From NCBI GenBank assembly GCA_964342395.1, contig CAYFFJ010000003.1, positions 2,181 to 66,180 of the forward strand: a DNA stretch of 64,000 nucleotides, given 5' to 3'. This DNA comes from an uncultured Hydrogenophaga sp. (GTDB lineage Bacteria; Pseudomonadota; Gammaproteobacteria; Burkholderiales; Burkholderiaceae_C). The position numbers and the translations under genes are program-made. Positions within the stretch are counted from its first letter, which is position 1. Each line of letters opens with the position of its first letter. The notes beneath the pieces are model-generated. The model was not told where the DNA came from, ran no database searches, and worked only from the letters and a program-made list of their open reading frames with translations. Below, one piece after another: positions 1 through 64,000 of the stretch.

Positions 1-832
1 GGTCCACGCCCTTGATGAACTCGCGCTCGGCGTGCTGCGGGTGGTACACGCGCCAGTGGCTCACCTCGAACACGGTTGCCCCGATCTGCGGCGTGCGCGG
101 CGGGTAGCGATCGGCCATCTCGCGGCCCACCATGCCGCGGATCACGCGGTCCTCGCTCACCGGGCCGCCACTGCAGACAATGGTTTCCACCGTGCTGCCG
201 TCGCGCAGGATGGTCACCGCGTCGGCCACGCGGGCAATCTCGTTGAGTTTGTGCGAAATCAGGATGCAGGTGATGCCCTGGCCCTTGAGTTCGAGCAGCA
301 GGTCCAGCAAAGCCTGGCTGTCGGTCTCGTTGAGGCTGGCGGTGGGCTCATCCAGGATCAGCAGCTTGACCTGCTTGGACAGGGCCTTGGCGATCTCCAC
401 CAATTGTTGTTTGCCCACGCCCAAGTCGGTGATGCGGGTGGACGGCGACTCCTTGAGCCCCACCTTGTCCAGCAAGGTCTGGGTCTTGCGATGCGCCGCC
501 GCGCCGTCGATCACACCATGGGTAGCGATCTCGTTGCCCAGGAACACGTTCTCGGCGATCGAGAGCAACGGCACCAGGGCCAGTTCCTGGTGAATGATGA
601 TGATGCCCTGCTGTTCACTGTCGTGGATGCCCTTGAAGTGACACTCACGGCCCTCCAGCAGGATCTGACCTGTGTAGCTGCCAGCCGGGTAAACGCCGGA
701 AAGCACCTTCATCAGCGTGGATTTGCCCGCGCCGTTCTCGCCCACCAGTGCGTGGATCTCACCCGCTCGCACGCTCAGGTTCACTTGGTCGAGCGCCACC
801 ACGCCAGGGAATGTCTTGCGGATGGACCGCAT
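1..832 (-). CDS. gguA: sugar ABC transporter ATP-binding protein (GguA/XylG-like); 5' part only, gene runs off the left edge
   Basis: My own translation from ATG at 832 gives [44 protein letters not shown]... It has Walker [10 protein letters not shown], a sugar-ABC signature-like [15 protein letters not shown] and Walker B LLILDEPT. It is absent from the ORF track because no stop lies in the window. It sits directly downstream of the chvE-like gene. Confidence 0.85.
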
Positions 833-929
833 ATCCAAAAGGGTTTGCAAAGGAAGGGTCCTCGGTGCGAAAGCAGTCTGGGGCGGCGAGGGGCCGGTTG
901 AGCCCCCTGCCGCCCCGTCGGACGGCGGT

Positions 930-2009
930 TTACTTGACCTGTGATTCCTTGTAGTAGCCGCTGTCAACCAGCACCTTCTTCCAGTTGCCGGCGTCCACAG
1001 GCACCGGCTTGAGCAGGTAGGACGGCACGACCTTCACGCCGTTGTTGTAGGTCTTGGTGTCGTTGATCTCGGGCGTCTTGCCCGACAGCATGGCGTCGAC
1101 CATGTTGGCCGTGACTTTGGCCAGCTCACGCGTGTCCTTGAAAATGGTGGAGTACTGCTCGCCCTTGAGGATGGACTTGACCGAGGGCACCTCGGCGTCC
1201 TGGCCGCTGACCACCGGGCAGGGTTGCTGCGAACTGCAGTAGCCCACGCCCTTGAGAGACGACAGGATGCCGATCGACAGGCCGTCGTAGGGACTCAGCA
1301 CGGCATGCACCTTGTCCTTGCCATAAAAAGCCGAAAGCAGGTTGTCCATGCGCGACTGCGCCACAGCACCGTCCCAACGCAGGGTGCCGACCTTGTCCAT
1401 GCCCATCTGCTTGCTGCGCACCACCAGCTTGCCGCTGTCGATGTAGGGCTTGAGCACACTCATCGCGCCGTCGTAGAAGAAGAAGGCATTGTTGTCGTCA
1501 GGGCTGCCACCGAACAGTTCGATGTTGAACGGACCCTTGCCGGCCTTGAGGCCCAGCTTGTCGACGATGGAGGTGGCCTGCTGCACGCCAACCTGAAAGT
1601 TGTCGAAGGTGGCGTAGTAGTCAACGTTCTTGCTGCCCTTGATCAGGCGGTCATAAGCGATGACCTTGACGCCCTTGTCGGCCGCGTTCTGCAGCGCCTT
1701 GCTCAGCGTGGTGCCGTCGATGGAGGCAATCACCAGCACTTTGACGCCCTTGGTGATCATGTTCTCGACCTGGGCCAGCTGGTTCGGGATGTCGTCATCG
1801 GCGTACTGCAGGTCGGCCTTGTAGCCGCGCTCCTTCAGTACCTTGACCATGTTGTCGCCGTCGGCGATCCAGCGGGCGGACGATTTGGTGGGCATCGAGA
1901 TGCCGATGGCACCCTTGTCCTGCGCCTGCGCCGCCAGGGGCGCCAGGGCTCCAAGGGTGGCGGTAGCGGCCAGGACCGCCACCAGGGCGCGGCGTTTGAA
2001 ATGGGTCAT
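930..2009 (-). CDS. chvE: periplasmic multiple-sugar (arabinose/galactose/xylose) binding protein, ChvE-like
   Basis: Real start is [30 protein letters not shown] (signal peptide), preceded by GGAGAC. The mature protein ([21 protein letters not shown]...[14 protein letters not shown]...[37 protein letters not shown]) closely matches ChvE as I remember it. The 5' extension of ORF 930..2477 is rejected. Confidence 0.9.
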
Positions 2010-2044
2010 GGTTGGTCTCCGGTTTGTGGTTGTGGTGAAAAAGG

Positions 2045-3496
2045 TCAGGCCAGCATGTAGCCGGTCTTGACGGTGGTGTAGAACTCCGCCGCGTAGCGGC
2101 CTTGTTCGCGGGAACCGTGGCTGGAGTCCTTGCGACCGCCGAAAGGCACGTGGAAATCCACGCCGGCAGTGGGCAGGTTCACCATGGTCATGCCAACCTG
2201 CGCGTGGCGCTTGAAGTGCATGGCGTGTTTGAGAGAGGTGGTGCAGATGCCCGCGCACAGCCCGAAGGGCGTGTCGTTGGCCAGCGCCAGCGCGTGTTCG
2301 TAGCCGTCGGCGCGTAGCACGCAAGCGATGGGGCCGAAGATTTCCTCGCGCGCCAGACGGTGCTGCGGCTGCGCCAGCCACAGCGCCGGACGCATGTAAT
2401 GGCCAGGGGTGTCGCCTTCGAAACGCTCGCCGCCCCAGACGTGCTGGGCCCCCTCTTCGGCGGCGATGGCCAGCCAAGCCTGGTTCTGTTCCAGTTGTTC
2501 GGCCGAGGCCACCGGCCCCATGGCTGTCCCACGCGCCAGCGCGTGGCCCACCTTGAGCTCAGCCAGCCGCCGCCCCAGGCGCGCAACGAAAGCGTCGTGC
2601 AGCGGCGCATCTACGATCAACCGGCTGGACGCGGTGCAGCGCTGGCCGGTGGAAAAATACGAGCCCTGCAGCGCGCAATCGACGGCCTGGTCGAGATCGG
2701 CATCGGCCAGCACCACCAGCGGGTTCTTGCCACCCATCTCCAGCTGCACCTTGGCACGCCGCGCCGTGGCAGTCTGCAGCAGGCGTTCGCCGGTGGCGAC
2801 AGAGCCGGTGAAACTCAGCGCGTTCACGCGCGGGTGCTCAACCAGGGTTTGGCCGACCTCGCGGCCGCTGCCCATCACCAGGTTGAACACCCCGGCGGGC
2901 AATCCGCAGCGGCTGATGATTTCGGCCAGCGCCCAGCCGCAGGCCGGCACCAGCTCGGCCGGCTTGAACACCACGGTGTTGCCGTAGGCCAGGGCCGGGG
3001 CGATCTTCCAGGCGGGAATGGCAAAGGGAAAGTTCCAGGGCGCGATCACCGCGACCACACCCACCGGTTCACGGGTGATATCGACTTGCACCCCCGGGCG
3101 CACCGAGGCCAAGATTTCGCCCGGGATGCGCAGCGCCTCGCCGGCGAAAAACTTGAAGATCTGACCAGCCCGCGCCACCTCGGCGATGCCCTCCGGCAGG
3201 GTCTTGCCCTCTTCCCGCGCCAGCAGCTCACCCAGCTCGTCCTTGCGCGCCAGCAACTCGCTGCCGACTTGGTCGAGCGCATCAGCGCGGCGCTGCGGGG
3301 TGCTCTGGCTCCACTGCGGCAGGGCGTCAACAGCAGCGGCCACCGCCTGCTCGGTCTGGTTGCGGTCGGCACGGGCGTATTCGGCCACCACCTCCCGTGT
3401 ATCAGAGGGGTTGGTGCTGATGCCAGTGGTGGCACCACTGACCCAGCGGCCATTGATGAGGTGCCGCGGGTGGTGCCGGATGTCGCCCAGTTTCAT
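2045..3496 (-). CDS. NAD(P)+ aldehyde dehydrogenase, probable alpha-ketoglutarate semialdehyde (2,5-dioxovalerate) dehydrogenase
   Basis: ALDH family motifs LEMGGKNP and catalytic Cys [13 protein letters not shown]. Start chosen at MKLGDIRHH (ATG 3496). The context of a pentose/hexose oxidative pathway supports the specific assignment. Confidence 0.8.
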
Positions 3497-3558
3497 GAAG
3501 TTGGTGGTCCAAGTAGGAAAGAACAGGAAGGACAGTGCGCCAAAGTTTATGGAGGTTT

Positions 3559-3609
3559 TTGATATCAATCCAATCGTTTTTTAGAGAAAATAGATATCAC
3601 TATTGATAT
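3559..3609. promoter_or_regulatory. candidate LysR operator(s) in a divergent promoter region
   Basis: Perfect palindrome TTGATATCAA (3559-3568) and ATATCA-CTAT-TGATAT (3594-3609) lie in the AT-rich gap between the ALDH operon and the LysR gene. A related ATATCAATTAATTGA occurs at 5431-5445. Confidence 0.45.
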
Positions 3610-3624
3610 TCTGGAAAACCCGCC

Positions 3625-4584
3625 ATGAGCACCTACAACCACTGGTTCATCCGCGCCCGCCTCAAAACGCGCCAACTGCTGCTGCTCGTGGCCCTGGCCG
3701 AGGAGGGCAACATCCACCGCGCGGCCCAGGTGCTGAGCATGACCCAGCCGGCCGCATCCAAGCTGCTCAAGGACCTGGAGGATGTGCTGGGCGTGCCGCT
3801 GTTCGACCGGCTGCCCCGGGGGATGAGCCCAACCTGGTACGGCGAAACCATGATTCGCCACGCGCGCATGGCACTGGCCAGCCTGAACCAGGCGCACGAC
3901 GAGTTGCTGGCGCTCAAGAGCGGGCACTACGGACAGGTCGGCGTCGGCGCCATCACCTCACCCGGCCTGAGCCTGTTGCCGTCGGCGGTGGCACGGGTCA
4001 AGCAGGAACACCCCAACCTGCGGATCTCACTGGAGATCGAAACCAGCCCGGTGTTGCTGGAACGGCTGGCGCAGGGCCGCCTGGACATCGTGGTTGGGCG
4101 CCTGTTCGCCGAACACGACAAAGACAGCCTGAACTACGAACCCTTGACCGAGGAGCCGGTCTCGGCAGTGACGCGCCCGGGGCACCCGCTGCTGGGCGTG
4201 GCCAACCTGGGCCTGCGCGACCTGCACGGCGCGGGCTGGATCGTGCCACCAGCCGGCAGCGTGCTGCGCCACCGCTTCGACCTGATGTTCCAACAAGAAG
4301 GGCTTTCGCCGCCGATCAACACCATCGAGACCTCGGCCCTGCTGTTCATGACGCGCATGCTGGAGCAAAGCGACATGGTCGGGGTGCTGGCAAGCGATGT
4401 GGCGAACTACTACGCCGCACACGGCCTGATGGCCGTGCTGCCGCTGGACCTGCCCTGCCACATGGACGCCTTCGGCATCATCACCCGCACCAACCGCCTG
4501 CTCTCGCCCGGTGCCAAGGTGCTGATGCAGGCACTCAAGCAGACCTGTTTGGTGCAGTACGGCATCAAGCTCGACAAAGACTGA
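3625..4584 (+). CDS. LysR-family transcriptional regulator
   Basis: N-terminal HTH (LKTRQLLLLVALAEEGNIHRAAQVLSMTQPAASKLLKDLEDVLGVPLFDR) plus a LysR substrate-binding domain. It is divergent from the sugar oxidation operon. Confidence 0.9.
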   Translation: MSTYNHWFIRARLKTRQLLLLVALAEEGNIHRAAQVLSMTQPAASKLLKDLEDVLGVPLFDRLPRGMSPTWYGETMIRHARMALASLNQAHDELLALKSGHYGQVGVGAITSPGLSLLPSAVARVKQEHPNLRISLEIETSPVLLERLAQGRLDIVVGRLFAEHDKDSLNYEPLTEEPVSAVTRPGHPLLGVANLGLRDLHGAGWIVPPAGSVLRHRFDLMFQQEGLSPPINTIETSALLFMTRMLEQSDMVGVLASDVANYYAAHGLMAVLPLDLPCHMDAFGIITRTNRLLSPGAKVLMQALKQTCLVQYGIKLDKD

Positions 4585-4610
4585 GGGGCGTAGCGTGAGA
4601 GTGTGGCGCT

Positions 4611-5420
4611 TCAGGTCCAGCCGCCGTCAACCACGAACTCCTGCGCGGTGCACATCGCGGCGTCGTCCGAGGCCAGGAACAGCACCATGGCCGCCACGTG
4701 CTGCGGCAGCAGTTTGTCGGGCAGGCACTGGTTGCGCGCGATCTCTCGCTCGCCCTCGGCATTCAGCCACAGCCGCACCTGCCGCTCCGTCATCACCCAG
4801 CCCGGCGTGACCGTGTTGACCCGGATGCGGTCCTGACCCAGACGCACGGCCAGTCCACGCGTCAGGCCATCCACCGAGGACTTGGCAATCGCATAGCAGG
4901 GGTAGTCAGGGCTCTTGATCTGCCAGCCAATGGAACCGAAATTGATCACCGAACCGCCACCCATGCGGCGCATGCCTGGCGCCACCGCCTGCACAGCGAA
5001 CAGCGCCGGGCGCTGGTTCACCGCCATGCGCTCATCGAAATAGTCCGGCGTGACCGACTCCAGGCTGTGGCGATCGTCACTGGCGACGTTGTTGACCAGC
5101 ACGCCAAAGTCGCCCAGCACGCGGGCGGCATCGGCAATGGCGCCCTGCAGCGCGTCAATGTCCTTGACGTCGACCACGCGCCACCAGGGAGGGGTGTGGC
5201 CTTCGTCGGCCAGTTGCTGCGCCAGCGCTTGCGCCGCCTGCGCCGCCACGTCGACGAAGGCCACATGGGCACCCTGACGGGCGAAAGCAGCGACGATGGC
5301 GGCTCCAATGCCGGTGGCGCCACCGGTGATGAACACGTTGCGCCCTTGCAGGCCGGCGTAGCGAGAGGCACGGGCGCCATCGGCGGCGGGCACATCGGGA
5401 TGGGTTGAAGGATTAGTCAT
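4611..5420 (-). CDS. SDR-family oxidoreductase, candidate aldose 1-dehydrogenase
   Basis: TGxxxGIG motif ITGGATGIGAAI and catalytic YAIAK. It neighbours the lactonase and mutarotase genes. Confidence 0.8.
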   Translation of the reverse strand: MTNPSTHPDVPAADGARASRYAGLQGRNVFITGGATGIGAAIVAAFARQGAHVAFVDVAAQAAQALAQQLADEGHTPPWWRVVDVKDIDALQGAIADAARVLGDFGVLVNNVASDDRHSLESVTPDYFDERMAVNQRPALFAVQAVAPGMRRMGGGSVINFGSIGWQIKSPDYPCYAIAKSSVDGLTRGLAVRLGQDRIRVNTVTPGWVMTERQVRLWLNAEGEREIARNQCLPDKLLPQHVAAMVLFLASDDAAMCTAQEFVVDGGWT

Positions 5421-5430
5421 TGCAATATGT

Positions 5431-5445
5431 ATATCAATTAATTGA
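5431..5445. promoter_or_regulatory. candidate LysR half-site/palindrome between the SDR and lactonase genes
   Basis: ATATCAATTAATTGA shares the ATATCA half-site with 3594-3609 and contains the palindrome TCAATTAATTGA. Confidence 0.35.
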
Positions 5446-5521
5446 AAAAATGAATTAACAAGGCATCAATCTGATCGCACAATGCCTCTGACGTCAAGCT
5501 CCGGCAGTCCGTTGCCAGGGT

Positions 5522-6475
5522 ATGAGCGCCACACAGCCGCCAGGAGACCACATGCCGCCCCACGCTCCCATCCCCTCTGCGTTCCCGATCACGGGCGAGC
5601 CGCACTGCGTCTGGCCAGCCCGTGCGCTGCTGGGCGAGGGTGGACTCTGGTCAGTCCGGCAACAGCGCTTGTTCTGGGTCGACATCCTCGCGCGCCACAT
5701 CCACCGGCTGGACCCGGCCACGGGTGTGCAGGACAGCTGGACCCTGGCCGAGGAAGTGTCGGCCCTGGCCGAACGCCGCGAGAAAGCAGGTCTGGCCATC
5801 GCACTGCGGCGCGGGCCCGCGCTCTGGGACCCCGAGCGCCCGGACGAACCGCCGCGCTACCTGTGCCAGCCCGAGCCGGAACGGCTGGGCAACCGCTTCA
5901 ACGACGCCAAGTGCGACACGGCGGGCCACTGGTGGATGGGCAGCATGGACTTCGACTGTCGGGCACCGACCGGCGCGCTCTACCGCGTCGCACCCGATGG
6001 GGCCTGGACGCGGATAGACGAGGGTTTCGCCGTCACCAACGGACCGACCTGGATCCATGAAGGCCGAACCCTGCTGCTCAACGACACGGTGTCCGGCCAA
6101 GTGCTGGCCTACGACGTCAACCCCAGTACCGGCGTGCTGGGCCGTCGGCGGCCCTGGCTGCGGTTGGACCCTGAAGACGGCGTGCCTGACGGCATGAGCA
6201 CCGACGCACTGGGGCGGGTGTGGATTTGCCACTGGGGCGGCAGCTGTATCTCCTGCCACCACCCCGACAGCGCGCAGGAGCTGGGCCGCGTGCGCCTGCC
6301 GGTGAGCCAGGTCACGTCGTGCACCTTTGGCGGCGCCGACCTGTCGACGCTGTACATCACCTCGGCGTGCGTCGGGCTGGACGCGGCCGCGCTGGCCCGC
6401 GAGCCGCTGGCCGGAGGGCTGTTTGCGCTGCGCCTGCCGGTAGCGGGCCTGGCATCCGCCAGCTTCGCCGGATGA
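5522..6475 (+). CDS. SMP-30/gluconolactonase/LRE-family sugar lactonase
   Basis: Beta-propeller lactonase-like sequence (LGEGGLWSVRQQRLFWVDI..., FNDAKCDTAGHWWMGSM, PDGMSTDALGRVWICHWGG). An alternative start exists at 5552. Confidence 0.8.
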   Translation: MSATQPPGDHMPPHAPIPSAFPITGEPHCVWPARALLGEGGLWSVRQQRLFWVDILARHIHRLDPATGVQDSWTLAEEVSALAERREKAGLAIALRRGPALWDPERPDEPPRYLCQPEPERLGNRFNDAKCDTAGHWWMGSMDFDCRAPTGALYRVAPDGAWTRIDEGFAVTNGPTWIHEGRTLLLNDTVSGQVLAYDVNPSTGVLGRRRPWLRLDPEDGVPDGMSTDALGRVWICHWGGSCISCHHPDSAQELGRVRLPVSQVTSCTFGGADLSTLYITSACVGLDAAALAREPLAGGLFALRLPVAGLASASFAG

Positions 6476-7422
6476 GAAACCAAACCTCGGTGCGGGAGCA
6501 ACTGATGAACGATGGAGCAGGGTTTGGCGAAACGCACTGGCTGCAAGCCCATGGGCAGCGCCTGGGCCTGATGCCCGGCGCCGGTGGTGGTGTGGCTGCC
6601 TGGCAATGGCTGCGCGAGGGCACACCGGTGGACCTCTGGCGACCGTGGGACGGGCGGACCCGACACATGCACGCACTGGCCAGTTTTCCGTTGCTGCCCT
6701 GGTCCAACCGCATCAGCGGTGGCGGCTTCGAACATGCCGGGCGGCTCCACTCGTTGGCACCCAACACGCCCGACGACCCGTACCCCATTCACGGGGATGG
6801 CTGGCGCCAGCCCTGGACCCTGTCCGAGGTTCGCCGTGACGGCGCGCAGATGCGGCTGCGCTCGGAAGGTTTCGGCGGCAACCCCCACGTCTACGACGCC
6901 ACGCAGGACTTCACGCTGACCGACGGCGGCCTGGCACAGTCACTGACGGTCGTCCATCGGGGCGATACACCGCTGCCTTACGGTCTGGGTCAGCACCCTT
7001 GGTTTTTGCGCACGCCAACCTGCCGCGTGCAGGCGCCGGTGGCGGGCGTCTGGCGGTCGCGGCCAGACAAAATCCCGACCGATTTCACGACCGGATTTCC
7101 CGCTGGCTGGGACCTCAACCAAGGCGCCATGGTGGACCGCATCGAGATCGACAACGGCTTTGGCGGCTGGAACGGTCAGGCGCTGATCGAGTGGCCCGAG
7201 CGGGATCTGAGGCTGCGTTTGCGGGCCGAACTGCAACGCCCCGAGGGCGTGCGGGCCTGCGCCGACTGTCTGTTGTACGCACCAGGCACGTCGGCCGTGT
7301 TCTGTCTTGAACCGGTCAGCCACCCCATCGACGCAGCCCACCTGCCGGAGCGTCCGGGCTGGACGGTGCTGGCACCTGGGCAGGCCATGACCCTGCGCCT
7401 GGACTGGCGCTTCAAAGCGTGA
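6472..7422 (+). CDS. aldose 1-epimerase (mutarotase) family protein
   Basis: Its ATG overlaps the lactonase stop (ATGA at 6472-6475). Mutarotase-like motifs include PYPIHGDGW, GLGQHPWF and FCLEPVSH. An alternative start exists at 6505. Confidence 0.7.
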   Translation: MRNQTSVREQLMNDGAGFGETHWLQAHGQRLGLMPGAGGGVAAWQWLREGTPVDLWRPWDGRTRHMHALASFPLLPWSNRISGGGFEHAGRLHSLAPNTPDDPYPIHGDGWRQPWTLSEVRRDGAQMRLRSEGFGGNPHVYDATQDFTLTDGGLAQSLTVVHRGDTPLPYGLGQHPWFLRTPTCRVQAPVAGVWRSRPDKIPTDFTTGFPAGWDLNQGAMVDRIEIDNGFGGWNGQALIEWPERDLRLRLRAELQRPEGVRACADCLLYAPGTSAVFCLEPVSHPIDAAHLPERPGWTVLAPGQAMTLRLDWRFKA

Positions 7423-8434
7423 CCGGCATCCCGGTGCGCAGGGACTGTGTGATCGCCTGACCAATGCGTGTGGCCTCGGTGGCGTCGTTCAGTGTCAGCG
7501 GTGAAGGGCGTTCGCCACGGCAGGCCGATACAAAGGCCTCCATCTCCAGGTGAAACGCGTCACCGAAACGGGCGAAAAAATCCGGCAGGACGCGGTGGCC
7601 GACACCACAGGCGTCGCGGTACTGCACCCGACTCAGGTGCGCGCCCATGCCCACCTGCAGCGTGCCGGCGGTGCCAATCACCTCGGTGGTGGTTTCGTGG
7701 CCATGTGGCATGGTGCGGCTGGCGTAGAACACGGCGCGTTGTCCACCGTCGAATTCCACAATCGCCAGGCCGTTGTCCACGTCACCGCAATCGGCCAAGC
7801 CAGGGTGCAGGGCGATGGTGCCGCTGGCGAACACGCGCGTGGCTTTCGGGTTGCCCAGCATCCAGCGCGCCAAGTCGATGTCGTGCACGCTGCAGTCCAT
7901 GAAGATGCCGCCCGAACTGGGCGCAAACTTCACGAAGAAGCCATCGGGGTCGTTCTGGTCACAAGTCTGTGAACGCACCAGGAAGGGCTTGCCCAGCTCC
8001 CCTTTGTCGAGCGCGGCCTTGGCCTCGGCGTAGCTCGGGTCAAACCGGCGCACAAAGCCGACCATGGCCACCAGGTTCGGGTGGTCTTTGGCGACTGCCT
8101 CCACCGCCTCGCAGGTCGCCACGTCCAGCGACAGCGGCTTTTCGACGAAAACGTGTTTGCCCGCGCGCAGGCAGGCTGTTGTCTGGTCCGCGTGCAGCGT
8201 GGTGGGCGTGACCAACACGATGGCGTCGATGCCCGGGTCAGCCAGCATCGATTCCAGTGTGTCGTGGCAGCGGCTGATGCCCAGCTCGCTGCGGGCCCAG
8301 TCGAGCTCGGAGGCCAGCGGGCTGCAGGCGGCGACCAGGCAGGCACCGGGGGTGTTGCGGGCCAGCTGCTGCGCGTGGCGTTTGCCGAGGCGGCCCAGGC
8401 CGGCGATGCCGACGGTAAGGAGGTTGGAGCTCAT
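7412..8434 (-). CDS. Gfo/Idh/MocA-family NAD(P)-dependent oxidoreductase (inositol-isomer dehydrogenase candidate), paralog A
   Basis: Rossmann motif GIAGLGRLGKRH and the EKP motif FVEKPL. It sits 13 bp downstream of the rpiR-type gene. By-eye alignment shows clear paralogy with 20616..21641. Confidence 0.85.
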   Translation of the reverse strand: MSSNLLTVGIAGLGRLGKRHAQQLARNTPGACLVAACSPLASELDWARSELGISRCHDTLESMLADPGIDAIVLVTPTTLHADQTTACLRAGKHVFVEKPLSLDVATCEAVEAVAKDHPNLVAMVGFVRRFDPSYAEAKAALDKGELGKPFLVRSQTCDQNDPDGFFVKFAPSSGGIFMDCSVHDIDLARWMLGNPKATRVFASGTIALHPGLADCGDVDNGLAIVEFDGGQRAVFYASRTMPHGHETTTEVIGTAGTLQVGMGAHLSRVQYRDACGVGHRVLPDFFARFGDAFHLEMEAFVSACRGERPSPLTLNDATEATRIGQAITQSLRTGMPVTL

Positions 8435-8446
8435 GTCGTGGGTTTC

Positions 8447-9328
8447 TCAAATGTGGGGGGTCACCATCAGGCCCGGCGCGGTGGGTTGGTACGGCAGTTC
8501 CAGCTGGTAGGCCAGCGCGATGAACAGGCTTTGTGCCAGGCCCATGGTGGAGGTGAGGGCGCGGAAGCCGAAAGTGGCGTTATCCTTGACGAGCAGGGCG
8601 GTGTCGGCTTTGCGGGCCAGCTGGCACATGCGGCTGTCGGTGATGGCAACGATATGCGCACCACGCTCCTTCGCCATCTCGACGCAAGCCAGCGTCTCTT
8701 CGGCGTAAGGGGCGAACGAGATAGCAATCATCACATCGCCCGCGCGAACCGAACGCACCTGGCCCAGGTACATCGAGCCCACACCGGAAATCATGTGCAC
8801 CCGTTTTTCAGTGTGTTGCAGGGCGTAATCCAAGTAAGCAGCCACAGGAAATGAGCGCCGCGCCGCCGCGATCCAAATGCAATCGGTGTCGGCGAGTTGC
8901 TTCACCGCTGCCTCGAATGCCTGTTCGTCCAGTTGCTGCTGCAATTCCTGCATGGCGCCCAGGCTGCCCGCCATGAACTCGTGCGCGATCTCGGCACTGG
9001 TCAGGCGCCGCGAGTCCGACTCGATGACATCGCGGATGCGCGCTCGGTAGTTGCGTGTCGGTGCAATCTGCCGCGAGATGCCTTGGCGGAACAAGGCTTG
9101 CATCTCCGAAAAGCCCGAGAAGCCAAAGTGTTTGGCAAAACGGACCACGGCCGAGGGCTGCACGCCGCACTGACTGGCCAATTCCTGAATGCCCTCCAGA
9201 CCGATGTGGTCACCATGCTCTTCTGCGTAGTGCGCGATTTTCTTGAGCTGCACGCTCAGCGATTCGTATTCGGCAGCGATGAGGCTGCGCAGTTCGTCTG
9301 CGGTGGCGATGCTGGGTTTGGATATCAA
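8447..9328 (-). CDS. iolR: MurR/RpiR-family transcriptional regulator (IolR-type repressor candidate)
   Basis: N-terminal HTH_6 region followed by a SIS domain (ISGVGSMYLGQ..., AISFAPYAEET). It lies inside the iol locus, like the RpiR-type IolR of Sinorhizobium. Confidence 0.75.
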   Translation of the reverse strand: MISKPSIATADELRSLIAAEYESLSVQLKKIAHYAEEHGDHIGLEGIQELASQCGVQPSAVVRFAKHFGFSGFSEMQALFRQGISRQIAPTRNYRARIRDVIESDSRRLTSAEIAHEFMAGSLGAMQELQQQLDEQAFEAAVKQLADTDCIWIAAARRSFPVAAYLDYALQHTEKRVHMISGVGSMYLGQVRSVRAGDVMIAISFAPYAEETLACVEMAKERGAHIVAITDSRMCQLARKADTALLVKDNATFGFRALTSTMGLAQSLFIALAYQLELPYQPTAPGLMVTPHI

Positions 9329-9418
9329 GGCTTGTGCTCCCGTCGTGGCTGGTCGAAAGAGTGACCCCGCTGGTGGGGCAAATCCACAAGGTCTGGATTG
9401 TCGGCGCCTGTGGACCTG

Positions 9419-9435
9419 CCCCCCCCAGGGGGGGG
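9419..9435 (-). terminator. C8-A-G8 palindrome immediately after the iolG stop (possible weak terminator or structure)
   Basis: CCCCCCCCAGGGGGGGG abuts the TGA at 9437-9439. There is no clear U-tract. Confidence 0.3.
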
Positions 9436-9436
9436 A

Positions 9437-10423
9437 TCAAAGCGCCACGGTCTGCCCAGTTTTGGCCGACAACGTGGCAGCCTCGGCCACGGCCAGCGCG
9501 TTCACGCCGTCGTCCAATGTGACCGGCAGCACACCCTGCGTCTGGATGGCCTTGACGAACGCGTTCCACTCGGCTTCGTAGGAGCGCATGTAGCGCTCCA
9601 AGAAGAAATACTCTGGCTTGGCGCTGATAGCGCCGTCGGTGGTGATTTTGGCGACGGTGTTTTCCAGCACGTTGCCTGCCTGCAGCAGGCCGGCGGCGCC
9701 CAGCAGCTCGATGCGCTGGTCGTAGCCGTACACCGCGCGGCGGCTGTTCTTGATAACGGCCAGACGACCGTCGGCGAAGTGCAGCGTGATGATGGCCGTG
9801 TCCACGTCACCGGCGGCACCGATGGCCGGGTCCACGATGCTGGTGCCCACGGCGGTCACGGCCTTGGGGGTGGCACCGTAGAGCCAGCAGGCCATGTCGA
9901 AATCGTGGATCGCCATGTCACGGAACAGGCCGCCAGAGACCTTGACATAGGCCACCGGTGGCGGGGCCGGGTCGAACGATGTGATAGACAACAGTTCGCC
10001 CTTGCCAATGGCGCCGGCGTCGAACTGGGCCTTGAGTGACGCGAAGTTGGGGTCAAAGCGGCGGTTGAAGCCGATCATGACCGGGCGACCGTGTTGCGCA
10101 GCGGCCGCCTGGCAGGCGCGAGCCCGGGCCAGGCTCAGGTCCACCGGTTTCTCACACAGCACCGCCTTGCCGGCAGCGGTGGCGGCTTCGATCAAATCGG
10201 AGTGTGTGTCGGTGGAAGTGGCAATCAGCACGGCGTCGATGCTGGGGTCGGCAATGATTTCCTGCGAACTGCGGGCTTGCGCGCCATAGGCCTGGGCCAG
10301 CTTCTGCGCGGCGGCTTCGTTCACGTCCGACACCGCCACCAGGCGGCTGTCGGCGTTGGCGGTGATGCTCTTGGCGTGGACGTTACCGATGCGGCCTGCG
10401 CCAAGCAATCCAATGTTCAACAT
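9437..10423 (-). CDS. iolG: myo-inositol 2-dehydrogenase
   Basis: Start at MLNIGLLGAGRIGNVHA (ATG 10423), with CEKPV and FNRRFDPNF motifs, in iol context. The 5' extension of ORF 9437..10645 is rejected. Confidence 0.85.
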   Translation of the reverse strand: MLNIGLLGAGRIGNVHAKSITANADSRLVAVSDVNEAAAQKLAQAYGAQARSSQEIIADPSIDAVLIATSTDTHSDLIEAATAAGKAVLCEKPVDLSLARARACQAAAAQHGRPVMIGFNRRFDPNFASLKAQFDAGAIGKGELLSITSFDPAPPPVAYVKVSGGLFRDMAIHDFDMACWLYGATPKAVTAVGTSIVDPAIGAAGDVDTAIITLHFADGRLAVIKNSRRAVYGYDQRIELLGAAGLLQAGNVLENTVAKITTDGAISAKPEYFFLERYMRSYEAEWNAFVKAIQTQGVLPVTLDDGVNALAVAEAATLSAKTGQTVAL

Positions 10424-10460
10424 GTGTATCTCCAGTGAGGTTGAAAAAAATCGGGAAAAT

Positions 10461-11240
10461 TCAGACGGTGAAGGCGCTGCGGAACGCGGACAGTGCCGCT
10501 TCGGGATCGCCGGAGGCAAACGCTTCCATGCCCACCGGGCCGCGGTACCCCATGCCAAACAGCGCGCGCGCGATGTTGCCGTAGTGCATCTCGCCAGTGC
10601 CAGGTTCGCAACGGCCAGGGTTGTCAGCCACTTGCACCTCGCCAATCCAAGGCAGGCAAGCTTGAGTCCAGCGAATCACGTCACCTTCCCCTATCTGGGT
10701 GTGGTACAGGTCCAAGTTGATGCGAAGCTGCGGACGGTTCACCGCCGACACCAGCGACAGCACAGCGGCGGTCGAGCCGAAGGGGCAGCCCGGGTGGTCG
10801 ACCGGGTTGAGGTTTTCCAGGGTGAACGTCACCCCCTCTTTTTCCGCCATGTCGCAGATGCGGTGCAAGGTGTCGCGGGCACGCAGCTCCATGCCGGGTG
10901 CGAACGTGGCCAGTTGCGGAATCGGCAAGCCGAAGTCGCCCAGTCCGGTACCGTGCAGGTTGAGCCGGGCCACGCCCAGACGTTTGCCCACCTGGGCGGT
11001 CTTCTGCGCTGACTTGAGCAGCATGTCGGCGCCGTCCTGGTCGGCCAGTCGACCTTGCAGGTACCCATTCATGATGGTGAAGTTGGCACCCGAACGCTCC
11101 AAGTCATTCAGATCGTGGTCGGGCCAGTTCCAGAGGCCGACGCCGAAGCCCAATTCGGCCAGGCGCCGGACGCGCCAGCCCATGGGTTTGTTGCGCCACA
11201 ACATTTCGGCGCAGGCTGCGAGTTGGAAGGGTTGGGTCAT
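10461..11240 (-). CDS. xylose-isomerase-like TIM-barrel protein (hydroxypyruvate isomerase/IolI-like; possible inosose isomerase)
   Basis: 259 aa with Hyi-family-like sequence. It is the first gene of the unit that includes iolG and lies 25 bp from a GGAA-N6-TTCT site. Confidence 0.6.
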   Translation of the reverse strand: MTQPFQLAACAEMLWRNKPMGWRVRRLAELGFGVGLWNWPDHDLNDLERSGANFTIMNGYLQGRLADQDGADMLLKSAQKTAQVGKRLGVARLNLHGTGLGDFGLPIPQLATFAPGMELRARDTLHRICDMAEKEGVTFTLENLNPVDHPGCPFGSTAAVLSLVSAVNRPQLRINLDLYHTQIGEGDVIRWTQACLPWIGEVQVADNPGRCEPGTGEMHYGNIARALFGMGYRGPVGMEAFASGDPEAALSAFRSAFTV

Positions 11241-11264
11241 GTACTGAATCGCTTCAAATAATTT

Positions 11265-11278
11265 GGAATAAATTTTCT
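11265..11278. promoter_or_regulatory. IolR-type operator candidate 1 (GGAATAAATTTTCT)
   Basis: GGAA-N6-TTCT imperfect palindrome in the divergent iol promoter region. It matches the GGAA-N6-TTCC motif that I recall being reported for S. meliloti IolR. Confidence 0.5.
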
Positions 11279-11415
11279 AAATTGTCACCCCTGCTTGTGA
11301 GGGGGAAACTGTTTGCGTTCACCTGTTGATGCCGTGAAAACACCAATCAACCTGCAAATCGCATGGATGCCACTGTGCCCTGCATGGAAATACTTTTGCA
11401 CTGGTGTAAACCACT

Positions 11416-11429
11416 AGAAAATATTTTCT
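11416..11429. promoter_or_regulatory. IolR-type operator candidate 2 (AGAAAATATTTTCT, perfect 14-bp palindrome)
   Basis: Perfect palindrome sharing TTTTCTAAATT with site 1, and about 240 bp upstream of the ABC binding-protein gene. Confidence 0.5.
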
Positions 11430-11605
11430 AAATTTCGCCTAGGATGCATGCACCGATCCGGTCCGTCAGCACACAGAGAAGCTGATGCCGTTTGGTTCGG
11501 AGCACTCGTCAAGCGGACTGTCCAGCGGAGACAGTGGCCGCCTGGGGCTGTTCCGATCGCGTGGAGGCGACAGCGGTCATTGCGTTCGCTGTGCATGTGG
11601 TTCGG

Positions 11606-11640
11606 GAGCCGGTCGTTTTGTCCGGCTTCAGCTTTTGTTC
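11606..11640 (+). promoter_or_regulatory. terminator-like hairpin in the long leader of the inositol ABC operon
   Basis: GAGCCGG-tcgttttgt-CCGGCTT followed by the T-rich cagcttttgttc, just before the GAGGAG RBS of the 11660 gene. Confidence 0.3.
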
Positions 11641-11659
11641 AACATCTAGAGGAGCATTC

Positions 11660-12595
11660 ATGAAAGTTTTCAACACCCCCCTGAAGGCCGTTGTGGCGAC
11701 CGTTGCACTGGTGGGCGCTGTGGCTGCGCAGGCCCAAACCATTGCGGTGGTGACCCACGGCCAGGCCAACGACGCGTTCTGGTCAGTGGTCAAGAACGGC
11801 GTGGAAGCCGCCGCCAAGGACACCGGCGTCAAGGTCAACTACCGCGCCCCGGAAACCTTTGACATGGTGGCCATGAGCCGCCTGATCGACGCTGCCGTGA
11901 ACCAAAAGCCCGCCGGCCTGGTGGTGTCCGTGCCCGATGCCACGGCCCTGGGTGCCGCGATCGAGCGCGCCGTCAAGGCCGGTGTGCCGGTCATCACCAT
12001 CAACTCGGGCCAGGAGGCTTCCAAGAAACTGGGCGCACTGCTGCACGTAGGGCAGTCCGAATACGACGCGGGCAAAGCCGCTGGCGAAAAGCTCAAAGGC
12101 ATGGGCGGCAAGAACGGCATCTGCGTGAACCAGGAAGTGGGCAATGTGTCGCTGGACCTGCGCTGCAAGGGCTTTGCCGACGGCTTCGGCGGCAAATCCA
12201 AGGTAGTGCCTACCGGCAACGAGCCGTCGGAAGTGCGCGCCAAGGTCAAGGCTGCGCTGGACTCCGACACCTCGGTGGACACCATCATGGCGTTGGGTGC
12301 CGCCACCGCCGGTGAGCCCTCACTGGCGGCCGCCAAGGCAACTGGCCGCCTGGCCAGCATCCGTGTGGCCACGTTCGACATGTCACCCGGTTTCCTGAAA
12401 GCCCTGGTGGCCAAGGAAGCTGCTTTCGCCATCGACCAGCAGCAGTTCCTGCAAGGCTACCTGTCGGTGAACTTCCTGGCGCTGCACGCCAAGTTCGGTC
12501 TGATGCCCGGCGGCAACGTGCCCTCTGGCCCCAACCTGATCACGTCCGACAAGGCCGCTCAGGTGATCGATTTGTCCGCCAAGGGCATTCGGTAA
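11660..12595 (+). CDS. sugar (inositol) ABC transporter periplasmic binding protein
   Basis: RBS GAGGAG, signal peptide MKVFNTPLKAVVATVALVGAVAAQAQ, and a type I periplasmic binding fold sequence, in iol context. Confidence 0.85.
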   Translation: MKVFNTPLKAVVATVALVGAVAAQAQTIAVVTHGQANDAFWSVVKNGVEAAAKDTGVKVNYRAPETFDMVAMSRLIDAAVNQKPAGLVVSVPDATALGAAIERAVKAGVPVITINSGQEASKKLGALLHVGQSEYDAGKAAGEKLKGMGGKNGICVNQEVGNVSLDLRCKGFADGFGGKSKVVPTGNEPSEVRAKVKAALDSDTSVDTIMALGAATAGEPSLAAAKATGRLASIRVATFDMSPGFLKALVAKEAAFAIDQQQFLQGYLSVNFLALHAKFGLMPGGNVPSGPNLITSDKAAQVIDLSAKGIR

Positions 12596-12686
12596 TCAGC
12601 CCCGCTGAAGAGGGCGGGTTCGTCGGTAGGCGGCCCGCCTTTGCTTCTTCGGGTGACCTGTTTTCTCTCTTTGCAATGGATCGTCG

Positions 12687-13793
12687 ATGAAACCAGACAC
12701 CCCCGCGCTCGCCGATGAGCGCCTCAAACCCGTTTCTGCGCTGGCCAGCCTGTTGCGTCGTCCCGAACTGGGCGCCATCGCCGGACTGGCCGTGGTCGTG
12801 CTGTTCTTTGTGCTCACCGCAGATCCGGTGATGTTCACAATGGCCGGCTTCATTAACTTCATGACCCCTGCCGCACAACTGGGCATCCTGGCCCTGGGGG
12901 CCGCTTTGCTGATGATTGGCGGTGAGTTCGATCTGTCGGTGGGCTCAATGGTGGCCTTTGCAGGGCTGATTTTTGGAACAGCGCTGACCGTGATGCAACT
13001 GCCCCTGGGTGTGGCAGTGCTGTTGACCATCGCGGTGGGCCTCGCACTGGGCTGGGTGAATGCGCAAATTGTGCTGCGCACCGGTTTGCCCAGCTTTATC
13101 GTGACGCTAGCCTTCCTGTTCATCCTGCGGGGTCTGAGCCTGGTGGGTCTGAAATGGGCCACCGGTGGTTCCACGCAGATGCGTGGCATCGACGAGGCCG
13201 TCGCTGGCCACCTGTTTGTCAGCCTGTTCAGTGGCAATGCCTTTGAAAACGCGTTCGCCTGGATGGCACGCGAGGGCTGGATCGCTTCGTTCGAGAACGG
13301 TCAGCCCACCGTCACCGGTCTGCCGGTAGAAATTCTCTGGTTCATCGCGCTGACGCTGGTGGCCACCTGGATACTGCTGCGCACGCCCGCAGGCAACTGG
13401 ATCTTTGCCGCCGGTGGCGACCCCAAAGCCGCCATGAACTCGGGTGTGCCGGTGCGCCGCGTCAAGATCAGCCTCTTCATGCTGGCCGCCGCCTGTGCTG
13501 CGTTGGTGGCCATCATCACCGTGCTCAGCAGTGGCTCCACCGATGCGCGCCGGGGCTTCCAGAAAGAGTTCGAAGCCATCATCGCAGCTGTGATCGGTGG
13601 CTGCCTGCTGACCGGTGGCTACGGCACCGCGATTGGCGCCTTCCTGGGTTCCATCATCTTCGGCATCGTGATGATCGGCCTGACCTACACGAACATCGAC
13701 CAGGACTGGTACCTGGTCTTCCTGGGTGGCATGTTGCTGGTGGCGGTGCTGTTCAACAACATCATTCGCAAGCGCGTGACAGGGGAACGTTGA
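12687..13793 (+). CDS. sugar ABC transporter permease
   Basis: 368 aa, multi-TM and hydrophobic, lying between the binding protein and the ATPase. Confidence 0.85.
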
Positions 13794-13794
13794 G

Positions 13795-14583
13795 ATGACA
13801 AAAAACCAAAAACCCCTGCTGGAGATGCAGGACATTCAGAAGCACTTCGGCAACGTCATTGCGTTGTCGGGCGTCTCGTTTGATGTACGGGTCGGCGAAT
13901 GCCACTGCCTGTTGGGCGACAACGGCGCCGGCAAGTCCACCTTCATCAAGACCATGTCGGGTGTGCACCCACCCAGCGCTGGCGAGATGCGCGTCAACGG
14001 CAAGGCCGTGCGCTTTGCCAGTCCGCGCGAGGCCATGGGCGTCGGCATTGCCACCGTGTTCCAAGACCTGGCCATGATCCCGCTGATGTCGGTCACTCGC
14101 AATTTCTGGATGGGGCGAGAGCCCACGCTGGGCTGGGGACCGCTCAAGCGCTTCGACGTGAAGCGCGCCAACGATGTGACCATGGAGCAAATGACCCAGA
14201 TGGGCATCCAACTGCGCGAACCCGATCAGGCGGTGGGCACGCTCTCCGGTGGTGAGCGCCAGACGGTGGCGATTGCGCGCGCGGTCTACTTCGGTGCCAA
14301 AGTGCTGATCCTCGACGAGCCCACTTCGGCGCTGGGCGTGCGCCAGACCGCCAACGTGCTGGCCACCATTGCCCGCGTGCGCCAGCAAGGCATCGGCGTG
14401 GTGTTCATCACCCACAACGTGCGCCATGCCATGGCCGTGGGCGACCGATTCACCGTGCTCAACCGAGGCAAGACGCTGGGCACCGCCGCCCGTGGCGACA
14501 TCACCGCCGAACAGTTGCAAGACCTGATGGCCGGCGGGCAGGAGCTCGCCAGCCTGGAAGGCTCCCTTGGAGGGACGGTATGA
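13795..14583 (+). CDS. sugar ABC transporter ATP-binding protein (single NBD)
   Basis: Walker [10 protein letters not shown], signature LSGGERQ and Walker [11 protein letters not shown]. Confidence 0.9.
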
Positions 14584-16541
14584 GTGTTCTTGAGTTGCTT
14601 GCAGCGGCCCCTGGCCGCCGCCACGACCTGGCCTGCCTGGGCCGTCTGGCCGTGGACCTGTACGCCCAACAGTTCGGCGCCCGCCTGGAAGACGCGCGCA
14701 GCGTGGCCAAGTACCTGGGTGGCAGTTCGGCCAACCTGGCGTTCGGCGTGGCCCGCCTGGGTGGCAAAAGCGCCATGATCTCGCGCGTCGGTGACGAGCA
14801 GATGGGCCGTTTTCTCACCGAGGCCCTGCGCGCCGAGGGCTGCGACACCAGCCAGGTGCAGGTAGACCCGGAACGCCTGACCGCCCTGGTGCTGCTGGGA
14901 CTGAAAGACCGCGACACCTTCCCGCTGCTCTTCGTGCGCGAAAACTGCGCCGACATGGCGCTGGACGCCGCCGCCATTGACGAGGGCTTCATCGCCCAAT
15001 GCCGAGCGCTGGCCATCACCGGGACCCACCTCTCCACCGACGGCACCCGCGCCGCCGCGCACAAGGCGCTGCAGGCCGCGCGCCGCAGCGGCACCGTGAC
15101 CGTGCTCGACATCGACTACCGCCCCGTGCTTTGGGGCCTGACCGGCCGGGGTGCGGGTGAAAACCGCTTCGTCGACGACGCGGGTGTGACGCGCCAGCTG
15201 CAGGCTTCGCTGCCGCTGTTCGATTTGCTGGTCGGCACCGAGGAAGAGTTCTTCATCGCCGGCGGCGTGGCCGACGACCTCATCGCCAGCCTGCGCGCGG
15301 TGCGCACCTTGTGCCCCACGGCCACCCTGGTGGTCAAGCGCGGTGCTTTGGGCTGCTGCGTGATCGAAGGCGAGATCCCGGACGACATCGACGCTGCGCC
15401 CACCTACCGGGGCGAGCGCGTGGAGGTGCTCAATGTGCTGGGCGCGGGTGACGCCTTCCTCTCGGGCCTGATGGCCAGCCTGTTGCAGGGCAAGGATTGG
15501 GCCGAGGCCACCCAGGTGGCCAACGCCTGCGGCGCCATCGTGGTCTCGCGCCACGCCTGCTCGGCGGCCATGCCCACACCGGCCGAACTGGCGCACTGGT
15601 TCAGCGGCAGCCGCAACCCCAAGGTCGACGCCGACGAGCAACTGGCCCACCTGCACCGGGTCACGGCCGCACGCCCCAGTTGGAACGACTTGTGCGTGAT
15701 GGCCTTCGACCACCGCAGCCAGTTCTACGACATCGCCCGCGCTGCGGGCGCCAGCGACAGCAAGGTGCCTGCGCTCAAAAAGCTGCTGGTGCAGGCGGCC
15801 GAACAGGTCGAGCGCAGCCACCAGCTGCAGGGCCACACCGGCGTGTTGATCGACGGCGGCGACTACGGCCGCGACGCCCTGGCCAGTGCCACAGGCCGTG
15901 GCTGGTGGGTGGGCCGTCCGGTGGAGCTGCCGGGCTCGCGCCCCTTGCGTTTTGACGGCACCCGCTCCGTGGGCAGCTCGCTGATCCACTGGCCAACCGA
16001 GCAGGTGGTCAAGTGCCTGGTGCACTACCACCCGGACGATCACTTCGAGTTGCGCCTGCAGCAGGAGCAGACCGTACTGGAGCTGTGGGAAGCCACACGC
16101 GAAAGCGGCAACGAACTGCTGCTGGAGATCATTGCCCCGAAAGCTCTGACACCCGAGGGCACGGCCGACGCCACCGTGCTGCGTGCGGTCAAACGTTTCT
16201 ACAACCTGGGCGTCAAGCCCGAGTGGTGGAAGCTGGCGCCCATGCAGGCGCAGGGCTGGCGCGACCTGGAGGCGCTGATTGCCGAGCGCGACCGCCACTG
16301 CCGCGGCGCCGTGATCCTGGGGCTGAACCAGCCGCTGGACTTCTTGGCGAGCAGCTTCGCCAACGCCACCAACCCCATCGTCAAGGGTTTCATGGTCGGA
16401 CGTACCCTGTGGGCCGACGCGTCCCTGAAATGGTTCAAGGGCGAGATGGACGACGCGGCCTTTGTGGACGAAGTCGCCCGCAATTTCGCGGTGCTGGTGG
16501 ACGCATGGCGCAAGCGCCACGCCGCCCAACGCGCAGCCTGA
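14580..16541 (+). CDS. iolC: bifunctional 5-dehydro-2-deoxygluconokinase / DUF2090-type aldolase domain protein
   Basis: Its ATG overlaps the upstream stop (ATGA). The N-terminal half is a PfkB kinase (NVLGAGDAF). The roughly 300 aa C-terminal extension is typical of proteobacterial IolC fusions. Confidence 0.8.
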
Positions 16542-16558
16542 ACACGCTGATTGACAAC

Positions 16559-18436
16559 ATGAAAACCCAACGACTCACAATGGCGCAGGCGCTGGTCAAA
16601 CACTTGGCCGCCCTGCGCGCAGAGGTGGAACACCTCGACGGCCACACCGCCATCGAACCCTATTGCGGCGGCGTGTTCACCATCTTCGGCCACGGCAACG
16701 TGGCCGGCATGGGCGAGGCCCTGGTGGCCGAGCGCGAGCGGCTCACCACCTACCGCGCCCACAACGAACAGACCATGGCGCACGCCGCCATCGCGTTCGC
16801 CAAGGCCCAGTTCCGCCAGCGCATCATGGCCGTGTCCACCAGCATCGGTCCGGGCGCGACCAACCTGGTGACGGCCGCAGCCGTGGCCCATGTGAACCGA
16901 CTGCCGGTGCTGCTGCTGCCCGGCGACGTGTTTGCCACCCGCCGACCCGACCCGGTGCTGCAGCAGGTGGAAAGTTTTTCCCAGGGCGACGTCAGCGCCA
17001 GCGACTGCTTGCGCCCGGTCACGCGCTACTTCGACCGCCTCACCCGCCCCGAGCACATCCTGACCGCGCTGCCACGCGCGATCCAGACGATGACCGACCC
17101 GGCCAACTGCGGCCCCGCCTGCCTGTCGCTGCCACAGGACGTGCAGGCCATGGCCTTCGATTGCCCCGAGGACTTCCTCAACCCCGGCGTGCTGCGCTTT
17201 CGCCGTCCGCCGGCAGACGAGCGCGAGCTGGCCGACGCTGTGGCGCTGTTGCGCAGTGCCAAGCGCCCGCTCATCGTGGCCGGTGGTGGCGTGCTCTACA
17301 GCCAGGCTTGGGGCCCGCTGCGTGCCTTCGTCGAGGCCCACGGCGTGCCCGTGGTCGAGTCGCACGGCGGCAAGAGCAGCCTGCCCTGGGACCACCCGCT
17401 GAACCTGGGTGCCATCGGGGTGGACGGCGTGTCCGCCGCCAATGAACTGGCGCGCGAGGCCGACGTGGTGTTTGCCGTGGGTACCCGCCTGCAGGACTTC
17501 ACCACCGGCTCGCACGCGCTGTTCCCGCAGGCCAAGCTGCTGAGCCTGAACGTGCAGCCCTACGACGCAGGCAAGTGGAGCGGCATGGCGCTGGTGGCCG
17601 ATGCCCGCGTGGGGCTGGGCCAGTTGAAAACCGGCCTGGCTGGCTGGGCGGCCGAAGCCGCCTGGACGCTGCGCGCCAAGCAACTGGCCCGGGCCAGCAA
17701 CGAACGCATCACGGCGTTGACCCGCAACGTGCCCAAGGACGTGCTGCCTTACGACGCAGAAGTGATTGGCGCCGTGCGCGACTCGGCCACCGAGCTGGGC
17801 CTGGACAGCGGCACCCGCGACGTGGCCCTCTGCGCTGCGGGCACCCTGCCGGCCGAGCTGCACAAGCTCTGGCGCGCCAGCCTGGCGGGCAACTACCACA
17901 TGGAGTACGGCTACTCCTGCATGGGCTACGAAGTGGCCGGCGGCCTGGGCGTCAAGATGGCCCGCCCGGACCAGGAAAGCATCGTCTTTGTGGGCGACGG
18001 CTCCTACATGATGGCCAACTCCGAGCTGGCCACCTCCGTGCTGCTGGGCCAGAAGATGATTGTGGTGGTGCTGGACAACCGGGGTTACGGCTGCATCGAG
18101 CGCCTGCAGCTGAAAACCGGCAGCCCCAGTTTCAACAACATGCTGGATGACTGCGTGCCCGAGGGCGGCGAGCGCAGCACCATCGACTTCGCCCTGCACG
18201 CCCGCGCCATGGGCGCCGACGCGGTGCACGTGAAAGACGTGGCCGAACTCAAGGCCGCCATGGTCAAGGCCCGCCAGGCCCAGCGCACCCAGGTCATCGT
18301 CATCGACACCACCCACCACCGCACCACCGACGGTGGCTGCTGGTGGGAGGTGGCCATCCCCGAGGTGTCCACGCGCAGCGAAGTGCGCGCGGCCTACGCT
18401 GACTGTGCACGGGCCCAGACGCAGCAACGCATCTGA
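16559..18436 (+). CDS. iolD: 3D-(3,5/4)-trihydroxycyclohexane-1,2-dione acylhydrolase (decyclizing)
   Basis: Start at MKTQRLTMAQALVKHL. It is a ThDP enzyme with the GDGSYMM...N motif, about 625 aa. The 5' extension of ORF 16013..18436 is rejected. Confidence 0.85.
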   Translation: MKTQRLTMAQALVKHLAALRAEVEHLDGHTAIEPYCGGVFTIFGHGNVAGMGEALVAERERLTTYRAHNEQTMAHAAIAFAKAQFRQRIMAVSTSIGPGATNLVTAAAVAHVNRLPVLLLPGDVFATRRPDPVLQQVESFSQGDVSASDCLRPVTRYFDRLTRPEHILTALPRAIQTMTDPANCGPACLSLPQDVQAMAFDCPEDFLNPGVLRFRRPPADERELADAVALLRSAKRPLIVAGGGVLYSQAWGPLRAFVEAHGVPVVESHGGKSSLPWDHPLNLGAIGVDGVSAANELAREADVVFAVGTRLQDFTTGSHALFPQAKLLSLNVQPYDAGKWSGMALVADARVGLGQLKTGLAGWAAEAAWTLRAKQLARASNERITALTRNVPKDVLPYDAEVIGAVRDSATELGLDSGTRDVALCAAGTLPAELHKLWRASLAGNYHMEYGYSCMGYEVAGGLGVKMARPDQESIVFVGDGSYMMANSELATSVLLGQKMIVVVLDNRGYGCIERLQLKTGSPSFNNMLDDCVPEGGERSTIDFALHARAMGADAVHVKDVAELKAAMVKARQAQRTQVIVIDTTHHRTTDGGCWWEVAIPEVSTRSEVRAAYADCARAQTQQRI

Positions 18437-18472
18437 GCCTCCCCATTTCCGTGAACAAATGAAGGAACCGAT

Positions 18473-19399
18473 ATGAGCTGGAATGTCCGCATTGGCATCA
18501 ACCCCCTGTCTTGGATGAACGACGACCTGCCGTCCCTGGGCGGCGAAACACCACTGGAAACCGCGCTGAAGGAAGGCAAGGAAATCGGCTACGAAGGCTT
18601 CGAGCTGGGCAACAAGTTCCCCAAGGACGGCCCGGGCCTGAAGGCCAAACTTGACGAGTTCGGCCTGGCCTGCGTGTCGGGCTGGTACTCGGGGTTCCTG
18701 GCCGAACTGGCGCCAGGCCAGGACAACGCGCAGGCTGTGGCGGCTGAAATCGACCGCTGCAAAACGCACATGGCCAAGCTGCAATACAACGGTGTCAAAG
18801 TCGTGGTTTATGGCGAGTGCGCGGGCACGGTGCAGGGCCAGATCGACACGCCCGTGTCCAAGCGCCCGCAGTTCGCCAGCGAAACCCTGTGGCAGGCCTA
18901 CGCCGAGCGCCTGAACGCCTTTGGCGAGCACCTGCTCAAAACCTACGGTATCAAGCTGGCGTACCACCACCACATGGGCGCCTATGTCGAATCACCAGCC
19001 GACGTGGACAAGTTGATGGCTCTGACCGACCCGGCCAAGGTCTTCCTGCTGTTCGACACGGGCCACGCCTATTTCGGGGGGGCGGCCAACCCGGTAGACC
19101 TGCTGAGCAAACATGTGAAGCGGGTGGTGCACGTGCACTGCAAAGACGTGCGCACCCCGGTGATTGCCCAGGCCCGCAACGACGGTTGGAGCTTCCTCAA
19201 CGGCGTGATCAACGGCACTTTCACCGTGCCCGGCGACGGCAGCATTGACTACGCCGCCACGCTCAAGACGTTGAAGGACAACGGCTACGAAGGCTGGCTG
19301 GTGGTCGAGGCCGAGCAAGACCCTGCCGTGGCGCCAAGCTACCCGTACGCCCAGAAGGGCTACCAGACCCTGCGCGGCCTGGTCGAAGCCCTGAACTGA
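18473..19399 (+). CDS. iolE: myo-inosose-2 dehydratase
   Basis: 308 aa TIM-barrel (AP_endonuc_2-like) protein beginning MSWNVRIGINPLSWMNDDLP, a typical IolE N-terminus. Confidence 0.85.
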   Translation: MSWNVRIGINPLSWMNDDLPSLGGETPLETALKEGKEIGYEGFELGNKFPKDGPGLKAKLDEFGLACVSGWYSGFLAELAPGQDNAQAVAAEIDRCKTHMAKLQYNGVKVVVYGECAGTVQGQIDTPVSKRPQFASETLWQAYAERLNAFGEHLLKTYGIKLAYHHHMGAYVESPADVDKLMALTDPAKVFLLFDTGHAYFGGAANPVDLLSKHVKRVVHVHCKDVRTPVIAQARNDGWSFLNGVINGTFTVPGDGSIDYAATLKTLKDNGYEGWLVVEAEQDPAVAPSYPYAQKGYQTLRGLVEALN

Positions 19400-19410
19400 G
19401 GAGCCGCGAC

Positions 19411-20214
19411 ATGGTCAGCCCATTGCTCGCCAAGGCAGCGCCCACCGGGCGCGAAATCGTCAACGTCACGCCCGAGCGGGCCGGTTGGACGCACGTGGGC
19501 TTTCGCGCCCTGCGCCTGGCGGCCGGCGAGTCGGATGCAGTGCAAACGGGTGAGCGCGAGCTGTGCCTGGTGGTGCTCACCGGCACGGTCGACGTCACCA
19601 TAGACGGCGAGACGCACGCCAGCCTGGGCACGCGCAACAGCGTGTTCGAGGACGTGTCGCCTGCGGCGGTGTACGTGCCGCCGGGCAAAGGGGTGCACAT
19701 CCGCGCGGTGCGGGCGGCCGAGGTGGCGCTGTGCAGCGCACCGGCCGGTGCACACAACGGCAAGGTCTGTGTGATCGATCCGGCCAAAATGAAGCGCAGT
19801 GTGCGTGGCAAAGGCACGAACACGCGCTATGTCTGCGACATCCTGCCGCACGACGACCCGACAGCGGCGCATTTGCTGGTGGTGGAGGTGATGACGCCGG
19901 CCAGCCATTCGAGCAGCTACCCGCCGCACAAGCACGACCAGGAAACGCCGCCCACGGAAACCCTGCTGGAAGAGACGTATTACCACCGCCTCAACCCGCC
20001 GCAGGGTTTTGCCTTCCAGCGCGTCTACACCGACGACCGCAGCCTGGACGAGGCCTGCGCGGTGGAGGACCACGACGTGGTGATGGTGCCGCGCGGCTAC
20101 CACCCGGTGGTGGCGCCGCACGGCTACGACCTGTATTACTTGAACGTGATGGCGGGGCCCAACCGCTTCTGGGTCTTCAAGAACGACCCCCAACATGAAT
20201 GGATGTTGAAGTGA
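19411..20214 (+). CDS. iolB: 5-deoxy-glucuronate isomerase
   Basis: 267 aa cupin protein; YPPHKHDQ and GYHPVVAPHGYDLYYLNVMAGP are typical of IolB. Confidence 0.85.
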   Translation: MVSPLLAKAAPTGREIVNVTPERAGWTHVGFRALRLAAGESDAVQTGERELCLVVLTGTVDVTIDGETHASLGTRNSVFEDVSPAAVYVPPGKGVHIRAVRAAEVALCSAPAGAHNGKVCVIDPAKMKRSVRGKGTNTRYVCDILPHDDPTAAHLLVVEVMTPASHSSSYPPHKHDQETPPTETLLEETYYHRLNPPQGFAFQRVYTDDRSLDEACAVEDHDVVMVPRGYHPVVAPHGYDLYYLNVMAGPNRFWVFKNDPQHEWMLK

Positions 20215-20249
20215 GCTGTCTGCGCTGCGCCGCAGCGCGGACAGCTCAC
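20211..20249. terminator. bidirectional hairpin between convergent iolB and a small ORF
   Basis: GTGAGCTGTCTGCGCTGCG-c-CGCAGCGCGGACAGCTCAC gives a stem of about 17-19 bp with one G-U pair. Both stop codons (20212-14 and 20246-48) lie in the arms. Confidence 0.6.
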
Positions 20250-20506
20250 TGGCCTTCGTGACGGTCGGCGGCGGCGTACAGGTCTTGTGCAAAGCCAGGA
20301 TCGCGGTCTTGCCAATCGAGTGCCATCGCGCGGATCTGTTCGGCCTCTTCGTGGGGCGTCAGCGTTCGGCTGGGCTTGGGCGCCGTTGCAGAAGCCCACT
20401 GCGCACCCAGCCAGCCCAGCACGCGCGCCACCAGCGAAGCTGCGCCCGGGCGAGCGGGGGTGAAAACGGGGGCGTGGCCGGAATTTGAGAGGGTGACGCT
20501 GGACAT
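20246..20506 (-). CDS. hypothetical small protein (86 aa)
   Basis: Start MSSVTLSNSG is preceded by GGAG, and GC3 is high like the neighbours. I recognise no family. The longer ORF 20246..20638 would overlap the upstream gene end. Confidence 0.35.
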   Translation of the reverse strand: MSSVTLSNSGHAPVFTPARPGAASLVARVLGWLGAQWASATAPKPSRTLTPHEEAEQIRAMALDWQDRDPGFAQDLYAAADRHEGQ

Positions 20507-20615
20507 CGTGCGCTCCGAGGAGAATTTGTTGCGGTGCACAAAGTATAGGGTAAACCCTAGTTTTATGTGCATCCGTTCGTCCAGATCCCTCGGCCGCGTG
20601 TCGATTTGGGCCTGT

Positions 20616-21641
20616 TCACAGCACCACGGGTTGCCCACTCAGGAACGACCGCTTGAGTGCGTGAGCGATGCGGGTGGCCTCGATGGCGTCTGTGAGATCG
20701 CCCGGCAGGGTGCCGGTGCCTCGACAGGCGGCCACAAACGCCCGCATCTCCTGTTGAAACGCCTGTTCAAAACGCGCATAGAAGTCGGGCAATGCCGGGT
20801 GGTGCACGCCCTGCGCCGAGCGGAAGGTGGTGGCACCCAGCTGGGCGCCGAATCCCACCTGCACCGTGCCTTCGGTGCCGATCACTTCCAGCGTGGTCTC
20901 GTGGCCGTGGGGCATGGTGCGGCTGGCGTACAGCACGGCGCGGGCGCCGCCCTCGAACTCGATGATGGCCAGGCCGTTGTCCACGTCGTCGTGCTGCGCG
21001 AGTTCCGGGTGGACCGCGTTGGTGCCGCTGGCGAACACTTTGGTGGCCTTGGGGTTGCCCAGCATCCAGCGGGCCAGATCGATGTCGTGCACGCTGCAGT
21101 CGTTGAAGATGCCGCCCGAGTTCGGGGAATAGCGCACGAAGGTGCCGCTGGGGTCGAGCCGATCGCAGGTCTGCGAGCGCACCAGGAAGGGCCGACCCAG
21201 CTCGCCGCGTTCGATGGCCGCGCGGGCGCGCACCAGATCGGGGTCGAAGCGCCGCTCGAAACCGACCATCACCACCTGCGCCGGGTGCGCGGCCGCGAGC
21301 CCGGCCAGGGTTTCGCAGGTGGCGACATCGAGCGACAGCGGCTTTTCCACGAACACATGTTTGCCGGCGCGCAAGGCGGCCTCGAACTGGCAGGCGTGTT
21401 CGGTGGTGGGGCTGGCCAGCACCACGGCGTCGATATCGGCGGTGGTGATGAAGTGGCTGAAATCCTGGTGGAGCTGCGTCACGCCCAGCTGGTCGCTGGC
21501 CCAGTCGAGGGCGCCGGGGCTGGGGTTGCAGGCGGCGGCAAGGCGGGCACCGGGCACGTGGTGGGCCAGGCATTCAGCATGGCGGCGTCCGAGACGGCCG
21601 AGGCCGACGATGCCGATGTTCAAGGGATTGGCGGATGTCAT
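20616..21641 (-). CDS. Gfo/Idh/MocA-family NAD(P)-dependent oxidoreductase, paralog B
   Basis: GIVGLGRLGRRH and FVEKPLSLDVATCE. Long identical blocks are shared with 7412..8434: RAGKHVFVEKPLSLDVATCE, FLVRSQTCD, CSVHDIDLARWMLGNPKAT, YASRTMPHGHETT. Confidence 0.85.
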   Translation of the reverse strand: MTSANPLNIGIVGLGRLGRRHAECLAHHVPGARLAAACNPSPGALDWASDQLGVTQLHQDFSHFITTADIDAVVLASPTTEHACQFEAALRAGKHVFVEKPLSLDVATCETLAGLAAAHPAQVVMVGFERRFDPDLVRARAAIERGELGRPFLVRSQTCDRLDPSGTFVRYSPNSGGIFNDCSVHDIDLARWMLGNPKATKVFASGTNAVHPELAQHDDVDNGLAIIEFEGGARAVLYASRTMPHGHETTLEVIGTEGTVQVGFGAQLGATTFRSAQGVHHPALPDFYARFEQAFQQEMRAFVAACRGTGTLPGDLTDAIEATRIAHALKRSFLSGQPVVL

Positions 21642-21656
21642 CGGGAGGTCCTTTGT

Positions 21657-22832
21657 TCAGTTGAGGCGGCGTTCGGCCAGCGTGTCCATGTGGCGCTGGA
21701 ACTGTTCGGGTGGCCAGGCTGCTTGCAGCGCGCGCTGCATCACCGCCTGCGGGCTCTCGGGGGCCAGGCCGCCGAGCGGCGGGTCGCGGTCCAGGTTGGT
21801 CGGGAAGGCGTAGCCCTCGGCACTGGCGGCCACGGCGCGCGCGGCGGCAGGCCAGTCGAGCTGGCCGTCTTGCAGCAGGGCCAGCAGCTGCGGGTACAGG
21901 GCCAGCGCCATGCGGTGCCTGTCCACGGTTTCCATTGCACGGCCGAAGGCGGACGACACCTGCAGCAGGTTGGCCATGCGCTGGATGCCCGCCGAGCGGT
22001 TCTCGCCCGCCGCGTGCAGCAGGGCCGGGTTGAAAAACACCGCGTCGCCCTTGGCCAGTGGCAGCTGCACACGGTGCTGTTCAAAGTGCGCCCGGAAGTC
22101 GGCGCGCTCGGCCACCAGGTAGCCGTGACTGAACTTATGTGAGTGGGGCAGGTAGAGCGTGGGCCCGCTCTCCAGCGGCATGTTCACGTGCGCCACCGCA
22201 CCCTGCAGCGTCAGCATGGGCGAGAGGCGGTGGGCATGGGCCGGGTAGGCCTCGGCTTGCGCGGCGGTGCAAAAGCCCAGGTGGTAGTCGCGGTGGGGCA
22301 TCTGCGCCGCGCCGCCGGGCCGCACGTTGTTGACCTGCGAAGTCACCTGGTAGCCCGGGCCCAGCCAGGCGTGGCTGGCGAGCGCGATCATGTCGTTAGC
22401 GTAATAGCGGGCAAACAGGGCCGGGTCGAGCAGGCAGAGTTTTTCCAGCGCGTTCCACACCCGGTCGTTGGCCCCGGCCTTAGCGAAGTGGTCGCCGCCG
22501 GTTTGGCCGTGGCGCTCGGATTCGATGATGGCCTGGAAGCGCTGGGAGACAGCATCCACCAGCGCGCAGTCGGGCAGGGCGCCCTGCAGCACCAGGATGC
22601 CGGGGCCGTGTTCCCAGACCCAGGCCCATTCGGCCATCAGGGCCGAACGGAAGCCGTCATTGCCGAGCAATTGCGTGCGCACGGCAGCGCAGTCATAGAC
22701 CGGCACGTCGTGGGTGGTGTGCGCGGCGTTCGGGCAGTCCCGCGGATCGGTCTTCTGGGCGAGAACGGCTTGCAGATCGTCGAGGCGTGCGTCGCTGGCG
22801 CGCAGGCCGTGCCGGTGAAGGGGCTGGGTCAT
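21657..22832 (-). CDS. phytanoyl-CoA dioxygenase (PhyH)-family Fe(II)/2-oxoglutarate oxygenase
   Basis: Start MTQPLHRHG follows GGAGAC. HxD motif in MPHRDYHLG and a distal His in ALLHAAGEN. It lies 16 bp upstream of Gfo paralog B. Confidence 0.65.
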   Translation of the reverse strand: MTQPLHRHGLRASDARLDDLQAVLAQKTDPRDCPNAAHTTHDVPVYDCAAVRTQLLGNDGFRSALMAEWAWVWEHGPGILVLQGALPDCALVDAVSQRFQAIIESERHGQTGGDHFAKAGANDRVWNALEKLCLLDPALFARYYANDMIALASHAWLGPGYQVTSQVNNVRPGGAAQMPHRDYHLGFCTAAQAEAYPAHAHRLSPMLTLQGAVAHVNMPLESGPTLYLPHSHKFSHGYLVAERADFRAHFEQHRVQLPLAKGDAVFFNPALLHAAGENRSAGIQRMANLLQVSSAFGRAMETVDRHRMALALYPQLLALLQDGQLDWPAAARAVAASAEGYAFPTNLDRDPPLGGLAPESPQAVMQRALQAAWPPEQFQRHMDTLAERRLN

Positions 22833-22942
22833 GTTGTCTCCTAGTGGCTGTGGGCCCAGTCTAGGGAACCGGGTGCCTTCCAAGGGCCGACAAACACCTC
22901 AAAAACACCTCAGAATCCATCACTGAATTTACCAACATTCCC

Positions 22943-24007
22943 ATGCGCAATGGCGCACCCACAAAGAGCGACACCGTGGCCCATGACTTCGCGATGAAAG
23001 AGCTGGCCCTGCAGGCTGGCGTGAGCCTGGCCACGGTAGACCGCGTGCTGCACCAGCGGCCCGGCGTGCGCGCGGCCACGCAGCGGCGGGTGCAGCAGGC
23101 CTGGGCCGAGCTGGAGCGACAGCAGCAACAGGTGGGCTTGCGGGGGCAGCGCTTGCTGATCGATCTGGTGATGGAAACGCCGACCCGTTTTTCCCGCATG
23201 GTGCGCGGCGCGCTGGACGAGGCCATGCGGCGCACGCAGCCGGCGGTGTTCCGCGCCCGCGATCACCTGGCCGAAACCCTGAGTGCCGAACAATGGGTGG
23301 CGGTGCTCGACGGGATTGCCCGCCGGGGCAGCCACGGCGTGCTGCTCAAGGCGCCGGACCTGCCGGCGGTGGCCGATGCCGTGGCGCGGCTGCGGGAGCG
23401 CCGCATTCCCGTCATCACCCTGGTCACCGATGTGCCGTCGGCGCCCCGGCTGTCATACGTGGGGTTGGACAACCGCTGCGCCGGCCAGACGGCGGCCTAC
23501 CTGACAGGCCAGTGGTTGGGCGCGCGGGGCTGCGATGTGCTGGTGTCCAGCAGCGGGCAGCGCTTTCAGGGCGAAGGCGAACGTATCGTGGCGTTTCGTG
23601 AAGCGCTGGCCGCCACGCGCCCCGACTGTGGCGTGCAGGTGCTGGACGCGGGGCAGGGCCTGCACGCGCCCACGGTGGCGGCGGTGGAGCGCCTGCTGAC
23701 GCATCAGCCGGAAATCGCGGCGGTGTACTCGGTGGGCGGCGCCAACGCGGCGATTCGCGCGGCGTTCGAGCGGGCGGGGCGGGCCTGCCGCGTGTTCATC
23801 GGGCACGACCTGGACGACGACAACCTCGCCCTGCTGGGGAAACGGCAGCTGTCGGCGGTGCTCCACCACGATCTGCACCACGACCTGTATCTGGCCTGCC
23901 ATCTGCTGATGCAGCACCACGGCGCGGCGCCCAGTGCGGCGACACCGACGCGCTCGAACGTAGAGGTGATCACGCCCTTCAACCTGCCAGTCAACCTGTC
24001 GCGTTGA
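22943..24007 (+). CDS. LacI-family transcriptional regulator
   Basis: HTH MKELALQAGVSLATVDRVLHQRPGV followed by a periplasmic-binding-like sugar domain. It is divergent from the PhyH-Gfo operon. An alternative start exists at 22994. Confidence 0.8.
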   Translation: MRNGAPTKSDTVAHDFAMKELALQAGVSLATVDRVLHQRPGVRAATQRRVQQAWAELERQQQQVGLRGQRLLIDLVMETPTRFSRMVRGALDEAMRRTQPAVFRARDHLAETLSAEQWVAVLDGIARRGSHGVLLKAPDLPAVADAVARLRERRIPVITLVTDVPSAPRLSYVGLDNRCAGQTAAYLTGQWLGARGCDVLVSSSGQRFQGEGERIVAFREALAATRPDCGVQVLDAGQGLHAPTVAAVERLLTHQPEIAAVYSVGGANAAIRAAFERAGRACRVFIGHDLDDDNLALLGKRQLSAVLHHDLHHDLYLACHLLMQHHGAAPSAATPTRSNVEVITPFNLPVNLSR

Positions 24008-24031
24008 CGGGCTGTTCGGATCGGGCGGTGT

Positions 24032-24988
24032 TCACAGCCCCTCGGCAAACCCCGGCGCCAGCGTCTCCCGCAGGTGGGCCACAAAGGCGGTGACGGCTCG
24101 TGGCACGTGGGCCGAATACGGGCGGATCGCGTAGAGCTGTTCGGCGAACGCGCCCACCGGTTTCCATGCGGGCAGCACCTGCACCAGCTTGCCCGCCAGC
24201 AGGCAGGACTGAGCCGTGAAGTCGGGCAGCAGCGCAATGCCCAGTCCGCTGAGCGCTGCGTCGCGCAACGCCTCGCTGTTGTTGGCCGCCAGCGATCCAG
24301 AGACCGGCACCGTCACCCGTTCAATGCCCAGGCTGGGGTGCTGCGGCTCCAGCGTCCAGGCCGGGGTGTCTTGCGAGCGCGGGTAGTGCAGGCAGTTGTG
24401 GTTCACCAGATCGCCGGGCAGCGCAGGTGTGCCGAGTTTGCGCAAATAGGCACGGCTGGCCACCAGCACGGAACGGGTGGCGCACAGCGTCCAGGCCACA
24501 TGGGTATCGGGCGGGTGGGCGGTGTGGCGGATGGCCAGGTCGAAGCCCTCCGTGGCCAACGACGAGAGCCGGTCTGCCATGTCCAACTCCAGCCGCACCT
24601 CCGGGTACTGGCGCAAAAACTCTGGCAAGCGCGGCACCAGCTGCTGGCGTGCAAACGCCACCGGGGCCGTGACCCGAAGCAGCCCGCGTGGGGCCCCTGC
24701 CGCGTCACGCACCTGTGCAAAACACTGGGCAATGTGTTCGAACGACGTGCGGGTGTCGTCCACCAGGCGCTGGCCCGCTTCCGTCAACCGCACACTGCGC
24801 GTGGTGCGCTGAACCAACGCCACACCCGCCAGCCGCTCCAGTTCGGCCACGCGTTGGCTCACCGCAGCCTTGCTCACCCCAAGCCGTGCCGCTGCTGCGG
24901 TGTAGCTGCCCTGCTGGGCCAACACGCCAAGCCAATGGAAGTGCCCCCAGAGTTCCTGGCGTTTCTCTTGAATTTGTGGTTCGACCAT
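24032..24988 (-). CDS. LysR-family transcriptional regulator (mmsA/iolA activator candidate)
   Basis: HTH GSYTAAAARLGVSKAAVSQRVAELERLAGVALVQR. It is divergent from mmsA. Start 24988 is preferred over 25015 because an inverted repeat lies immediately upstream. Confidence 0.8.
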   Translation of the reverse strand: MVEPQIQEKRQELWGHFHWLGVLAQQGSYTAAAARLGVSKAAVSQRVAELERLAGVALVQRTTRSVRLTEAGQRLVDDTRTSFEHIAQCFAQVRDAAGAPRGLLRVTAPVAFARQQLVPRLPEFLRQYPEVRLELDMADRLSSLATEGFDLAIRHTAHPPDTHVAWTLCATRSVLVASRAYLRKLGTPALPGDLVNHNCLHYPRSQDTPAWTLEPQHPSLGIERVTVPVSGSLAANNSEALRDAALSGLGIALLPDFTAQSCLLAGKLVQVLPAWKPVGAFAEQLYAIRPYSAHVPRAVTAFVAHLRETLAPGFAEGL

Positions 24989-24991
24989 GGG

Positions 24992-25019
24992 TTGATTGTT
25001 CACCAAACCAAACAATCAA
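24992..25019. promoter_or_regulatory. inverted repeat TTGATTGTT-N10-AACAATCAA, candidate LysR site
   Basis: Perfect 9-bp arms in the LysR/mmsA divergent region. Confidence 0.4.
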
Positions 25020-25097
25020 TTCAAATTTTCGCACTTGTACCGGGTGAATGCCCTGCTTAAACTGCCCTGGCACGTTCCAACACCCCCTCAAAAAACC

Positions 25098-26606
25098 ATG
25101 ACCACTTTCATTGCCCACCACATCAATGGCGCCACCAGCGCCGGTTCTTCCAGCCGCACACAAGAGGTGTTCAACCCCGCCACCGGCGCTGTGACCGGCC
25201 AAGTGGCGTTGGCCAACGCCGCCGACGTGGACACCGCTGTTGCCGCCGCCCAGGCGGCGTTTGCGGCCTGGTCCAACACGCCCCCGATTCGCCGCGCCCG
25301 CGTGATGTTCAAGTTCCTCGAACTGCTGAACAAGAACAAGGACGAACTCGCCCGCATGATCACGGCCGAACACGGCAAAGTGTTCACCGACGCACAAGGC
25401 GAGGTGGCGCGTGGCATCGACATCGTCGAATTTGCCTGCGGCATTCCACAACTGCTCAAAGGCGATTTCACCGACCAGGTGTCCACCGGCATGGACAACT
25501 GGACCCTTCGGCAGCCGCTGGGCGTGGTCGCGGGCATCACGCCTTTCAACTTCCCGGTCATGGTGCCCATGTGGATGTTTCCTGTGGCCATTGCTGCGGG
25601 CAACACGTTCATCCTCAAACCCAGCCCAACCGATCCGACACCCAGCTTGTTCATGGCCGACCTGCTCAGGCAGGCGGGCTTGCCCAACGGCGTTTTCAAT
25701 GTGGTGCAAGGGGACAAGGAAGCGGTAGATGCCTTGCTGGTTCACCCCGATGTGAAGGCCATCAGCTTTGTGGGCTCCACGCCGATCGCCAACTACATTT
25801 ACGAAACCGGTGCCCGTCACGGCAAACGCGTGCAGGCGTTGGGCGGGGCCAAAAACCACATGGTGGTGATGCCCGACGCCGACCTGGACCAGGCTGTGGA
25901 CGCACTGATTGGCGCGGCCTACGGGTCTGCCGGTGAGCGTTGCATGGCCATTTCCGTGGCCGTTCTGGTGGGCGATGTGGCCGAGAAAATCATGCCCAAG
26001 CTGGTTGAGCGCACCCAGACGCTGAAAGTGCTCAATGGCAACAACCTGGCCGCTGAAATGGGCCCCATCGTGACCCGGGCGGCACACGAGCGCATCAACG
26101 GCTACATCGACGCGGGTGTGAAGCAAGGCGCTGACATGCTGGTGGACGGGCGCCAGTTCGATGCCAGGCAGGCCGGCGAAGGCTGTGAGGGCGGGTTCTG
26201 GATGGGCGGCACGCTGTTCGACAACGTGACCCCTGACATGCGCATCTACCAAGAAGAAATCTTCGGCCCGGTGCTGAGCTGTGTGCGCGTGGCCGATTTC
26301 GGTGCAGCCGTGCAGCTGATCAACGACCACGAATTCGGCAACGGCACGTCGTGCTTCACCCGCGACGGCAACGTGGCACGCGAATTTGCCCGTTGCATTC
26401 AGGTGGGCATGGTCGGCATCAACGTCCCCATTCCGGTGCCCATGGCCTGGCACGGCTTTGGTGGCTGGAAAAAGAGCTTGTTCGGTGACATGCACGCCTA
26501 CGGAGAAGAAGGCGTGCGGTTCTACACCAAGCAAAAATCCATCATGCAGCGTTGGCCGGAAAGCATCGGCAAAGGGGCCGAGTTCGTCATGCCAACGGCA
26601 AAATGA
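25098..26606 (+). CDS. mmsA: CoA-acylating methylmalonate/malonate-semialdehyde dehydrogenase
   Basis: Start at [17 protein letters not shown] hallmarks: [27 protein letters not shown], catalytic GERCMA and C-terminal [11 protein letters not shown]. Confidence 0.9.
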
Positions 26607-26614
26607 CGCAGGGA

Positions 26615-26647
26615 CTCAGCTCAACACCACGCTGGACAACCGGCGGC
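26615..26647. repeat. 33-bp direct repeat, left copy (duplicate of the ybbN-like 3' end)
   Basis: CTCAGCTCAACACCACGCTGGACAACCGGCGGC is identical to 27498-27530. Confidence 0.9.
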
Positions 26648-26696
26648 ACGGGTTGGGGCTGGCGGTGGGCTGAGCGCCCTCACCCACCAAAAACCT

Positions 26697-27488
26697 TCAC
26701 TGGGTGGGTGCCACCACCACTTGTTTGAGCCAATCCGCCACCTGATCCACGGCCACATCGGGCGTGTTGGCATGGCCCGCCTCGACCACCAGGTAGCGGC
26801 TCAGCGGGTGGGGAGGTGCCTTGGCATAAATGAAGGCCTCACCCGCCCGGAACAGTGGGTCCCCCGTTCCAATGACCCACAAAAATGGCACAGGCTTTTT
26901 GAACTCGCTGGCGGTTTTGGGCATGTGGCCCAGGCCGTTGGGGTCGAAATAGCTCCACAGCGATGCGGCGGGCATGCGAATGCTTTCGCGCCGCCCCTGG
27001 TTCAGGTCGTCCATGGTGACTGACTCGTCGCCCTTGCCCAGCGCCACCAGGTCACGGGCCTTGTCCACCGCCTCTTTGCCAATGCCTTGCGAGTAGCTGT
27101 ATTGGGGCGAGTGGCCCGCCGCCAGGGCAATCACGCCATCGGCATCGCCCTTGGTGGCCATGTAGGCCAAGGCTGCGTTGGCCCCAAAACTGTGCCCCGC
27201 CAGCACCACCCTGCGATAGCCCTCGGTGCGAAACGCCTGCACCGCCTTGGCAACGTCGTCAAGCGCCACGGGGTAGGGCTGGTCATAGGCGCGCCGCCTG
27301 GCCCAGGGCATTTCAATGGATTTGTAGGCACACACAGGTTCCAGCCGTCGCCCCAAATGGATCAAATGCTGTGGATTGCCCCACTTGCCATGCATCAACA
27401 CCACCGCACAGGCTTTTTCATCGGCCCGCGCCACCACGGGGCTGGCCAGCCCCCAAGCAAGCACAGCCAGGGCAAGCGGCTTCAGCAT
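26697..27488 (-). CDS. secreted alpha/beta-fold hydrolase
   Basis: Signal peptide MLKPLALAVLAWGLASPVVARA and nucleophile elbow GHSFGA. The gene is bracketed by the 33-bp direct repeats. Confidence 0.75.
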   Translation of the reverse strand: MLKPLALAVLAWGLASPVVARADEKACAVVLMHGKWGNPQHLIHLGRRLEPVCAYKSIEMPWARRRAYDQPYPVALDDVAKAVQAFRTEGYRRVVLAGHSFGANAALAYMATKGDADGVIALAAGHSPQYSYSQGIGKEAVDKARDLVALGKGDESVTMDDLNQGRRESIRMPAASLWSYFDPNGLGHMPKTASEFKKPVPFLWVIGTGDPLFRAGEAFIYAKAPPHPLSRYLVVEAGHANTPDVAVDQVADWLKQVVVAPTQ

Positions 27489-27497
27489 GGATCGCTC

Positions 27498-27530
27498 CTC
27501 AGCTCAACACCACGCTGGACAACCGGCGGC
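27498..27530. repeat. 33-bp direct repeat, right copy (encodes the ybbN-like C-terminus RRRLSSVVLS plus stop)
   Basis: Identical to 26615-26647. Confidence 0.9.
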
Positions 27531-28407
27531 GGTAGGTGACCACCGTGGGGTCTTCGGGGGGAATCTGCCCCTCGGCGACCTTGGGCTTGGGCGGCTCGAT
27601 GATGTCGAGCACGGCCACGTAGGTTTTGCGGGCCAGGTCGCTGTTCCAGGTTTTGTCGCGCATCAAAATTTCCAGCAGCTCGTCCATGGCGTCGGTCCAG
27701 CGCTGCTCGGCCATGCGCAATTGGGCAATGCCGAAGCGGGCATCAAAGTCGCGCTTGTTGGCGGCAATTTTTGAAAGAAATTGGGCCTCAGCGCTTGTCT
27801 GGTCTGCGAAGTGCGCTACAGAATCAAGCGCTTTGATCCAGTGGTTCAGCGAATCGAGCTTGCGCACACCGGCGGCTTTGGCAATGACCGGGGCAAAGGC
27901 CACCTTGGCCTCGTCTTCCAGGCCCATTTCCAGCAGCAGCTTGACCAGGTCGAAGCGGGCGTCGTCGTTGTTGGGGTCGGTTTCCACGGCCTGTTGCAGC
28001 TTGTTCAGGGCGGCTTCCACATCGCCGTCGTCCAGGGCTTGCAGGGCCTCTTCTTCCTCGGCCTGGGCTTCCAGCTCGTTTTCGGCGGGCACGTGCTTGT
28101 CCAGGAACGCCTTCACCTGGCCTTCGGACTGCGCCCCCATGAAACCGTCCGCCGGCTTGCCGCCCACCATCAGCACACAGGTGGGAATGCTGCGGATGCC
28201 AAAGGCACCCGCCAACTCTTGTTCTTCGTCGGAATTGATTTTCACCAGCTTGAAGCGGCCGTTGTAGGCGGCTTCAAGCTTCTCCAGCACAGGCCCCAGC
28301 GATTTGCAGGGGCCGCACCAGGGGGCCCAGAAGTCCACCAGCACCGGGGTGGTCATGGAGGCTTCGACCACCTCGGTTTCAAAATTGGCAACGGTCACGT
28401 CGATCAT
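27499..28407 (-). CDS. thioredoxin-domain/TPR co-chaperone, YbbN(CnoX)-like
   Basis: Start at MIDVTVANFETEV with WAPWCGPCK. The C-terminal half is a helical TPR-like domain. The 5' extension of ORF 27499..28701 is rejected. Confidence 0.85.
   Translation of the reverse strand: MIDVTVANFETEVVEASMTTPVLVDFWAPWCGPCKSLGPVLEKLEAAYNGRFKLVKINSDEEQELAGAFGIRSIPTCVLMVGGKPADGFMGAQSEGQVKAFLDKHVPAENELEAQAEEEEALQALDDGDVEAALNKLQQAVETDPNNDDARFDLVKLLLEMGLEDEAKVAFAPVIAKAAGVRKLDSLNHWIKALDSVAHFADQTSAEAQFLSKIAANKRDFDARFGIAQLRMAEQRWTDAMDELLEILMRDKTWNSDLARKTYVAVLDIIEPPKPKVAEGQIPPEDPTVVTYRRRLSSVVLS
27763..27825 (-). repeat. interspersed repeat copy R7 (inside the ybbN-like CDS, in frame)
   Basis: In forward orientation: GTAGCGCAC..CAGACCAGACAAGCGCTGAGGCCCAATTTCTTTCAAAAATTGCC. 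It is translated as SVAHFADQTSAEAQFLSKIA. Confidence 0.6.
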
Positions 28408-28546
28408 GGCAAGGCACCTGGCTGAAGGGGAAAACGGAAGAAAACGGGGCAAAAAGTAGAATGGCGACTTTACCGGAAGCGCCTCACAGCCCCCCGTTTG
28501 CCACCGGCCCGCGCCCCCCGCCGGGCCACCCGCCCCCTTCGTTGCC

Positions 28547-29071
28547 ATGACCGAACACGCCACCCCCACCTCCGCCACCGCCATCCAGATCGGGGTGGTC
28601 ATGGGCTCCAGCAGCGACTGGGACACCATGCAACACGCGGTGGACATCCTCCAGCAGTTCGGCATTGCCCACGAGGCCCGCGTGGTCTCGGCCCACCGCA
28701 TGCCCGACGACCTGTTTGCCTACGCCGAAAGCGCCGGGCCACGCGGCCTGACCGCCATCATTGCCGGGGCGGGCGGTGCCGCCCACCTGCCGGGCATGCT
28801 GGCCGCCAAAACCACCGTGCCCGTGCTGGGTGTGCCCGTGGCCAGCCGCCACCTGCAAGGCGTGGATTCGCTGCACAGCATCGTGCAAATGCCCAAGGGC
28901 ATTCCGGTGGCCACGTTTGCCATTGGCAACGCCGGGGCGGCCAACGCCGCGCTGTTTGCCGTGGCCATGCTGGCAGGGCAAGACCCCGCGCTGCAGGCCC
29001 GCTTGCAAGCCTTCCGCACCGCCCAGACCGAAGCCGCCCGCGCCATGGTGGTGCCACCGGTGGCCTCTTGA
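28547..29071 (+). CDS. purE: 5-(carboxyamino)imidazole ribonucleotide mutase
   Basis: [14 protein letters not shown] and [10 protein letters not shown] motifs. Confidence 0.95.
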
Positions 29072-29099
29072 TCCGTTTGACCTTGCCCGCGCCCCCGAC

Positions 29100-30311
29100 A
29101 TGACCTCCAAAACACTCCTGCCCGGCAGCACCTCCGACCGCGGCCAACAACTCACGCTGGGCGTGATGGGCGGCGGCCAGCTGGGCCGCATGTTTGTGCA
29201 CGCGGCGCAGGCCATGGGCTACTTCCCCGCCGTGCTCGACCCGGACCCGGCCAGCCCCGCCGGGCGGGTGAGCCACTTCCACATCCAAACCGCTTACGGC
29301 GACGAGCAGGGCCTGGCCCAACTCATGCAGCGGTGCGACGCCATCACCACCGAGTTTGAAAACGTGCCCGCCCCGGCGCTGATGACACTGGCCGCCCACC
29401 GCCCCGTGGCCCCCGGCGCCAACGCCGTGGCCGTGGCGCAAGACCGGGTGAAAGAAAAAGCCCTGTTTGTGGCCTGTGCCGCCGACAGCGGGGTGAACCC
29501 CGCGCCCTATGCGTCCATCACCACGCCCGAGCTGCTGGCCGCCGTGCCCGCCAGCCTGTTGCCCGGCATTCTGAAAACCAGCACCCTGGGCTACGACGGC
29601 AAAGGCCAGGTGCGCGTGACCACCCGCGAAGCGCTGGCCGCCGCCTGGGACCAACTGGGCCGCGTGCCCTGCGTGCTGGAAAAAATGCTGCCGCTGGTGT
29701 CCGAGTGCTCGGTCATCGTGGCACGTGGGGCCGATGGCGCGTGTGTGCACTTCCCCGTGCAGCGCAACCTGCACCTCGACGGCATTCTGGCCGTGACCGA
29801 GGTTTATGAAGAAAATATGCCTCAAGCGCTTGCTGATAAAGCAGTGACAGCTGCGAAATTCATTGCAGCCCATCTGCACTACGTGGGCGTGTTGTGCGTG
29901 GAGTTTTTCGTGGTGGACGACGGCAGCGCCGACGGCGAGCTGGTGGTGAATGAAATGGCACCCCGCCCCCACAACAGCGGGCACTACACGCAAAACGCCT
30001 GCACCCTGTCGCAGTTCGACTTGCAGGTGCGCGCCATGGCCGGCATGCCTCTGGTGCAGCCGCGCCAGCACAGCCCTGCCGCCATGCTCAACCTGCTGGG
30101 CGACCTGTGGTTTGCCGCCGATGGCAGCGAGCGCACCCCAGCCTGGGACGCCGTGCTGGCCCTGCCCGGCACACACTTGCACCTGTACGGCAAGCTGGAA
30201 GCCCGCCAAGGCCGCAAGATGGGCCACCTGAACATCACCGCCGCCACGGCAGCCGAGGTCCGCGCCACCGCGCTGCGGGCCTGCGAGTTGCTGGGCCTGC
30301 CAGCGTTCTGA
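29100..30311 (+). CDS. purK: 5-(carboxyamino)imidazole ribonucleotide synthase
   Basis: Start at MTSKTLLPG. ATP-grasp features: GVMGGGQLGRM, GYDGKGQ, NEMAPRPHNSGH. It follows purE. Confidence 0.9.
   Translation: MTSKTLLPGSTSDRGQQLTLGVMGGGQLGRMFVHAAQAMGYFPAVLDPDPASPAGRVSHFHIQTAYGDEQGLAQLMQRCDAITTEFENVPAPALMTLAAHRPVAPGANAVAVAQDRVKEKALFVACAADSGVNPAPYASITTPELLAAVPASLLPGILKTSTLGYDGKGQVRVTTREALAAAWDQLGRVPCVLEKMLPLVSECSVIVARGADGACVHFPVQRNLHLDGILAVTEVYEENMPQALADKAVTAAKFIAAHLHYVGVLCVEFFVVDDGSADGELVVNEMAPRPHNSGHYTQNACTLSQFDLQVRAMAGMPLVQPRQHSPAAMLNLLGDLWFAADGSERTPAWDAVLALPGTHLHLYGKLEARQGRKMGHLNITAATAAEVRATALRACELLGLPAF
29803..29866 (-). repeat. interspersed repeat copy R6 (inside the purK CDS, read in reverse orientation)
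   Basis: The plus strand TGAAGAAAATATGCCTCAAGCGCTTGCTGATAAAGCAGTGACAGCTGCGAAATTCAT aligns with copy R5. It is an AT-rich island in a GC-rich gene and is translated as EENMPQALADKAVTAAKFI. Confidence 0.5.
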
Positions 30312-30336
30312 GCCACCGCTGCCTGCCCCGCCCAAC

Positions 30337-31380
30337 ATGCCTCGTCTGCTAGCCCCCCGCAGCGCCTACCCCAGCACCGACGACCCCGCCGTGTCAGCCG
30401 CGGCGGCGCAGTTGGCGCGTGGGGCGCTGCTGGGCCTGCCCACCGAAACGGTGTACGGGCTGGCGGCAGACGCCACCCAGGCCGACGCGGTGCAGCGCAT
30501 TTTTGCGGCCAAAGGCCGCCCGGCCGACCACCCGTTGATCGTTCACCTGCCCCCGCAGTGGGAAGCCGGGGTGGCGCATTTCGCCGCCGAGGTGCCCGCG
30601 TTTGCCCGGGCGTTGATGCAGGCGTTCTGGCCCGGGCCGCTCACCGTCATCGTGCCGCGCCAGCCCGGTGTGGCCGCTGCGGCCGCAGGCGGCCAGGCGT
30701 CGGTGGGGCTGCGTTGCCCCGCCCACCCGGTGGCCCAGGCCGTGCTGCAAGCCGCCCAGGCCCAAGGCGTGTGGGGCGTGGCCGCGCCCAGTGCCAACCG
30801 CTTTGGCCGCGTCAGCCCCACCACCGCACAGCACGTGGTGAACGAGTTTGATGCGCTGAACAGTGACGAACTGCTGGTGCTGGACGGGGGGGCCTGCGCG
30901 GTGGGCATCGAGTCCACCATAGTGGACGCCACCCGGGGCCACCCTGTGCTGCTGCGCCCCGGCATGTTGACACCCGCCCAGCTGGAAGCCGCCTGCGGCC
31001 AGCCCGTGCGCCTGCCCCACGAGGCGGTGGACGGCCAGCCCGCGCCGCGTGCCTCGGGCACGCTGGCATCGCACTACGCCCCCAACGCCCGGGTGCGGCT
31101 GATGGACGCCACCGCGCTGCAACAAGCGCTGGATGTGCTGGGCCCTGACGTGCCTGCGGGCCGCATCGCGGTGTACGCGCCGCAGCGCCCGCGCCAAACG
31201 GGCATTGCGTGGCATCCCATGCCCCTGCAAGCCAACGCTTGCGCCCACGAGTTGTTTGCCGTGCTGCGGGCGCTCGACGCCCAAGGCGTGGCCCTGATTT
31301 GGGTGCAAACCCCGCCCCACACCGACGAACTGCCCGAGTGGCAAGGCGTGCGTGACCGCTTGCAACGCGCCGCCGCCTAA
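30337..31380 (+). CDS. tsaC: L-threonylcarbamoyladenylate synthase (Sua5/YwlC/TsaC long form)
   Basis: LPTETVYGLAADA motif. The 347 aa length implies the extra Sua5 C-terminal domain. Confidence 0.85.
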   Translation: MPRLLAPRSAYPSTDDPAVSAAAAQLARGALLGLPTETVYGLAADATQADAVQRIFAAKGRPADHPLIVHLPPQWEAGVAHFAAEVPAFARALMQAFWPGPLTVIVPRQPGVAAAAAGGQASVGLRCPAHPVAQAVLQAAQAQGVWGVAAPSANRFGRVSPTTAQHVVNEFDALNSDELLVLDGGACAVGIESTIVDATRGHPVLLRPGMLTPAQLEAACGQPVRLPHEAVDGQPAPRASGTLASHYAPNARVRLMDATALQQALDVLGPDVPAGRIAVYAPQRPRQTGIAWHPMPLQANACAHELFAVLRALDAQGVALIWVQTPPHTDELPEWQGVRDRLQRAAA

Positions 31381-31423
31381 GATACGCGTCTTTTCCCCCG
31401 CCCGAACCCCGGAACCTTTTGCC

Positions 31424-32374
31424 ATGACCGCTCGCACCCCACGCGCCACCGCCCCAACCGCACCCACCCCTCTGTCACGCCGAGGCGTGCTGCGCGCAGG
31501 CGCCGCGGGTGGCCTGGCGGCCCTGCTGGGCGGTGCCACGTTGCTGACCGGTTGTGGCGATGGTGAAATCGTCTCGGCCCTGGCCCCCAGCCGATTCGTG
31601 TCGTTTGGCGATGGCCTGAGCGACCTGGGCCAAGGCGGCACCCGCTACACCATCAACGACAGCACCGTGAACACCTGGGCCGACCGTTTGGCCAGCCGCT
31701 ATGGCAAGACCCTCACGGCCCAGGCCGCCGGGGGCCTGGGCTATGCGCAGGGCCACGCCCCCACAGGGGCCTTGCCCCGCACCCTGGCCGCCCAAATCGA
31801 CGTGTTCCTGGCCAGCCAAACCCTGACAGCCAACGACGTGGTGCTGATCAACCTGCCCATGGCCGACGTGCTCAGCGCCCTGGCCGCCGTCAAAGCCAGC
31901 ACGTTGACTGAAACCGCCGCACTGGCCCAGGTGGACGCGGTGGGCCGCGCCCACGTGGTGCAAGTCAAACGGCTGCTGGCCGCCGGGGCCAAATACGTGC
32001 TGGTGCTGGGCATGTACCACCTGGGCACATCGCCGTTTGCCATCGCCCAGGGCCAGGTGGCGCTGGCCACCAGCCTTTCCCAGAAGCTGAACGACGCGTT
32101 CAAAACCGACGCGGTCAATTTGGGTGCCAACCTGTTGTTTGTGGACACGGCCTTCCTGGTCAACCGCAACGTGCTGACCGGCAGCGTCTACGGGTTCACC
32201 AACTTCAACACCGCCATTTGCACCACGGCTGACGCGTCCACCTGCAGCAGCAGCACACTGCTCTCGGGTGCCACGGCCGCGCAATATGTGTTTGCCGACG
32301 GCATCCACCTCACCCCCACCTGCAACCAGCAACTGGGCGATTACGCCTACACGCAACTGGCCAACCGCTGGTAA
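31424..32374 (+). CDS. SGNH/GDSL-family lipase/esterase, probable Tat-exported lipoprotein
   Basis: Twin-arginine signal SRRGVLRAGAAGG, lipobox LLTGC and GDS(L) block FVSFGDGLSD. Confidence 0.75.
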   Translation: MTARTPRATAPTAPTPLSRRGVLRAGAAGGLAALLGGATLLTGCGDGEIVSALAPSRFVSFGDGLSDLGQGGTRYTINDSTVNTWADRLASRYGKTLTAQAAGGLGYAQGHAPTGALPRTLAAQIDVFLASQTLTANDVVLINLPMADVLSALAAVKASTLTETAALAQVDAVGRAHVVQVKRLLAAGAKYVLVLGMYHLGTSPFAIAQGQVALATSLSQKLNDAFKTDAVNLGANLLFVDTAFLVNRNVLTGSVYGFTNFNTAICTTADASTCSSSTLLSGATAAQYVFADGIHLTPTCNQQLGDYAYTQLANRW

Positions 32375-32393
32375 GCGGTGGGCCTGCGCGGCC

Positions 32394-32648
32394 TCAGCGG
32401 TAGCGCAGCTTCATGAACAGGATGCCGCTGGCCAGCGCCAGCGTCACGGTGTTGGAAATCACCACGGGCCAGGCGCCCAGCAGCGCGCCATACACCAGCC
32501 ACCCCGCCACGCCGGTGGTGAACACGCTGTACATGCCCAACGAGATACCGCTCACGTCTTTGGTTTTGAAGGTGAGCCACACCTGGGGAATGAAGCTGGC
32601 AGTGGTCAGGGTGGCGGCGAAAAAGCCAACGGTGTCGGTCGCGGTCAT
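32394..32648 (-). CDS. SemiSWEET (PQ-loop) sugar transporter
   Basis: 84 aa with 3 TM segments, the PQ motif in TTASFIPQVWLTFKTKDVSGISL, and a C-terminal FMKLRYR typical of bacterial SemiSWEETs. Confidence 0.8.
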   Translation of the reverse strand: MTATDTVGFFAATLTTASFIPQVWLTFKTKDVSGISLGMYSVFTTGVAGWLVYGALLGAWPVVISNTVTLALASGILFMKLRYR

Positions 32649-32664
32649 GGCGGGAATGGATCAA

Positions 32665-34119
32665 TCAAGGCGCTTGGGAAGCGGCCCACTCTAACAGCGC
32701 GTCCATCACCGGGCGGGCCTGCGGGGCATTGGCGTGGTTGACCATGCCCACCACCACCAGGGGGCGCCCGTTGCGGGCCCACACATACCCGGCCACGGCC
32801 ACCACGTCGCGCAGCGAGCCGGTTTTGATGCGGGCGTTGCCCAGCGCCAGCTTCATCACCCCGCGCTCGCCCATGCGCGCCGCGGTGCCGTCCACCCCCG
32901 CCACGGGCAGCGACTGGCGCAGCACCTCGCCACTGGGGTGGGCGGCCGCGTCACGCAGCAAGGCCAGCAGGCCATCGGCGGTGATGCGCTCTTCGCGCGA
33001 CAGGCCCGAGCCGTTGTCCATCACCGGCGCCGGGGCCTTGGCGCCAAAGCGGGTGTGCCACCAACGGCCCACCCGCTGGCGGGCACGCTCGAACGTGGCA
33101 GGCGCGGCGGGCGAGGCCGCCAGGGTCAGAAACACCTGCTGCGCCATCACGTTGTTGCTGTGCTTGTTGATGTCGGCCACGATGTCGGCCAGGGGCAACG
33201 AAAGGGCTTCGTGCAGCAACCGGGCCTGCGGCGGCACAGGCCCCAAGCGGGTGACGCCGGTGAGCAGCCCGCCCCCGGCGCGCCACAGGCCCTCCAGCGC
33301 ACGGGCCGCGTATTGGCCGGGCTCCACGTAGGCCACGGGCCAGGAGCGCTCACCGCAGCGGGCGGGGTAGTGGCCCGCAAAACGGATGGCATTGGGGTCG
33401 TCAAACCGGGCTTGCAGGCCACCGCGCCAGTCGCCACAAGCGGCGTTGGTCAGGGGCACAGAGGCATCCACCGCCAGCCCGGCCAGCGGGGGCTCATAGG
33501 TCACACGGGCCATGCCTGCGGCGGGGTCGGGCACAAAGCCCATCACCACGGCTTTGAAATTCACCAGCAACGCCTCAGGCGCCGCGTTGTAGGGGCGCAG
33601 GCGCTCGCCGTCGAACGCGGCCGGGTCGGCCGCAGGCACGGCAAACGCGCTTTGGTCCAGCACGATGTCGCCGCGCACCACGGTCACGCCCGCCTCGTGC
33701 ACGGCTTGCAGGGCAGCGGCAATGCGCTCCATCACAAACTTCGGGTCACCCCCGCCGCGGATGTGCAGGTTGCCGCGCAGCAGGCCTTGCGCCACCGTGC
33801 CGTCCACGTAAAAACCGGTGCGCCACAGGTGGGCAGGGCCCAGCAAATCGAGCGCGGCATGGGTGGTGACGAGCTTCATGACCGAGGCCGGGTTCATGGG
33901 CCGCTGCGCGCCCAGCGCCAGCAGCGGCGCCCCTCCGTCCACCGGGGCCACCAGCAGGGCAACAGCATCGTCGGGCAGCCCGGCTTTTTTCACGGCCTGG
34001 CGCAAGCTGGGCGGCCAGGCGCTGGGCTGCGCCCAGGCCACGCCCCCCCACCCCCCCATCCCACACAGGGCCAACACACACACACAACGGGCAAACACAG
34101 GGGACATGGGGCAGACCAC
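32665..34119 (-). CDS. dacB: D-alanyl-D-alanine carboxypeptidase/endopeptidase, PBP4 family
   Basis: SxxK (ASVMK), SxN (HSNN) and KTG (IKTGSL) motifs plus a signal peptide. An alternative start exists at 34107. Confidence 0.9.
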   Translation of the reverse strand: MVCPMSPVFARCVCVLALCGMGGWGGVAWAQPSAWPPSLRQAVKKAGLPDDAVALLVAPVDGGAPLLALGAQRPMNPASVMKLVTTHAALDLLGPAHLWRTGFYVDGTVAQGLLRGNLHIRGGGDPKFVMERIAAALQAVHEAGVTVVRGDIVLDQSAFAVPAADPAAFDGERLRPYNAAPEALLVNFKAVVMGFVPDPAAGMARVTYEPPLAGLAVDASVPLTNAACGDWRGGLQARFDDPNAIRFAGHYPARCGERSWPVAYVEPGQYAARALEGLWRAGGGLLTGVTRLGPVPPQARLLHEALSLPLADIVADINKHSNNVMAQQVFLTLAASPAAPATFERARQRVGRWWHTRFGAKAPAPVMDNGSGLSREERITADGLLALLRDAAAHPSGEVLRQSLPVAGVDGTAARMGERGVMKLALGNARIKTGSLRDVVAVAGYVWARNGRPLVVVGMVNHANAPQARPVMDALLEWAASQAP

Positions 34120-34211
34120 GGCAAAAAAGACAAAGGGGCAAATTATCCAGGGGGCTGGCCGATAATCCGTGGCCGCCCGCCGCGCCCGCCGCCGCGCCTC
34201 AACGGCACCAA

Positions 34212-34274
34212 AAAAATAGCAAACTTTTCAATACAGACAAGCGCAATAGGCCAAAAACGTGACAAAAACATTGC
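34212..34274 (+). repeat. interspersed repeat copy R1 (intergenic between dacB and tsaB; overlaps the tsaB GTG start)
   Basis: AAATAGCAAACTTTTCAATACAGACAAGCGCAATAGGCCAAAAACGTGACAAAAACATTGC. Confidence 0.75.
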
Positions 34275-35062
34275 GCCTGCTGGCCCTGGACACCGGCACC
34301 GCCGAACAACACGTGGGCGTGGCCCACCTGCCAAGCAGCGACGGCAAGGCAGCGTTTTGGCTGCACAGCGGCGACGGTGGCGCACAGGCCTCGCTCTCGC
34401 TCATCCCCACCGTGCTGGATTTGCTGGCCCAGGCCCACACCCCGCTGGCCGGGCTGGACGCGCTGGTGTTTGGCCGGGGCCCCGGCTCGTTCACGGGGCT
34501 GCGCACCGCCTGCGCGGTGGTGCAAGGGCTGGCGTATGGCACCCGGTCAAACACGCACCCGCTGGGTCTGCCCGTGCTGGGCATTGACAGCCTCATGGCC
34601 GTGGCCGAAGACGCGCGCCAGCACTGGCACACCGACCACGCCTCGGCACCCGGCACCCCGCTGACCGTGACCGCCCTGCTCGACGCCCGCATGGACGAGG
34701 TGTACGCCGCCACCTACACCTTTGCCGACGCCACCCAGCCCCAGGCCACCCTGGCCGGCGGCCCCTGGCTGCTCAAGCCCGAGCAAGTGGCGGGCATGCT
34801 GGCCCCCACCGCACACACCCACCTGCTGGCGGGCAATGCCTTCGAGGCTTACAGCCCCCGGCTGCCCACGCTCCTGCCCCGCCTGGCCGCCGCGCCCACC
34901 GCCGCCGCCCTGCTGCGCCTGGCCCCCGCGCTGCTGGCGCAAGGCCTGGCAGGCCCCGCCGCCGACGCCCAGCCCCTGTACGTGCGCGACAAGGTGGCCC
35001 AAACCACCGCCGAGCGCGAATCGGCCCGCCACACCCCGGCAGCCACAGGCGGGGTCGCATGA
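34259..35062 (+). CDS. tsaB: tRNA t6A37 biosynthesis protein TsaB
   Basis: LALDTGT, GRGPGSFTGLR and the link to rimI. The apparent start is GTG. Confidence 0.85.
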   Translation: MTKTLRLLALDTGTAEQHVGVAHLPSSDGKAAFWLHSGDGGAQASLSLIPTVLDLLAQAHTPLAGLDALVFGRGPGSFTGLRTACAVVQGLAYGTRSNTHPLGLPVLGIDSLMAVAEDARQHWHTDHASAPGTPLTVTALLDARMDEVYAATYTFADATQPQATLAGGPWLLKPEQVAGMLAPTAHTHLLAGNAFEAYSPRLPTLLPRLAAAPTAAALLRLAPALLAQGLAGPAADAQPLYVRDKVAQTTAERESARHTPAATGGVA

Positions 35063-35586
35063 CGCCCACCGCCGAACGCGAGCTGCAGCTGCTGCCCCTG
35101 ACCGAGGCCGACCTCGACCTGGTGTGGGACACCGAAAAACGCGCCTACGCCCACCCCTGGTCACGCGGCAACTTTGACGATTCGCTGCGTGCGGGCTACC
35201 CCGCGCAAATGCTGGTCACGCCACCGCTGCCCGGCGACCACCCGGTGCAACTCACCACCAGCGGCCACATGCTGCTGGGCTACTGGGTGGCCATGGCGGG
35301 CGTGGACGAAATGCACCTGCTCAACATCGCCGTCGCCCCCGAGCACCGCCGCCAGGGCTGGGGCCTGGTGTTGCTGCAAGCCCTGGCCACCCACACCCTG
35401 GCCCAGGGCCACGCGTGGCTGTGGCTGGAAGTGCGCACCGGCAACACCCCCGCCCAGGGCCTGTACCGGCGCATGGGCTTTTTGCCCGTGGGCCTGCGCA
35501 AGCAGTACTACCCCGCTGGCAACGGCCAGCGCGAAGACGCGGTGGTGATGAGCCTGAACCTGCGGGCCCACCCGCCCACGCCATGA
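35059..35586 (+). CDS. rimI: ribosomal-protein-alanine N-acetyltransferase
   Basis: GNAT acetyl-CoA motif RRQGWGLVLL. It overlaps the tsaB stop. Confidence 0.85.
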   Translation: MTPTAERELQLLPLTEADLDLVWDTEKRAYAHPWSRGNFDDSLRAGYPAQMLVTPPLPGDHPVQLTTSGHMLLGYWVAMAGVDEMHLLNIAVAPEHRRQGWGLVLLQALATHTLAQGHAWLWLEVRTGNTPAQGLYRRMGFLPVGLRKQYYPAGNGQREDAVVMSLNLRAHPPTP

Positions 35587-36431
35587 ACCCGCCCACCGTT
35601 GACCCCATGACCGCCCTGCACTCGCTGCACCTGGACGAACGCCAGCGTGCCATGTTGGCCGCCATGGGCACCCCCGTGTGGTGGCCCGAGGCCATCACCA
35701 GCACGGCCGCCACCTTGGCCGAACCACCACCCGCCCATCCCCCCCGGGCCGACACGCCGGCCCAGCCGGTGGTGCCCCTGGCCAGCCCGGCCCCCCCCCA
35801 CACCGACGGCACAGCCATTGCCTCGCTGGACTGGGACGCGCTGACCCACGCCATCCAGTCCTGCCAGGCCTGCGGCCTGTGCCAAGGCCGCCAACGCGCC
35901 GTGCCGGGCTCGGGGCACCGCCAGGCCCGCTGGATGATCGTGGGCGAAGCCCCCGGCGAGCAGGAAGACACACAAGGCCTGCCCTTTGTCGGCCCCGCCG
36001 GGCAACTGCTGGACGCCATGCTGGCGGCCATGGGCCTCACGCGCGAGGCCGACGTGTACATCGCCAACGTCATCAAGTGCCGACCGCCCCACAACCGCAA
36101 CCCCGAACCCGCCGAGGTGGCGCAGTGCCGCCCCTACCTGCAACGGCAAATTGAGCTGGTGCAGCCCGACCTCATCCTGGCCCTGGGCCGCTTTGCCGCC
36201 CAGACCCTGCTGGCCGGTGTGGTGCCCGACGTGGACAAACTGCCCCTGGGCAAACTGCGCGGGCTTATTCACCGGGTGGACGGGCGGCCCGTGGTCGTCA
36301 GCTACCACCCCGCCTACCTGCTGCGCAGCCCCGCCGAAAAAGGCAAAACCTGGGCCGACCTGTGCCTGGCCATGGAAGCCCTGGGGCACAACCCCCTGGC
36401 AGCACCGCCCCCGGCACAGCCCCAAACCTAA
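35583..36431 (+). CDS. uracil-DNA glycosylase, family 4, with a Pro-rich N-terminal extension
   Basis: ATGA overlap with rimI. Motifs: [16 protein letters not shown] and HPAYLLR. Confidence 0.85.
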
Positions 36432-36442
36432 AATTCGCCCCC

Positions 36443-37267
36443 ATGACCTTCATTGAAAAACTCGGCGCCGCCAGCGCCCAACACAACAGCCTGCTTTGCG
36501 TGGGCCTGGACCCCGAGCCCACCCGCTTTCCCGGTGCGTGGCAGGGCGACGCCAGCAAAATTTTTGATTTCTGCGCGGCCATCGTGGACGCCACCGCCGA
36601 CATCGCGCAGTCGTTCAAACCGCAAATTGCCTACTTCGCCGCCCACCGCGCCGAAGACCAGCTGGAAAAGCTGATGGCCCACATGCGCCGCGTGGCCCCC
36701 CAGGTGCCGGTGATTCTGGACGCCAAACGCGGCGACATCGGCTCCACCGCCGAGCAATACGCCAAAGAAGCCTTCGAGCGCTACCAGGCCGACTGCGTCA
36801 CGCTGTCGCCCTTCATGGGTTTTGACTCGGTGCTGCCCTATTTGAAGCACGAAGGCAAAGGCGCCTACCTGCTGTGCCGCACCTCCAACCCCGGCGGCGA
36901 CGACCTGCAAAGCCAGCGCCTGGCCAGCGTGGACGGCCAACCCCTGCTGTACGAACACATCGCCCGCCTGGCCCAAGGCCCGTGGAACGCGAACGGCCAA
37001 CTGGGCCTGGTGGTGGGCGCCACCTACCCGGCTGAAATTGCCCGTGTGCGCGCTCTGGCACCCACCCTGCCCCTGCTGATTCCCGGCGTGGGCGCGCAGG
37101 GGGGCGACGCCAAAGCCACGGTGCAGGCAGGCCTCACCGCGCAAGGACTGATCTCAGTCAACTCGTCGCGCGCCATCCTGTACGCCAGCAGCGGTGCCGA
37201 CTTTGCCGACGCGGCACGCGCCGAAGCCATTCGCACGCGCGAACTGCTGAACGCCTCAATGGCATAG
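36443..37267 (+). CDS. pyrF: orotidine 5'-phosphate decarboxylase (type 2)
   Basis: [19 protein letters not shown] and PGVGAQGG motifs. Confidence 0.9.
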
Positions 37268-37318
37268 CAAACAAACCAATACAGTCAAGCGCTAGAGGCC
37301 AAAAAATCCTAAAATCGG
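37264..37318 (+). repeat. interspersed repeat copy R4 (supplies the pyrF TAG stop)
   Basis: ATAGCAAACAAACCAATACAGTCAAGCGCTAGAGGCCAAAAAATCCTAAAATCGG. Confidence 0.7.
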
Positions 37319-37349
37319 AGTACGCCCACGGCTCAAGGCCGGTGGGGTG

Positions 37350-37502
37350 TCAAGGTAGGTTCCGGCTGAGGTTGAGCGAGACGATGTCTTGCAGGTCAAA
37401 GTCCGACTCCAGCTGAGCCGGGTCAGCCGGGCACTTGGTTTCTATGCGAGACAGGCATCTGCGCAGCGACTCCAGCTTTTGCTCTACAACGGTGGCATCC
37501 AT
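37350..37502 (-). pseudogene. truncated HepT (DUF86) toxin remnant, N-terminal 50 codons only
   Basis: My own translation gives MDATVVEQKLESLRRCLSRIETKCPADPAQLESDFDLQDIVSLNLSRNLP*. It starts 19 nt before the MNT stop, which is the typical TA overlap. The C-terminal Rx4HxY region is missing. Confidence 0.6.
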
Positions 37503-37906
37503 GCGGCCCGCCTTTCCTTCAGTAAACGGTTGCGATACGGGGCAAAGTCGGCCTGATCGAACAGGTTGCGGCTGATCAACTTGCCGTAGGCGGTGTCGTC
37601 ACCGCTTATCCGGTGTCCATGCCGCAAGATTTCGCTCAGCAAGGGGGGCGACACGGCCTGCAAATCAATCAAATCCACCGGACGACCGGTCTCTTGCGCC
37701 AGGGCACCGATGATGCCCATCCGCTCATCCTCCGTCAGTGCCCCTCGCGCGCTGGCAACGGCAATGTCCAGATCGCTGTCGGGTCGAGGAGTGCCACGTG
37801 CCACGGAGCCGAACACCAGCGCCAGGGTCAGCTGCGGAAAACGCGCCAGCACCCGGCGCAAGGCGGCGTCGCTGGGGCTGTCGGGTCGAAGGCTTGAAGC
37901 ACTCAT
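37484..37906 (-). CDS. MNT-type nucleotidyltransferase antitoxin (type VII TA, HepT/MNT)
   Basis: Start at MSASSLRPD follows AAGGAA. Polymerase-beta nucleotidyltransferase motif GSVARGTPRPDSDLDIAV. Confidence 0.75.
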   Translation of the reverse strand: MSASSLRPDSPSDAALRRVLARFPQLTLALVFGSVARGTPRPDSDLDIAVASARGALTEDERMGIIGALAQETGRPVDLIDLQAVSPPLLSEILRHGHRISGDDTAYGKLISRNLFDQADFAPYRNRLLKERRAAWMPPL

Positions 37907-38003
37907 CAAAGGTGTTCCTTCAGGGTCAACACACGAAATAACATACCGCAGAACGGTGCCCAGGCAAACGGTCACTTCCGTGGTTTGAGTGGCATCGGCC
38001 GTT

Positions 38004-41000
38004 TCACCCCAAATACCGCTTCAAATACCGCCCGGTGAAACTGGCCTCGCAAGCCGCTATTGTCTCGGGCGTGCCGGTGGCCACCACGGTGCCGCCACCC
38101 GCACCGCCCTCGGGCCCCATGTCAATCAGCCAGTCGGCGGTTTTGATGACATCGAGGTTGTGCTCGATCACGACCAGCGTGTTGCCCGCGTCGCGCAGCT
38201 GGTGCAGCACCTTCAGCAGCAGCTCGATGTCGGCAAAGTGCAGGCCGGTGGTGGGTTCGTCCAATATGTAGAGGGTGCGGCCCGTGTCGCGTTTGCTCAG
38301 TTCCAGCGCCAGCTTCACGCGCTGGGCTTCGCCGCCGCTCAGCGTGGTGGCGCTTTGCCCTAAGCGCACGTAGCTCAGGCCCACGTCGAGCAGGGTTTGC
38401 AGCTTGCGGTGGATGGTGGGCACGGCGCTGAAAAACGCCCCGGCCTCGCCCACCGTCATGTCCAGCACCTGGGCGATGTTTTTGCCCTTGTACTGCACCT
38501 CCAGCGTTTCGCGGTTGTAGCGTTTGCCGTGGCACACGTCGCAGGGCACGTACACGTCGGGCAGAAAGTGCATTTCCACCTTCACCACGCCGTCGCCCTG
38601 GCAGGCTTCGCAGCGCCCGCCGCCGCTGCCCTGGGCCACGTTGAAGCTGAAGCGCCCGGGGCCATAGCCGCGTTCTTTGGCGGTGTTGGTTTCGGCCATC
38701 AGCTCGCGGATGGCGGTGAACAGCCCCGTGTAGGTGGCGGGGTTGCTGCGCGGGGTGCGGCCAATGGGGCTTTGATCGACGTTGATGACCTTGTCGAAGT
38801 GCTCCAGCCCCTGAATTTCTTCGTGGGCGGCGGGCTCTTCGTGGGCGCGGTACAGGTGTTTGGCCACAGCCGTGTACAGCGTGTCGTTGACCAGCGTGCT
38901 TTTGCCCGAGCCGCTCACGCCCGTCACGCAAGTGAGCAGGCCCACGGGGAAGGCGGCGGTCACGCCCTTCAGGTTGTGGCCGCTGGCGCCCGCCACGGTC
39001 ACCCAGTCCCACGGGGTGTGGCGCTCGGTGGGCACGGTGATTTTTTTCGTGCCGCAGAGGTATTGGCCGGTGAGCGAGTCGGGGTTGGCAATGACCTGCG
39101 CGGCTGTGCCCTGCGCCATGATGCGCCCGCCGTGCACGCCCGCGCCGGGGCCCATGTCGATGACGTGGTCGGCCATGCGGATCATGTCTTCGTCGTGCTC
39201 CACCACCAGCACGGTGTTGCCCAGGTCGCGCAGGTGGATGAGGGTGGCAATCAGGCGGTCGTTGTCGCGCTGGTGCAGGCCGATGCTGGGCTCGTCCAGC
39301 ACGTACATCACGCCGGTCAGGCCGCTGCCAATCTGGCTGGCCAGGCGGATGCGCTGGGCCTCGCCGCCGCTGAGGGTTTCGGCGCTGCGCTCCAGGCTCA
39401 GGTAGTTCAGCCCCACGTCGTTCAAAAACTTCAGGCGCTGGCGGATTTCGTGCACCACCTTGGCCGCGATGTCGCCCTTGGCACCGCTCAAATGCAAAGC
39501 GTCGAAGTACGCCAGCGACTCGCCCAGGGTGATGTGGCTCACGTCGTAGATGGCGCGTTTCTGCGCGCCCTCGCCCACAAACACGTGGCGGGCTTCGCGG
39601 CGCAGGCGTGACCCAAGGCAGTCGGGGCAAGACTGCACAGCGCGGTAGCGGCCCAGTTCTTCGCGCACGGTGGCGCTGTCGGTTTCGCGGTAGCGGCGCT
39701 CGAAGTTGCGCAAGATGCCTTCAAACGGGTGCTCTTTGGTCACCTTGCGCCCAGCGGTTTTGCCCGAATCGATGACGTACTGGAAGGGCACGTCTTGCTC
39801 GCCCGAGCCGAACAACAGCACCTGGCGGGCTTGCTCGGGCAGGTCTTCCCAGGCGGCCTCGGGGTCGAACCCATAGTGCGCCGCCAGGCTTTCAACCATG
39901 GCGAAGTAGTAGCCGTTGCGCCGGTCCCAGCCTTTGATGGCGCCGCTGGCCAGGCTGAGCGTGGGGAAGGCGACGATGCGGGCGGGGTCAAACACCTCGG
40001 TGTGGCCCAGGCCGCTGCAACTGGGGCACGCGCCGTGCGGCGAGTTGAACGAGAACAGGCGCGGCTCCAGCTCGCCCAGCGAGTAGCTGCACACCGGGCA
40101 GGCAAATTTTGAAGAAAAAAGCCTATCGGCGCTTGATGGTATTGAATTGTTCGCTATCTTTTCATCGATGTTCAACACCAAGGCCCGGCCATCGGCCAGG
40201 CGCAGGGCGGCCTCGAAGCTTTCGGCCAGACGCTGGCGCTGGGCCAGGTAAGCCTGGGCGTCTTCGTGGTCGGCGGGCGGTGCATCGGCGGGCAAGGCGG
40301 CCGTGGGTGGCGTGGCGCGCACCTTCAGGCGGTCCACCACCACGTCCACGTCGTGCGGCTGGGCAGGGTCCAGCTCGGTCAGTTCGTGGCTTTCCAGGGT
40401 TTGGCCGTTCACGCGAAAGCGCACATAACCCTGGGCCACCAGACCGTCGAACACGTCGCCAAAATCGCCGGTGCGGCCCCGGGCAATGGGTGCCAACACC
40501 ATCAGGCGCGTGCCCTCGGGCCAGGCCAGCACGGCGTCCACCATCTGGCTCACGCTCAGGGCCGCCAGGGGTTGGCCGTGTTCGGGGCAGTGCGGCGTGC
40601 CGGCGCGGGCAAACAGCAGGCGCAGGTAGTCGTGGATTTCGGTCACCGTGCCCACGGTAGAGCGCGGGTTGTGGCTGGTGGCTTTTTGCTCGATGCTGAT
40701 GGCGGGGCTCAGGCCCTCAATCAGGTCCACATCGGGCTTGTCCATCAGCTGCAGGAACTGGCGGGCGTAGGCGCTCAGGCTCTCCACGTAGCGGCGCTGG
40801 CCTTCGGCGTACAGCGTGTCAAACGCCAGACTGCTTTTGCCAGAGCCCGACAGCCCGGTGATGACCACCAGTTTGTCGCGCGGGATGTCGAGGTCGATGT
40901 TCTTCAGGTTGTGCGTGCGCGCACCCCGCACGCTGATGCGCTGGTGGCGCAAGGCAGCGGCCAAGGGCAGGCCGTCGTCGGGCGACGTGGGAAGAACGGG

Positions 41001-41018
41001 GGTGGGGGCTGGCGACAT
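38004..41018 (-). CDS. uvrA: excinuclease ABC subunit A
   Basis: Start at MSPAPTPV. Two ABC modules ([36 protein letters not shown] twice) and zinc modules (CPVCSYS...[14 protein letters not shown]...CDVCHGKR). Confidence 0.95.
40101..40164 (-). repeat. interspersed repeat copy R5 (in frame inside uvrA)
   Basis: In forward orientation: GATAGCGAACAATTCAATACCATCAAGCGCCGATAGGCTTTTTTCTTCAAAATTTGCC. It is a conspicuous AT-rich patch and is translated as [21 protein letters not shown]. Confidence 0.75.
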
Positions 41019-41077
41019 AGGGAAGGGAGTCTCAGGGGGCAACCGGGCATTATCGGGTCCGGAACAATCAAGGACAA

Positions 41078-42349
41078 TTGAACGTTTTGTCTTCGGCCTT
41101 GCCCGCCCGCCTGCCCCCCGCGCCCATGTCCACCACCGCCCCAGCCACCGCCGAGTCTGTTGCCATGACCCCGCTGGAGAGGCGCGCCAGCTTCTCGCTG
41201 GCGGCCATTTTTGGCCTGCGCATGCTGGGCCTGTTCCTGGTGTTGCCCGTGTTTGTGCTGGAAGCCCGGCAATACCCCGGCGGCGACAACACGGCCCTGG
41301 TGGGCCTGGCCATGGGCGTGTACGGCCTGACGCAAGCACTGATGCAGGTGCCGCTGGGCATGGCCAGCGACCGCTGGGGACGCAAACGCATCATCGTGCT
41401 GGGGCTGGGCGTGTTTGCGCTGGGCAGCGGCGTGGCCGCGCTGGCGTCCAGCGTGGAAGGCCTGCTGGTGGGCCGTGCGCTGCAAGGCGCCGGGGCCGTG
41501 TCCGCCGCCGTGACGGCCCTGCTGGCCGACCAGACCCGCGACAGCGTGCGCACCAAAGGCATGGCGCTGATCGGGGCCAGCATTGGCCTCGTGTTTGCCC
41601 TGTCGCTGGTGCTGGCGCCACCGCTGACGGCCACGGCGGGCTTGGGCGGCGTGTTTGGCCTGACACTGCTGCTGGCGGTGGCCGGCATGGCGGTGGTGAC
41701 CTGGTGGACCCCCCCCGAGCCCCCCAAAACCCTCAACGCCCCACGCGGCAAGCTGATGGACGTGCTGCTTCACCCCGCCCTGTGGCGGCTGAACCTGGGC
41801 GTGTTTGTGCTGCACGCCATCCAGCTGGGCATGTGGATGGCCGTGCCCGCGCTGCTGACCCAAACCGGCCTCGCCCCGGCCAGCCACTGGCAGGTGTACC
41901 TGCCCGCGGTGCTGGGCTCGTTTGTGCTGATGGGCGGCCTGTTTGCCCTGGAGCGCCGGGGCCATTTGCGCGCCGTGCTGCGCGCCGCCGTGTTGCTGCT
42001 GTTGCTGGTGCAAGGCGGCTTTTTGCTGGCCGCGTCCAGCGGCCCGGCGCTGTGGCCGCTGGCCGCGCTGCTGTTTTTGTTCTTCGTGGCGTTCAACATG
42101 CTGGAAGCCAGCCAGCCCAGCCTGGTGTCGCGCCTGGCCCCGCCCGAATCGCGCGGGGCCGCCCTGGGCGTGTACAACGCACTGCAATCGCTGGGCCTGT
42201 TTGCCGGGGGCGCCGTGGGCGGCACGCTGGTGAAGTGGGGCGGCACACAGGTGCTGTTTGCCGCGTGCGGCGTGGCCGTGGCGGTGTGGCTGGTGCTGGG
42301 CTGGGGCATGCAGGTGCCGCCGCCCAAGGGCCAGCCAACAGGGCATTGA
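41078..42349 (+). CDS. MFS transporter
   Basis: 12-TM-like hydrophobic profile and MFS motif [16 protein letters not shown]. An alternative start exists at 41126. Confidence 0.8.
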
Positions 42350-42405
42350 ACCCGCCCACTGCGTCACAATCCCCCTTTTCAGCACACTTTTTCCGGGCAG
42401 ACACC

Positions 42406-42948
42406 ATGGCATCCGTCAACAAAGTCATCCTCATCGGCAACTGCGGGCGCGACCCTGAAATTCGCTACCTGCCTTCGGGCCAGGCCGTGGCCAACGTCAG
42501 CATCGCCACCAGCAGCCGCCGCAAAGACCGCAACACCGGCGAAACCGTGGAAGACACGCAGTGGCACCGCGTGACGTTTTACGACCGCCTGGCCGAAATC
42601 GCCGGTGAATACGTCAAAAAAGGCCGCCCCCTTTACGTGGAAGGCCGCCTGAAGTACGGCACCTACGTGGACAAAGCCACCGGCGCCGAGAAAAACACCG
42701 TGGACATCATCGCCACCGAACTGCAACTGCTGGGCGGCCGCGAAGGCATGGGTGGCGGCCAAATGGGCGGTGGCGACGAAGGGGGTTACGACGCACCCGC
42801 GCCCGCTCCCCGCCGTGCGCCGCCACCGGCGGCCGCACCACGCCCAGCGCCCCAGCCATACGCCCCTGCGCCTCGCCAGGCCCCGCCCGCAGCCCCTGCG
42901 CGCAGCAGCAGCGGCTTTGACGACATGGACGACGACATTCCGTTCTGA
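42406..42948 (+). CDS. ssb: single-stranded DNA-binding protein
   Basis: MASVNKVILIGNCGRDPEIRYLPSGQAVANVSIAT, a Gly/Pro-rich linker, and the acidic tail DDMDDDIPF. Confidence 0.95.
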   Translation: MASVNKVILIGNCGRDPEIRYLPSGQAVANVSIATSSRRKDRNTGETVEDTQWHRVTFYDRLAEIAGEYVKKGRPLYVEGRLKYGTYVDKATGAEKNTVDIIATELQLLGGREGMGGGQMGGGDEGGYDAPAPAPRRAPPPAAAPRPAPQPYAPAPRQAPPAAPARSSSGFDDMDDDIPF

Positions 42949-42956
42949 TTCCCGTT

Positions 42957-44129
42957 CTAACCGGCAATCACCCCACCACCCAGGCACACCTCGCCGTCGT
43001 ACAACACGGCTGACTGGCCGGGGGTGACGGCCCACTGCGGGTCGTCAAACACCAGTTGGATGGCGCCGGGGTCGCGCACCTCGGTCAACGAGCCCCCTGT
43101 GGGCGCGGCCTGCAGCACGCAAGGCGCATCGGCTTGGCGGTAGCGGGTTTTGGCGGCCAGGCGGCGGGGCCCGCTCAGATCGGGCGCTGTGCCGGCCGTC
43201 CAGCTCATGTCTTGCGCCACCAGCCCGTTGTTCAGCAGCCAGGGGTGGTCGTGGCCCTGCACCACCCACAGGGTGTTGGTTTTGAGGTCTTTGCGGGCCA
43301 CAAACCACGGCTCGTGTTCGCCCACACCGCGCAGGCCCTGGCTTTGCACGGCCTTCAGCTCGGCCCCGCGCGCTTTCACGCCCCCAATGCCCAAGCCCTG
43401 GCGCTGGCCCAGGGTGTAAAAACTCAGGCCCACGTGTTGGCCCAACACGCGCCCTTTCGGGTCTTTGATGGGGCCGGGTGCGTGGGCGATGTAGCGGTTC
43501 AAAAAGTCGCGGAAAGGCCGCTCGCCAATGAAGCAGATGCCGGTGCTGTCTTTCTTTTTGGCATTGGGCAGGCCAATGTCGGCGGCAATGCGGCGCACCT
43601 CGGTTTTGTGCAGCTCGCCCACCGGGAACAGGGTTTTGGCGAGTTGTGCCTGCGTCAGGCGGTGCAAAAAATAGCTTTGGTCTTTGGTCGGGTCCAGGCC
43701 CTTGAGCAACTCAAAGCGGCCATCGGCCTCCACACACCGCACGCGGGCGTAGTGGCCGGTGGCAATTTTGTCGGCCCCACGGACAAAAGCGTGGTCCAGG
43801 AACGCCTTGAACTTGATTTCGGCGTTGCACAAAATGTCGGGGTTGGGCGTGCGCCCTGCCTGGTATTCGCGCAGAAATTCGGCAAACACGCGGTCTTTGT
43901 ACTCGGCAGCGAAGTTGACGTGTTCAATCTCAATGCCAATCACGTCGGCCACGCTGGCGGCATCGACAAAGTCGATGTTGGACGAGCAGTATTCGCTGTT
44001 GTCGTCGTCTTCCCAGTTCTTCATGAAGATGCCGATGACCTCATGCCCCTGCTGTTTCAGCAGGTAAGCGCTCACGGCCGAATCCACACCTCCGCTGAGG
44101 CCCACCACGATTTTTTGCTTGGCTGTCAT
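42957..44129 (-). CDS. mnmA: tRNA 2-thiouridine(34) synthase
   Basis: PP-loop [10 protein letters not shown] and typical MnmA blocks ([17 protein letters not shown]). Confidence 0.95.
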
Positions 44130-44138
44130 GGGGCGATT

Positions 44139-44852
44139 TTAGGCAACGGGGCGGTTCACCAGCGCCTGCACCTCGTCACGCTGCTGCTGTGGCGTGCCCG
44201 GTGGCCACTGCGCTGCCAGCGCGTCTTGAATGGCGGCGAAGCTGTCACGCTGCGGCTGGCGCACCACCTGGGCCACCGTGCGTTTGATCACGTCGCGCCA
44301 AGCCAGGCGGGTGGGGTCGGGTTGGGTTGGGTTGGGCCAGGTTTTGCTGAATGACCATGTATTCCTGCGTGGAACGCTCGTAGGCCCACACGTACAGGTC
44401 GCGCAACAGTTCTACCCGGGTCATTTCGCAGACACCCAGCACTGCGGTGCTGTAGGCCTGCGGGCTCACGCCCAGAAAGGTCAGCGGGCAGAGGTTGGCT
44501 TTCAGCAACGGCATGTTGGCGGCCAGGCGCGAGGTGCGCTTGTTGATGTCGGCAAACGGCTGCAAATAGGGCAGGTGCACCATGGCAAAAAACGATTAGC
44601 AGGTTTTCGGCCAATGCACTGTGCAGGTTGAACAAGGTGTAGCGGTCAAACCGCAGGGTGTCGGCGTTGGGCTGGTAACCGTCCAAAAACTCACGCTGAT
44701 AGCCCACCGGCCACCGCCTGCGCCAATTGCCGCTGCAAACTGCGCCGGGGCACATGGGGAAATTGCGCCAAAAATTGCGCCAAACTCAGCCCACCAGGCG
44801 ACGCATCCAAAGATGCAAACGCAATGAGCAAAGATTCAGCGGCATTTGTCAT
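44139..44852 (-). pseudogene. decayed Fic/Doc-family gene (multiple frameshifts/deletions, degenerate motif)
   Basis: Four coding fragments lie in different frames:
- MTNAAESLLIAFASLDASPGGLSLAQFLAQFPHVPRRSLQRQLAQAV...
- VGYQREFLDGYQPNADTLRFDRYTLFNLHSALAENLL
- VHLPYLQPFADINKRTSRLAANMPLL...VWAYERSTQEY
- C-terminal QPDPTRLAWRDVIKRTVAQVV...LVNRPVA*. Confidence 0.55.
44319..44336. repeat. pentanucleotide repeat (GGGTT)3GGG, which is (CCCAA)3 on the coding strand, at a frameshift point of the Fic remnant
   Basis: Read directly. One additional unit would join the upstream and downstream frames. Confidence 0.85.
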
Positions 44853-44860
44853 GATTGGTT

Positions 44861-44882
44861 GGCGCAATTCTTGAATTGCGCC
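44861..44882. promoter_or_regulatory. perfect palindrome GGCGCAATTC-TT-GAATTGCGCC
   Basis: It lies between the LysR stop (44898) and the Fic-remnant start (44852). The AATTGCGCC unit recurs twice more at 44761-44785. Confidence 0.35.
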
Positions 44883-44897
44883 CGCGCGACACCTGAA

Positions 44898-45824
44898 TCA
44901 ACCCTGGCCCCGGGCCATGGCGCGTGGCCGTCGCAGGTTCGCCATCAGTTCGTACAGGCGTTCGGCCGCTGGCGTGAGGCTTCGGCCCTTGCGCGCAATC
45001 AGCCCGATGCGTCGCACGACCACGGGGTCGTGGAGCGGAATACCTGCCAGCACCGGGTGATCGGCTGCGGGCATGGCCAGGCTGGGAACGGCGGCAATGC
45101 CCATGCCAGCCTCCACAAGACCCAGCAGGGTCGTGACGTGCTGGGCTTCGTAGATGCTGTGCGGCCGGTCCTCGGGACGGGCACCGGCCAGCGCCAGGTC
45201 GGTCAGCATGCGGTTGCCCGACGACTTGCTCACCGACATAAAGTCGTACTGGCACAGCTCCTTCCAGGTGACGCGACGCTTTTTCGCCAGCGGGTGGTCT
45301 TTGCGGCAAGCCGCCACGAAGCGTTCTTCAAGGATGGTGCGGAACTCGATGCCGGGCTCATCACTGCCAATGAAATTGAGACCGAAATCGGCCTGCCCGC
45401 TGGCCACCACCGTCAGGACCTCATTGGCGCTGGCGTCGTGCACCTTGATGCGGATGCGCGGGTAGCGCTCGTGGTAACTGCGCAGCACCTGAGGCAGAAA
45501 GTAATACACCGCCGACGGCACGCAGGCGATGGTCACCTCGCCCATTCGGGCACCGCCAACCTCGCGGATGCCCAGCAAGGTTTCATCCAGGTCATCGAGC
45601 AACTGACGAGTCTTGCGTGCAAAGTCGCGGCCAATACCAGTCAGCTCCACACTGCGGGACGTGCGGTCAAACAGACGGACACCCAGCGCCGCCTCCAGTT
45701 TGTCGATGCGTCGGCTGAACGCGGGCTGTGAGATGTGCACCAGCTCGGCAGCCTTGCGAAAGTTTTTCAGTTCAGCTGCAGCGGCGAAGGCCTGCAGGTC
45801 GGGAAGATCGAACTGGATCGACAT
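44898..45824 (-). CDS. LysR-family transcriptional regulator
   Basis: HTH FRKAAELVHISQPAFSRRIDKLEAALGVRLFDR. It is divergent from the PrpF-family gene. Confidence 0.9.
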   Translation of the reverse strand: MSIQFDLPDLQAFAAAAELKNFRKAAELVHISQPAFSRRIDKLEAALGVRLFDRTSRSVELTGIGRDFARKTRQLLDDLDETLLGIREVGGARMGEVTIACVPSAVYYFLPQVLRSYHERYPRIRIKVHDASANEVLTVVASGQADFGLNFIGSDEPGIEFRTILEERFVAACRKDHPLAKKRRVTWKELCQYDFMSVSKSSGNRMLTDLALAGARPEDRPHSIYEAQHVTTLLGLVEAGMGIAAVPSLAMPAADHPVLAGIPLHDPVVVRRIGLIARKGRSLTPAAERLYELMANLRRPRAMARGQG

Positions 45825-45844
45825 GCGGCACCTCCACCAGATAG

Positions 45845-45859
45845 TTGCGTATGACGCAA
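45845..45859. promoter_or_regulatory. LysR box TTGCGT-ATG-ACGCAA
   Basis: Perfect 6-bp arms, T-N11-A type, in the divergent intergenic region. Confidence 0.5.
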
Positions 45860-45916
45860 TAATAGTTCTGAAAGTTGCAATTCACAGAATGATGGAGCTC
45901 AAAGACCATTGCGGTC

Positions 45917-46999
45917 ATGAACACCTCTATTCCTTGTGTCCTCATGCGTGCCGGGACCTCTCGCGGCCCCTTCTTTCTCAGCGACTGGTTGCCCAAAGAC
46001 CCGGCCGAACGTGACCGCGTGCTGGTCAGTGCCATCGGCTCCAGCGACTTGAGCCAGATCAACGGGCTGGGCGGCGGCACCTCGCTGACCAGCAAGGTGG
46101 CCATCGTTTCTCCCTCTAGCCGCAGCGACTGCGACGTCGACTACCTGTTTGCCCAGGTGGGGGTTGGCGACCACACGGTGGACACCCGCCCGAACTGCGG
46201 CAACATGCTCTCTGGCGTGGGGCCATTCGCCATCGAACAGGGGCTCATCGGCGCCGCCGATGGTGAAACGGTCGTTCGGGTGCACAACGTCAACACCGGC
46301 GCCCGCATCGACGTGACCGTGCACACCCCGGGGGGCCATGTGTCCTACGACGGTGATGTCTGCATAGACGGGGTGGTAGAGCCTGCCGCGCCCGTTTACC
46401 TCAGCTTCCTGGACGCCTGGGGCGCCGTGACCGGCACGCTTTTTCCCACGGGCCATCGCACCGACACGATCGAGGGCCTGGCCGTGAGTTGCATCGACGC
46501 CGCCATGCCCATGGTGCTCATACCGGCACAGGCCCTGGGCCTGAAGGGCCGCGAAACGGCAGCCGAGCTGGATGCGACGCCGGGCCTGATCGAACGCCTC
46601 GAACGTGTGCGCCTGGAGGCCGGGCGCCTGATGGGTTTGGGCGACGTGAGCGCCAGTGTGGTGCCCAAGCCGGTCATCGTCAGCCCAGCCGACGAGGCCG
46701 GTGCCATTGTTTCGCGCTACTTCACGCCCAAGCGCTGCCACACGGCCCATGCCGTGACCGGAGCCATCGGTGTGGCCACCGCGCTGGCCCTGCCAGGGAC
46801 CGTGGCCAGCGGCCCTGCGCTTGCGACAGGAAGCCACACCCTGCGGGTGCTTCACCCCTCGGGTGTCATCCAGATCGCCATCGACCTGGAAGACACCCAT
46901 GTCGGCATCTGCGTCAGGCGCGCCTCCGTGGTCCGCACGGTACGAAAGATCCTGCAGGGCCAGCTCCAGATTCCCACCCACCTGATCACACACCAATGA
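45917..46999 (+). CDS. PrpF-family isomerase (4-oxalomesaconate tautomerase / methylaconitate isomerase-like)
   Basis: MNTSIPCVLMRAGTSRGPFF..., SKVAIV and NCGNMLSGVGPFA are typical of the PrpF/GalD family. Confidence 0.75.
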   Translation: MNTSIPCVLMRAGTSRGPFFLSDWLPKDPAERDRVLVSAIGSSDLSQINGLGGGTSLTSKVAIVSPSSRSDCDVDYLFAQVGVGDHTVDTRPNCGNMLSGVGPFAIEQGLIGAADGETVVRVHNVNTGARIDVTVHTPGGHVSYDGDVCIDGVVEPAAPVYLSFLDAWGAVTGTLFPTGHRTDTIEGLAVSCIDAAMPMVLIPAQALGLKGRETAAELDATPGLIERLERVRLEAGRLMGLGDVSASVVPKPVIVSPADEAGAIVSRYFTPKRCHTAHAVTGAIGVATALALPGTVASGPALATGSHTLRVLHPSGVIQIAIDLEDTHVGICVRRASVVRTVRKILQGQLQIPTHLITHQ

Positions 47000-47010
47000 G
47001 GTATCACACC

Positions 47011-47976
47011 ATGAAACGGCTTCTTCGCATCCTGGGCCTGATCGGCGCCGCACTCACCCTGGCTCCGCTGGCGGTCCACGCTTTTCCCAGCAAAACCGTC
47101 ACCATCGTCGTGCCGACCGCAGCAGGCGGCGGCAACGATGCCATGGCACGCCTCATTGCGCAAAAGATCGCGGGGGTCATCGGCCAGTCTGTCATCGTCG
47201 AGAACAAGCCCGGGGGCAACGGCGCCATTGCCAGCGAGGCCGTGGCCCGCGCACCGGCCGATGGACACACCCTCCTGTTCGGCTATGTGGCCACGCATGC
47301 GATGAACCCGGCACTGCAGAAGCTTCGCTACGACCCTGTGAAAGATTTTGAGCCCATCGGACTCGTCGGCTATTCACCCACCCTGATGGTGACCCACCCT
47401 TCGCTGAAAGCACGCGACGGCAAGGAACTGATCGCCTTGCTCAAGAGCGCGCCCGGCAAATACAGCTATGCCTCTGCCGGCAATGGCACCGCGCCCCATT
47501 TCGCAGCCGAGTTGTTCAAGATGAACACCGGCGCTGACCTGCTGCATGTGCCTTACAAGGGGTCGGCGCCCGCAGTGGCAGACACCATCGGTGGCCACAC
47601 CCAGGTGATGTTTCCCAGCCTGTTCACCGGCATTCCCCAGGTCAAAGGCGGAAAGCTCAACGCCCTGGCCATCGCAGGCGACAAGCGCTCGGCGGCGCTT
47701 CCCGACGTTCCCACCCTCAAGGAGCTGGGGGTCGAAGGCGTGAACGTGACCCAGTGGTACGCGTTGTTCGCACCCGCCAAAACGCCCAAGGCCATCATCC
47801 AGCAGCTCAACGTGGCGCTGAACCAAGTGCTCAACCAGAAAGACGTGATACAACAAATCGAGGCCCATGGCGCCGACGTCGAGACCAGCACGCCCGAGCA
47901 GATGGGCAAGATCGTGGCAGACGACCTGGTCAAGTGGCGCCGCGTGGTTGAGGTCGCCAAACTCAAAGCGGACTGA
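47011..47976 (+). CDS. Bug-family (TctC-like) tripartite tricarboxylate transporter substrate-binding protein
   Basis: Signal peptide, then FPSKTVTIVVPTAAGGGNDAMAR, NKPGGNG and SAGNGTAPH, all typical of Bug proteins. Confidence 0.9.
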   Translation: MKRLLRILGLIGAALTLAPLAVHAFPSKTVTIVVPTAAGGGNDAMARLIAQKIAGVIGQSVIVENKPGGNGAIASEAVARAPADGHTLLFGYVATHAMNPALQKLRYDPVKDFEPIGLVGYSPTLMVTHPSLKARDGKELIALLKSAPGKYSYASAGNGTAPHFAAELFKMNTGADLLHVPYKGSAPAVADTIGGHTQVMFPSLFTGIPQVKGGKLNALAIAGDKRSAALPDVPTLKELGVEGVNVTQWYALFAPAKTPKAIIQQLNVALNQVLNQKDVIQQIEAHGADVETSTPEQMGKIVADDLVKWRRVVEVAKLKAD

Positions 47977-48000
47977 GCGGGCACAAGCCACGCGGCCAGC

Positions 48001-48477
48001 TCATGCGGCCACCGAGGGGTCGGTGTAAATGCTCTCCAGCGCAAAGCGCTGGCCGCGCAGGTGGTCTTCCATGCAGCGCAGCACCAGCGGGCTGCGGTGG
48101 CGGGGGGCGCTGGCGCGCACCTCGTCGGGCGTCATCCACACGGTGCGCACAATGCCATCGTCCAACACTCGGCCGGGCACCACCCCGCCCAGGGTGCCGC
48201 AAAACGCGAAACGCACGTAAGTGATGTCTTCCCCCGTGGCCTCGCGCTGCAAGCGCGACAGGTACACGCCCACCAGCGCCTCGGGGGTGAAGGTGTGGGT
48301 GGTTTCTTCCAGGGCTTCGCGGGCACAGGCGGCCACCGGACTTTCGCCAGGGTCCAGGTGGCCGGCGGGGTTGTTCAGGCGCAGGCCTTCGGGCGTGTGC
48401 TCTTCCACCAGCAAATAGCGGCCTTCATGCTCGACGATGGCCGCCACGGTGACACTGGGTTTCCAACGGGTGTTCAT
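48001..48477 (-). CDS. NUDIX hydrolase
   Basis: Start at MNTRWKPSV. Nudix box GHLDPGESPVAACAREALEETTH. The 5' extension of ORF 48001..49119 is rejected. Confidence 0.85.
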   Translation of the reverse strand: MNTRWKPSVTVAAIVEHEGRYLLVEEHTPEGLRLNNPAGHLDPGESPVAACAREALEETTHTFTPEALVGVYLSRLQREATGEDITYVRFAFCGTLGGVVPGRVLDDGIVRTVWMTPDEVRASAPRHRSPLVLRCMEDHLRGQRFALESIYTDPSVAA

Positions 48478-48658
48478 GGGGCCATTATCAGAGCCATGGC
48501 GGCGGATCTGCGGGCATGCGGGGTGGCCAAAGACGGTCAAAAAAAAACCGCACAATGGGGGGAAATGTAAACAGCCCGACAAAGAATCCCTGCTTATGTT
48601 TGTTGTCCGGCCCCGGGAAGGACAACGCCCCATCCAGAGCCATCCTTGAGGACACCCC

Positions 48659-50293
48659 ATGCAGCCAGACGCACCAGGATCGAATACCGCGAGCACAGAG
48701 ACCCGAACACCCCAACGCATCGGGGTGCCCCGGGAGAACTTCCCCGGTGAAAAACGGGTGGCCACCGTGCCCGAGGTGGTGGCAAAACTTGTGAAGCTGG
48801 GCTTCAGCGTGGCGGTGGAGTCGGGCGCGGGCGATGCCGCCTCGTTCAGCGACGACGCATACCGCGCTGAGGGAGCCGTCATCGTCACCACGGCAGCCGA
48901 GCTGTGGGCCACGTCAGACATCGTGTTCAAGGTGCGCCCGCCCAGCACGGACGAAGTGGCGCTGGTGCGCCCGGGCCAAACACTCATTGGCTTCATCTGG
49001 CCCGCCCAGCACCCCGATCTGATGGCCCAGCTGGCCGCAGCCCAGGCCACGGTGCTGGCCATTGATGCCCTGCCCCGCACCCTGAGCCGTGCGCAGAAAA
49101 TGGATGCGCTCACCTCCATGGCCGGTGTCAGCGGCTACCGCGCGGTCATTGAGGCCGCCAATGCATTCGGCCGCTTCTTCAACGGCCAGATCACCGCCGC
49201 AGGCAAAGTGCCCCCGGCCAAGGTGTTCATCGCCGGCGCCGGTGTGGCCGGTCTGGCCGCCATCGGCACGGCGGCCAGCCTGGGCGCCATCGTCCGCGCC
49301 AACGACACCCGCGCCGAGGTGGCCGACCAGGTGGTGTCGCTGGGCGGTGAATTTGTGAAGGTGGACTACGAAGAAGAAGGCTCGGGCGGCGGCGGTTACG
49401 CCAAAGTGATGAGCGAAGGCTTTCAAAAAGCGCAGCGCGAAATGTATGCCCAACAAGCGCGAGAGGTCGATATCATCATCACCACCGCGCTGATTCCGGG
49501 CAAGCCTGCCCCCAAACTGATCACCGCTGAAATGGTGCAGTCCATGAAGCCGGGCAGCGTCATCGTGGACATGGCGGCCGAGCAAGGCGGCAACTGCGAG
49601 CTGACCGAACCGGGCCAGGCCGTGGTGAAACACGGTGTGACCATCGTCGGCTACACCGACCTGGCCTCGCGCCTGGCGCGCCAGTCGTCCACGCTGTACG
49701 GCACCAACCTGTTCCGCCTGAGCGAAGAGCTGTGCAAGGCCAAAAACGGTGTCATCCACGTCAACATGGAAGACGACGCCATCCGGGGCCTGACCGTGAT
49801 CAACAACGGCGAGGTCACATGGCCCGCCCCGGCACTGAAACAGGCGGCCCCACCCCCACCCAAGGCAGCCGCCGCACCGGTGGCCGAGAAAAAAGGCGGC
49901 CACGGACACGGCAGCAGCGCCCCCATGCCAGCCCAGACGCTGGCCATCCTGTTTGCCCTGTCGGCGGTGGCATTCTGGTTGGTGGGCACTTACGCGCCCG
50001 CCGCGTTCCTGGGCCACTTCACGGTGTTTGTGCTGGCCTGCTTCATTGGCAACATGGTGGTGTGGAACGTAACCCCTGCCCTGCACACGCCGCTGATGAG
50101 CGTGACCAACGCCATCTCCAGCATCATTGCCATCGGTGCCCTGGTGCAGATTGCGCCGCCTGAAGCTGGCCTGAACGGCCGGCCCGACGGCCTGATTTTC
50201 TGGCTGGCCTTTGCCGCCACCGTGCTGACCGCCGTCAACATGTTCGGTGGCTTTGCCGTGACCCGCCGCATGCTCGCCATGTTCCGCAAATAA
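48659..50293 (+). CDS. pntA: NAD(P) transhydrogenase subunit alpha (dI plus dII-N)
   Basis: IGVPRENFPGEKRVA, Rossmann GAGVAGLAAIG, and a C-terminal 4-TM region. Confidence 0.9.
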   Translation: MQPDAPGSNTASTETRTPQRIGVPRENFPGEKRVATVPEVVAKLVKLGFSVAVESGAGDAASFSDDAYRAEGAVIVTTAAELWATSDIVFKVRPPSTDEVALVRPGQTLIGFIWPAQHPDLMAQLAAAQATVLAIDALPRTLSRAQKMDALTSMAGVSGYRAVIEAANAFGRFFNGQITAAGKVPPAKVFIAGAGVAGLAAIGTAASLGAIVRANDTRAEVADQVVSLGGEFVKVDYEEEGSGGGGYAKVMSEGFQKAQREMYAQQAREVDIIITTALIPGKPAPKLITAEMVQSMKPGSVIVDMAAEQGGNCELTEPGQAVVKHGVTIVGYTDLASRLARQSSTLYGTNLFRLSEELCKAKNGVIHVNMEDDAIRGLTVINNGEVTWPAPALKQAAPPPPKAAAAPVAEKKGGHGHGSSAPMPAQTLAILFALSAVAFWLVGTYAPAAFLGHFTVFVLACFIGNMVVWNVTPALHTPLMSVTNAISSIIAIGALVQIAPPEAGLNGRPDGLIFWLAFAATVLTAVNMFGGFAVTRRMLAMFRK

Positions 50294-50320
50294 CCCATTA
50301 CAAGAAGAAGGAAGACGAAC

Positions 50321-51736
<1,416 letters not shown>

Positions 51737-51765
51737 GCCCTCCTACCCGCGCGCACGCCCCCCTG

Positions 51766-51802
51766 AAAAGGGTGACAACCCCCAGGTTGCCACCCTTTTT
51801 TT
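51766..51802 (+). terminator. rho-independent terminator after pntB
   Basis: AAAAGGGTGACAAC-ccccag-GTTGCCACCCTTTTTTT. The stem pairs 9 of 10 bases and is followed by a T7 tract. Confidence 0.8.
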
Positions 51803-51914
51803 CATGCGGAAAAGGTGTCAGACAAACGTCAGTCTGGGTCAAAATCACAGACAATGCAAAATAAACGAACGATCGTGCGGAAATTTTGACATCACAAGAA
51901 GGAGACAAACAGCC

Positions 51915-53600
51915 ATGACCCATTCCGACACCCGCCCCTGGCTCCAGGCCTACCCCGCCGGGGTGCCTGCCGACGTGGACACGTCGCAATACACCTCACT
52001 GGTCCAGCTGATGGACGACAGTTTCCAGAAGTTCAGCGACCGAACCGCCTACAGCTTCTTGGGCAAAACCGTGAGCTACGCCGAAACAGACAGCCAGTCG
52101 CAGGCGTTTGCGGCGTATTTGCAAGGCTTGGGGTTGGCCAAAGGCGACCGCGTGGCCATCATGATGCCCAACGTGCCGCAGTACCCCGTGGCGGTGGCGG
52201 CCATTCTGCGGGCCGGGCTGGTGGTGGTGAACGTGAACCCGCTCTACACCGCGCGCGAGCTGGAACACCAGCTGAAAGACTCGGGGGCCAAGGCCATCGT
52301 CATCATCGAAAATTTTGCGGCCACGCTGATGCAATGCATCGCCAACACCCCCGTCAAACACGTGGTGTTGGCCGCCATGGGCGACCGGCTGGGGCTGTTG
52401 AAGGGTGCCTTGGTCAATTACGTGGTGCGCAACGTCAAAAAAATGGTGCCCACCTACCATCTGCCACAAGCCGTGCGCTTCAACGACGCATTGGCGCTGG
52501 GAAGCAAAGGCACGCTGAAAAAGCCCGACATCAAACCCGACGATGTGGCCGTGCTGCAATACACCGGTGGCACCACGGGCGTGAGCAAGGGGGCCGTGCT
52601 GCTGCACCGCAACGTGGTGGCCAACGTGCTGCAGTCCGACACGTGGAACGCCCCGGCCATGAAAAGCATCCCGGCCGGTGAGCAACCCACGGCCGTGTGT
52701 GCCTTGCCGCTGTACCACATCTTCGCGTTCACCGTGAACATGATGCTGAGCCTGCGCATGGGCGGCAAAACCATCCTCATTCCCAACCCCCGCGACCTGC
52801 CTGCGGTGCTGAAAGAGCTGAGCAAACACACCTTCCACAGCTTTCCGGCGGTCAACACACTGTTCAACGGCCTGGCCAACCACCCCGACTTTGGCACCGT
52901 GAACTGGACGAACCTGAAAGTGAGCCTGGGCGGCGGCATGGCGGTGCAACACGCGGTGGCCAAGCGGTGGCTGGAGAAAACCGGCTGTCCCATTTGCGAG
53001 GGTTATGGCCTGAGTGAAACCAGCCCCTCTGCCAGTTGCAACCCCGTCACCTCGCACGAATTCAGCGGCACCATCGGCGTGCCGATTCCAGGCACCTGGA
53101 TGAAGTGCCTGGACGACGACGGCAACGAAGTGGCGGTGGACCAGGCCGGTGAAATCGCCATCAAAGGCCCGCAGGTGATGGCGGGCTACTGGCAGCGCCC
53201 CGACGAAACCGCCAAGGCCATGACCGCCGACGGCTACTTCAAAACCGGCGACATCGGCGTGATGGACGAGCGCGGTTATTTCAAAATTGTGGACCGCAAA
53301 AAAGACATGGTGCTGGTCAGCGGCTTCAACGTCTACCCCAACGAGGTGGAAGACGTGGTGGCCGGCTGCCCCGGGGTGCTGGAGTGTGCCGTGGTCGGTG
53401 TGGCCGACGAGAAAACCGGCGAAGCCGTGAAACTGGTCATTGTGAAAAAAGACCCGGCCCTGACCGAAACCCAAGTGCGCGACTACTGCAAGGCCAACAT
53501 GACGGGCTACAAACAGCCCAAGGTGATTGAGTTCCGCACCGAGTTGCCCAAAACCCCGGTGGGCAAAATTCTGCGCCGCGAGCTGCGCGACAAAAAATAA
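51915..53600 (+). CDS. fadD: long-chain fatty acid-CoA ligase
   Basis: RBS AAGGAGA. AMP-binding motif LQYTGGTTGVSKGA, plus GYGLSETSP, TGDIGVMDERGYFKIVDRKKDM and PKTPVGKILRRELR. Confidence 0.9.
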   Translation: MTHSDTRPWLQAYPAGVPADVDTSQYTSLVQLMDDSFQKFSDRTAYSFLGKTVSYAETDSQSQAFAAYLQGLGLAKGDRVAIMMPNVPQYPVAVAAILRAGLVVVNVNPLYTARELEHQLKDSGAKAIVIIENFAATLMQCIANTPVKHVVLAAMGDRLGLLKGALVNYVVRNVKKMVPTYHLPQAVRFNDALALGSKGTLKKPDIKPDDVAVLQYTGGTTGVSKGAVLLHRNVVANVLQSDTWNAPAMKSIPAGEQPTAVCALPLYHIFAFTVNMMLSLRMGGKTILIPNPRDLPAVLKELSKHTFHSFPAVNTLFNGLANHPDFGTVNWTNLKVSLGGGMAVQHAVAKRWLEKTGCPICEGYGLSETSPSASCNPVTSHEFSGTIGVPIPGTWMKCLDDDGNEVAVDQAGEIAIKGPQVMAGYWQRPDETAKAMTADGYFKTGDIGVMDERGYFKIVDRKKDMVLVSGFNVYPNEVEDVVAGCPGVLECAVVGVADEKTGEAVKLVIVKKDPALTETQVRDYCKANMTGYKQPKVIEFRTELPKTPVGKILRRELRDKK

Positions 53601-53604
53601 GCCC

Positions 53605-53628
53605 ATGCCCATGCCCATGCCCATGCCC
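53605..53628 (+). repeat. hexanucleotide tandem repeat (ATGCCC)x4 at the mtnN start
   Basis: Read directly. It encodes MPMPMPMP and begins 5 nt after the fadD stop. Confidence 0.9.
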
Positions 53629-54402
53629 CGCCCCTTTCGCATTGGCCTGATGGCCGCCATGCCGCAAGAGCTTCAGGCCGTGCTGGCCCTGATGCCCAAC
53701 GAGCACCGCGAAACGGTGGCGAGCCGCACGTTCTGGCCGGGCCACTTGGGCGGCTGCGAGGTGGTGGCCGTGGTGTCGGGCATTGGCAAGGTGGCCGCAG
53801 CCACCACCGCCACGCTGCTGCTGCAGCGGTTTGGCGTGGACGGCCTGCTGTTCACCGGTGTGGCCGGTGGACTGGGGGCGGGCGTGAAGGTGGGCGACAT
53901 CGTCGTGGCCCAGCGGTTTTTGCAGCACGACATGGACGCCTCGCCCCTGTTCCCGCGCCATGAGGTGCCCGGCTACGGTCAAGCCCTGTTTGCCACCCAC
54001 CCCGGCTGGACACACGCCCTGGCCCAGGCCAGCCAACACACGCTGGACCACCTGCCCACCTGGCTGGGAGCGGACACCCTGGCCGCGTTCCAGCTGCAAG
54101 GGGCGCAGGTGCACCAGGGGCTGATCGTCAGTGGCGACCGCTTTGTGGCCACCAGCGTCGAAAGCGCTGCACTGCGCCAGGCCCTGCCCGACGCGTTGGC
54201 GGTGGAAATGGAAGGGGCCGCCGTGGCCCAGGTGTGCCACGACTTCGGCGTGCCTTTTGCCGCCGTGCGCACCGTGTCAGACCGCGCCGACGACAGCGCC
54301 CATGTGGACTTTGGCCGCTTCGTGGCCGACGTGGCCAGCCGCTACAGCGCGCAAGTGGTGCTGGCGGCCCTGTCTGCCTTGGGCAAGCCTGGAACGGTCT
54401 GA
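53605..54402 (+). CDS. mtnN: 5'-methylthioadenosine/S-adenosylhomocysteine nucleosidase
   Basis: SGIGKVAAA, FTGVAGGL and VEMEGAAVAQVC...RTVSDRAD. The start lies within an (ATGCCC)4 repeat, so the exact ATG is ambiguous (53605/53611/53617/53623). Confidence 0.85.
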   Translation: MPMPMPMPRPFRIGLMAAMPQELQAVLALMPNEHRETVASRTFWPGHLGGCEVVAVVSGIGKVAAATTATLLLQRFGVDGLLFTGVAGGLGAGVKVGDIVVAQRFLQHDMDASPLFPRHEVPGYGQALFATHPGWTHALAQASQHTLDHLPTWLGADTLAAFQLQGAQVHQGLIVSGDRFVATSVESAALRQALPDALAVEMEGAAVAQVCHDFGVPFAAVRTVSDRADDSAHVDFGRFVADVASRYSAQVVLAALSALGKPGTV

Positions 54403-54461
54403 AATATTGATAGCAAACTATTCAATACAGACAAGCGTCATAGGCACTTTTTGTCTGAAAT
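54403..54461 (+). repeat. interspersed repeat copy R2 (between convergent mtnN and corA)
   Basis: ATTGATAGCAAACTATTCAATACAGACAAGCGTCATAGGCACTTTTTGTCTGAAAT. GTCTGAAAT occurs at both ends (54397-54405 and 54453-54461). CAGACAA and TTGTCTG can pair. Confidence 0.75.
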
Positions 54462-55448
54462 TCACTTCAACCAGCCGCGCTTTCTGAAATACAGCATGGG
54501 CCCCACGGCAGAGGCCACCATCAGGCACAGCGCGGCGGGGTAGCCCCAGGTCTGGCTCAGCTCGGGCATGTGCTGGAAGTTCATGCCGTAAATGCTGGCA
54601 ATCAAGGTGGGCGGCAGCAAGGCCACGCTGGCCACCGAGAAGATCTTGATGATCTTGTTCTGGTTGATGTTGATGAAACCCACCGTGGCGTCCATCAAGA
54701 AGTTGATCTTGTCGAACAAAAACGCGGTGTGGCCGTCGAGCGAATCGAGGTCGCGCAAAATTTGCCGCGCGTCTTCAAACTGCTCGGTGCCCAGCATGCG
54801 GGTGCGCATCATGAAGCTGACGGCGCGGCGCGTGTCCATCACGTTGCGGCGGATGCGGCCCGACATGTCTTCGTGCCGCGCAATGGCCGACAGCACTTCG
54901 CTGGCTTTGTTGTCGGTCACGTCGCCGTTGAGCACCTGGCGGCTGACGTTTTCCAGGTCGTCGTAAATATCTTCCAACGTATCGGCGCAGTACTCTGCAT
55001 CCACGTCGAACAGCATCAGCAGCACGTCTTTGGCGTCGTCAATCAGGCCCGGCATGCGGCGCGCGCGCATGCGCAGCAGGCGGAACACGGGCACGTCTTC
55101 GTCGTGGATGGAAAACAGCACGCCCCGGCTTTTCAGCTCGTCGTTCTGCTCGTTCAGGATGAAGGCCACGCGCACGGCGCGGGGGTCTTCGTCGTCGTCG
55201 ATCAGGAAGTCGGAGCGGATGTGCAACTCGCCGTTGTCTTCCTCGAAAAAGCGGGCGGACTCTTCAATGTCCTCGTCCATCGCGTCTTCGGGAATGCTCA
55301 GGCCAAAGTGCTGCTTGACCCAGCGCCGCTCTTCAGGCGAGGGCGATTCCAGGTCCACCCAAATGGGCTTGAACTGCGCCAGTTCTTCCAGCGAGTCGAT
55401 TTCTTCTTGAAACAAACGGCCATTGGCCAGCGTGAACACGTTGAGCAT
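54462..55448 (-). CDS. corA: magnesium/cobalt transporter CorA
   Basis: Start at MLNVFTLANG, with the YGMNF signature and two C-terminal TM helices. Confidence 0.9.
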   Translation of the reverse strand: MLNVFTLANGRLFQEEIDSLEELAQFKPIWVDLESPSPEERRWVKQHFGLSIPEDAMDEDIEESARFFEEDNGELHIRSDFLIDDDEDPRAVRVAFILNEQNDELKSRGVLFSIHDEDVPVFRLLRMRARRMPGLIDDAKDVLLMLFDVDAEYCADTLEDIYDDLENVSRQVLNGDVTDNKASEVLSAIARHEDMSGRIRRNVMDTRRAVSFMMRTRMLGTEQFEDARQILRDLDSLDGHTAFLFDKINFLMDATVGFININQNKIIKIFSVASVALLPPTLIASIYGMNFQHMPELSQTWGYPAALCLMVASAVGPMLYFRKRGWLK

Positions 55449-55676
55449 GACGGGCTCCGTTGCAGGTGGGGCGGGCAGCGGCCCCATGGGCGGGCGCGCT
55501 GCAAAAAAAGGGGGGTAGGCGTCGCTTTCACCCCCGCTGCCGCCGCGCCCGGTGTGCCGGGCTCAGGCTGTCTGCAAGGCTGAAAGCGTGCCACTGGGGC
55601 TGGCTTCCAAGTCGTGTCTCCTGTGGGAAAGTGGCCGGATTATGGCACCGCCGGGTGAGCGCCGCAGCCCCCCTGC

Positions 55677-57347
55677 TCAGCGGGATTTGTCGTTGGGATT
55701 TTCACGCAGTTGCTCGCGTTGTTGCTGCACCAGCACGCGGTAGCGGGTGTCGATGATGGACAACTCCATGTGGTCCACCTCGCGCTGGGTGCGGGTGAGC
55801 TCCCGGCCCAGCTCGCGCGCGGCCCTCAGACGGTCGATGGCACCGCCCACATCGAATTGGGCGGCCCGCGCCTCGGCCTCGGCTCGGATGGCGCGCAGTG
55901 GGTGGCCCAAGGCCTGCCAGGCCTGGCCCAACACCTGCCAGGCCAGCGGGTCGGTGGGGTGCGTGGCCAACCACAGTTGCAGCGGGTCGGTCACCTCGAC
56001 AGCCCGCCCTTGGGCCAACAGGGTCTGTGCGCCCAGCACCAGCGCCCCACGCCCAGGGGCGCGCACGGCGGCCTGCGCTTGCGCCAGCACCTGGGCTTGC
56101 CAGGCGGCAGGGGTGGCGGCACCCCCCGGCGACAGCCACACCTCCAGTGCCAGCAACCGAGCGGCCTGGGCGGCGCTGGCGTCGAGCGAAGCCACGTTCA
56201 GCAACCCCTGCACACAGCGCCAGGCGTCCGTTGGCTGCTTCAGGCGCAAGGCCGACACCGCGCCGGCGTACCACGCAGCGGCCTGGGCGGTGGCGTCGCG
56301 CGGGGCCGCCGGGGGCGTGGCCTCGGACAACCAGGCGCGCCAGCGGGCCACGCTGGACTCGGCCATCACACGCGCCCGCGCCGCCATCAAGGCATGGTGC
56401 TGGGCAGACACGGGGGCGGTCATGGGGGCTTGGGAACCGGGGTGCGCAGGGTGATCGGTGTGCGTGCCAGAAGGAAGGGCCAGCGCCAGGCGGGTTTGCA
56501 TGTCGGCCATGCGCTCGGTGGTCAGCGGGTGGCTGCGCAGGTAGGGAAAGGCGCCGTCATCGTTCAGCCGCGACGCGTGTTGCAGCTTGTCGAACATAGT
56601 GACAAAGCCCGTGCCATTGAAGCCCGCGCCGGTCATGATGTTGTAGCCCACGCGGTCGGCCTCGCGCTCCATGTCACGCGAAAAATTCAGCTGCGACTGT
56701 GCGGCCACCGCCTGCCCCCCCACCACAGCGGCCTGCACCACGTCGGTGTTTTTGCTGGCACTGGCGGCCAAGGCCCCCAAAATCATGGCCGCCACCATCA
56801 GCGGAGCCTGCTTGTCCTGGCGCTCCAGCAAGCGTGAAATGTGGCGCTGCGACACGTGGGTGAGTTCGTGTGCCAGCACCGAAGCCAGCTCGTCTGCGGT
56901 GCTCACCGTGGCCATCAGGCCCAGGTGCACGCCCAGGTAGCCGCCAGGCAGGGCAAAGGCGTTGACGCTGGGGTCCCGCGCCAGCATCAACCGCCAGGCA
57001 AAACGCTCTGCCAGTTCGGGGGCCACGTCACCCCGCGCTCGGGCCGAGGCCAGCAGGGGTTGCCAAATGGCCTGCAAGTAATCGCTCAGCACCGGATCGT
57101 CCAGGTAATCGGGGTCGCGGAAGATCTGCTGGGCAATGCGTTCACCCAATTGGCGCTCGGCCGCCAGGTCCAGCGCTCCCGCCTCGCCCATGCGGGGCAG
57201 CGCCAACGGGGCATTGGCGGGCGCCAGCGGCACCGCAAAACAAATAGCTGCAAGCCCAATACAGACAAGCGTCAGAGGCAGTTTTTTATTCAAAATAGCT
57301 CCATCCACACACGCCAGCCATGGCACCTCCCCGTGAAGGGAATGCAA
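55677..57347 (-). CDS. M48-family periplasmic metalloprotease with TPR domain (BepA/YfgC-like)
   Basis: [10 protein letters not shown] zinc motif and a C-terminal TPR-like helical region. The start is uncertain. The signal-peptide region is encoded by repeat R3. Confidence 0.85.
57241..57300 (+). repeat. interspersed repeat copy R3 (inside the 5' end of the M48 protease gene, read in reverse)
   Basis: AAATAGCTGCAAGCCCAATACAGACAAGCGTCAGAGGCAGTTTTTTATTCAAAATAGCT. The reverse frame gives [20 protein letters not shown]. Confidence 0.75.
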
Positions 57348-57422
57348 CAGCCACCATCACAACGGGTGTCCATTGTCATCCGGGCACGTGCCGCCTGCGG
57401 CCCGGTGGCTAAACTGCGCGCC

Positions 57423-57920
57423 ATGCACACGCCAGACACCCCCTCATCACCCCTGACCCACTTTGACACCCAGGGCCAAGCCCACATGGTGGACGTGGGG
57501 GCCAAGGCCCACACACACCGCGTGGCCGTGGCCGAAGGCCGCATCACCATGCAACCGGCCACCCTGGCCCTGGTGACCAGCGGCACCGCCAAAAAAGGCG
57601 ACGTGCTGGGCATTGCCCGACTGGCCGGCATCATGGGCGCGAAAAAAACCGCCGACCTGATTCCCCTGTGCCACCCCATCGCCCTCACCCGGGTGGCCGT
57701 GGCATTTGAAGTGCTGGCCGAGCTGAATGCGGTGCGCTGCACCGCCACCGCCGAAACCACCGGCCCCACCGGGGTTGAAATGGAAGCTCTCACCGCCGTG
57801 CAAGTGGCCCTGCTGACCATTTACGACATGTGCAAAGCGGCCGACCGGGGCATGGAAATGACGGGGGTGCGGCTGCTGGAGAAGCGGGGGGGGAAGAGCG
57901 GGCATTTTGTGGCGGGGTGA
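57423..57920 (+). CDS. moaC: cyclic pyranopterin monophosphate synthase
   Basis: [44 protein letters not shown] and [11 protein letters not shown]. Confidence 0.9.
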
Positions 57921-57936
57921 TGCCCACTGCGTCAGC

Positions 57937-58710
57937 TCAAAAACCATCCAACGGAACAAATTTCAAAGGCTGGGCGGTTGTCGAATCCATCAACAGCGTC
58001 CACGCAATCCCCCTGCGTGATACCACGGGCAGCCAACTGACCTGCGAGTGTTGGCGCTGCAAATTCAAAACAGCGTTATCCAACAGCAATTTTTGAGAAG
58101 GGTGTTTGCCATAGAGCACGTCCAGCGCCTGGGCGCGTGACAACACATCGTGCTGAAAATTGCTGTACTCCCCCCATCGATCAGCGCGCATAAATGCTTC
58201 GTTACCTGCCAGTGATTGGTTCACTTGGTCCAGGTAGTCAACGTCCTCTGGTTTGGCCGTTCGGCTTCCAATCAATACCGGCCCACCCAACCAAGACGGA
58301 GACGGCACCATGGCTGGCTTTTTCGCAAGCCCAATTTCATCCAGCTCAGACATCGTCAACACCTGGAAGCGGTCCACGTCGTAAATCAGATACACCGGCC
58401 GCGCAAGCCAAACGGTTTGAAGTCCATAGGCCAAAGCGCCAAGCTGCAAAATGGCAACAAAACCAAGGTCCAAGACCAGCTCGCGCCTTGGTTTTGCAGG
58501 ATTGAACAAAACCAGCGTCAACAAAGGTCCGCACACCACATCCACGCCCATAAGGATGAAGAAGAGTTCGAAGCCCCCCAACATTTCGGCGTAGGGCGTT
58601 GGGTAAAGCCGCCCAAATACAAGCCACGCGGCAACAGCAGCTACCGCAAATGACCCCAACAAATGCAAACCCGAAGCACGGGCCGCCGCACGCAATCTGA
58701 GCCTGTTCAT
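57937..58710 (-). CDS. TfpX/TfpZ(FimB)-like type IV pilin accessory membrane protein
   Basis: Immediately downstream of the pilin gene, with three N-terminal TM segments and visibly lower GC than the surroundings. The family call is from memory of TfpZ/FimB gene context. ATG 58710 is preferred over the TTG at 58725. Confidence 0.5.
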   Translation of the reverse strand: MNRLRLRAAARASGLHLLGSFAVAAVAAWLVFGRLYPTPYAEMLGGFELFFILMGVDVVCGPLLTLVLFNPAKPRRELVLDLGFVAILQLGALAYGLQTVWLARPVYLIYDVDRFQVLTMSELDEIGLAKKPAMVPSPSWLGGPVLIGSRTAKPEDVDYLDQVNQSLAGNEAFMRADRWGEYSNFQHDVLSRAQALDVLYGKHPSQKLLLDNAVLNLQRQHSQVSWLPVVSRRGIAWTLLMDSTTAQPLKFVPLDGF

Positions 58711-58727
58711 GAATAAGTGCCCCAAAT

Positions 58728-58756
58728 TAAAAAAGGGGCCTAAGCCCCCTTTAAAT
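58728..58756 (-). terminator. intrinsic terminator/attenuator after the pilin gene
   Basis: On the minus strand: AAAGGGGGC-tta-GGCCCCTTTTTTAATTT. This is a hairpin plus U-tract lying between pilA and the accessory gene. Confidence 0.7.
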
Positions 58757-58768
58757 GGTCAGAGAAGA

Positions 58769-59308
58769 TCAACGGCACTCTGCAGGCGCGTACTTGGCAA
58801 CCATCGTCGCGGTATTGGCAACACCCGCGACAACTGCTTTGCCGCTTGCGTAGCAAGTCCAAATAATGCTTGCAGCAGGAATAGTACCTGCAGTCAATGC
58901 CGCATTATTTGAAGAAGGCGCCAACACCAACGTTTGACCAGAAGCTGCCGCAGTGTATGTCACCGTGATCACGCCAGTGGCGGTTGCGCCAAACACTGAA
59001 GTAACGTTTTTCGAATTGGTAATGCCGCCGTTCAAGCTACAGTTTCCTGCGGCTGTGCAAAACGTGGTCCCAGCTGCGTTTATCGGGATACCCTTGAAAA
59101 AACCACCTAATGCGGCCGTGGTGCCATTGGCAGCGTTGTCGGCCACCACGTTCTTCAGTCCTGAGCCCAAGACCATGCCTTCCGTCACACGCGCACGCAC
59201 GGTGTAATCCTGGTAAGCAGGCAAAGCCACGGCGGCCAAAATACCGATGATCGCGACGACGATCATCAATTCGATCAGGGTGAAACCCTTTTGAACCATC
59301 TGTTTCAT
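58769..59308 (-). CDS. pilA: type IVa major pilin
   Basis: Prepilin leader MKQMVQKG followed by [27 protein letters not shown], and a C-terminal Cys...Cys disulfide loop (CYASGKAV...APAEC). Confidence 0.95.
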
Positions 59309-59353
59309 GAAAACTCCTTGAACACGGCGTCGGTATTGACGTGGCGACCTTAC

Positions 59354-59368
59354 AGCATTTGCCGTGCC
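59354..59368 (-). promoter_or_regulatory. sigma-54 (-24/-12) promoter candidate for pilA
   Basis: The minus strand reads GGCACGGCAAATGCT, with canonical GG-N10-GC spacing, about 45 nt upstream of the pilA ATG. Type IVa pilin genes are classically RpoN/PilR dependent. Confidence 0.55.
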
Positions 59369-59446
59369 CGCCCCAAATGGCCTTCCTTTGACCCATTTGG
59401 GGGCAATGTGGGCTGGAATGTGCGATTTTTTGTCACTTTCAGCATC

Positions 59447-59512
59447 GGCACGGTGACGAAAGATGGCACCTAGCGCTTGCTTACAAACAACTGTTCACTA
59501 CAGCTATTTGAT
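59447..59512 (-). repeat. interspersed repeat copy R8 (supplies the TAG stop of the GAF-GspE gene)
   Basis: In forward orientation: CAAATAGCTGTAGTGAACAGTTGTTTGTAAGCAAGCGCTAGGTGCCATCTTTCGTCACCG. This is the most diverged copy. Confidence 0.5.
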
Positions 59513-61879
59513 GCACACCGTGCGCACCTGCTTCAAATCGGTCAGGCCCATCAGCACCTTTTCCATGCCGTCCATCTTCAGGCTGCGCATCCCTGCTTCC
59601 ACGCAGGCCGTGAACAGCTGGGCCACGCGGGCGCGCTCTTGGATGAGCTGGCGGGTGGTGTCGTCTGCCACCAGCAGCTCGTGCAAGCCCACGCGGCCTT
59701 TGTAGCCCGTGTCGCGGCATTTGTCACAGCCTTTCGCGCGGTACAGGTGCAGGCGGCCACTGGCGTCGCCATACAGCCGAGCCCAGCCATTCAACAACTC
59801 TTGCGCTGCGTCTGCACGGTTGGCGGCCCACGCGGGGGTGTGGGCGAGTTCCTGCGTGTACTCGGCCACAAACAGGCGCAACTCGTCTGCGGTGGGCTCA
59901 TAGGCTTCTTTGCAGCTGCACAGGCGCTTGGCCAGGCGCTGGGCCAGGATACCCAGCAGGGCGTCGGCAAAGTTGAAAGGGTCCATACCCATGTCGAGCA
60001 GGCGGGTGATGGACTCGGGCGCTGAATTGGTGTGCAGGGTGGAGAACACCAGGTGCCCGGTGAGCGAGGCTTCCACGCCCATGCCGACGGTTTCTTTGTC
60101 GCGGCTTTCGCCCACCATGATGATGTCGGGGTCGGCCCTCAAAAAGGCCCGCATCACCAGCGCGAAGTCGATGCCGGCTTTTTTGTTCACCTGCACCTGC
60201 CGCAGCCCTTTTTGGGTGATTTCCACGGGGTCTTCGGCCGTCCAGATTTTGGTGTCGGGCGTGTTGAGGTGTTTGAGGATGGAGTGCAGCGTGGTGGTTT
60301 TGCCCGAGCCGGTGGGGCCGCACACGTAAAACAGGCCGTAGGGCTTGCCAATGGTGGCTTCGAGCCGTTGGCGGTTGTGCTCGGTCAACCCCAATTGCGC
60401 CAGGGCAATGGGCTCGCCCGCCGTCAGCAGGCGCATGACCACGTCTTCCACCCCGCCCGCAGACGGCAATGTGGCCACCCGCAGCTCGATGTCGAGGGGG
60501 CCGAATTTTTTGAATTTGATTTTTCCGTCTTGTGGCTTGCGCTTTTCGGAAATGTCCAAGTCGCACATGATTTTGATGCGGGCCACAAAACTGTCGCGGT
60601 AGGCAGCGGGCACTTCGGCGTAGGGCTGCAAAGAGCCGTCGATGCGAAAACGGATGCTGGCCTTGGCTTTGCCAGGCTGGGGCTCGAAGTGGATGTCAGA
60701 CGCGCCTTGGCGGTGGGCATCGACAATGACTTTGTTGACAAATTTGACCAGCTCGTTGTCTTGCGCGGCGCTCGCCAGCCCTGGGTCGGGGGTGTCGTCA
60801 TCGTCCTGCGACAGCGGGGTGTCGGTCAGCATGTCCTCAGGGCCGTAGGACTCTGGCCCCGCGCCCAGCAGCTGCGCCACGGTTTGGGCAAATTCGCTGG
60901 CCGTGGTCACGGCAAACACCAAGCGGGGAAACTGCGGGAACACCTGGGGCACCAGCTTGCCGTTGCGGGCGTCTTCGGGGTCGACCGCCAGAATGAGCAG
61001 GCCCTCGGGGCCCTCTTCCAGGGGCAACCACTGGCACTCGGCCACAAAGTCGGTTTTGAGCTTGGCATGCAAGGCTTCGGAGCGGATGCGCTTGGCATCG
61101 AAACCCACGTAGGGCGCCCCAAAAAAATGCGCGAGCGAGCGCCCCAGTTGCGGGGCGGTGACCTGCATGTCGGCCATGAGCACCTGCTCCACGTGCACGC
61201 GGTCTTCGCGGGCCTTGGCCATGCACCGGGCCAGCTCGTCGGCAGACACCACGCCATCTACCACCAAGCCGGCGTATTTCGACACCGCAGGCCACGCCAC
61301 CGTTTGGGCCGCCAACACGCGGTGGCGAATGGCGGACGACAGCGTTTGGCACAGCTTGGTCACACCCTCCTGGGCCAACGCAGAAAAAGCGCGGCCATCA
61401 CGGGCGTTCACCACCTGCAGCACGCCCACCAGGTCAGACCCGCGCAAGATGGGGGCCACCAGCATTTGATGGGTGCGGTAGCCCGAGCGGCGGTCCACTT
61501 CTTTCAGAAAACTCAAGGCTGGGTCGATTTGCCGCAGGGCGGCCTCGTCATACACGTCGGCAATGTTCAGGGTTTTGTGCGTCAGGGCCACATAGCCCGC
61601 AATGCTTTGGGCTGTGATGGGCAGTTTCAGGTCTTTGGCGGTGTTGAGCCCGGTTTTCACACGGGAGACGATGGCTGTTTTGTCGTCGCTCAACACATAC
61701 AGGGTCAAGCGGTCGGCGTTGAGCAGGCCGCAAATGTCCTGGCTCACCTCCACCATCAGCTGGTCCAGGTTGTCGGTGTCGTGGATGCGGGTGGTGACCA
61801 CCTGCAGGTCGCGAAAAAACCGGGCCTCGGCCTCAATATCCCGGGCGGGCCCGTTCACAGCACCCACCTGTGGCCGCAA
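59504..61879 (-). CDS. GAF-domain-fused PilB/GspE-family type IV filament assembly ATPase
   Basis: 791 aa.
- The N-terminal ~190 aa are GAF-like (LNIADVYDE...FLKEVDRRSGYRTHQMLVAPILRG).
- A GspE_N-like domain follows.
- The ATPase core has Walker A GPTGSGKTT, Walker B DPDIIMVGESRD, His box GHLVFSTLHTN and a CxC...CxxC zinc motif.
- An alternative GTG start at 61858 would form GTGA with the upstream stop. Confidence 0.85.
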   Translation of the reverse strand: MRPQVGAVNGPARDIEAEARFFRDLQVVTTRIHDTDNLDQLMVEVSQDICGLLNADRLTLYVLSDDKTAIVSRVKTGLNTAKDLKLPITAQSIAGYVALTHKTLNIADVYDEAALRQIDPALSFLKEVDRRSGYRTHQMLVAPILRGSDLVGVLQVVNARDGRAFSALAQEGVTKLCQTLSSAIRHRVLAAQTVAWPAVSKYAGLVVDGVVSADELARCMAKAREDRVHVEQVLMADMQVTAPQLGRSLAHFFGAPYVGFDAKRIRSEALHAKLKTDFVAECQWLPLEEGPEGLLILAVDPEDARNGKLVPQVFPQFPRLVFAVTTASEFAQTVAQLLGAGPESYGPEDMLTDTPLSQDDDDTPDPGLASAAQDNELVKFVNKVIVDAHRQGASDIHFEPQPGKAKASIRFRIDGSLQPYAEVPAAYRDSFVARIKIMCDLDISEKRKPQDGKIKFKKFGPLDIELRVATLPSAGGVEDVVMRLLTAGEPIALAQLGLTEHNRQRLEATIGKPYGLFYVCGPTGSGKTTTLHSILKHLNTPDTKIWTAEDPVEITQKGLRQVQVNKKAGIDFALVMRAFLRADPDIIMVGESRDKETVGMGVEASLTGHLVFSTLHTNSAPESITRLLDMGMDPFNFADALLGILAQRLAKRLCSCKEAYEPTADELRLFVAEYTQELAHTPAWAANRADAAQELLNGWARLYGDASGRLHLYRAKGCDKCRDTGYKGRVGLHELLVADDTTRQLIQERARVAQLFTACVEAGMRSLKMDGMEKVLMGLTDLKQVRTVCIK

Positions 61880-62670
61880 TGGAGTGCTGAAATGGCCCAG
61901 GGCTTCAAGCCAACGGCTTCACGTGTCTGGTTGAGCTGAGAGATGTCTTGCATGATGGATTCGGCTTCGGCCGGTTTCATGTGGCTGATGTGGATGGGGC
62001 AGCTCATGTCAGGTCGCATCAAGGCCAGTTGGGCGGCCAGCGTGCTGGGGCACAGGTGTTGGCTGAGATGGGCCAGTGCGGCCTCGCGCTCGCTGAAGGC
62101 GGTTTCCATCACCAGCACACCCACCGGCAGCTGGTTGACCCGGTGCCAGAACGCAGGATTGTGGCCCGTGTCACCTGAAAACACCCAATGGGGACGATGC
62201 GGCCCCCGGGCCACCGCGTAGCCCACGGCGGCCACGGTGTGGGTGGCAGGCAAGGCCTCCACGTGCACGCCACCCAGCTGCAGTTGTTGCCCCGTGGCCA
62301 GGGGGTGAAAGCTCACGAAGGGGGCATCAGGGCTGGGCAGGCGGGAAAAATCGGGCCATATCAGGTCGTTGAACACGTGGGCACGCAGCGCGGCCAGGGT
62401 GTCGGGCAAGGCATGCACTTGCAGGGGACGTCCGCGCCGGGTGCCCACCGCATCCAGCATGAGTGGCAGCGCGGCAATGTGGTCCAGGTGCGCGTGGGTC
62501 AGCACCACGTGCTGAATGGCAGCCATTTCGTCCAGGGTAAGGTCGCCCACACCGGTGCCCGCATCGACCAGCAGGTGTTCGTCCACGAGAAACGACGTGG
62601 TGCGGGCACCGCGTGCAATGGCCCCTGCGCAGCCCAGTACCCTCACGCGCAGCGATGCAGGGGTTTTCAT
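61855..62670 (-). CDS. class II 3',5'-cyclic-nucleotide phosphodiesterase (metallo-beta-lactamase fold)
   Basis: Signature HAHLDHIAALP, about 270 aa, with no signal peptide. Its ATG overlaps the cyclase stop (ATGA). Confidence 0.75.
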   Translation of the reverse strand: MKTPASLRVRVLGCAGAIARGARTTSFLVDEHLLVDAGTGVGDLTLDEMAAIQHVVLTHAHLDHIAALPLMLDAVGTRRGRPLQVHALPDTLAALRAHVFNDLIWPDFSRLPSPDAPFVSFHPLATGQQLQLGGVHVEALPATHTVAAVGYAVARGPHRPHWVFSGDTGHNPAFWHRVNQLPVGVLVMETAFSEREAALAHLSQHLCPSTLAAQLALMRPDMSCPIHISHMKPAEAESIMQDISQLNQTREAVGLKPWAISALHCGHRWVL

Positions 62671-64000
62671 TTGGAGTCAAACCGTGTCGTGCCATCCCAG
62701 TGGGGGCTGGGGGGATGGGCTCGCGCGAGCTGCACGCGTTGGGCGTAAAAGGCATACAGCGGGCGCGATGGGCACAGCCGCATCACGTTCAACAGGTGCA
62801 CGTCACAGGCGTCCCAGTCTTGGGCCCGGTACGCCTTGGGCACGGGCGCCCAAAGCCGAAGCTCTTCTTGACGCGCACCGGGTGTGGCCCCGGCCTCAGG
62901 GCGCAACAGGGTGTAGACGGTGACGGTTTTTTCCCGGCCTTTCACGGCCACGGTGTCCACCTCTTGCCACGCAAAGTCGGGCGCGTGGCGGCGGGTGTCT
63001 TCGCTCACCAGCCAGTCCACGCCGTAATGGCGGGTCAACCCCTCCAACCGGGCGGCCAGGTTCACGGCGTCGCCCATCACGGTGTAGCTGCGGCGGATGT
63101 CCGAACCCATGTCGCCCACCAGCATGGGGCCGGTGTTGAGCCCAATGCCCACGCCCACGGCGGGCCAACCTTTGGCGGCGTGTTCGCGGTTCAGTGCGTC
63201 GATGGCGTCCACCATGTCCAGCGCCGCACGCACGGCCATGCTGGCGTGTGCCTGCGCATCGACCGGGGCGCCCCAGAAAGCCATGATGCAGTCGCCCATG
63301 TATTTGTCGATGGTGCCCTGGTGGGCACTCACCACATGGGTCAAGCGGCTGAACACGGTGTTGAGCAGGGTCTGCAGTTGTGCCGGCGGCATGTTTTCAG
63401 ACAGTTGGGTGAAGCCGCGCATGTCGCAAAACATGACCGTCAACTCCCGTGAGGCTGCCTGCATGTTGTAGCGATCAGGGTCTTTGACCATTTCGTCCAC
63501 CAGCTCAGGGGGCACGTAGGTGCCAAACAACTGGGCCAATTCCCGCTTGGAGCGGCTTTCCACAAAATAGCCATAACTCATGTTGAGCGCAAACGCCGTC
63601 AAGGCCACGAACAACGGTGATGCCAGGGGCAAGACCAGCCCTTGAGCGGTGTAAAGCCACATGTCGAGCGACACCGCAGCCAGCAACACCCCCACACTCA
63701 ACAGCGTGGCGGGGGTAGCCCCCAACCAGGGCAAGGTCAAGGCCAGCAACAAACCCACCACCAGGGTGATCACCAGCTCATAGCCCAATGCGTAGTCGGG
63801 CTTGACCAGCATACGACCGTCCAGAAAAGCCGACAGCAGGTTGGCATGCACTTCCACGCCTGGGTATACCAGACCCACCGGCGTGGCACGCAAATCCAAC
63901 AAGCCAGGGGCGGTGGTGCCCACCAGCACCAATTTGTCTTTCAACGACGCGGCGGCCACCCGCCCGGTGAGCAAATCGGTGGCAGACACATACCGAAACC
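62667..64000 (-). CDS. CHASE2-sensor class III adenylate/guanylate cyclase; 3' part, gene runs off the right edge
   Basis: The frame is open to the window end. It has a CHASE2 C-terminal portion (LVLVGTTAPGLLDLRATP), TM helices and a cyclase domain (TVMFCDMRGFT, IDKYMGDCIMAFWG, GDAVNLAARLE). Confidence 0.85.
   Translation of the reverse strand, partial: FRYVSATDLLTGRVAAASLKDKLVLVGTTAPGLLDLRATPVGLVYPGVEVHANLLSAFLDGRMLVKPDYALGYELVITLVVGLLLALTLPWLGATPATLLSVGVLLAAVSLDMWLYTAQGLVLPLASPLFVALTAFALNMSYGYFVESRSKRELAQLFGTYVPPELVDEMVKDPDRYNMQAASRELTVMFCDMRGFTQLSENMPPAQLQTLLNTVFSRLTHVVSAHQGTIDKYMGDCIMAFWGAPVDAQAHASMAVRAALDMVDAIDALNREHAAKGWPAVGVGIGLNTGPMLVGDMGSDIRRSYTVMGDAVNLAARLEGLTRHYGVDWLVSEDTRRHAPDFAWQEVDTVAVKGREKTVTVYTLLRPEAGATPGARQEELRLWAPVPKAYRAQDWDACDVHLLNVMRLCPSRPLYAFYAQRVQLARAHPPSPHWDGTTRFDSK

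Follow-up and report, generated by a model that had tools for sequence, protein, structure and literature searches.

The window, i.e. the 64-kb stretch of DNA analysed here, contains seven copies (R1-R7) of an AT-rich motif of about 66 nt, a density of about one per 9 kb. An eighth proposed copy, R8, is doubtful. The copies stand out as AT-rich patches from surrounding DNA of 65 % GC, in agreement with the preliminary description. Element coordinates correspond to profile columns 21-86. The E values were obtained with a profile of 107 copies or with an independent profile of 33 copies, taken exclusively from other genomes, without window sequence and without pattern ascertainment.

27766-27831, minus strand: R7, within a ybbN/cnoX-like thioredoxin-TPR gene (27499-28407, minus strand); E 8e-9 (independent profile)
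29801-29866, minus strand: R6, within purK (29100-30311, plus strand); E 4.7e-9 (independent profile)
34204-34269, plus strand: R1, between the divergent genes dacB (S13 peptidase, 32665-34041/34119, minus strand) and tsaB (34259-35062, plus strand); E 1.4e-10 (107-copy profile) and 3.9e-5 (independent profile)
37252-37317, plus strand: R4, at the 3' end of pyrF (36443-37267, plus strand); E 5e-13 (107-copy profile)
40104-40169, minus strand: R5, within uvrA (38004-41042, minus strand); E 1.4e-14 (107-copy profile)
54398-54463, plus strand: R2, between a purine nucleoside phosphorylase-family gene (53605-54402, plus strand) and corA (54462-55487, minus strand), both identified by Pfam; E 7.5e-14 (107-copy profile)
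57232-57297, plus strand: R3, antisense to the 5' end of an M48 (BepA-like) peptidase gene (55677-57293, minus strand), which is divergent from moaC (57366-57920, plus strand); E 2.4e-14 (107-copy profile)
59447-59512, minus strand: R8, proposed and doubtful, at the stop codon of a GAF-PilB/MshE-like ATPase gene (59504-61867, minus strand); 4.2 bits, E 0.79 (107-copy profile)

The motif reads gCTAT-N7-ATAGC-N8-CAATAC-N3-CAAGCG-N4-AGGC-(A or T tract)-CTTnAAAAT. The head, (A/G)TAGC in the family, is ATAG here, with G in just 6 of 107 copies; (A/G)TAGC and AAGCG were the best-kept blocks among the copies collected free of a pattern. Many of these pattern-free family members form AGCGCTT-N5-7-AAGCGCT stems, and the hairpin segment is followed by AGGC(C), an A- or T-tract and CTTnAAAAT. 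The CAATAC subfamily, to which the window copies belong, has lost the left arm of the hairpin. Head-to-head dimers were seen at the loci L063, L051 and L053. The window copies are about 70-80 % alike and lack terminal inverted repeats; clear target duplications were not seen at the copies. A palindromic nature, suggested earlier, was not confirmed for the window copies: fold z-scores were near 0 and RNAalifold predicted no structure. An Rfam search with the repeat gave no match even at E up to 5, and a core scan revealed no stand-alone core outside full elements.

A 15-mer core with up to three mismatches occurred six times in the window (1.19 expected), and none of 100 shuffles reached this number. 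The profile built from six window copies found R1, R2, R3, R4, R5 and R7 at E 1e-13 to 1e-16, and R6 was recovered within the window at E 2e-5 with the 107-copy profile. All seven were recovered by the independent profile (E 3.9e-5 to 2.9e-10). Seven of the eight copies originally claimed are confirmed; R8 is not significant and was missed by the independent profile, and its membership in the family, although plausible, is unsupported. The match quality forms a continuum from strong to weak, with R1-R4 followed by R5 and R7, then R6 and finally R8. The repeat family is genuine and dispersed, located between genes and read in frame within genes. Neither a published description of the family nor a described name was found in the literature; the preliminary description likewise could not name one.

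The four in-frame cases proposed earlier (uvrA, ybbN-like, purK and the 5' end of the M48 peptidase gene) were all verified. R7 is read in the sense frame ATA/GTA-GCx and translates as DSVAHFADQTSAEAQFLSKIAA. At this site the length of YbbN is unchanged relative to more than 50 orthologs, the comparison with E. coli CnoX (3qou) shows only 1-residue gaps, and the patch has a GC content of 0.52 versus 0.70-0.75 in most orthologs. R6 gives the antisense reading VYEENMPQALADKAVTAAKFIA; PurK aligns here without gaps to Burkholderia PurK (4izo/4e4t) and to 80 orthologs. R5 encodes 22 residues in the sense frame and is located in a variable loop preceding the conserved LFSxKFACPxC of UvrA, with a net gain of 9 residues compared to orthologs that lack R5. 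At its right end, the rare codons CTT TTT TCT TCA AAA TTT spell the conserved LFSSKFA. Orthologs of R5 exist in L046, L002 and L003, and the length insertions at the UvrA site range from +9 to about +21 residues depending on the lineage. R3 encodes (M) plus 20 residues which constitute the predicted signal peptide of the M48 peptidase, TTG at 57293 being its putative start. Among the M48 orthologs, several have a peptide of this type, M(L/T)ILGKKRRLALASQALAAS, and others a signal peptide unrelated to it.

The remaining copies lie between genes or at gene ends. The 3' end of R1 overlaps the start of tsaB, and the distant relative L134 likewise has a family copy upstream of its tsaB, in the corresponding position. 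In R4, the TAG within ATAGC is the stop codon of pyrF. The R4 ortholog in a Lake Erken MAG (L046, 4423-4490) agrees with R4 over the left 30 nt except for one mismatch; their right halves are unlike, with an A-tract versus a T-tract, and a 700-nt indel begins inside R4. R2 occupies the entire 59-nt gap between its convergent neighbours, with both stop codons at the element edges.

The family is present across the Comamonadaceae. The scan of related genomes, proposed in the preliminary description, yielded further copies: a degenerate pattern detected at least 113 loci, with many copies in several Comamonadaceae MAGs. Among the matches listed, Acidovorax, Ottowia, Giesbergeria, Alicycliphilus, Comamonas, Curvibacter and Rhodoferax have one or two each, and copies are also carried by Diaphorobacter and Comamonas plasmids. 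Copy number varies more than 30-fold among lineages; relatives nearly devoid of copies had seven matches in 692 kb, five at the PurK site and two elsewhere. In a copy set mostly gathered with a fixed pattern, and with gene calls from our own simple codon-score finder, both of which may bias the statistics, about 80 % of the copies were intergenic and about 20 % in genes, versus 89 % coding sequence, thus genes are depleted. Convergent gaps were enriched (31 observed versus 14.5 expected) and divergent gaps depleted. Copies are squeezed into very short gaps between genes, where they frequently provide stop codons. Within genes one frame was used by 12 of 13 sense (p=0.003) and 11 of 13 antisense copies (p=2e-4). 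Orientations were nearly equal, with four plus and three minus copies in the window and 13 sense and 13 antisense copies in genes, and random relative to flanking and host genes.

For 25 pairs of orthologous copies, the elements had an identity of 0.85 and the flanks of 0.86; pairs with flanks at 0.71-0.75 identity had elements at 0.79-0.82. A genome with about 90 % identity shares R4 and R5 with the window. Motif-like sequence also stands at the positions of R1, R6 and R7 in L134, a relative with 56 % identity in YbbN. Among 80 distant PurK orthologs, 19 have an AT-rich site. Orthologous positions in such long-diverged genomes indicate that the copies are old and vertically inherited. R5 differs more from its Lake Erken counterpart (identity 0.79) than the flanks do (0.91), which suggests a relaxed constraint at this site. 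The ortholog comparison, with distant relatives carrying the motif at the same sites, refutes a recent insertion by the test that the preliminary description proposed.

Within genes the motif is spelled at synonymous positions. Synonymous randomisation of three genic copies never attained the observed match in 3000 trials each (z=4.8 for R7, 7.8 for R6 and 4.9 for R5). The motif is written in rare codons (CTT 3 %, TCT 5 %, TCA 4 %, ATA 2.3 %, GGA 2.7 %) in a genome with a GC3 of 0.84. The motif is more than conserved coding sequence, since synonymous positions spell it and the same motif occurs between genes elsewhere. At the PurK site, the patch had a GC3 of 0.41 versus 0.84 in the rest of the gene in 14 lineages of separate clades, and ATA-GCx was kept in 13 of 18 AT-rich representatives, but in none of 11 GC-rich ones. 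At identical residues, identical codons were used at a rate of 0.63 in the patch versus 0.58, a value reached by 80 of 404 same-size windows. AT-richness and some blocks are clearly kept, whereas codon identity is unexceptional. Insertion also occurs, as genic copies in other genomes lie in length insertions: about 17 extra residues in SrkA and an insertion of about 50 residues around the copy in DusC. Mostly, however, genic copies overwrite existing codons at old conserved positions and are not fresh insertions. The in-frame insertion in the manner of Rickettsia palindromic elements (RPE), suggested at first, is not supported, given PurK without length difference, single-residue gaps between YbbN and CnoX and only nine residues gained in UvrA, where the right end of the motif moreover overlies the conserved LFSSKFA. 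A repeat that overwrites codons inside genes is unusual for bacteria.

We tentatively regard the family as an ancient REP-like dispersed motif which may be kept as a putative DNA-level recognition site and may enter genes by codon replacement; this is the best, but no more than a possible, reading. The motif would work as DNA, either recognised by a protein or with an architectural role; the putative trans-acting reader is a conserved protein of the host or a transposase-like protein that has been domesticated. At present it would not be inserting actively. Genic copies may arise, or be maintained, through templated replacement of short patches or through stepwise substitutions constrained at the DNA level. 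In-place evolution, frame preference and positional conservation would fit the protein- or uptake-recognition idea of the preliminary description better than its RPE-like one. REP/REPIN sequences are similarly short, many-copy and mostly extragenic, favour gene 3' ends and convergent gaps, form inverted head-to-head pairs and share the conserved (A/G)TAG head followed, in many members of our family, by the imperfect palindrome. Long-term vertical persistence, described for REPINs, is a further likeness. The differences are a head that is mostly ATAG instead of the GTAG of REPs, an AT-rich sequence of about 66 nt with a long A/T tail instead of 20-40 GC-rich nucleotides, the loss of the palindrome in the subfamily of the window, the fifth of copies overlaying codons within genes, and the absence of a RAYT in a weak test. 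The main text of Nunvar 2010 does not mention Comamonadaceae; neither does that of Di Nocera 2013, where only Polaromonas naphthalenivorans is listed, under CGTC elements in a supplement.

Alternatively, the copies could be what is left of a selfish miniature element that was mobile in the manner of RPEs, MITEs or REPINs, possibly by means of a RAYT-type transposase, and that in the past inserted between genes and also, with the frame kept, into tolerant loops of genes; the copies would now be neutral and decaying, and their conservation only apparent, due to short time or to copies having become coding. The head-plus-palindrome resembling GTAG-tagged REPs, the dimers, the preference for convergent gaps over genes (20 % versus 89 % coding), the length insertions in UvrA, SrkA and DusC, the uneven copy number and the indel starting within R4 are consistent with such an origin. 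We consider it unlikely, given window copies without terminal inverted repeats or fold, target duplications not clearly seen, PurK and YbbN lengths not meaningfully changed even against Burkholderia and E. coli proteins, and AT-rich rare codons that many deep lineages retain at the PurK site despite a GC3 of 0.84 elsewhere. The window copies are only moderately alike, orthologous positions are common to several genera, and a weak regex test detected no HUH/Y1 transposase-like ORF in about 0.9 Mb of loci. RPEs and the in-frame MITEs of Coxiella are likewise dispersed between and inside genes and read through in frame in tolerant protein regions. RPEs are reportedly palindromes of 100-150 bp that add tens of residues. 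The window copies differ in the missing palindrome, in two of four genic copies without meaningful length gain and one with +9 residues, and in sites common to distant relatives.

A bias in DNA uptake or strand exchange, as for the uptake signals USS of Pasteurellaceae and DUS of Neisseriaceae, is quite improbable. A DNA-binding step preferring motif-bearing DNA would fix motif-ward substitutions in place where proteins tolerate them. It would account for in-place evolution without length change, matching at synonymous positions, a single preferred frame per orientation with both orientations about equally frequent, positions kept between distant relatives, enrichment in convergent gaps and graded match quality. 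USS and DUS share the in-place origin in coding sequence, the preferred frames in either orientation, the homologous positions stable between species (for Pasteurellaceae USS reportedly so), AT-rich flanks and convergent-gene enrichment. Known uptake signals, however, have a sharply conserved core of 9-12 nt, whereas the present motif exceeds this length five to six times and is far more degenerate, and its core never occurs alone outside full elements. Its density in the window is also about one tenth of theirs, and many relatives have hardly any copies (two non-PurK matches in 692 kb). We know of no uptake bias or competence in this group, and the pilB-like gene of the window does not count as evidence for natural competence.

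Very improbable is a function in transcription or on the RNA level, with the copies as mobile promoters, terminators, small RNAs or pause sites made of rare codons. By column counts, the antisense strand is loosely promoter-like (A/T tract, TTGnnn, 16 nt, TATnAw), some T-tract copies adjoin or form terminator-like hairpins (L061, L051, fold of R2), and rare-codon clusters could slow translation. Against this, a consensus scan identified no promoter at any copy, the -7 T was present in just about a third of copies, terminator calls were at chance level and orientation was random; conserved RNA structure, covariation and Rfam matches were absent. ERIC/IRU, Correia (NEMIS) and other enterobacterial or neisserial repeats are also small, non-coding, located at gene ends and able to provide regulatory or stop signals, but have long inverted repeats and strong folds, in the case of Correia also target duplications, and no overlay on conserved codons has been reported for them.

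An artefact of chance or composition, with unrelated AT-rich patches resembling each other, is practically excluded and for the seven copies already refuted by independent-profile E values down to 3e-10, by a core count that shuffles never attained and by more than 100 copies with identical block order in related genomes, even if R8 and some weak matches are at chance level. R8 itself carries ATAGC and CAAGCGCTAGGTGCC, with six extra bases in between; the pilB-like gene takes its stop codon from the TAG of this ATAGC.

The window has a GC content of 65 %, and the proposed copies of the repeat stand out in it as AT-rich patches. Eight copies had been proposed in the preliminary description:

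R1, forward strand, between dacB and tsaB
R2, forward strand, between convergent genes
R3, forward strand, at the 5' end of an M48 peptidase gene
R4, forward strand, at the 3' end of pyrF
R5, reverse strand, within uvrA
R6, reverse strand, within purK
R7, reverse strand, within a ybbN/cnoX-like gene
R8, reverse strand, at the stop codon of a pilB/MshE-like gene

The 15-nt core was present six times in the window with up to three mismatches, compared with 1.19 occurrences expected, and was not found there without the full element. None of 100 shuffled sequences reached six occurrences, so the similarity persisted against shuffled controls. A profile of six copies recovered R1, R2, R3, R4, R5 and R7 with E values of 1e-13 to 1e-16, R6 marginally and R8 at chance level. 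A profile of 107 copies from related genomes gave E values of 2e-5 for R6 and 0.79 for R8. The cleanest control was a profile of 33 copies from other genomes only, all outside the search pattern and with no window sequence among them. All seven copies R1 to R7 were detected with it (E 3.9e-5 to 2.9e-10), therefore these seven are real, a count of 7 copies per 64 kb. The dispersed repeat family thus holds for seven members, and a chance origin of the copies is practically negligible. R8 as an eighth member is unsupported; its ATAGC provides the stop codon of the neighbouring gene, the same arrangement as in R4.

Species-representative genomes were scanned with ATAGC-N8-CAATAC-N3-CAAGCG, which revealed at least 113 loci, with further copies in related genomes across the Comamonadaceae. 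Among the matches listed, many copies were present in four Comamonadaceae MAGs (Lake Erken bin-6677, MFD03500 bin28, Hydrogenophaga Bin_4_4 and GS5), and one or two each in Acidovorax, Ottowia, Giesbergeria, Alicycliphilus, Comamonas, Curvibacter, Rhodoferax and Rubrivivax. Copies also exist on plasmids of Diaphorobacter and Comamonas. The window itself matched an ENA metagenome contig with 99.94 % identity over 6.9 kb. The surroundings of purK in 80 metagenomic relatives, whose taxonomy is uncertain, gave only seven profile matches in 692 kb, five at the purK site and two elsewhere; therefore the abundance differs more than 30-fold between lineages. Pattern matches in Rickettsia, Clostridia and Bacteroidota were discarded as chance, the family profile does not recognise them. 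Five Rickettsia loci matched a degenerate pattern and were profile-negative (L009, L029, L031, L103, L109), L009 and L029 being mutually orthologous and 91 % identical. Most likely these loci represent one conserved AT-rich locus matched by chance, with no link to the Rickettsia palindromic elements (RPE).

Column statistics over 107 copies gave an element of about 66 nt, with flanking columns devoid of information. The consensus was gCTATtaAAtt-ATAGC-(8 variable)-CAATAC-(3)-CAAGCG-CTaGAGGCC-(all-A or all-T tract)-gCTTaAAAATca, in which the pattern columns are forced, as most copies from other genomes had been gathered by a fixed 17-base pattern. In copies outside the search pattern the best-kept blocks were (A/G)TAGC, AAGCG, GGC and the A/T tracts. 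Many of these had a true palindrome, AGCGCTT-N5-7-AAGCGCT, in place of CAATAC, for example L047_804 (CTAGCGCTT-TCTGGAT-AAGCGCTAG), L057_4103, L039_466 and L123_863. Head and hairpin in these copies make the wider family look REP-like, i.e., like the extragenic palindromes with a head tetranucleotide and a hairpin, and the window subfamily has lost the left arm of the palindrome. The copy at L123 863-921, a textbook hairpin-type member (ATAGCTTCCAGCGCTT-ATCCATC-AAGCGCTAGAGGC), occurs in a relative otherwise without copies near purK; both forms, the palindromic one and the non-palindromic one with CAATAC, thus occur side by side within the family. Head-to-head dimers with a shared GCTAT-N11-ATAGC centre were present in other genomes.

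The placement of the copies is far from uniform. With gene calls from a simple codon-score finder, and therefore roughly, 101 of 127 copies were intergenic and 26 lay wholly within genes, a share of 20 % versus 89 % coding sequence. Intergenic copies were enriched in convergent gaps (31 versus 14.5 expected) and depleted in divergent ones (p ~2e-5 to 2e-6). Stop codons frequently fall at the ends of these copies, on one side as the TAG of ATAGC and on the other as the terminal TCA, a TGA on the opposite strand. R2 takes up all 59 nt that separate its two convergent neighbours, and R4 contains the stop codon of pyrF. Orientation relative to the neighbouring genes was random, and genic copies were balanced with 13 in sense and 13 in antisense. 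The reading frame was restricted: 12 of the 13 sense copies were read as ATA-GCx with the peptide ..IAxxSIPSSA... (p=0.003), and 11 of the 13 antisense copies shared one frame with the peptide ..PPAL(A/D)GIAxxA... (p=2e-4). The preliminary description had suggested such a tabulation together with flanking duplications; none of the duplications seen was convincing.

The four window copies in open reading frames are translated in frame as originally described, in UvrA, PurK, YbbN and the M48 peptidase. Two of the four were without meaningful length change, and a third lengthens its protein by less than half a unit. The PurK patch aligned with no gap to 80 orthologs and to the Burkholderia PurK structures 4izo and 4e4t. 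More than 50 YbbN/CnoX orthologs were of equal length through the patch, with only single-residue gaps against E. coli CnoX (3qou); the patch has a GC of 0.52 in the window versus 0.70-0.75 in most orthologs. In UvrA orthologs that lack the motif the sequence is ..EMD-TGKEH-LFSAKFACP; relative to them the window UvrA has a net gain of nine residues, and the right end of R5 encodes its conserved LFSSKFA. The closest relatives, L046 (a Lake Erken MAG) and L002, have the R5 copy in common with the window; at the UvrA site of more distant relatives (L003 and others) the same repeat is read in another frame with longer insertions. The antisense strand of R3 encodes the predicted signal peptide of the M48 peptidase, presumably from a TTG start, directly before the conserved LP.MG that opens the mature protein. 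Several M48 orthologs have a peptide of the same type (M(L/T)ILGKKRRLALASQALAAS...), others have unrelated signal peptides. In other genomes, compared with E. coli structures, a copy in SrkA came with ~17 extra residues and a copy in DusC lay inside a ~50-residue insertion. With the length-neutral PurK and YbbN, both outcomes therefore occur. Upstream of R5, at 40200-40330 of the window and just before a conserved 12-residue stretch of UvrA, is a second hypervariable loop rich in Pro and Ala, its length ranging from 0 to >40 residues among Comamonadaceae orthologs. In the syntenic relative L003 a frameshift at a T run (3470-3480) divides uvrA between two gene calls, probably an assembly error and not a real pseudogene.

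The genic copies carry a signal at the DNA level. Window GC3 is 0.84, and UvrA spells LFSSKFA as CTT TTT TCT TCA AAA TTT GCC, in which CTT accounts for 3 % of Leu and TCT and TCA for 5 % and 4 % of Ser. The coding strand of purK has ATA (2.3 % of Ile), GGA (2.7 % of Gly), AAT and TCA in the patch. Genic copies were scored on a position matrix without window copies, and synonymous codons were redrawn from window usage: the observed score was reached in 0 of 3000 redraws each for YbbN (z=4.8), UvrA (z=4.9) and PurK (z=7.8). The motif is at the same sites in distant relatives, which had been named as a sign of merely conserved coding sequence; the redraws speak against that reading. In AT-rich lineages GC3 of purK was 0.41 in the patch versus 0.84 in the rest of the gene, in GC-rich lineages 0.87 versus 0.89. 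The frequency of identical codons at identical residues was 0.63 for the PurK patch versus 0.58 elsewhere, a value not exceptional, as 80 of 404 windows of the same size reached it. Strict selection on the sequence is therefore unsupported, and the codon-identity excess was dropped as proof of purifying selection.

Copies persist at their positions over long distances. Over pyrF-uvrA the window and the Lake Erken MAG have ~90-92 % identity, and R4 and R5 are present in both. For 25 orthologous copy pairs, a set biased because both members had to be recognisable, mean identity was 0.85 in the element and 0.86 in the flank; where the flanks were 0.71-0.75 identical, the elements were 0.79-0.82. 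Of 80 PurK orthologs, 19 had an AT-rich patch, with a GC of 0.39-0.58 inside genes of 0.59-0.69, and these 19 were spread across several clades of a rough neighbour-joining tree. Across these clades the element strand had the consensus GCTAT.GATTT.G(T/C)AGCTGC.ACCGC...GCAAGGGC.G..GGCAGATTTCCTTCaTAAAC, and ATA-GCx was retained in 13 of 18 AT-rich and in 0 of 11 GC-rich PurK representatives. The YbbN site is motif-like in L171 and in the distant relative L134, which also has a copy just upstream of tsaB, the position of R1. From these comparisons the copies are old, and at least some are kept against the compositional pressure of the genome. The one candidate for an empty site, at the mnmA 3' end (L058 versus the window), has broken synteny, and the dacB-tsaB relatives were too diverged for such a comparison. 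Gene conversion between copies was considered for orthologous R5 (window, L046, L002), where differences cluster within the variable block; they are suggestive, not decisive. About 700 nt between R4 and the uvrA stop codon (37332-38003) are absent from the orthologous region of L046. The segment has the look of a toxin-antitoxin-like module, with a Polbeta/MNT-type nucleotidyltransferase ORF (37484-37975, reverse strand) and a 50-residue ORF (37350-37502, reverse strand). Its absence in L046 starts exactly where the CAAGCGCT core of R4 ends, and the two orthologous R4 copies have different right halves, A-tract versus T-tract.

We tentatively favour, at somewhat less than even chances, an old REP-like dispersed motif that may serve as a recognition or architectural site for a protein at the DNA level, its genic copies presumably created or maintained by codon replacement. 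Existing codons could have been replaced either by templated copying of short patches, with another copy as the source and microhomologies as the contact, or by stepwise substitution under constraint. Such templated copying would explain net changes of 0, +9, +15, +17 and ~+21 residues. With the GTAG-tagged REPs/REPINs the repeat family shares a tetranucleotide at the head, the extragenic bias, long persistence and, in many of its members, a hairpin. The head is, however, ATAG(C) and not GTAG (first base A in 101 of 107 copies and G in the remaining 6, A or G in pattern-free copies), a CGTC tag was not present in the family, and the imperfect palindrome of 20-40 bp is missing in the window copies and present in a subset elsewhere. 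A weak HUH...Y regular expression detected no RAYT/HUH transposase among 784 predicted proteins in 8-kb loci around the pattern matches. Length-neutral overlay of conserved coding sequence is an unusual property among REP-like repeats. Dispersed repeats in bacteria are as a rule regarded either as extragenic palindromes or as insertions; this family appears to replace codons one for one, imposes the rarest codons (ATA, GGA, CTT, TCA) on housekeeping genes and keeps its residue positions between lineages with proteins only 50-75 % identical. A literature search by organism, element type and exact sequence, incomplete in coverage, found no description of it.

A stronger proposal, which we regard as doubtful, is a selected genome-wide signal of ~66 nt that would be read by a conserved Comamonadaceae protein, written into essential genes such as purK, uvrA and cnoX via rare synonymous codons and kept since early family history. 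Among the candidates are a nucleoid or topology factor and a domesticated transposase of the REP type; an unusually long signal for uptake or recombination is a further one. If such a reader exists, the motif would be a new cis-acting chromosome signal in a large and environmentally important family, and in these genes a second, DNA-level code would overlie the protein code over ~20 codons, a clear example in nature of two codes in one sequence.

The main rival, a decaying selfish mobile element, is rather unlikely. The repeat family shares with RPE the in-frame residence, and the insertion feature of RPE and MITEs is seen in other genomes for SrkA and DusC; UvrA has only +9 residues. Neither the palindrome nor the insertion feature of RPE is seen in the window repeat, and terminal inverted repeats and target duplications were not convincing. 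The in-frame insertion of an RPE-like palindrome, as first suggested, does not agree with four results: the copies have no fold, PurK and YbbN are nearly length-neutral, conserved UvrA residues are overlaid and the positions are deeply conserved. If the repeat is selfish DNA, it would exemplify a spread by short-patch replacement, unlike known transposition.

An uptake-signal-like drive is improbable. Like USS/DUS, the repeat seems to arise in place, prefers certain frames and has species-stable positions, all of which this explanation would fit. Its length, degeneracy and low density do not fit: uptake signals have a core of 9-12 nt at ~1 per kb, the unit here has ~66 nt and 7 copies in 64 kb.

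Roles as RNA or promoter are very improbable. The antisense strand has a loosely promoter-like TTGnnn-16-TATnAw, but its key T is missing in two thirds of the copies. A consensus scan called no sigma-70-type promoter at any copy and intrinsic terminators only at chance level; with the random orientation to genes, both were rejected. Matches to sigma-54, sigma-32, IHF, Fis, Lrp, FNR, ArgR and PurR boxes were poor by eye. Fold z-scores of the six strong window copies were -2.2 to +0.9 with no structure in common. RNAalifold of 107 copies, the consensus fold proposed earlier, gave neither a conserved structure nor pair covariation, no inverted-repeat pair was reported at the copies, and fixed-register pairing was inconsistent in the subset whose left arm contains GCGC (28 of 107 copies). 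An RNA or DNA hairpin in the window copies was thus rejected. Rfam had zero matches at gathering scores and zero on the copies at E up to 5, and a structured non-coding RNA was likewise dismissed.

The motif creates spurious small ORFs and supplies stop codons and, once, a signal peptide with a start codon, therefore it affects the annotation of these genomes. Other AT-rich intergenic patches of the window (3528-3631, 5392-5489, 11223-11459) are unrelated to the family; they have short inverted repeats (TGATATCAAT...ATTGATATTC near 3560-3610) and resemble the operators or promoters of divergently transcribed genes. The families D1-D3 of a repeat scan correspond to two paralogous GFO/IDH/MocA-family oxidoreductase genes on the reverse strand (7412-8434 and 20616-21641) with 71-78 % DNA identity over ~800 nt. 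The "pilus" gene behind the type IV pilus locus of the preliminary description (59504-61867) does encode a secretion ATPase (T2SSE, type II/IV); with its N-terminal GAF and MshEN domains it is MshE-like and not a plain PilB.

Follow-up and report, generated by a model that had tools for sequence, protein, structure and literature searches.

A PilB-like ATPase with a cyclic-nucleotide-type GAF domain, encoded with a cyclase and a phosphodiesterase: a candidate for gating by cAMP

The window analysed here, a 64-kb stretch of DNA, ends in what appears to be a betaproteobacterial pilin locus of Comamonadaceae type, in which an accessory PilB-like extension ATPase would have gained, at its N terminus, a GAF domain of PDE/CyaB type. 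Our favoured reading, which we put at about an even chance, is that this accessory motor, encoded in an operon with a cyclase and a phosphodiesterase, is gated post-translationally by cAMP. If this is true, a pilus motor would be switched directly by cAMP, with the receptor domain built into the motor. Our literature search for a functional study of such wiring found none, in line with an earlier, sequence-only reading of the same DNA, whose author knew of no characterised example. The fusion had been counted among three PilB paralogues, alongside one pilus machinery, in a 2011 Ramlibacter genome paper (PMC3164672), and a 2024 review of PilB nowhere mentions GAF.

Layout of the locus

Five co-directional genes, for a cyclase, a phosphodiesterase, the GAF-ATPase, a pilin and a TfpX/TfpZ-like accessory protein, occupy the minus strand, and a check of the ORF coordinates found all five where the sequence-only reading had placed them. 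The features are as follows.

62667..64000, minus strand: CHASE2-linked class III (IIIb-type) adenylyl cyclase, 3' two-thirds of the gene, which runs past the window end (Pfam)
61855..62670, minus strand: putative class-II-like cyclic-nucleotide phosphodiesterase, metallo-beta-lactamase fold, 271 aa (Pfam, AF2 fold match)
59504..61879, minus strand: GAF-fused PilB/GspE-type assembly ATPase, a GAF domain ahead of a complete PilB-like protein
61298..61849, minus strand: GAF domain of the ATPase, aa 11-194, with long N- and C-terminal helices on both sides (Pfam, PDB, AF2/Foldseek)
60845..61267, minus strand: PilB-type N-terminal domain of the ATPase (N1D/GSPII, MshEN-like), without the c-di-GMP-binding motif (alignment to PilB)
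59525..60766, minus strand: N2D and catalytic C-terminal domain of the ATPase (Pfam T2SSE, 379 bits)
59354..59369, minus strand: possible sigma-54 -24/-12 element GGGCACGGCAAATGCT, 46 nt upstream of the pilin ATG, in the ATPase-pilin spacer
58769..59308, minus strand: type IVa major prepilin, 179 aa (Pfam N_methyl 37.8 bits, Pilin 47.5 bits)
58731..58752, minus strand: intrinsic terminator hairpin past the pilin gene, a 9-bp stem with 5 GC pairs, then a T run
57937..58725, minus strand: TfpX/TfpZ-like pilin accessory membrane protein (NCBIfam NF041437), with ATG 58710 as the likelier start

Profile searches for CHASE2, Guanylate_cyc, PDEase_II, GAF and T2SSE all returned matches, and every domain assignment made earlier holds. 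The description of these five genes as the unit does not, as the conserved array of relatives extends upstream of the region equivalent to the window ([TerC]-CHASE2 Ser/Thr kinase-PP2C-FHA).

The phosphodiesterase gene overlaps its neighbours at both ends. The ATGA that its start was said to share with the cyclase stop (62667-62670) is real; its own stop (TGA 61855-61857) lies within the ATPase frame, as claimed, but the codon at 61879, taken for the ATPase ATG, is TTG. The in-frame GTG at 61858 does form a GTGA with the phosphodiesterase stop. Counted from TTG 61879 the ATPase has 791 aa, and from GTG 61858 it has 784 aa, the latter codon being the likelier start since a 95%-identical orthologue (P0001, 783 aa, 'VNAPS...') begins at the same place. 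The NTGA by which the two genes overlap, phosphodiesterase stop on ATPase start, is retained in 55 of 62 loci. The arrangement as a whole, which recurs in dozens of species, is beyond chance.

The cyclase and the phosphodiesterase

The cyclase gene enters the window with the end of CHASE2 (~63750-64000), followed by three predicted membrane helices and a catalytic domain (~62907-63449); Pfam gives 66.5 bits for the C-terminal part of CHASE2 and 93.4 bits for Guanylate_cyc, and the orthologues, of 748 aa, have CHASE2 complete. Alignment with CyaB (3r5g) and Cya2 (2w01), each at ~105 bits, finds the metal Asp, the Asn and the Arg residues present and Lys/Thr at the specificity positions. These are the Lys (IDKYMGD) and Thr (SYTVMGD) already noted from the sequence, and they stand opposite IDKFVGD and DYTIIG of Pseudomonas aeruginosa CyaB; they point to adenine specificity. 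The Pil-Chp/CyaB/Vfr circuit of P. aeruginosa likewise ties a class IIIb Lys/Thr adenylyl cyclase, alike in its catalytic domain at those ~105 bits, to type IV pili. The sensor of that CyaB is MASE2, whereas here it is CHASE2, and here a dedicated phosphodiesterase gene overlaps the motor gene. In Pseudomonas cAMP acts on type IV pili through transcription, via Vfr (PMC11656802), while the present receptor domain would sit within the motor.

As to the phosphodiesterase, Pfam matches Lactamase_B_2 at 58.6 bits and PDEase_II at 35.2 bits (cutoff 23.7), the latter over profile positions 82-143 only, i.e., 62 of 340, and the NCBIfam model for cyclic-nucleotide phosphodiesterases gives 30.7 (cutoff 400); NCBI names the orthologues 3',5'-cyclic-nucleotide phosphodiesterase. 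The top PDB sequence match is yeast PDE1 (4ojv), with HxHLDHI and VFNDLIWPD common to both proteins. The AF2 model (pLDDT 88.7) also has 4ojv as its top fold match (TM 0.80), followed by phage Apyc1 (7u2r/7u2s). The predicted metallo-beta-lactamase fold is one common to class II phosphodiesterases (yeast PDE1, Vibrio fischeri CpdP) and Apyc1, although the window protein is shorter than PDE1 (271 versus 363 aa).

The GAF domain and its predicted pocket

The extra N-terminal domain of the ATPase had been likened to cNMP-binding GAF domains, and the likeness is borne out: in Anabaena CyaB2 (1ykd), each of the two cAMP-binding GAFs can be aligned with LNIADVYDE...VDRRSGYRT...APIL. Pfam scores the domain at 39.8 bits (aa 38-184). 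In the PDB sequence search CyaB2 is best (E 1.3e-23), the GAFs of PDE2A, PDE5, PDE6 and PDE10A follow (between 1e-9 and 1e-5), and PtsP is much weaker (2e-4). Foldseek matches for the AF2 model (pLDDT 83.9, pTM 0.80) are led by 4mcw, 1ykd, 1mc0, 2zmf, and PDE6, and include GAFs without known cNMP binding, PtsP (3trc) and the HD-GYP protein 4mcw. By sequence and modelled fold the domain is of the cNMP-binding (PDE/CyaB) type, the subtype of Anabaena CyaB1/CyaB2 and mammalian PDE2, PDE5, PDE6, and PDE10. In those enzymes, as in the window protein, GAF stands N-terminal to the regulated catalytic module, the output being a cyclase or a phosphodiesterase there and a secretion-type ATPase here.

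The two predicted contact loops, S92-I-A-G95 and D129..S132-G-Y-R-T136, which correspond to the IAG and D-x-x-[ST]-G-[FY]-x-T loops of CyaB/PDE GAFs, are invariant in 83 of 83 orthologue sequences, and the segments aligned to the nucleotide-contacting ones (IAG; D-x-x-S-G-Y-R-T) are kept in family members only 25-35% identical. An NKFDE-type motif, N-K...F-x3-D-E in distant relatives, is degenerate in the window protein (N-A...F...A-Q), which also has a 7-residue insertion (helix 112-118) and a single GAF, in contrast to the tandem-GAF CyaB/PDE enzymes; ligand binding is here a prediction from sequence and model. Some relatives of the GAF-ATPase carry two or three GAFs in tandem, and orthologues with the same architecture as the window protein (779-809 aa) are found in Polaromonas, Rhodoferax, Ramlibacter, Caenimonas, and Acidovorax.

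The ATPase core

From ~aa 205 onward the protein aligns with full-length Myxococcus xanthus and Geobacter PilB, starting at their residues 12-30, and it carries a Walker A motif (GPTGSGKT, aa 521) and Cys motifs (CSC, aa 654; CDKC, aa 718). PilF, EpsE and PilB structures score 318-335 bits. The protein falls under both NCBIfam equivalog cutoffs (PilB 465 versus 675.65; GspE 425 versus 630.25). Membership in TfpB was rejected, the match being partial (385 bits, cutoff 850). In Acinetobacter baylyi a single machine is known to have two extension motors, PilB and TfpB (PMC11656802), and the window ATPase would likewise be an additional PilB paralogue beside a canonical one; Ramlibacter has three PilB paralogues. 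Unlike A. baylyi TfpB, the window ATPase has a GAF sensor.

The N1D-N2D-CTD core is that of the hexameric GspE/PilB-family extension ATPases (Vibrio cholerae MshE, M. xanthus and Clostridium perfringens PilB). The MshEN match is weak (21.6 bits, under the 23.1 cutoff), and the c-di-GMP motif RLGxxLLxxGLLxxxxLxxxLxxQ (PMC10333796) is absent from the window ATPase, and none of 120 orthologues or of 11 distant members has it; the second-messenger input usual for ATPases of this class is thus missing. Like c-di-GMP-gated MshE/PilB, the window ATPase would take a nucleotide second messenger through an N-terminal extension, post-translationally. Unlike them, its sensor would be an extra GAF ahead of N1D, and the predicted messenger a cyclic mononucleotide, with synthase and hydrolase encoded in the same operon.

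The neighbourhood in relatives

The three genes predicted to be linked in function, for cyclase, phosphodiesterase and GAF-ATPase, prove to be syntenic in 50 of the 64 related loci with sufficient upstream sequence, the two enzymes lying directly upstream of the ATPase. Almost all of these loci are from Comamonadaceae, and synteny within a single family reflects common descent in part and does not count as independent evidence. Both enzymes are missing from 11 loci and one of them from 3 more; in the 11, every predicted GAF contact residue is invariant, so the neighbouring cyclase cannot be the sole source of GAF input, and the neighbouring enzymes are dispensable for whatever GAF does. A second lineage has a GAF-ATPase, 47% identical, whose gene lies 4 nt behind that of an orthologous phosphodiesterase (57% identical), among unrelated flanking genes. 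Among distant GAF-ATPases, 5 of 7 contexts examined have no cyclase or phosphodiesterase nearby. A Variovorax locus consists of PP2C-FHA-phosphodiesterase-pilin with no ATPase, so the phosphodiesterase has a role that does not require the GAF-ATPase. In most related loci the gene immediately after the ATPase encodes a pilin, whereas no pilin gene is next to the ATPase in the P0125 lineage or in more distant lineages.

Genes for the PP2C phosphatase and the FHA protein precede the ATPase gene in all 64 loci, and in 53 of the 64 the gene for the CHASE2 Ser/Thr kinase does so too, PP2C and FHA being more constant partners of the ATPase than the cyclase with the phosphodiesterase. In one locus (L001) the spacing is operon-like, with overlapping kinase/PP2C genes and gaps of 36-41 nt. 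These genes, seen in relatives only and outside the window, recall PpkA/PppA/Fha1, which serve the H1 type VI secretion system in P. aeruginosa. In both cases the genes for a membrane-bound Ser/Thr kinase, a PP2C phosphatase and an FHA protein lie together beside the presumed target machine; here, however, the associated machine is a locus for a pilus ATPase and a pilin, and the kinase sensor is CHASE2.

Proposed mechanism and its alternatives

In the scheme that we infer, in its ligand, sign of regulation, target machine and the parts played by the kinase, the phosphatase and the FHA protein alike, an envelope or extracellular cue would act through the CHASE2 cyclase to raise cAMP, and the phosphodiesterase, co-transcribed with the ATPase and translationally coupled to it, would be produced in step with it and locally reset the signal. 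cAMP on the GAF domain would alter how active the hexameric ATPase is or how it docks on the pilus platform, and polymerisation of the downstream-encoded pilin would be controlled after translation, not via transcription. A phospho-threonine branch (CHASE2 kinase, PP2C, FHA) may act in parallel on the same motor. Direct cAMP gating is plausible but unproven. In its favour we count the GAF type and pocket, the Lys/Thr and catalytic residues of the cyclase, the PDE1/Apyc1-like phosphodiesterase, the conserved synteny and overlap, the second lineage, the missing c-di-GMP motif, the pilin that follows the ATPase in most loci, and the precedents for several motors per machine (Ramlibacter, A. baylyi). 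The partly inherited synteny is counted against it.

The same data bear on a reading we consider somewhat unlikely, in which GAF is blind to the product of the neighbouring cyclase, binding another small molecule or serving only in dimerisation or autoinhibition, while the cyclase and the phosphodiesterase, merely co-located, act via another receptor such as a CRP/Vfr-type regulator of pilin transcription. Loss of both enzymes without relaxation of GAF residues, the orphan distant GAF-ATPases, the Variovorax phosphodiesterase kept beside a pilin, the degenerate NKFDE and the PtsP and HD-GYP fold matches all agree with it, the first four also counting against cAMP gating, and the route by which cAMP is known to control pili runs through Vfr and transcription (PMC11656802). 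However, by far the strongest sequence relative is a proven cAMP-binding GAF (E 1e-23 versus 2e-4 for PtsP), the 4-nt overlap is widely kept and the pairing recurs in the second lineage, and, other cyclases being usual in cells, local loss would leave cAMP available. The invariance of PP2C and FHA suggests phospho-threonine control to be at least as important, which also counts against cAMP gating, and by analogy with PpkA/PppA/Fha1 threonine phosphorylation could be the main switch, the kinase and PP2C setting a mark that FHA reads to recruit or activate the ATPase, with the cyclic-nucleotide branch an optional modulator gained by some lineages. The operon-like spacing in L001 fits, as does the persistence of PP2C and FHA without the ATPase, which makes them part of the pilin locus itself. 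We nevertheless judge this distinctly unlikely: no site for phosphorylation was recognised on the ATPase, whose acidic linker Thr residues are not conserved, the literature search gave nothing on FHA control of PilB, and the invariant GAF pocket would go unexplained; nor is such a switch exclusive of gating by cAMP.

It is very unlikely, in our estimation, that the ATPase drives some other type IV filament machine encoded elsewhere (type II secretion, a competence pseudopilus, or an unknown system), with the pilin adjacent by accident. The near-equal, sub-cutoff GspE and PilB scores, the first of the points here that count against cAMP gating of a pilus motor as well, would suit such a machine, as would the similar scores of EpsE, PilF and PilB structures, the lack of an adjacent pilin in the P0125 and more distant lineages, and the gene content: no pilC, pilD or pilM was found in the 64-kb window, and PilC/PilM genes are not adjacent to the ATPase, the latter again counting against the preferred reading. 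Against it stand the type IVa major pilin and accessory gene directly after the ATPase, also in most Comamonadaceae loci, the end-to-end alignment with full-length PilB, N1D included, and the view of the Ramlibacter authors, who counted the fusion as one of the PilB paralogues serving a single pilus machinery (PMC3164672).

Pilin, accessory gene and transcription signals

A spacer of 195 nt separates the ATPase from the pilin and a strong hairpin terminator comes after the pilin, so pilin and TfpZ probably form separate transcription units. The sigma-54 candidate upstream of the pilin has 2 mismatches to TGGCAC-N5-TTGCW and is a lead only, with 43 such matches found window-wide where 63 are expected (not significant). 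The accessory protein matches NF041437 (TfpX/TfpZ superfamily) at 182.8 bits, just under the cutoff of 200, over profile positions 3-240 of 240.

Gene Arrangement and Junctions

Near the end of the window, ORF listing and profile searches recover the five co-directional minus-strand genes that had been recognized from the sequence alone.

Genes under study (window coordinates, strand, description)
62667 to beyond 64000, minus strand: CHASE2-linked cyclase (end of CHASE2, three hydrophobic helices, class III cyclase domain), cut by the window end
61855-62670, minus strand: phosphodiesterase, 271 aa, metallo-beta-lactamase fold
59504-61879, minus strand: GAF-ATPase (GAF at aa 38-184, weak MshEN/N1 match, T2SSE at 379 bits)
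58769-59308, minus strand: type IVa prepilin (N_methyl and Pilin)
57937-58725, minus strand: TfpX/TfpZ-like accessory gene (182.8 bits versus a cutoff of 200)

The cyclase and the phosphodiesterase overlap in ATGA (62667-62670), as the sequence-only reading described, and the TGA stop of the phosphodiesterase indeed falls inside the ATPase frame. As to the ATPase start, the ATG proposed at 61879 has to be abandoned, the codon there being TTG, while the GTG at 61858, offered as an alternative, is in frame, forms GTGA with the phosphodiesterase stop, and appears to be the likelier start, because it matches that of the 95%-identical orthologue (P0001). A spacer of 195 nt separates the ATPase from the pilin, and a strong terminator follows the pilin; therefore the pilin and TfpZ are probably not co-transcribed with the cyclase, phosphodiesterase and ATPase, but reside on a transcript or transcripts of their own. 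Sigma-70 and terminator scans revealed nothing further than this pilin terminator. No other pilus or cNMP genes were found among ten large ORFs of the window, which are housekeeping (UvrA, transhydrogenase, MnmA, a LysR regulator and others).

A GAF Domain Ahead of a PilB-Like ATPase

From approximately aa 205, the GAF-ATPase aligns end to end with the full-length PilB proteins of M. xanthus and Geobacter (3jc8, 5tsg, 5zfr), and thus the GAF is an addition ahead of a complete PilB-like protein, with the PilB-like domain order N1D-N2D-CTD and a Walker A motif, GPTGSGKT, at aa 521. PilB, PilF and EpsE give it about the same score, and neither of the NCBIfam equivalog thresholds is reached, that of PilB (TIGR02538, 465.4 versus 675.65) or that of GspE (TIGR02533, 425.1 versus 630.25); on sequence grounds, it belongs to the PilB/GspE family and is assigned to neither orthologue group. 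Of the four cysteines in CSC (aa 654) and CDKC (aa 718), the first pair is spaced CxC, the tetracysteine zinc motif being CxxC...CxxC. Control by c-di-GMP was considered and rejected, as the tandem MshEN motif, RLGxx(L/V/I)(L/V/I)xxG(L/V/I)(L/V/I)xxxxLxxxLxxQ (wording from PMC10333796), searched for as a regular expression, is absent from the window protein, from all of the 120 orthologues and from all of the 11 distant members.

The extra N-terminal domain does score as a GAF, as had been suspected, with the Pfam match (39.8 bits, aa 38-184), the CyaB2 and PDE matches and the model fold in agreement. Among solved structures, the tandem GAF of Anabaena CyaB2, which binds cAMP, comes closest (1ykd, E 1.3e-23, matching both domains), followed by the GAFs of PDE6, PDE10A, PDE2A and PDE5 (1e-9 to 1e-5), while GAFs without known cNMP binding match far more weakly (PtsP at 2e-4, phytochrome at 0.07-0.7), with one exception, the HD-GYP GAF 4mcw, at 1.7e-9. 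The AF2 model (pLDDT 83.9, pTM 0.80) is matched by Foldseek at probability 1.00 to 1ykd, 1mc0, 2zmf, PDE6 and 5w10; it recovers the set of the sequence search and, in addition, the cAMP-bound GAF of Lcd1. Two segments, S92-I-A-G95 and D129-R-R-S-G-Y-R-T136, align with FAG and D-Q-Q-N-G-Y-R-T of CyaB2 GAF-B, and these hold what we take, from the structures of PDE2A and CyaB2, to be the ligand-contacting residues. Both predicted contact loops (aa 92-95 and 129-136) are invariant in 83/83 orthologues and are still recognizable in family members of only 25-35% identity. The NKFDE motif (N-K/R...F-x3-D-E) is degenerate in the window protein (N158-A...F165...A169-Q170); most orthologues read N-N...F...E-x in this region, and distant members keep N-K...F-x3-D-E. 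This motif is structural and is not known to contact the ligand. Overall, the domain is predicted, from its matches and its modeled fold, to be a cNMP-binding GAF of the PDE/CyaB type.

The Cyclase and the Phosphodiesterase

The cyclase matches Guanylate_cyc at 93.4 bits over profile positions 7-181 of 183 (Pfam), and its orthologues are 748 aa long with a complete CHASE2. Against photoactivated cyclases and against CyaB of P. aeruginosa (3r5g) and Cya2 of Synechocystis, the catalytic domain reaches 98-106 bits, the latter two both standing at approximately 105. The two metal-binding Asp and the transition-state Asn and Arg are present, FCDMRGF, YMGDC and VNLAARLE aligning with 3r5g and 2w01. 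In class IIIb cyclases, adenine is specified by a Lys and Thr pair, with Asp instead in class IIIa. The proposal that the window enzyme is adenine-specific is a sound prediction: its Lys (IDKYMGD) and Thr (SYTVMGD) are matched in P. aeruginosa CyaB by IDKFVGD and DYTIIG, unlike the Glu/Gly of the guanylyl cyclase Cya2, and we regard it as a predicted class III (IIIb) adenylyl cyclase.

In the phosphodiesterase, Lactamase_B_2 matches at 58.6 bits, with the metal motif THAHLDHIAAL (HxHLDH) present; PDEase_II scores above its cutoff (35.2 versus 23.7 bits), yet covers only profile positions 82-143 of 340 (Pfam), and NF041851 reaches 30.7 versus a cutoff of 400. Precomputed Pfam matches of the orthologues include PF02112 and PF23023 (Apyc1), and the NCBI name for them is 3',5'-cyclic-nucleotide phosphodiesterase. 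Yeast PDE1 (4ojv), with HxHLDHI and VFNDLIWPD in common, is the top solved relative by sequence and also the top fold match (TM 0.80) of the AlphaFold model (pLDDT 88.7), with phage and bacterial Apyc1 within the top ten fold matches. Judged by these matches and the model, this protein is a putative class-II-like cNMP phosphodiesterase with a metallo-beta-lactamase fold. The similarity to Apyc1 prompted an anti-phage (Pycsar-like) reading, which was rejected in view of the setting at a pilin locus and of the cyclase itself, in which a class III catalytic domain is joined to a CHASE2 membrane sensor.

Distribution and Conserved Neighborhood

A search with aa 1-370 of the GAF-ATPase against 1.84 billion representative proteins returned 163 clusters (50% identity) at E below 1e-30, including full-length GAF-ATPases down to 27% identity. 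In a collection with one genome per species, there are at least 576 matches to the GAF-N1 region, and the best 80 of these are almost entirely from Comamonadaceae (Polaromonas, Rhodoferax, Ramlibacter, Caenimonas, Acidovorax, Curvibacter); the genome scan (A3) was built on closer sequences and therefore returned Comamonadaceae, and the wider distribution was sampled protein by protein. The architecture is real and widespread, and it is not categorically new. One example of its elaboration is presented by four metagenomic proteins (P0148, P0151, P0161 and P0165; 940-1125 aa), in which two or three tandem GAFs precede MshEN-T2SSE, much as PDEs and CyaB cyclases carry their GAFs in tandem.

The proteins of the window, together with those encoded upstream in the closest relative, a 95%-related locus (L001), were mapped onto all loci, and counts were restricted to loci with 8 kb or more of sequence upstream of the ATPase, 64 in all. 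The expectation that the cyclase, the phosphodiesterase and the ATPase would be syntenic in relatives is borne out, both enzymes being encoded upstream of the ATPase in 50/64 loci, one only in three and neither in 11. A PP2C phosphatase and an FHA protein are found upstream of the ATPase in every one of the 64 loci, a CHASE2 Ser/Thr kinase in 53, and the full array TerC-kinase-PP2C-FHA-cyclase-phosphodiesterase in 43. The kinase, PP2C and two-domain FHA genes precede the cyclase, outside the window (L001 1090-5136 and the equivalent region in 62 other loci), and therefore two different CHASE2 sensors, a kinase and a cyclase, belong to one array. In 55/62 loci, the stop codon of the phosphodiesterase and an in-frame start codon of the ATPase overlap as NTGA, and the gap between the cyclase and the phosphodiesterase is mostly 8-35 nt in related loci. 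Separately, a 422-aa protein from the search (P0185) starts with MPKVFVLLDGVVLKEVELTQAR, the N-terminus of the FHA protein (cf. L001 4516), and continues into the N-terminus of the GAF-ATPase (FEALFYKQ...), which looks like a deletion fusing the two genes.

Proposed Direct Gating of a Pilus Motor and Alternative Readings

The sequence-only reading, that a cyclase makes a cNMP, a phosphodiesterase removes it, and the GAF switches the pilus ATPase directly, is partly supported, while its scope of five genes is too small, and the kinase, PP2C and FHA need to be added. The identities of the domains, their residues, the synteny and the overlap of the genes are observed here; beyond these, we infer a ligand, a sign of regulation, a target machine and a phospho-threonine branch. 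The GAF-ATPase would be an accessory extension motor of a type IVa pilus; cAMP would be made by the CHASE2 cyclase, the signal would be reset by the phosphodiesterase, translationally coupled to the ATPase, and the GAF would read cAMP, replacing the absent c-di-GMP input, with the CHASE2 kinase, PP2C and FHA as a parallel branch. For the central element, direct cNMP gating of the motor via the GAF, we see the chances as evenly balanced. The joint reading, in which cAMP switches the extension motor directly through its own GAF, a dedicated CHASE2 cyclase supplies it, the coupled phosphodiesterase confines it locally, and kinase/PP2C/FHA adds a phospho-threonine input, is put forward tentatively, as a possibility falling somewhat short of even.

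In the main alternative, the GAF responds to some other input, and the cyclase and the phosphodiesterase signal via another receptor. Two outlying lineages count in support of the linkage of such enzymes to the motor. In one (P0125, 47% identical), an orthologous phosphodiesterase (57% identical) lies 4 nt upstream of the GAF-ATPase, the surroundings being unrelated, with RdgC on the upstream and a response regulator on the downstream side, and the cyclase being absent; in the other (P0130, 42% identical), the place 20 nt upstream is taken by another metallo-beta-lactamase hydrolase (L088 536-1429), which has a THSHWDH motif and 25% identity to the phosphodiesterase of the window, with a YcaO gene downstream. 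There is also counter-evidence. Five more distant GAF-ATPases, one of them from the Nitrospirota candidate Nitrobium versatile, are isolated among housekeeping genes, and the loci that lost both the cyclase and the phosphodiesterase keep every GAF contact residue unchanged; to judge by these residues, the GAF stays under selection without the neighboring enzymes. In Variovorax sp. MHTC-1 (L090 7609-13300), the order is TerC-PP2C-FHA-phosphodiesterase-pilin-PglL, with no cyclase, kinase or GAF-ATPase, and tblastn found no remnants of the cyclase or ATPase; the phosphodiesterase and the PP2C/FHA pair thus persist at a pilin locus without the motor. Overall, the pilin locus has a modular regulatory region with a constant core of PP2C and FHA, often joined by the kinase, the cyclase, the phosphodiesterase and the GAF-ATPase, each of which can be separated from it. 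On balance, this alternative, another input for the GAF together with another receptor for the two enzymes, seems rather unlikely.

That phospho-threonine control is primary is compatible with cAMP gating, and the constancy of the PP2C-FHA core may be set beside the acidic linker, where no Thr that could serve FHA as a target is conserved among the relatives compared; we consider its primacy quite improbable. Service of the ATPase to a different filament system is the least probable reading, a slim chance: the proposed link to a pilus holds in that the pilin and TfpZ genes lie directly downstream, while pilC, pilD and pilM were not found nearby. As for an accessory motor, Ramlibacter is reported to have three PilB paralogues for one machinery (PMC3164672), and two extension motors on one machine are established for A. 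baylyi (PMC11656802).

Comparison with Known Systems

The c-di-GMP-gated MshE/PilB proteins share the ATPase class and the logic of the GAF-ATPase, which differs in its sensor domain and messenger and lacks their defining motif. CyaB1/2 and the PDE2/5/6/10 GAF enzymes share the sensor subtype but differ in output, while the Pseudomonas CyaB-Vfr circuit has a like kind of cyclase and the same organelle, with control there being transcriptional. For the array, the PpkA/PppA/Fha1 module of type VI secretion is among the closest systems.

Pilus extension ATPases are known to be gated by c-di-GMP or by partner proteins, and the only effects of cAMP on pili known to us are exerted via transcription factors. 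If the motor senses cAMP by itself, an envelope sensor would gain a rapid way to influence pilus extension at the post-translational level; such control by cAMP would be a first for a type IV filament ATPase, and the case would be a natural one of local cAMP signaling in bacteria. The constant presence of PP2C and FHA at the pilin locus may also be a sign that type IV pili in this family are controlled by threonine phosphorylation. Our literature search turned up no functional study of GAF-PilB, the one mention being an annotation line in a Ramlibacter genome paper, and nothing on the control of type IV pili by FHA or PP2C; in a 2024 review on PilB regulation, 'GAF' never occurs, and cAMP is described only as acting via Vfr (PMC11656802). 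Hosts that can be cultured are available in Polaromonas, Ramlibacter, Caenimonas and Rhodoferax, the size of the three proteins is within reach of biochemical work, and natural variants without the cyclase, phosphodiesterase, kinase or ATPase are available for comparison.

The Pilin Cassette and Minor Observations

The prepilin (N_methyl 37.8 bits, Pilin 47.5 bits) has a class III signal peptide, an N-methylation motif and a globular domain, and the accessory protein aligns with the TfpX/TfpZ model NF041437 over its full length, at a score (182.8 bits) below the cutoff of 200. A pilin gene lies 3' of the ATPase in most related loci, and the accessory gene at the same spot varies, being TfpZ-like in three (L001, L005, L069) and a PglL-type O-oligosaccharyltransferase in two others (L002, L090). 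The pilin and TfpZ segment (57900-59400) has a GC content of 0.53-0.54, versus 0.62-0.65 on either side. By analogy to the pilin groups of P. aeruginosa, these two genes resemble a swappable cassette. A sigma-54-like -24/-12 element, GGGCACGGCAAATGCT, is located at 59354-59369 (minus strand), 46 nt 5' of the pilin start codon, a spacing typical for pilA promoters; as a pilin promoter it is kept as a lead only, the pattern not being enriched across the window.

Window positions 57400-57940 do not hold the three genes, for an 85-aa protein, a PIN-domain protein and a 755-aa EAL-domain protein, that in L001 (12420-15902) occur around MoaC, between the accessory gene and an M48 peptidase. Elsewhere in the window, a 588-aa ORF (20376-22142, plus strand) that matches no Pfam family at E <= 1e-5 is coding-like in its GC3 of 0.72 and has an unusually high first-position GC of 0.82.
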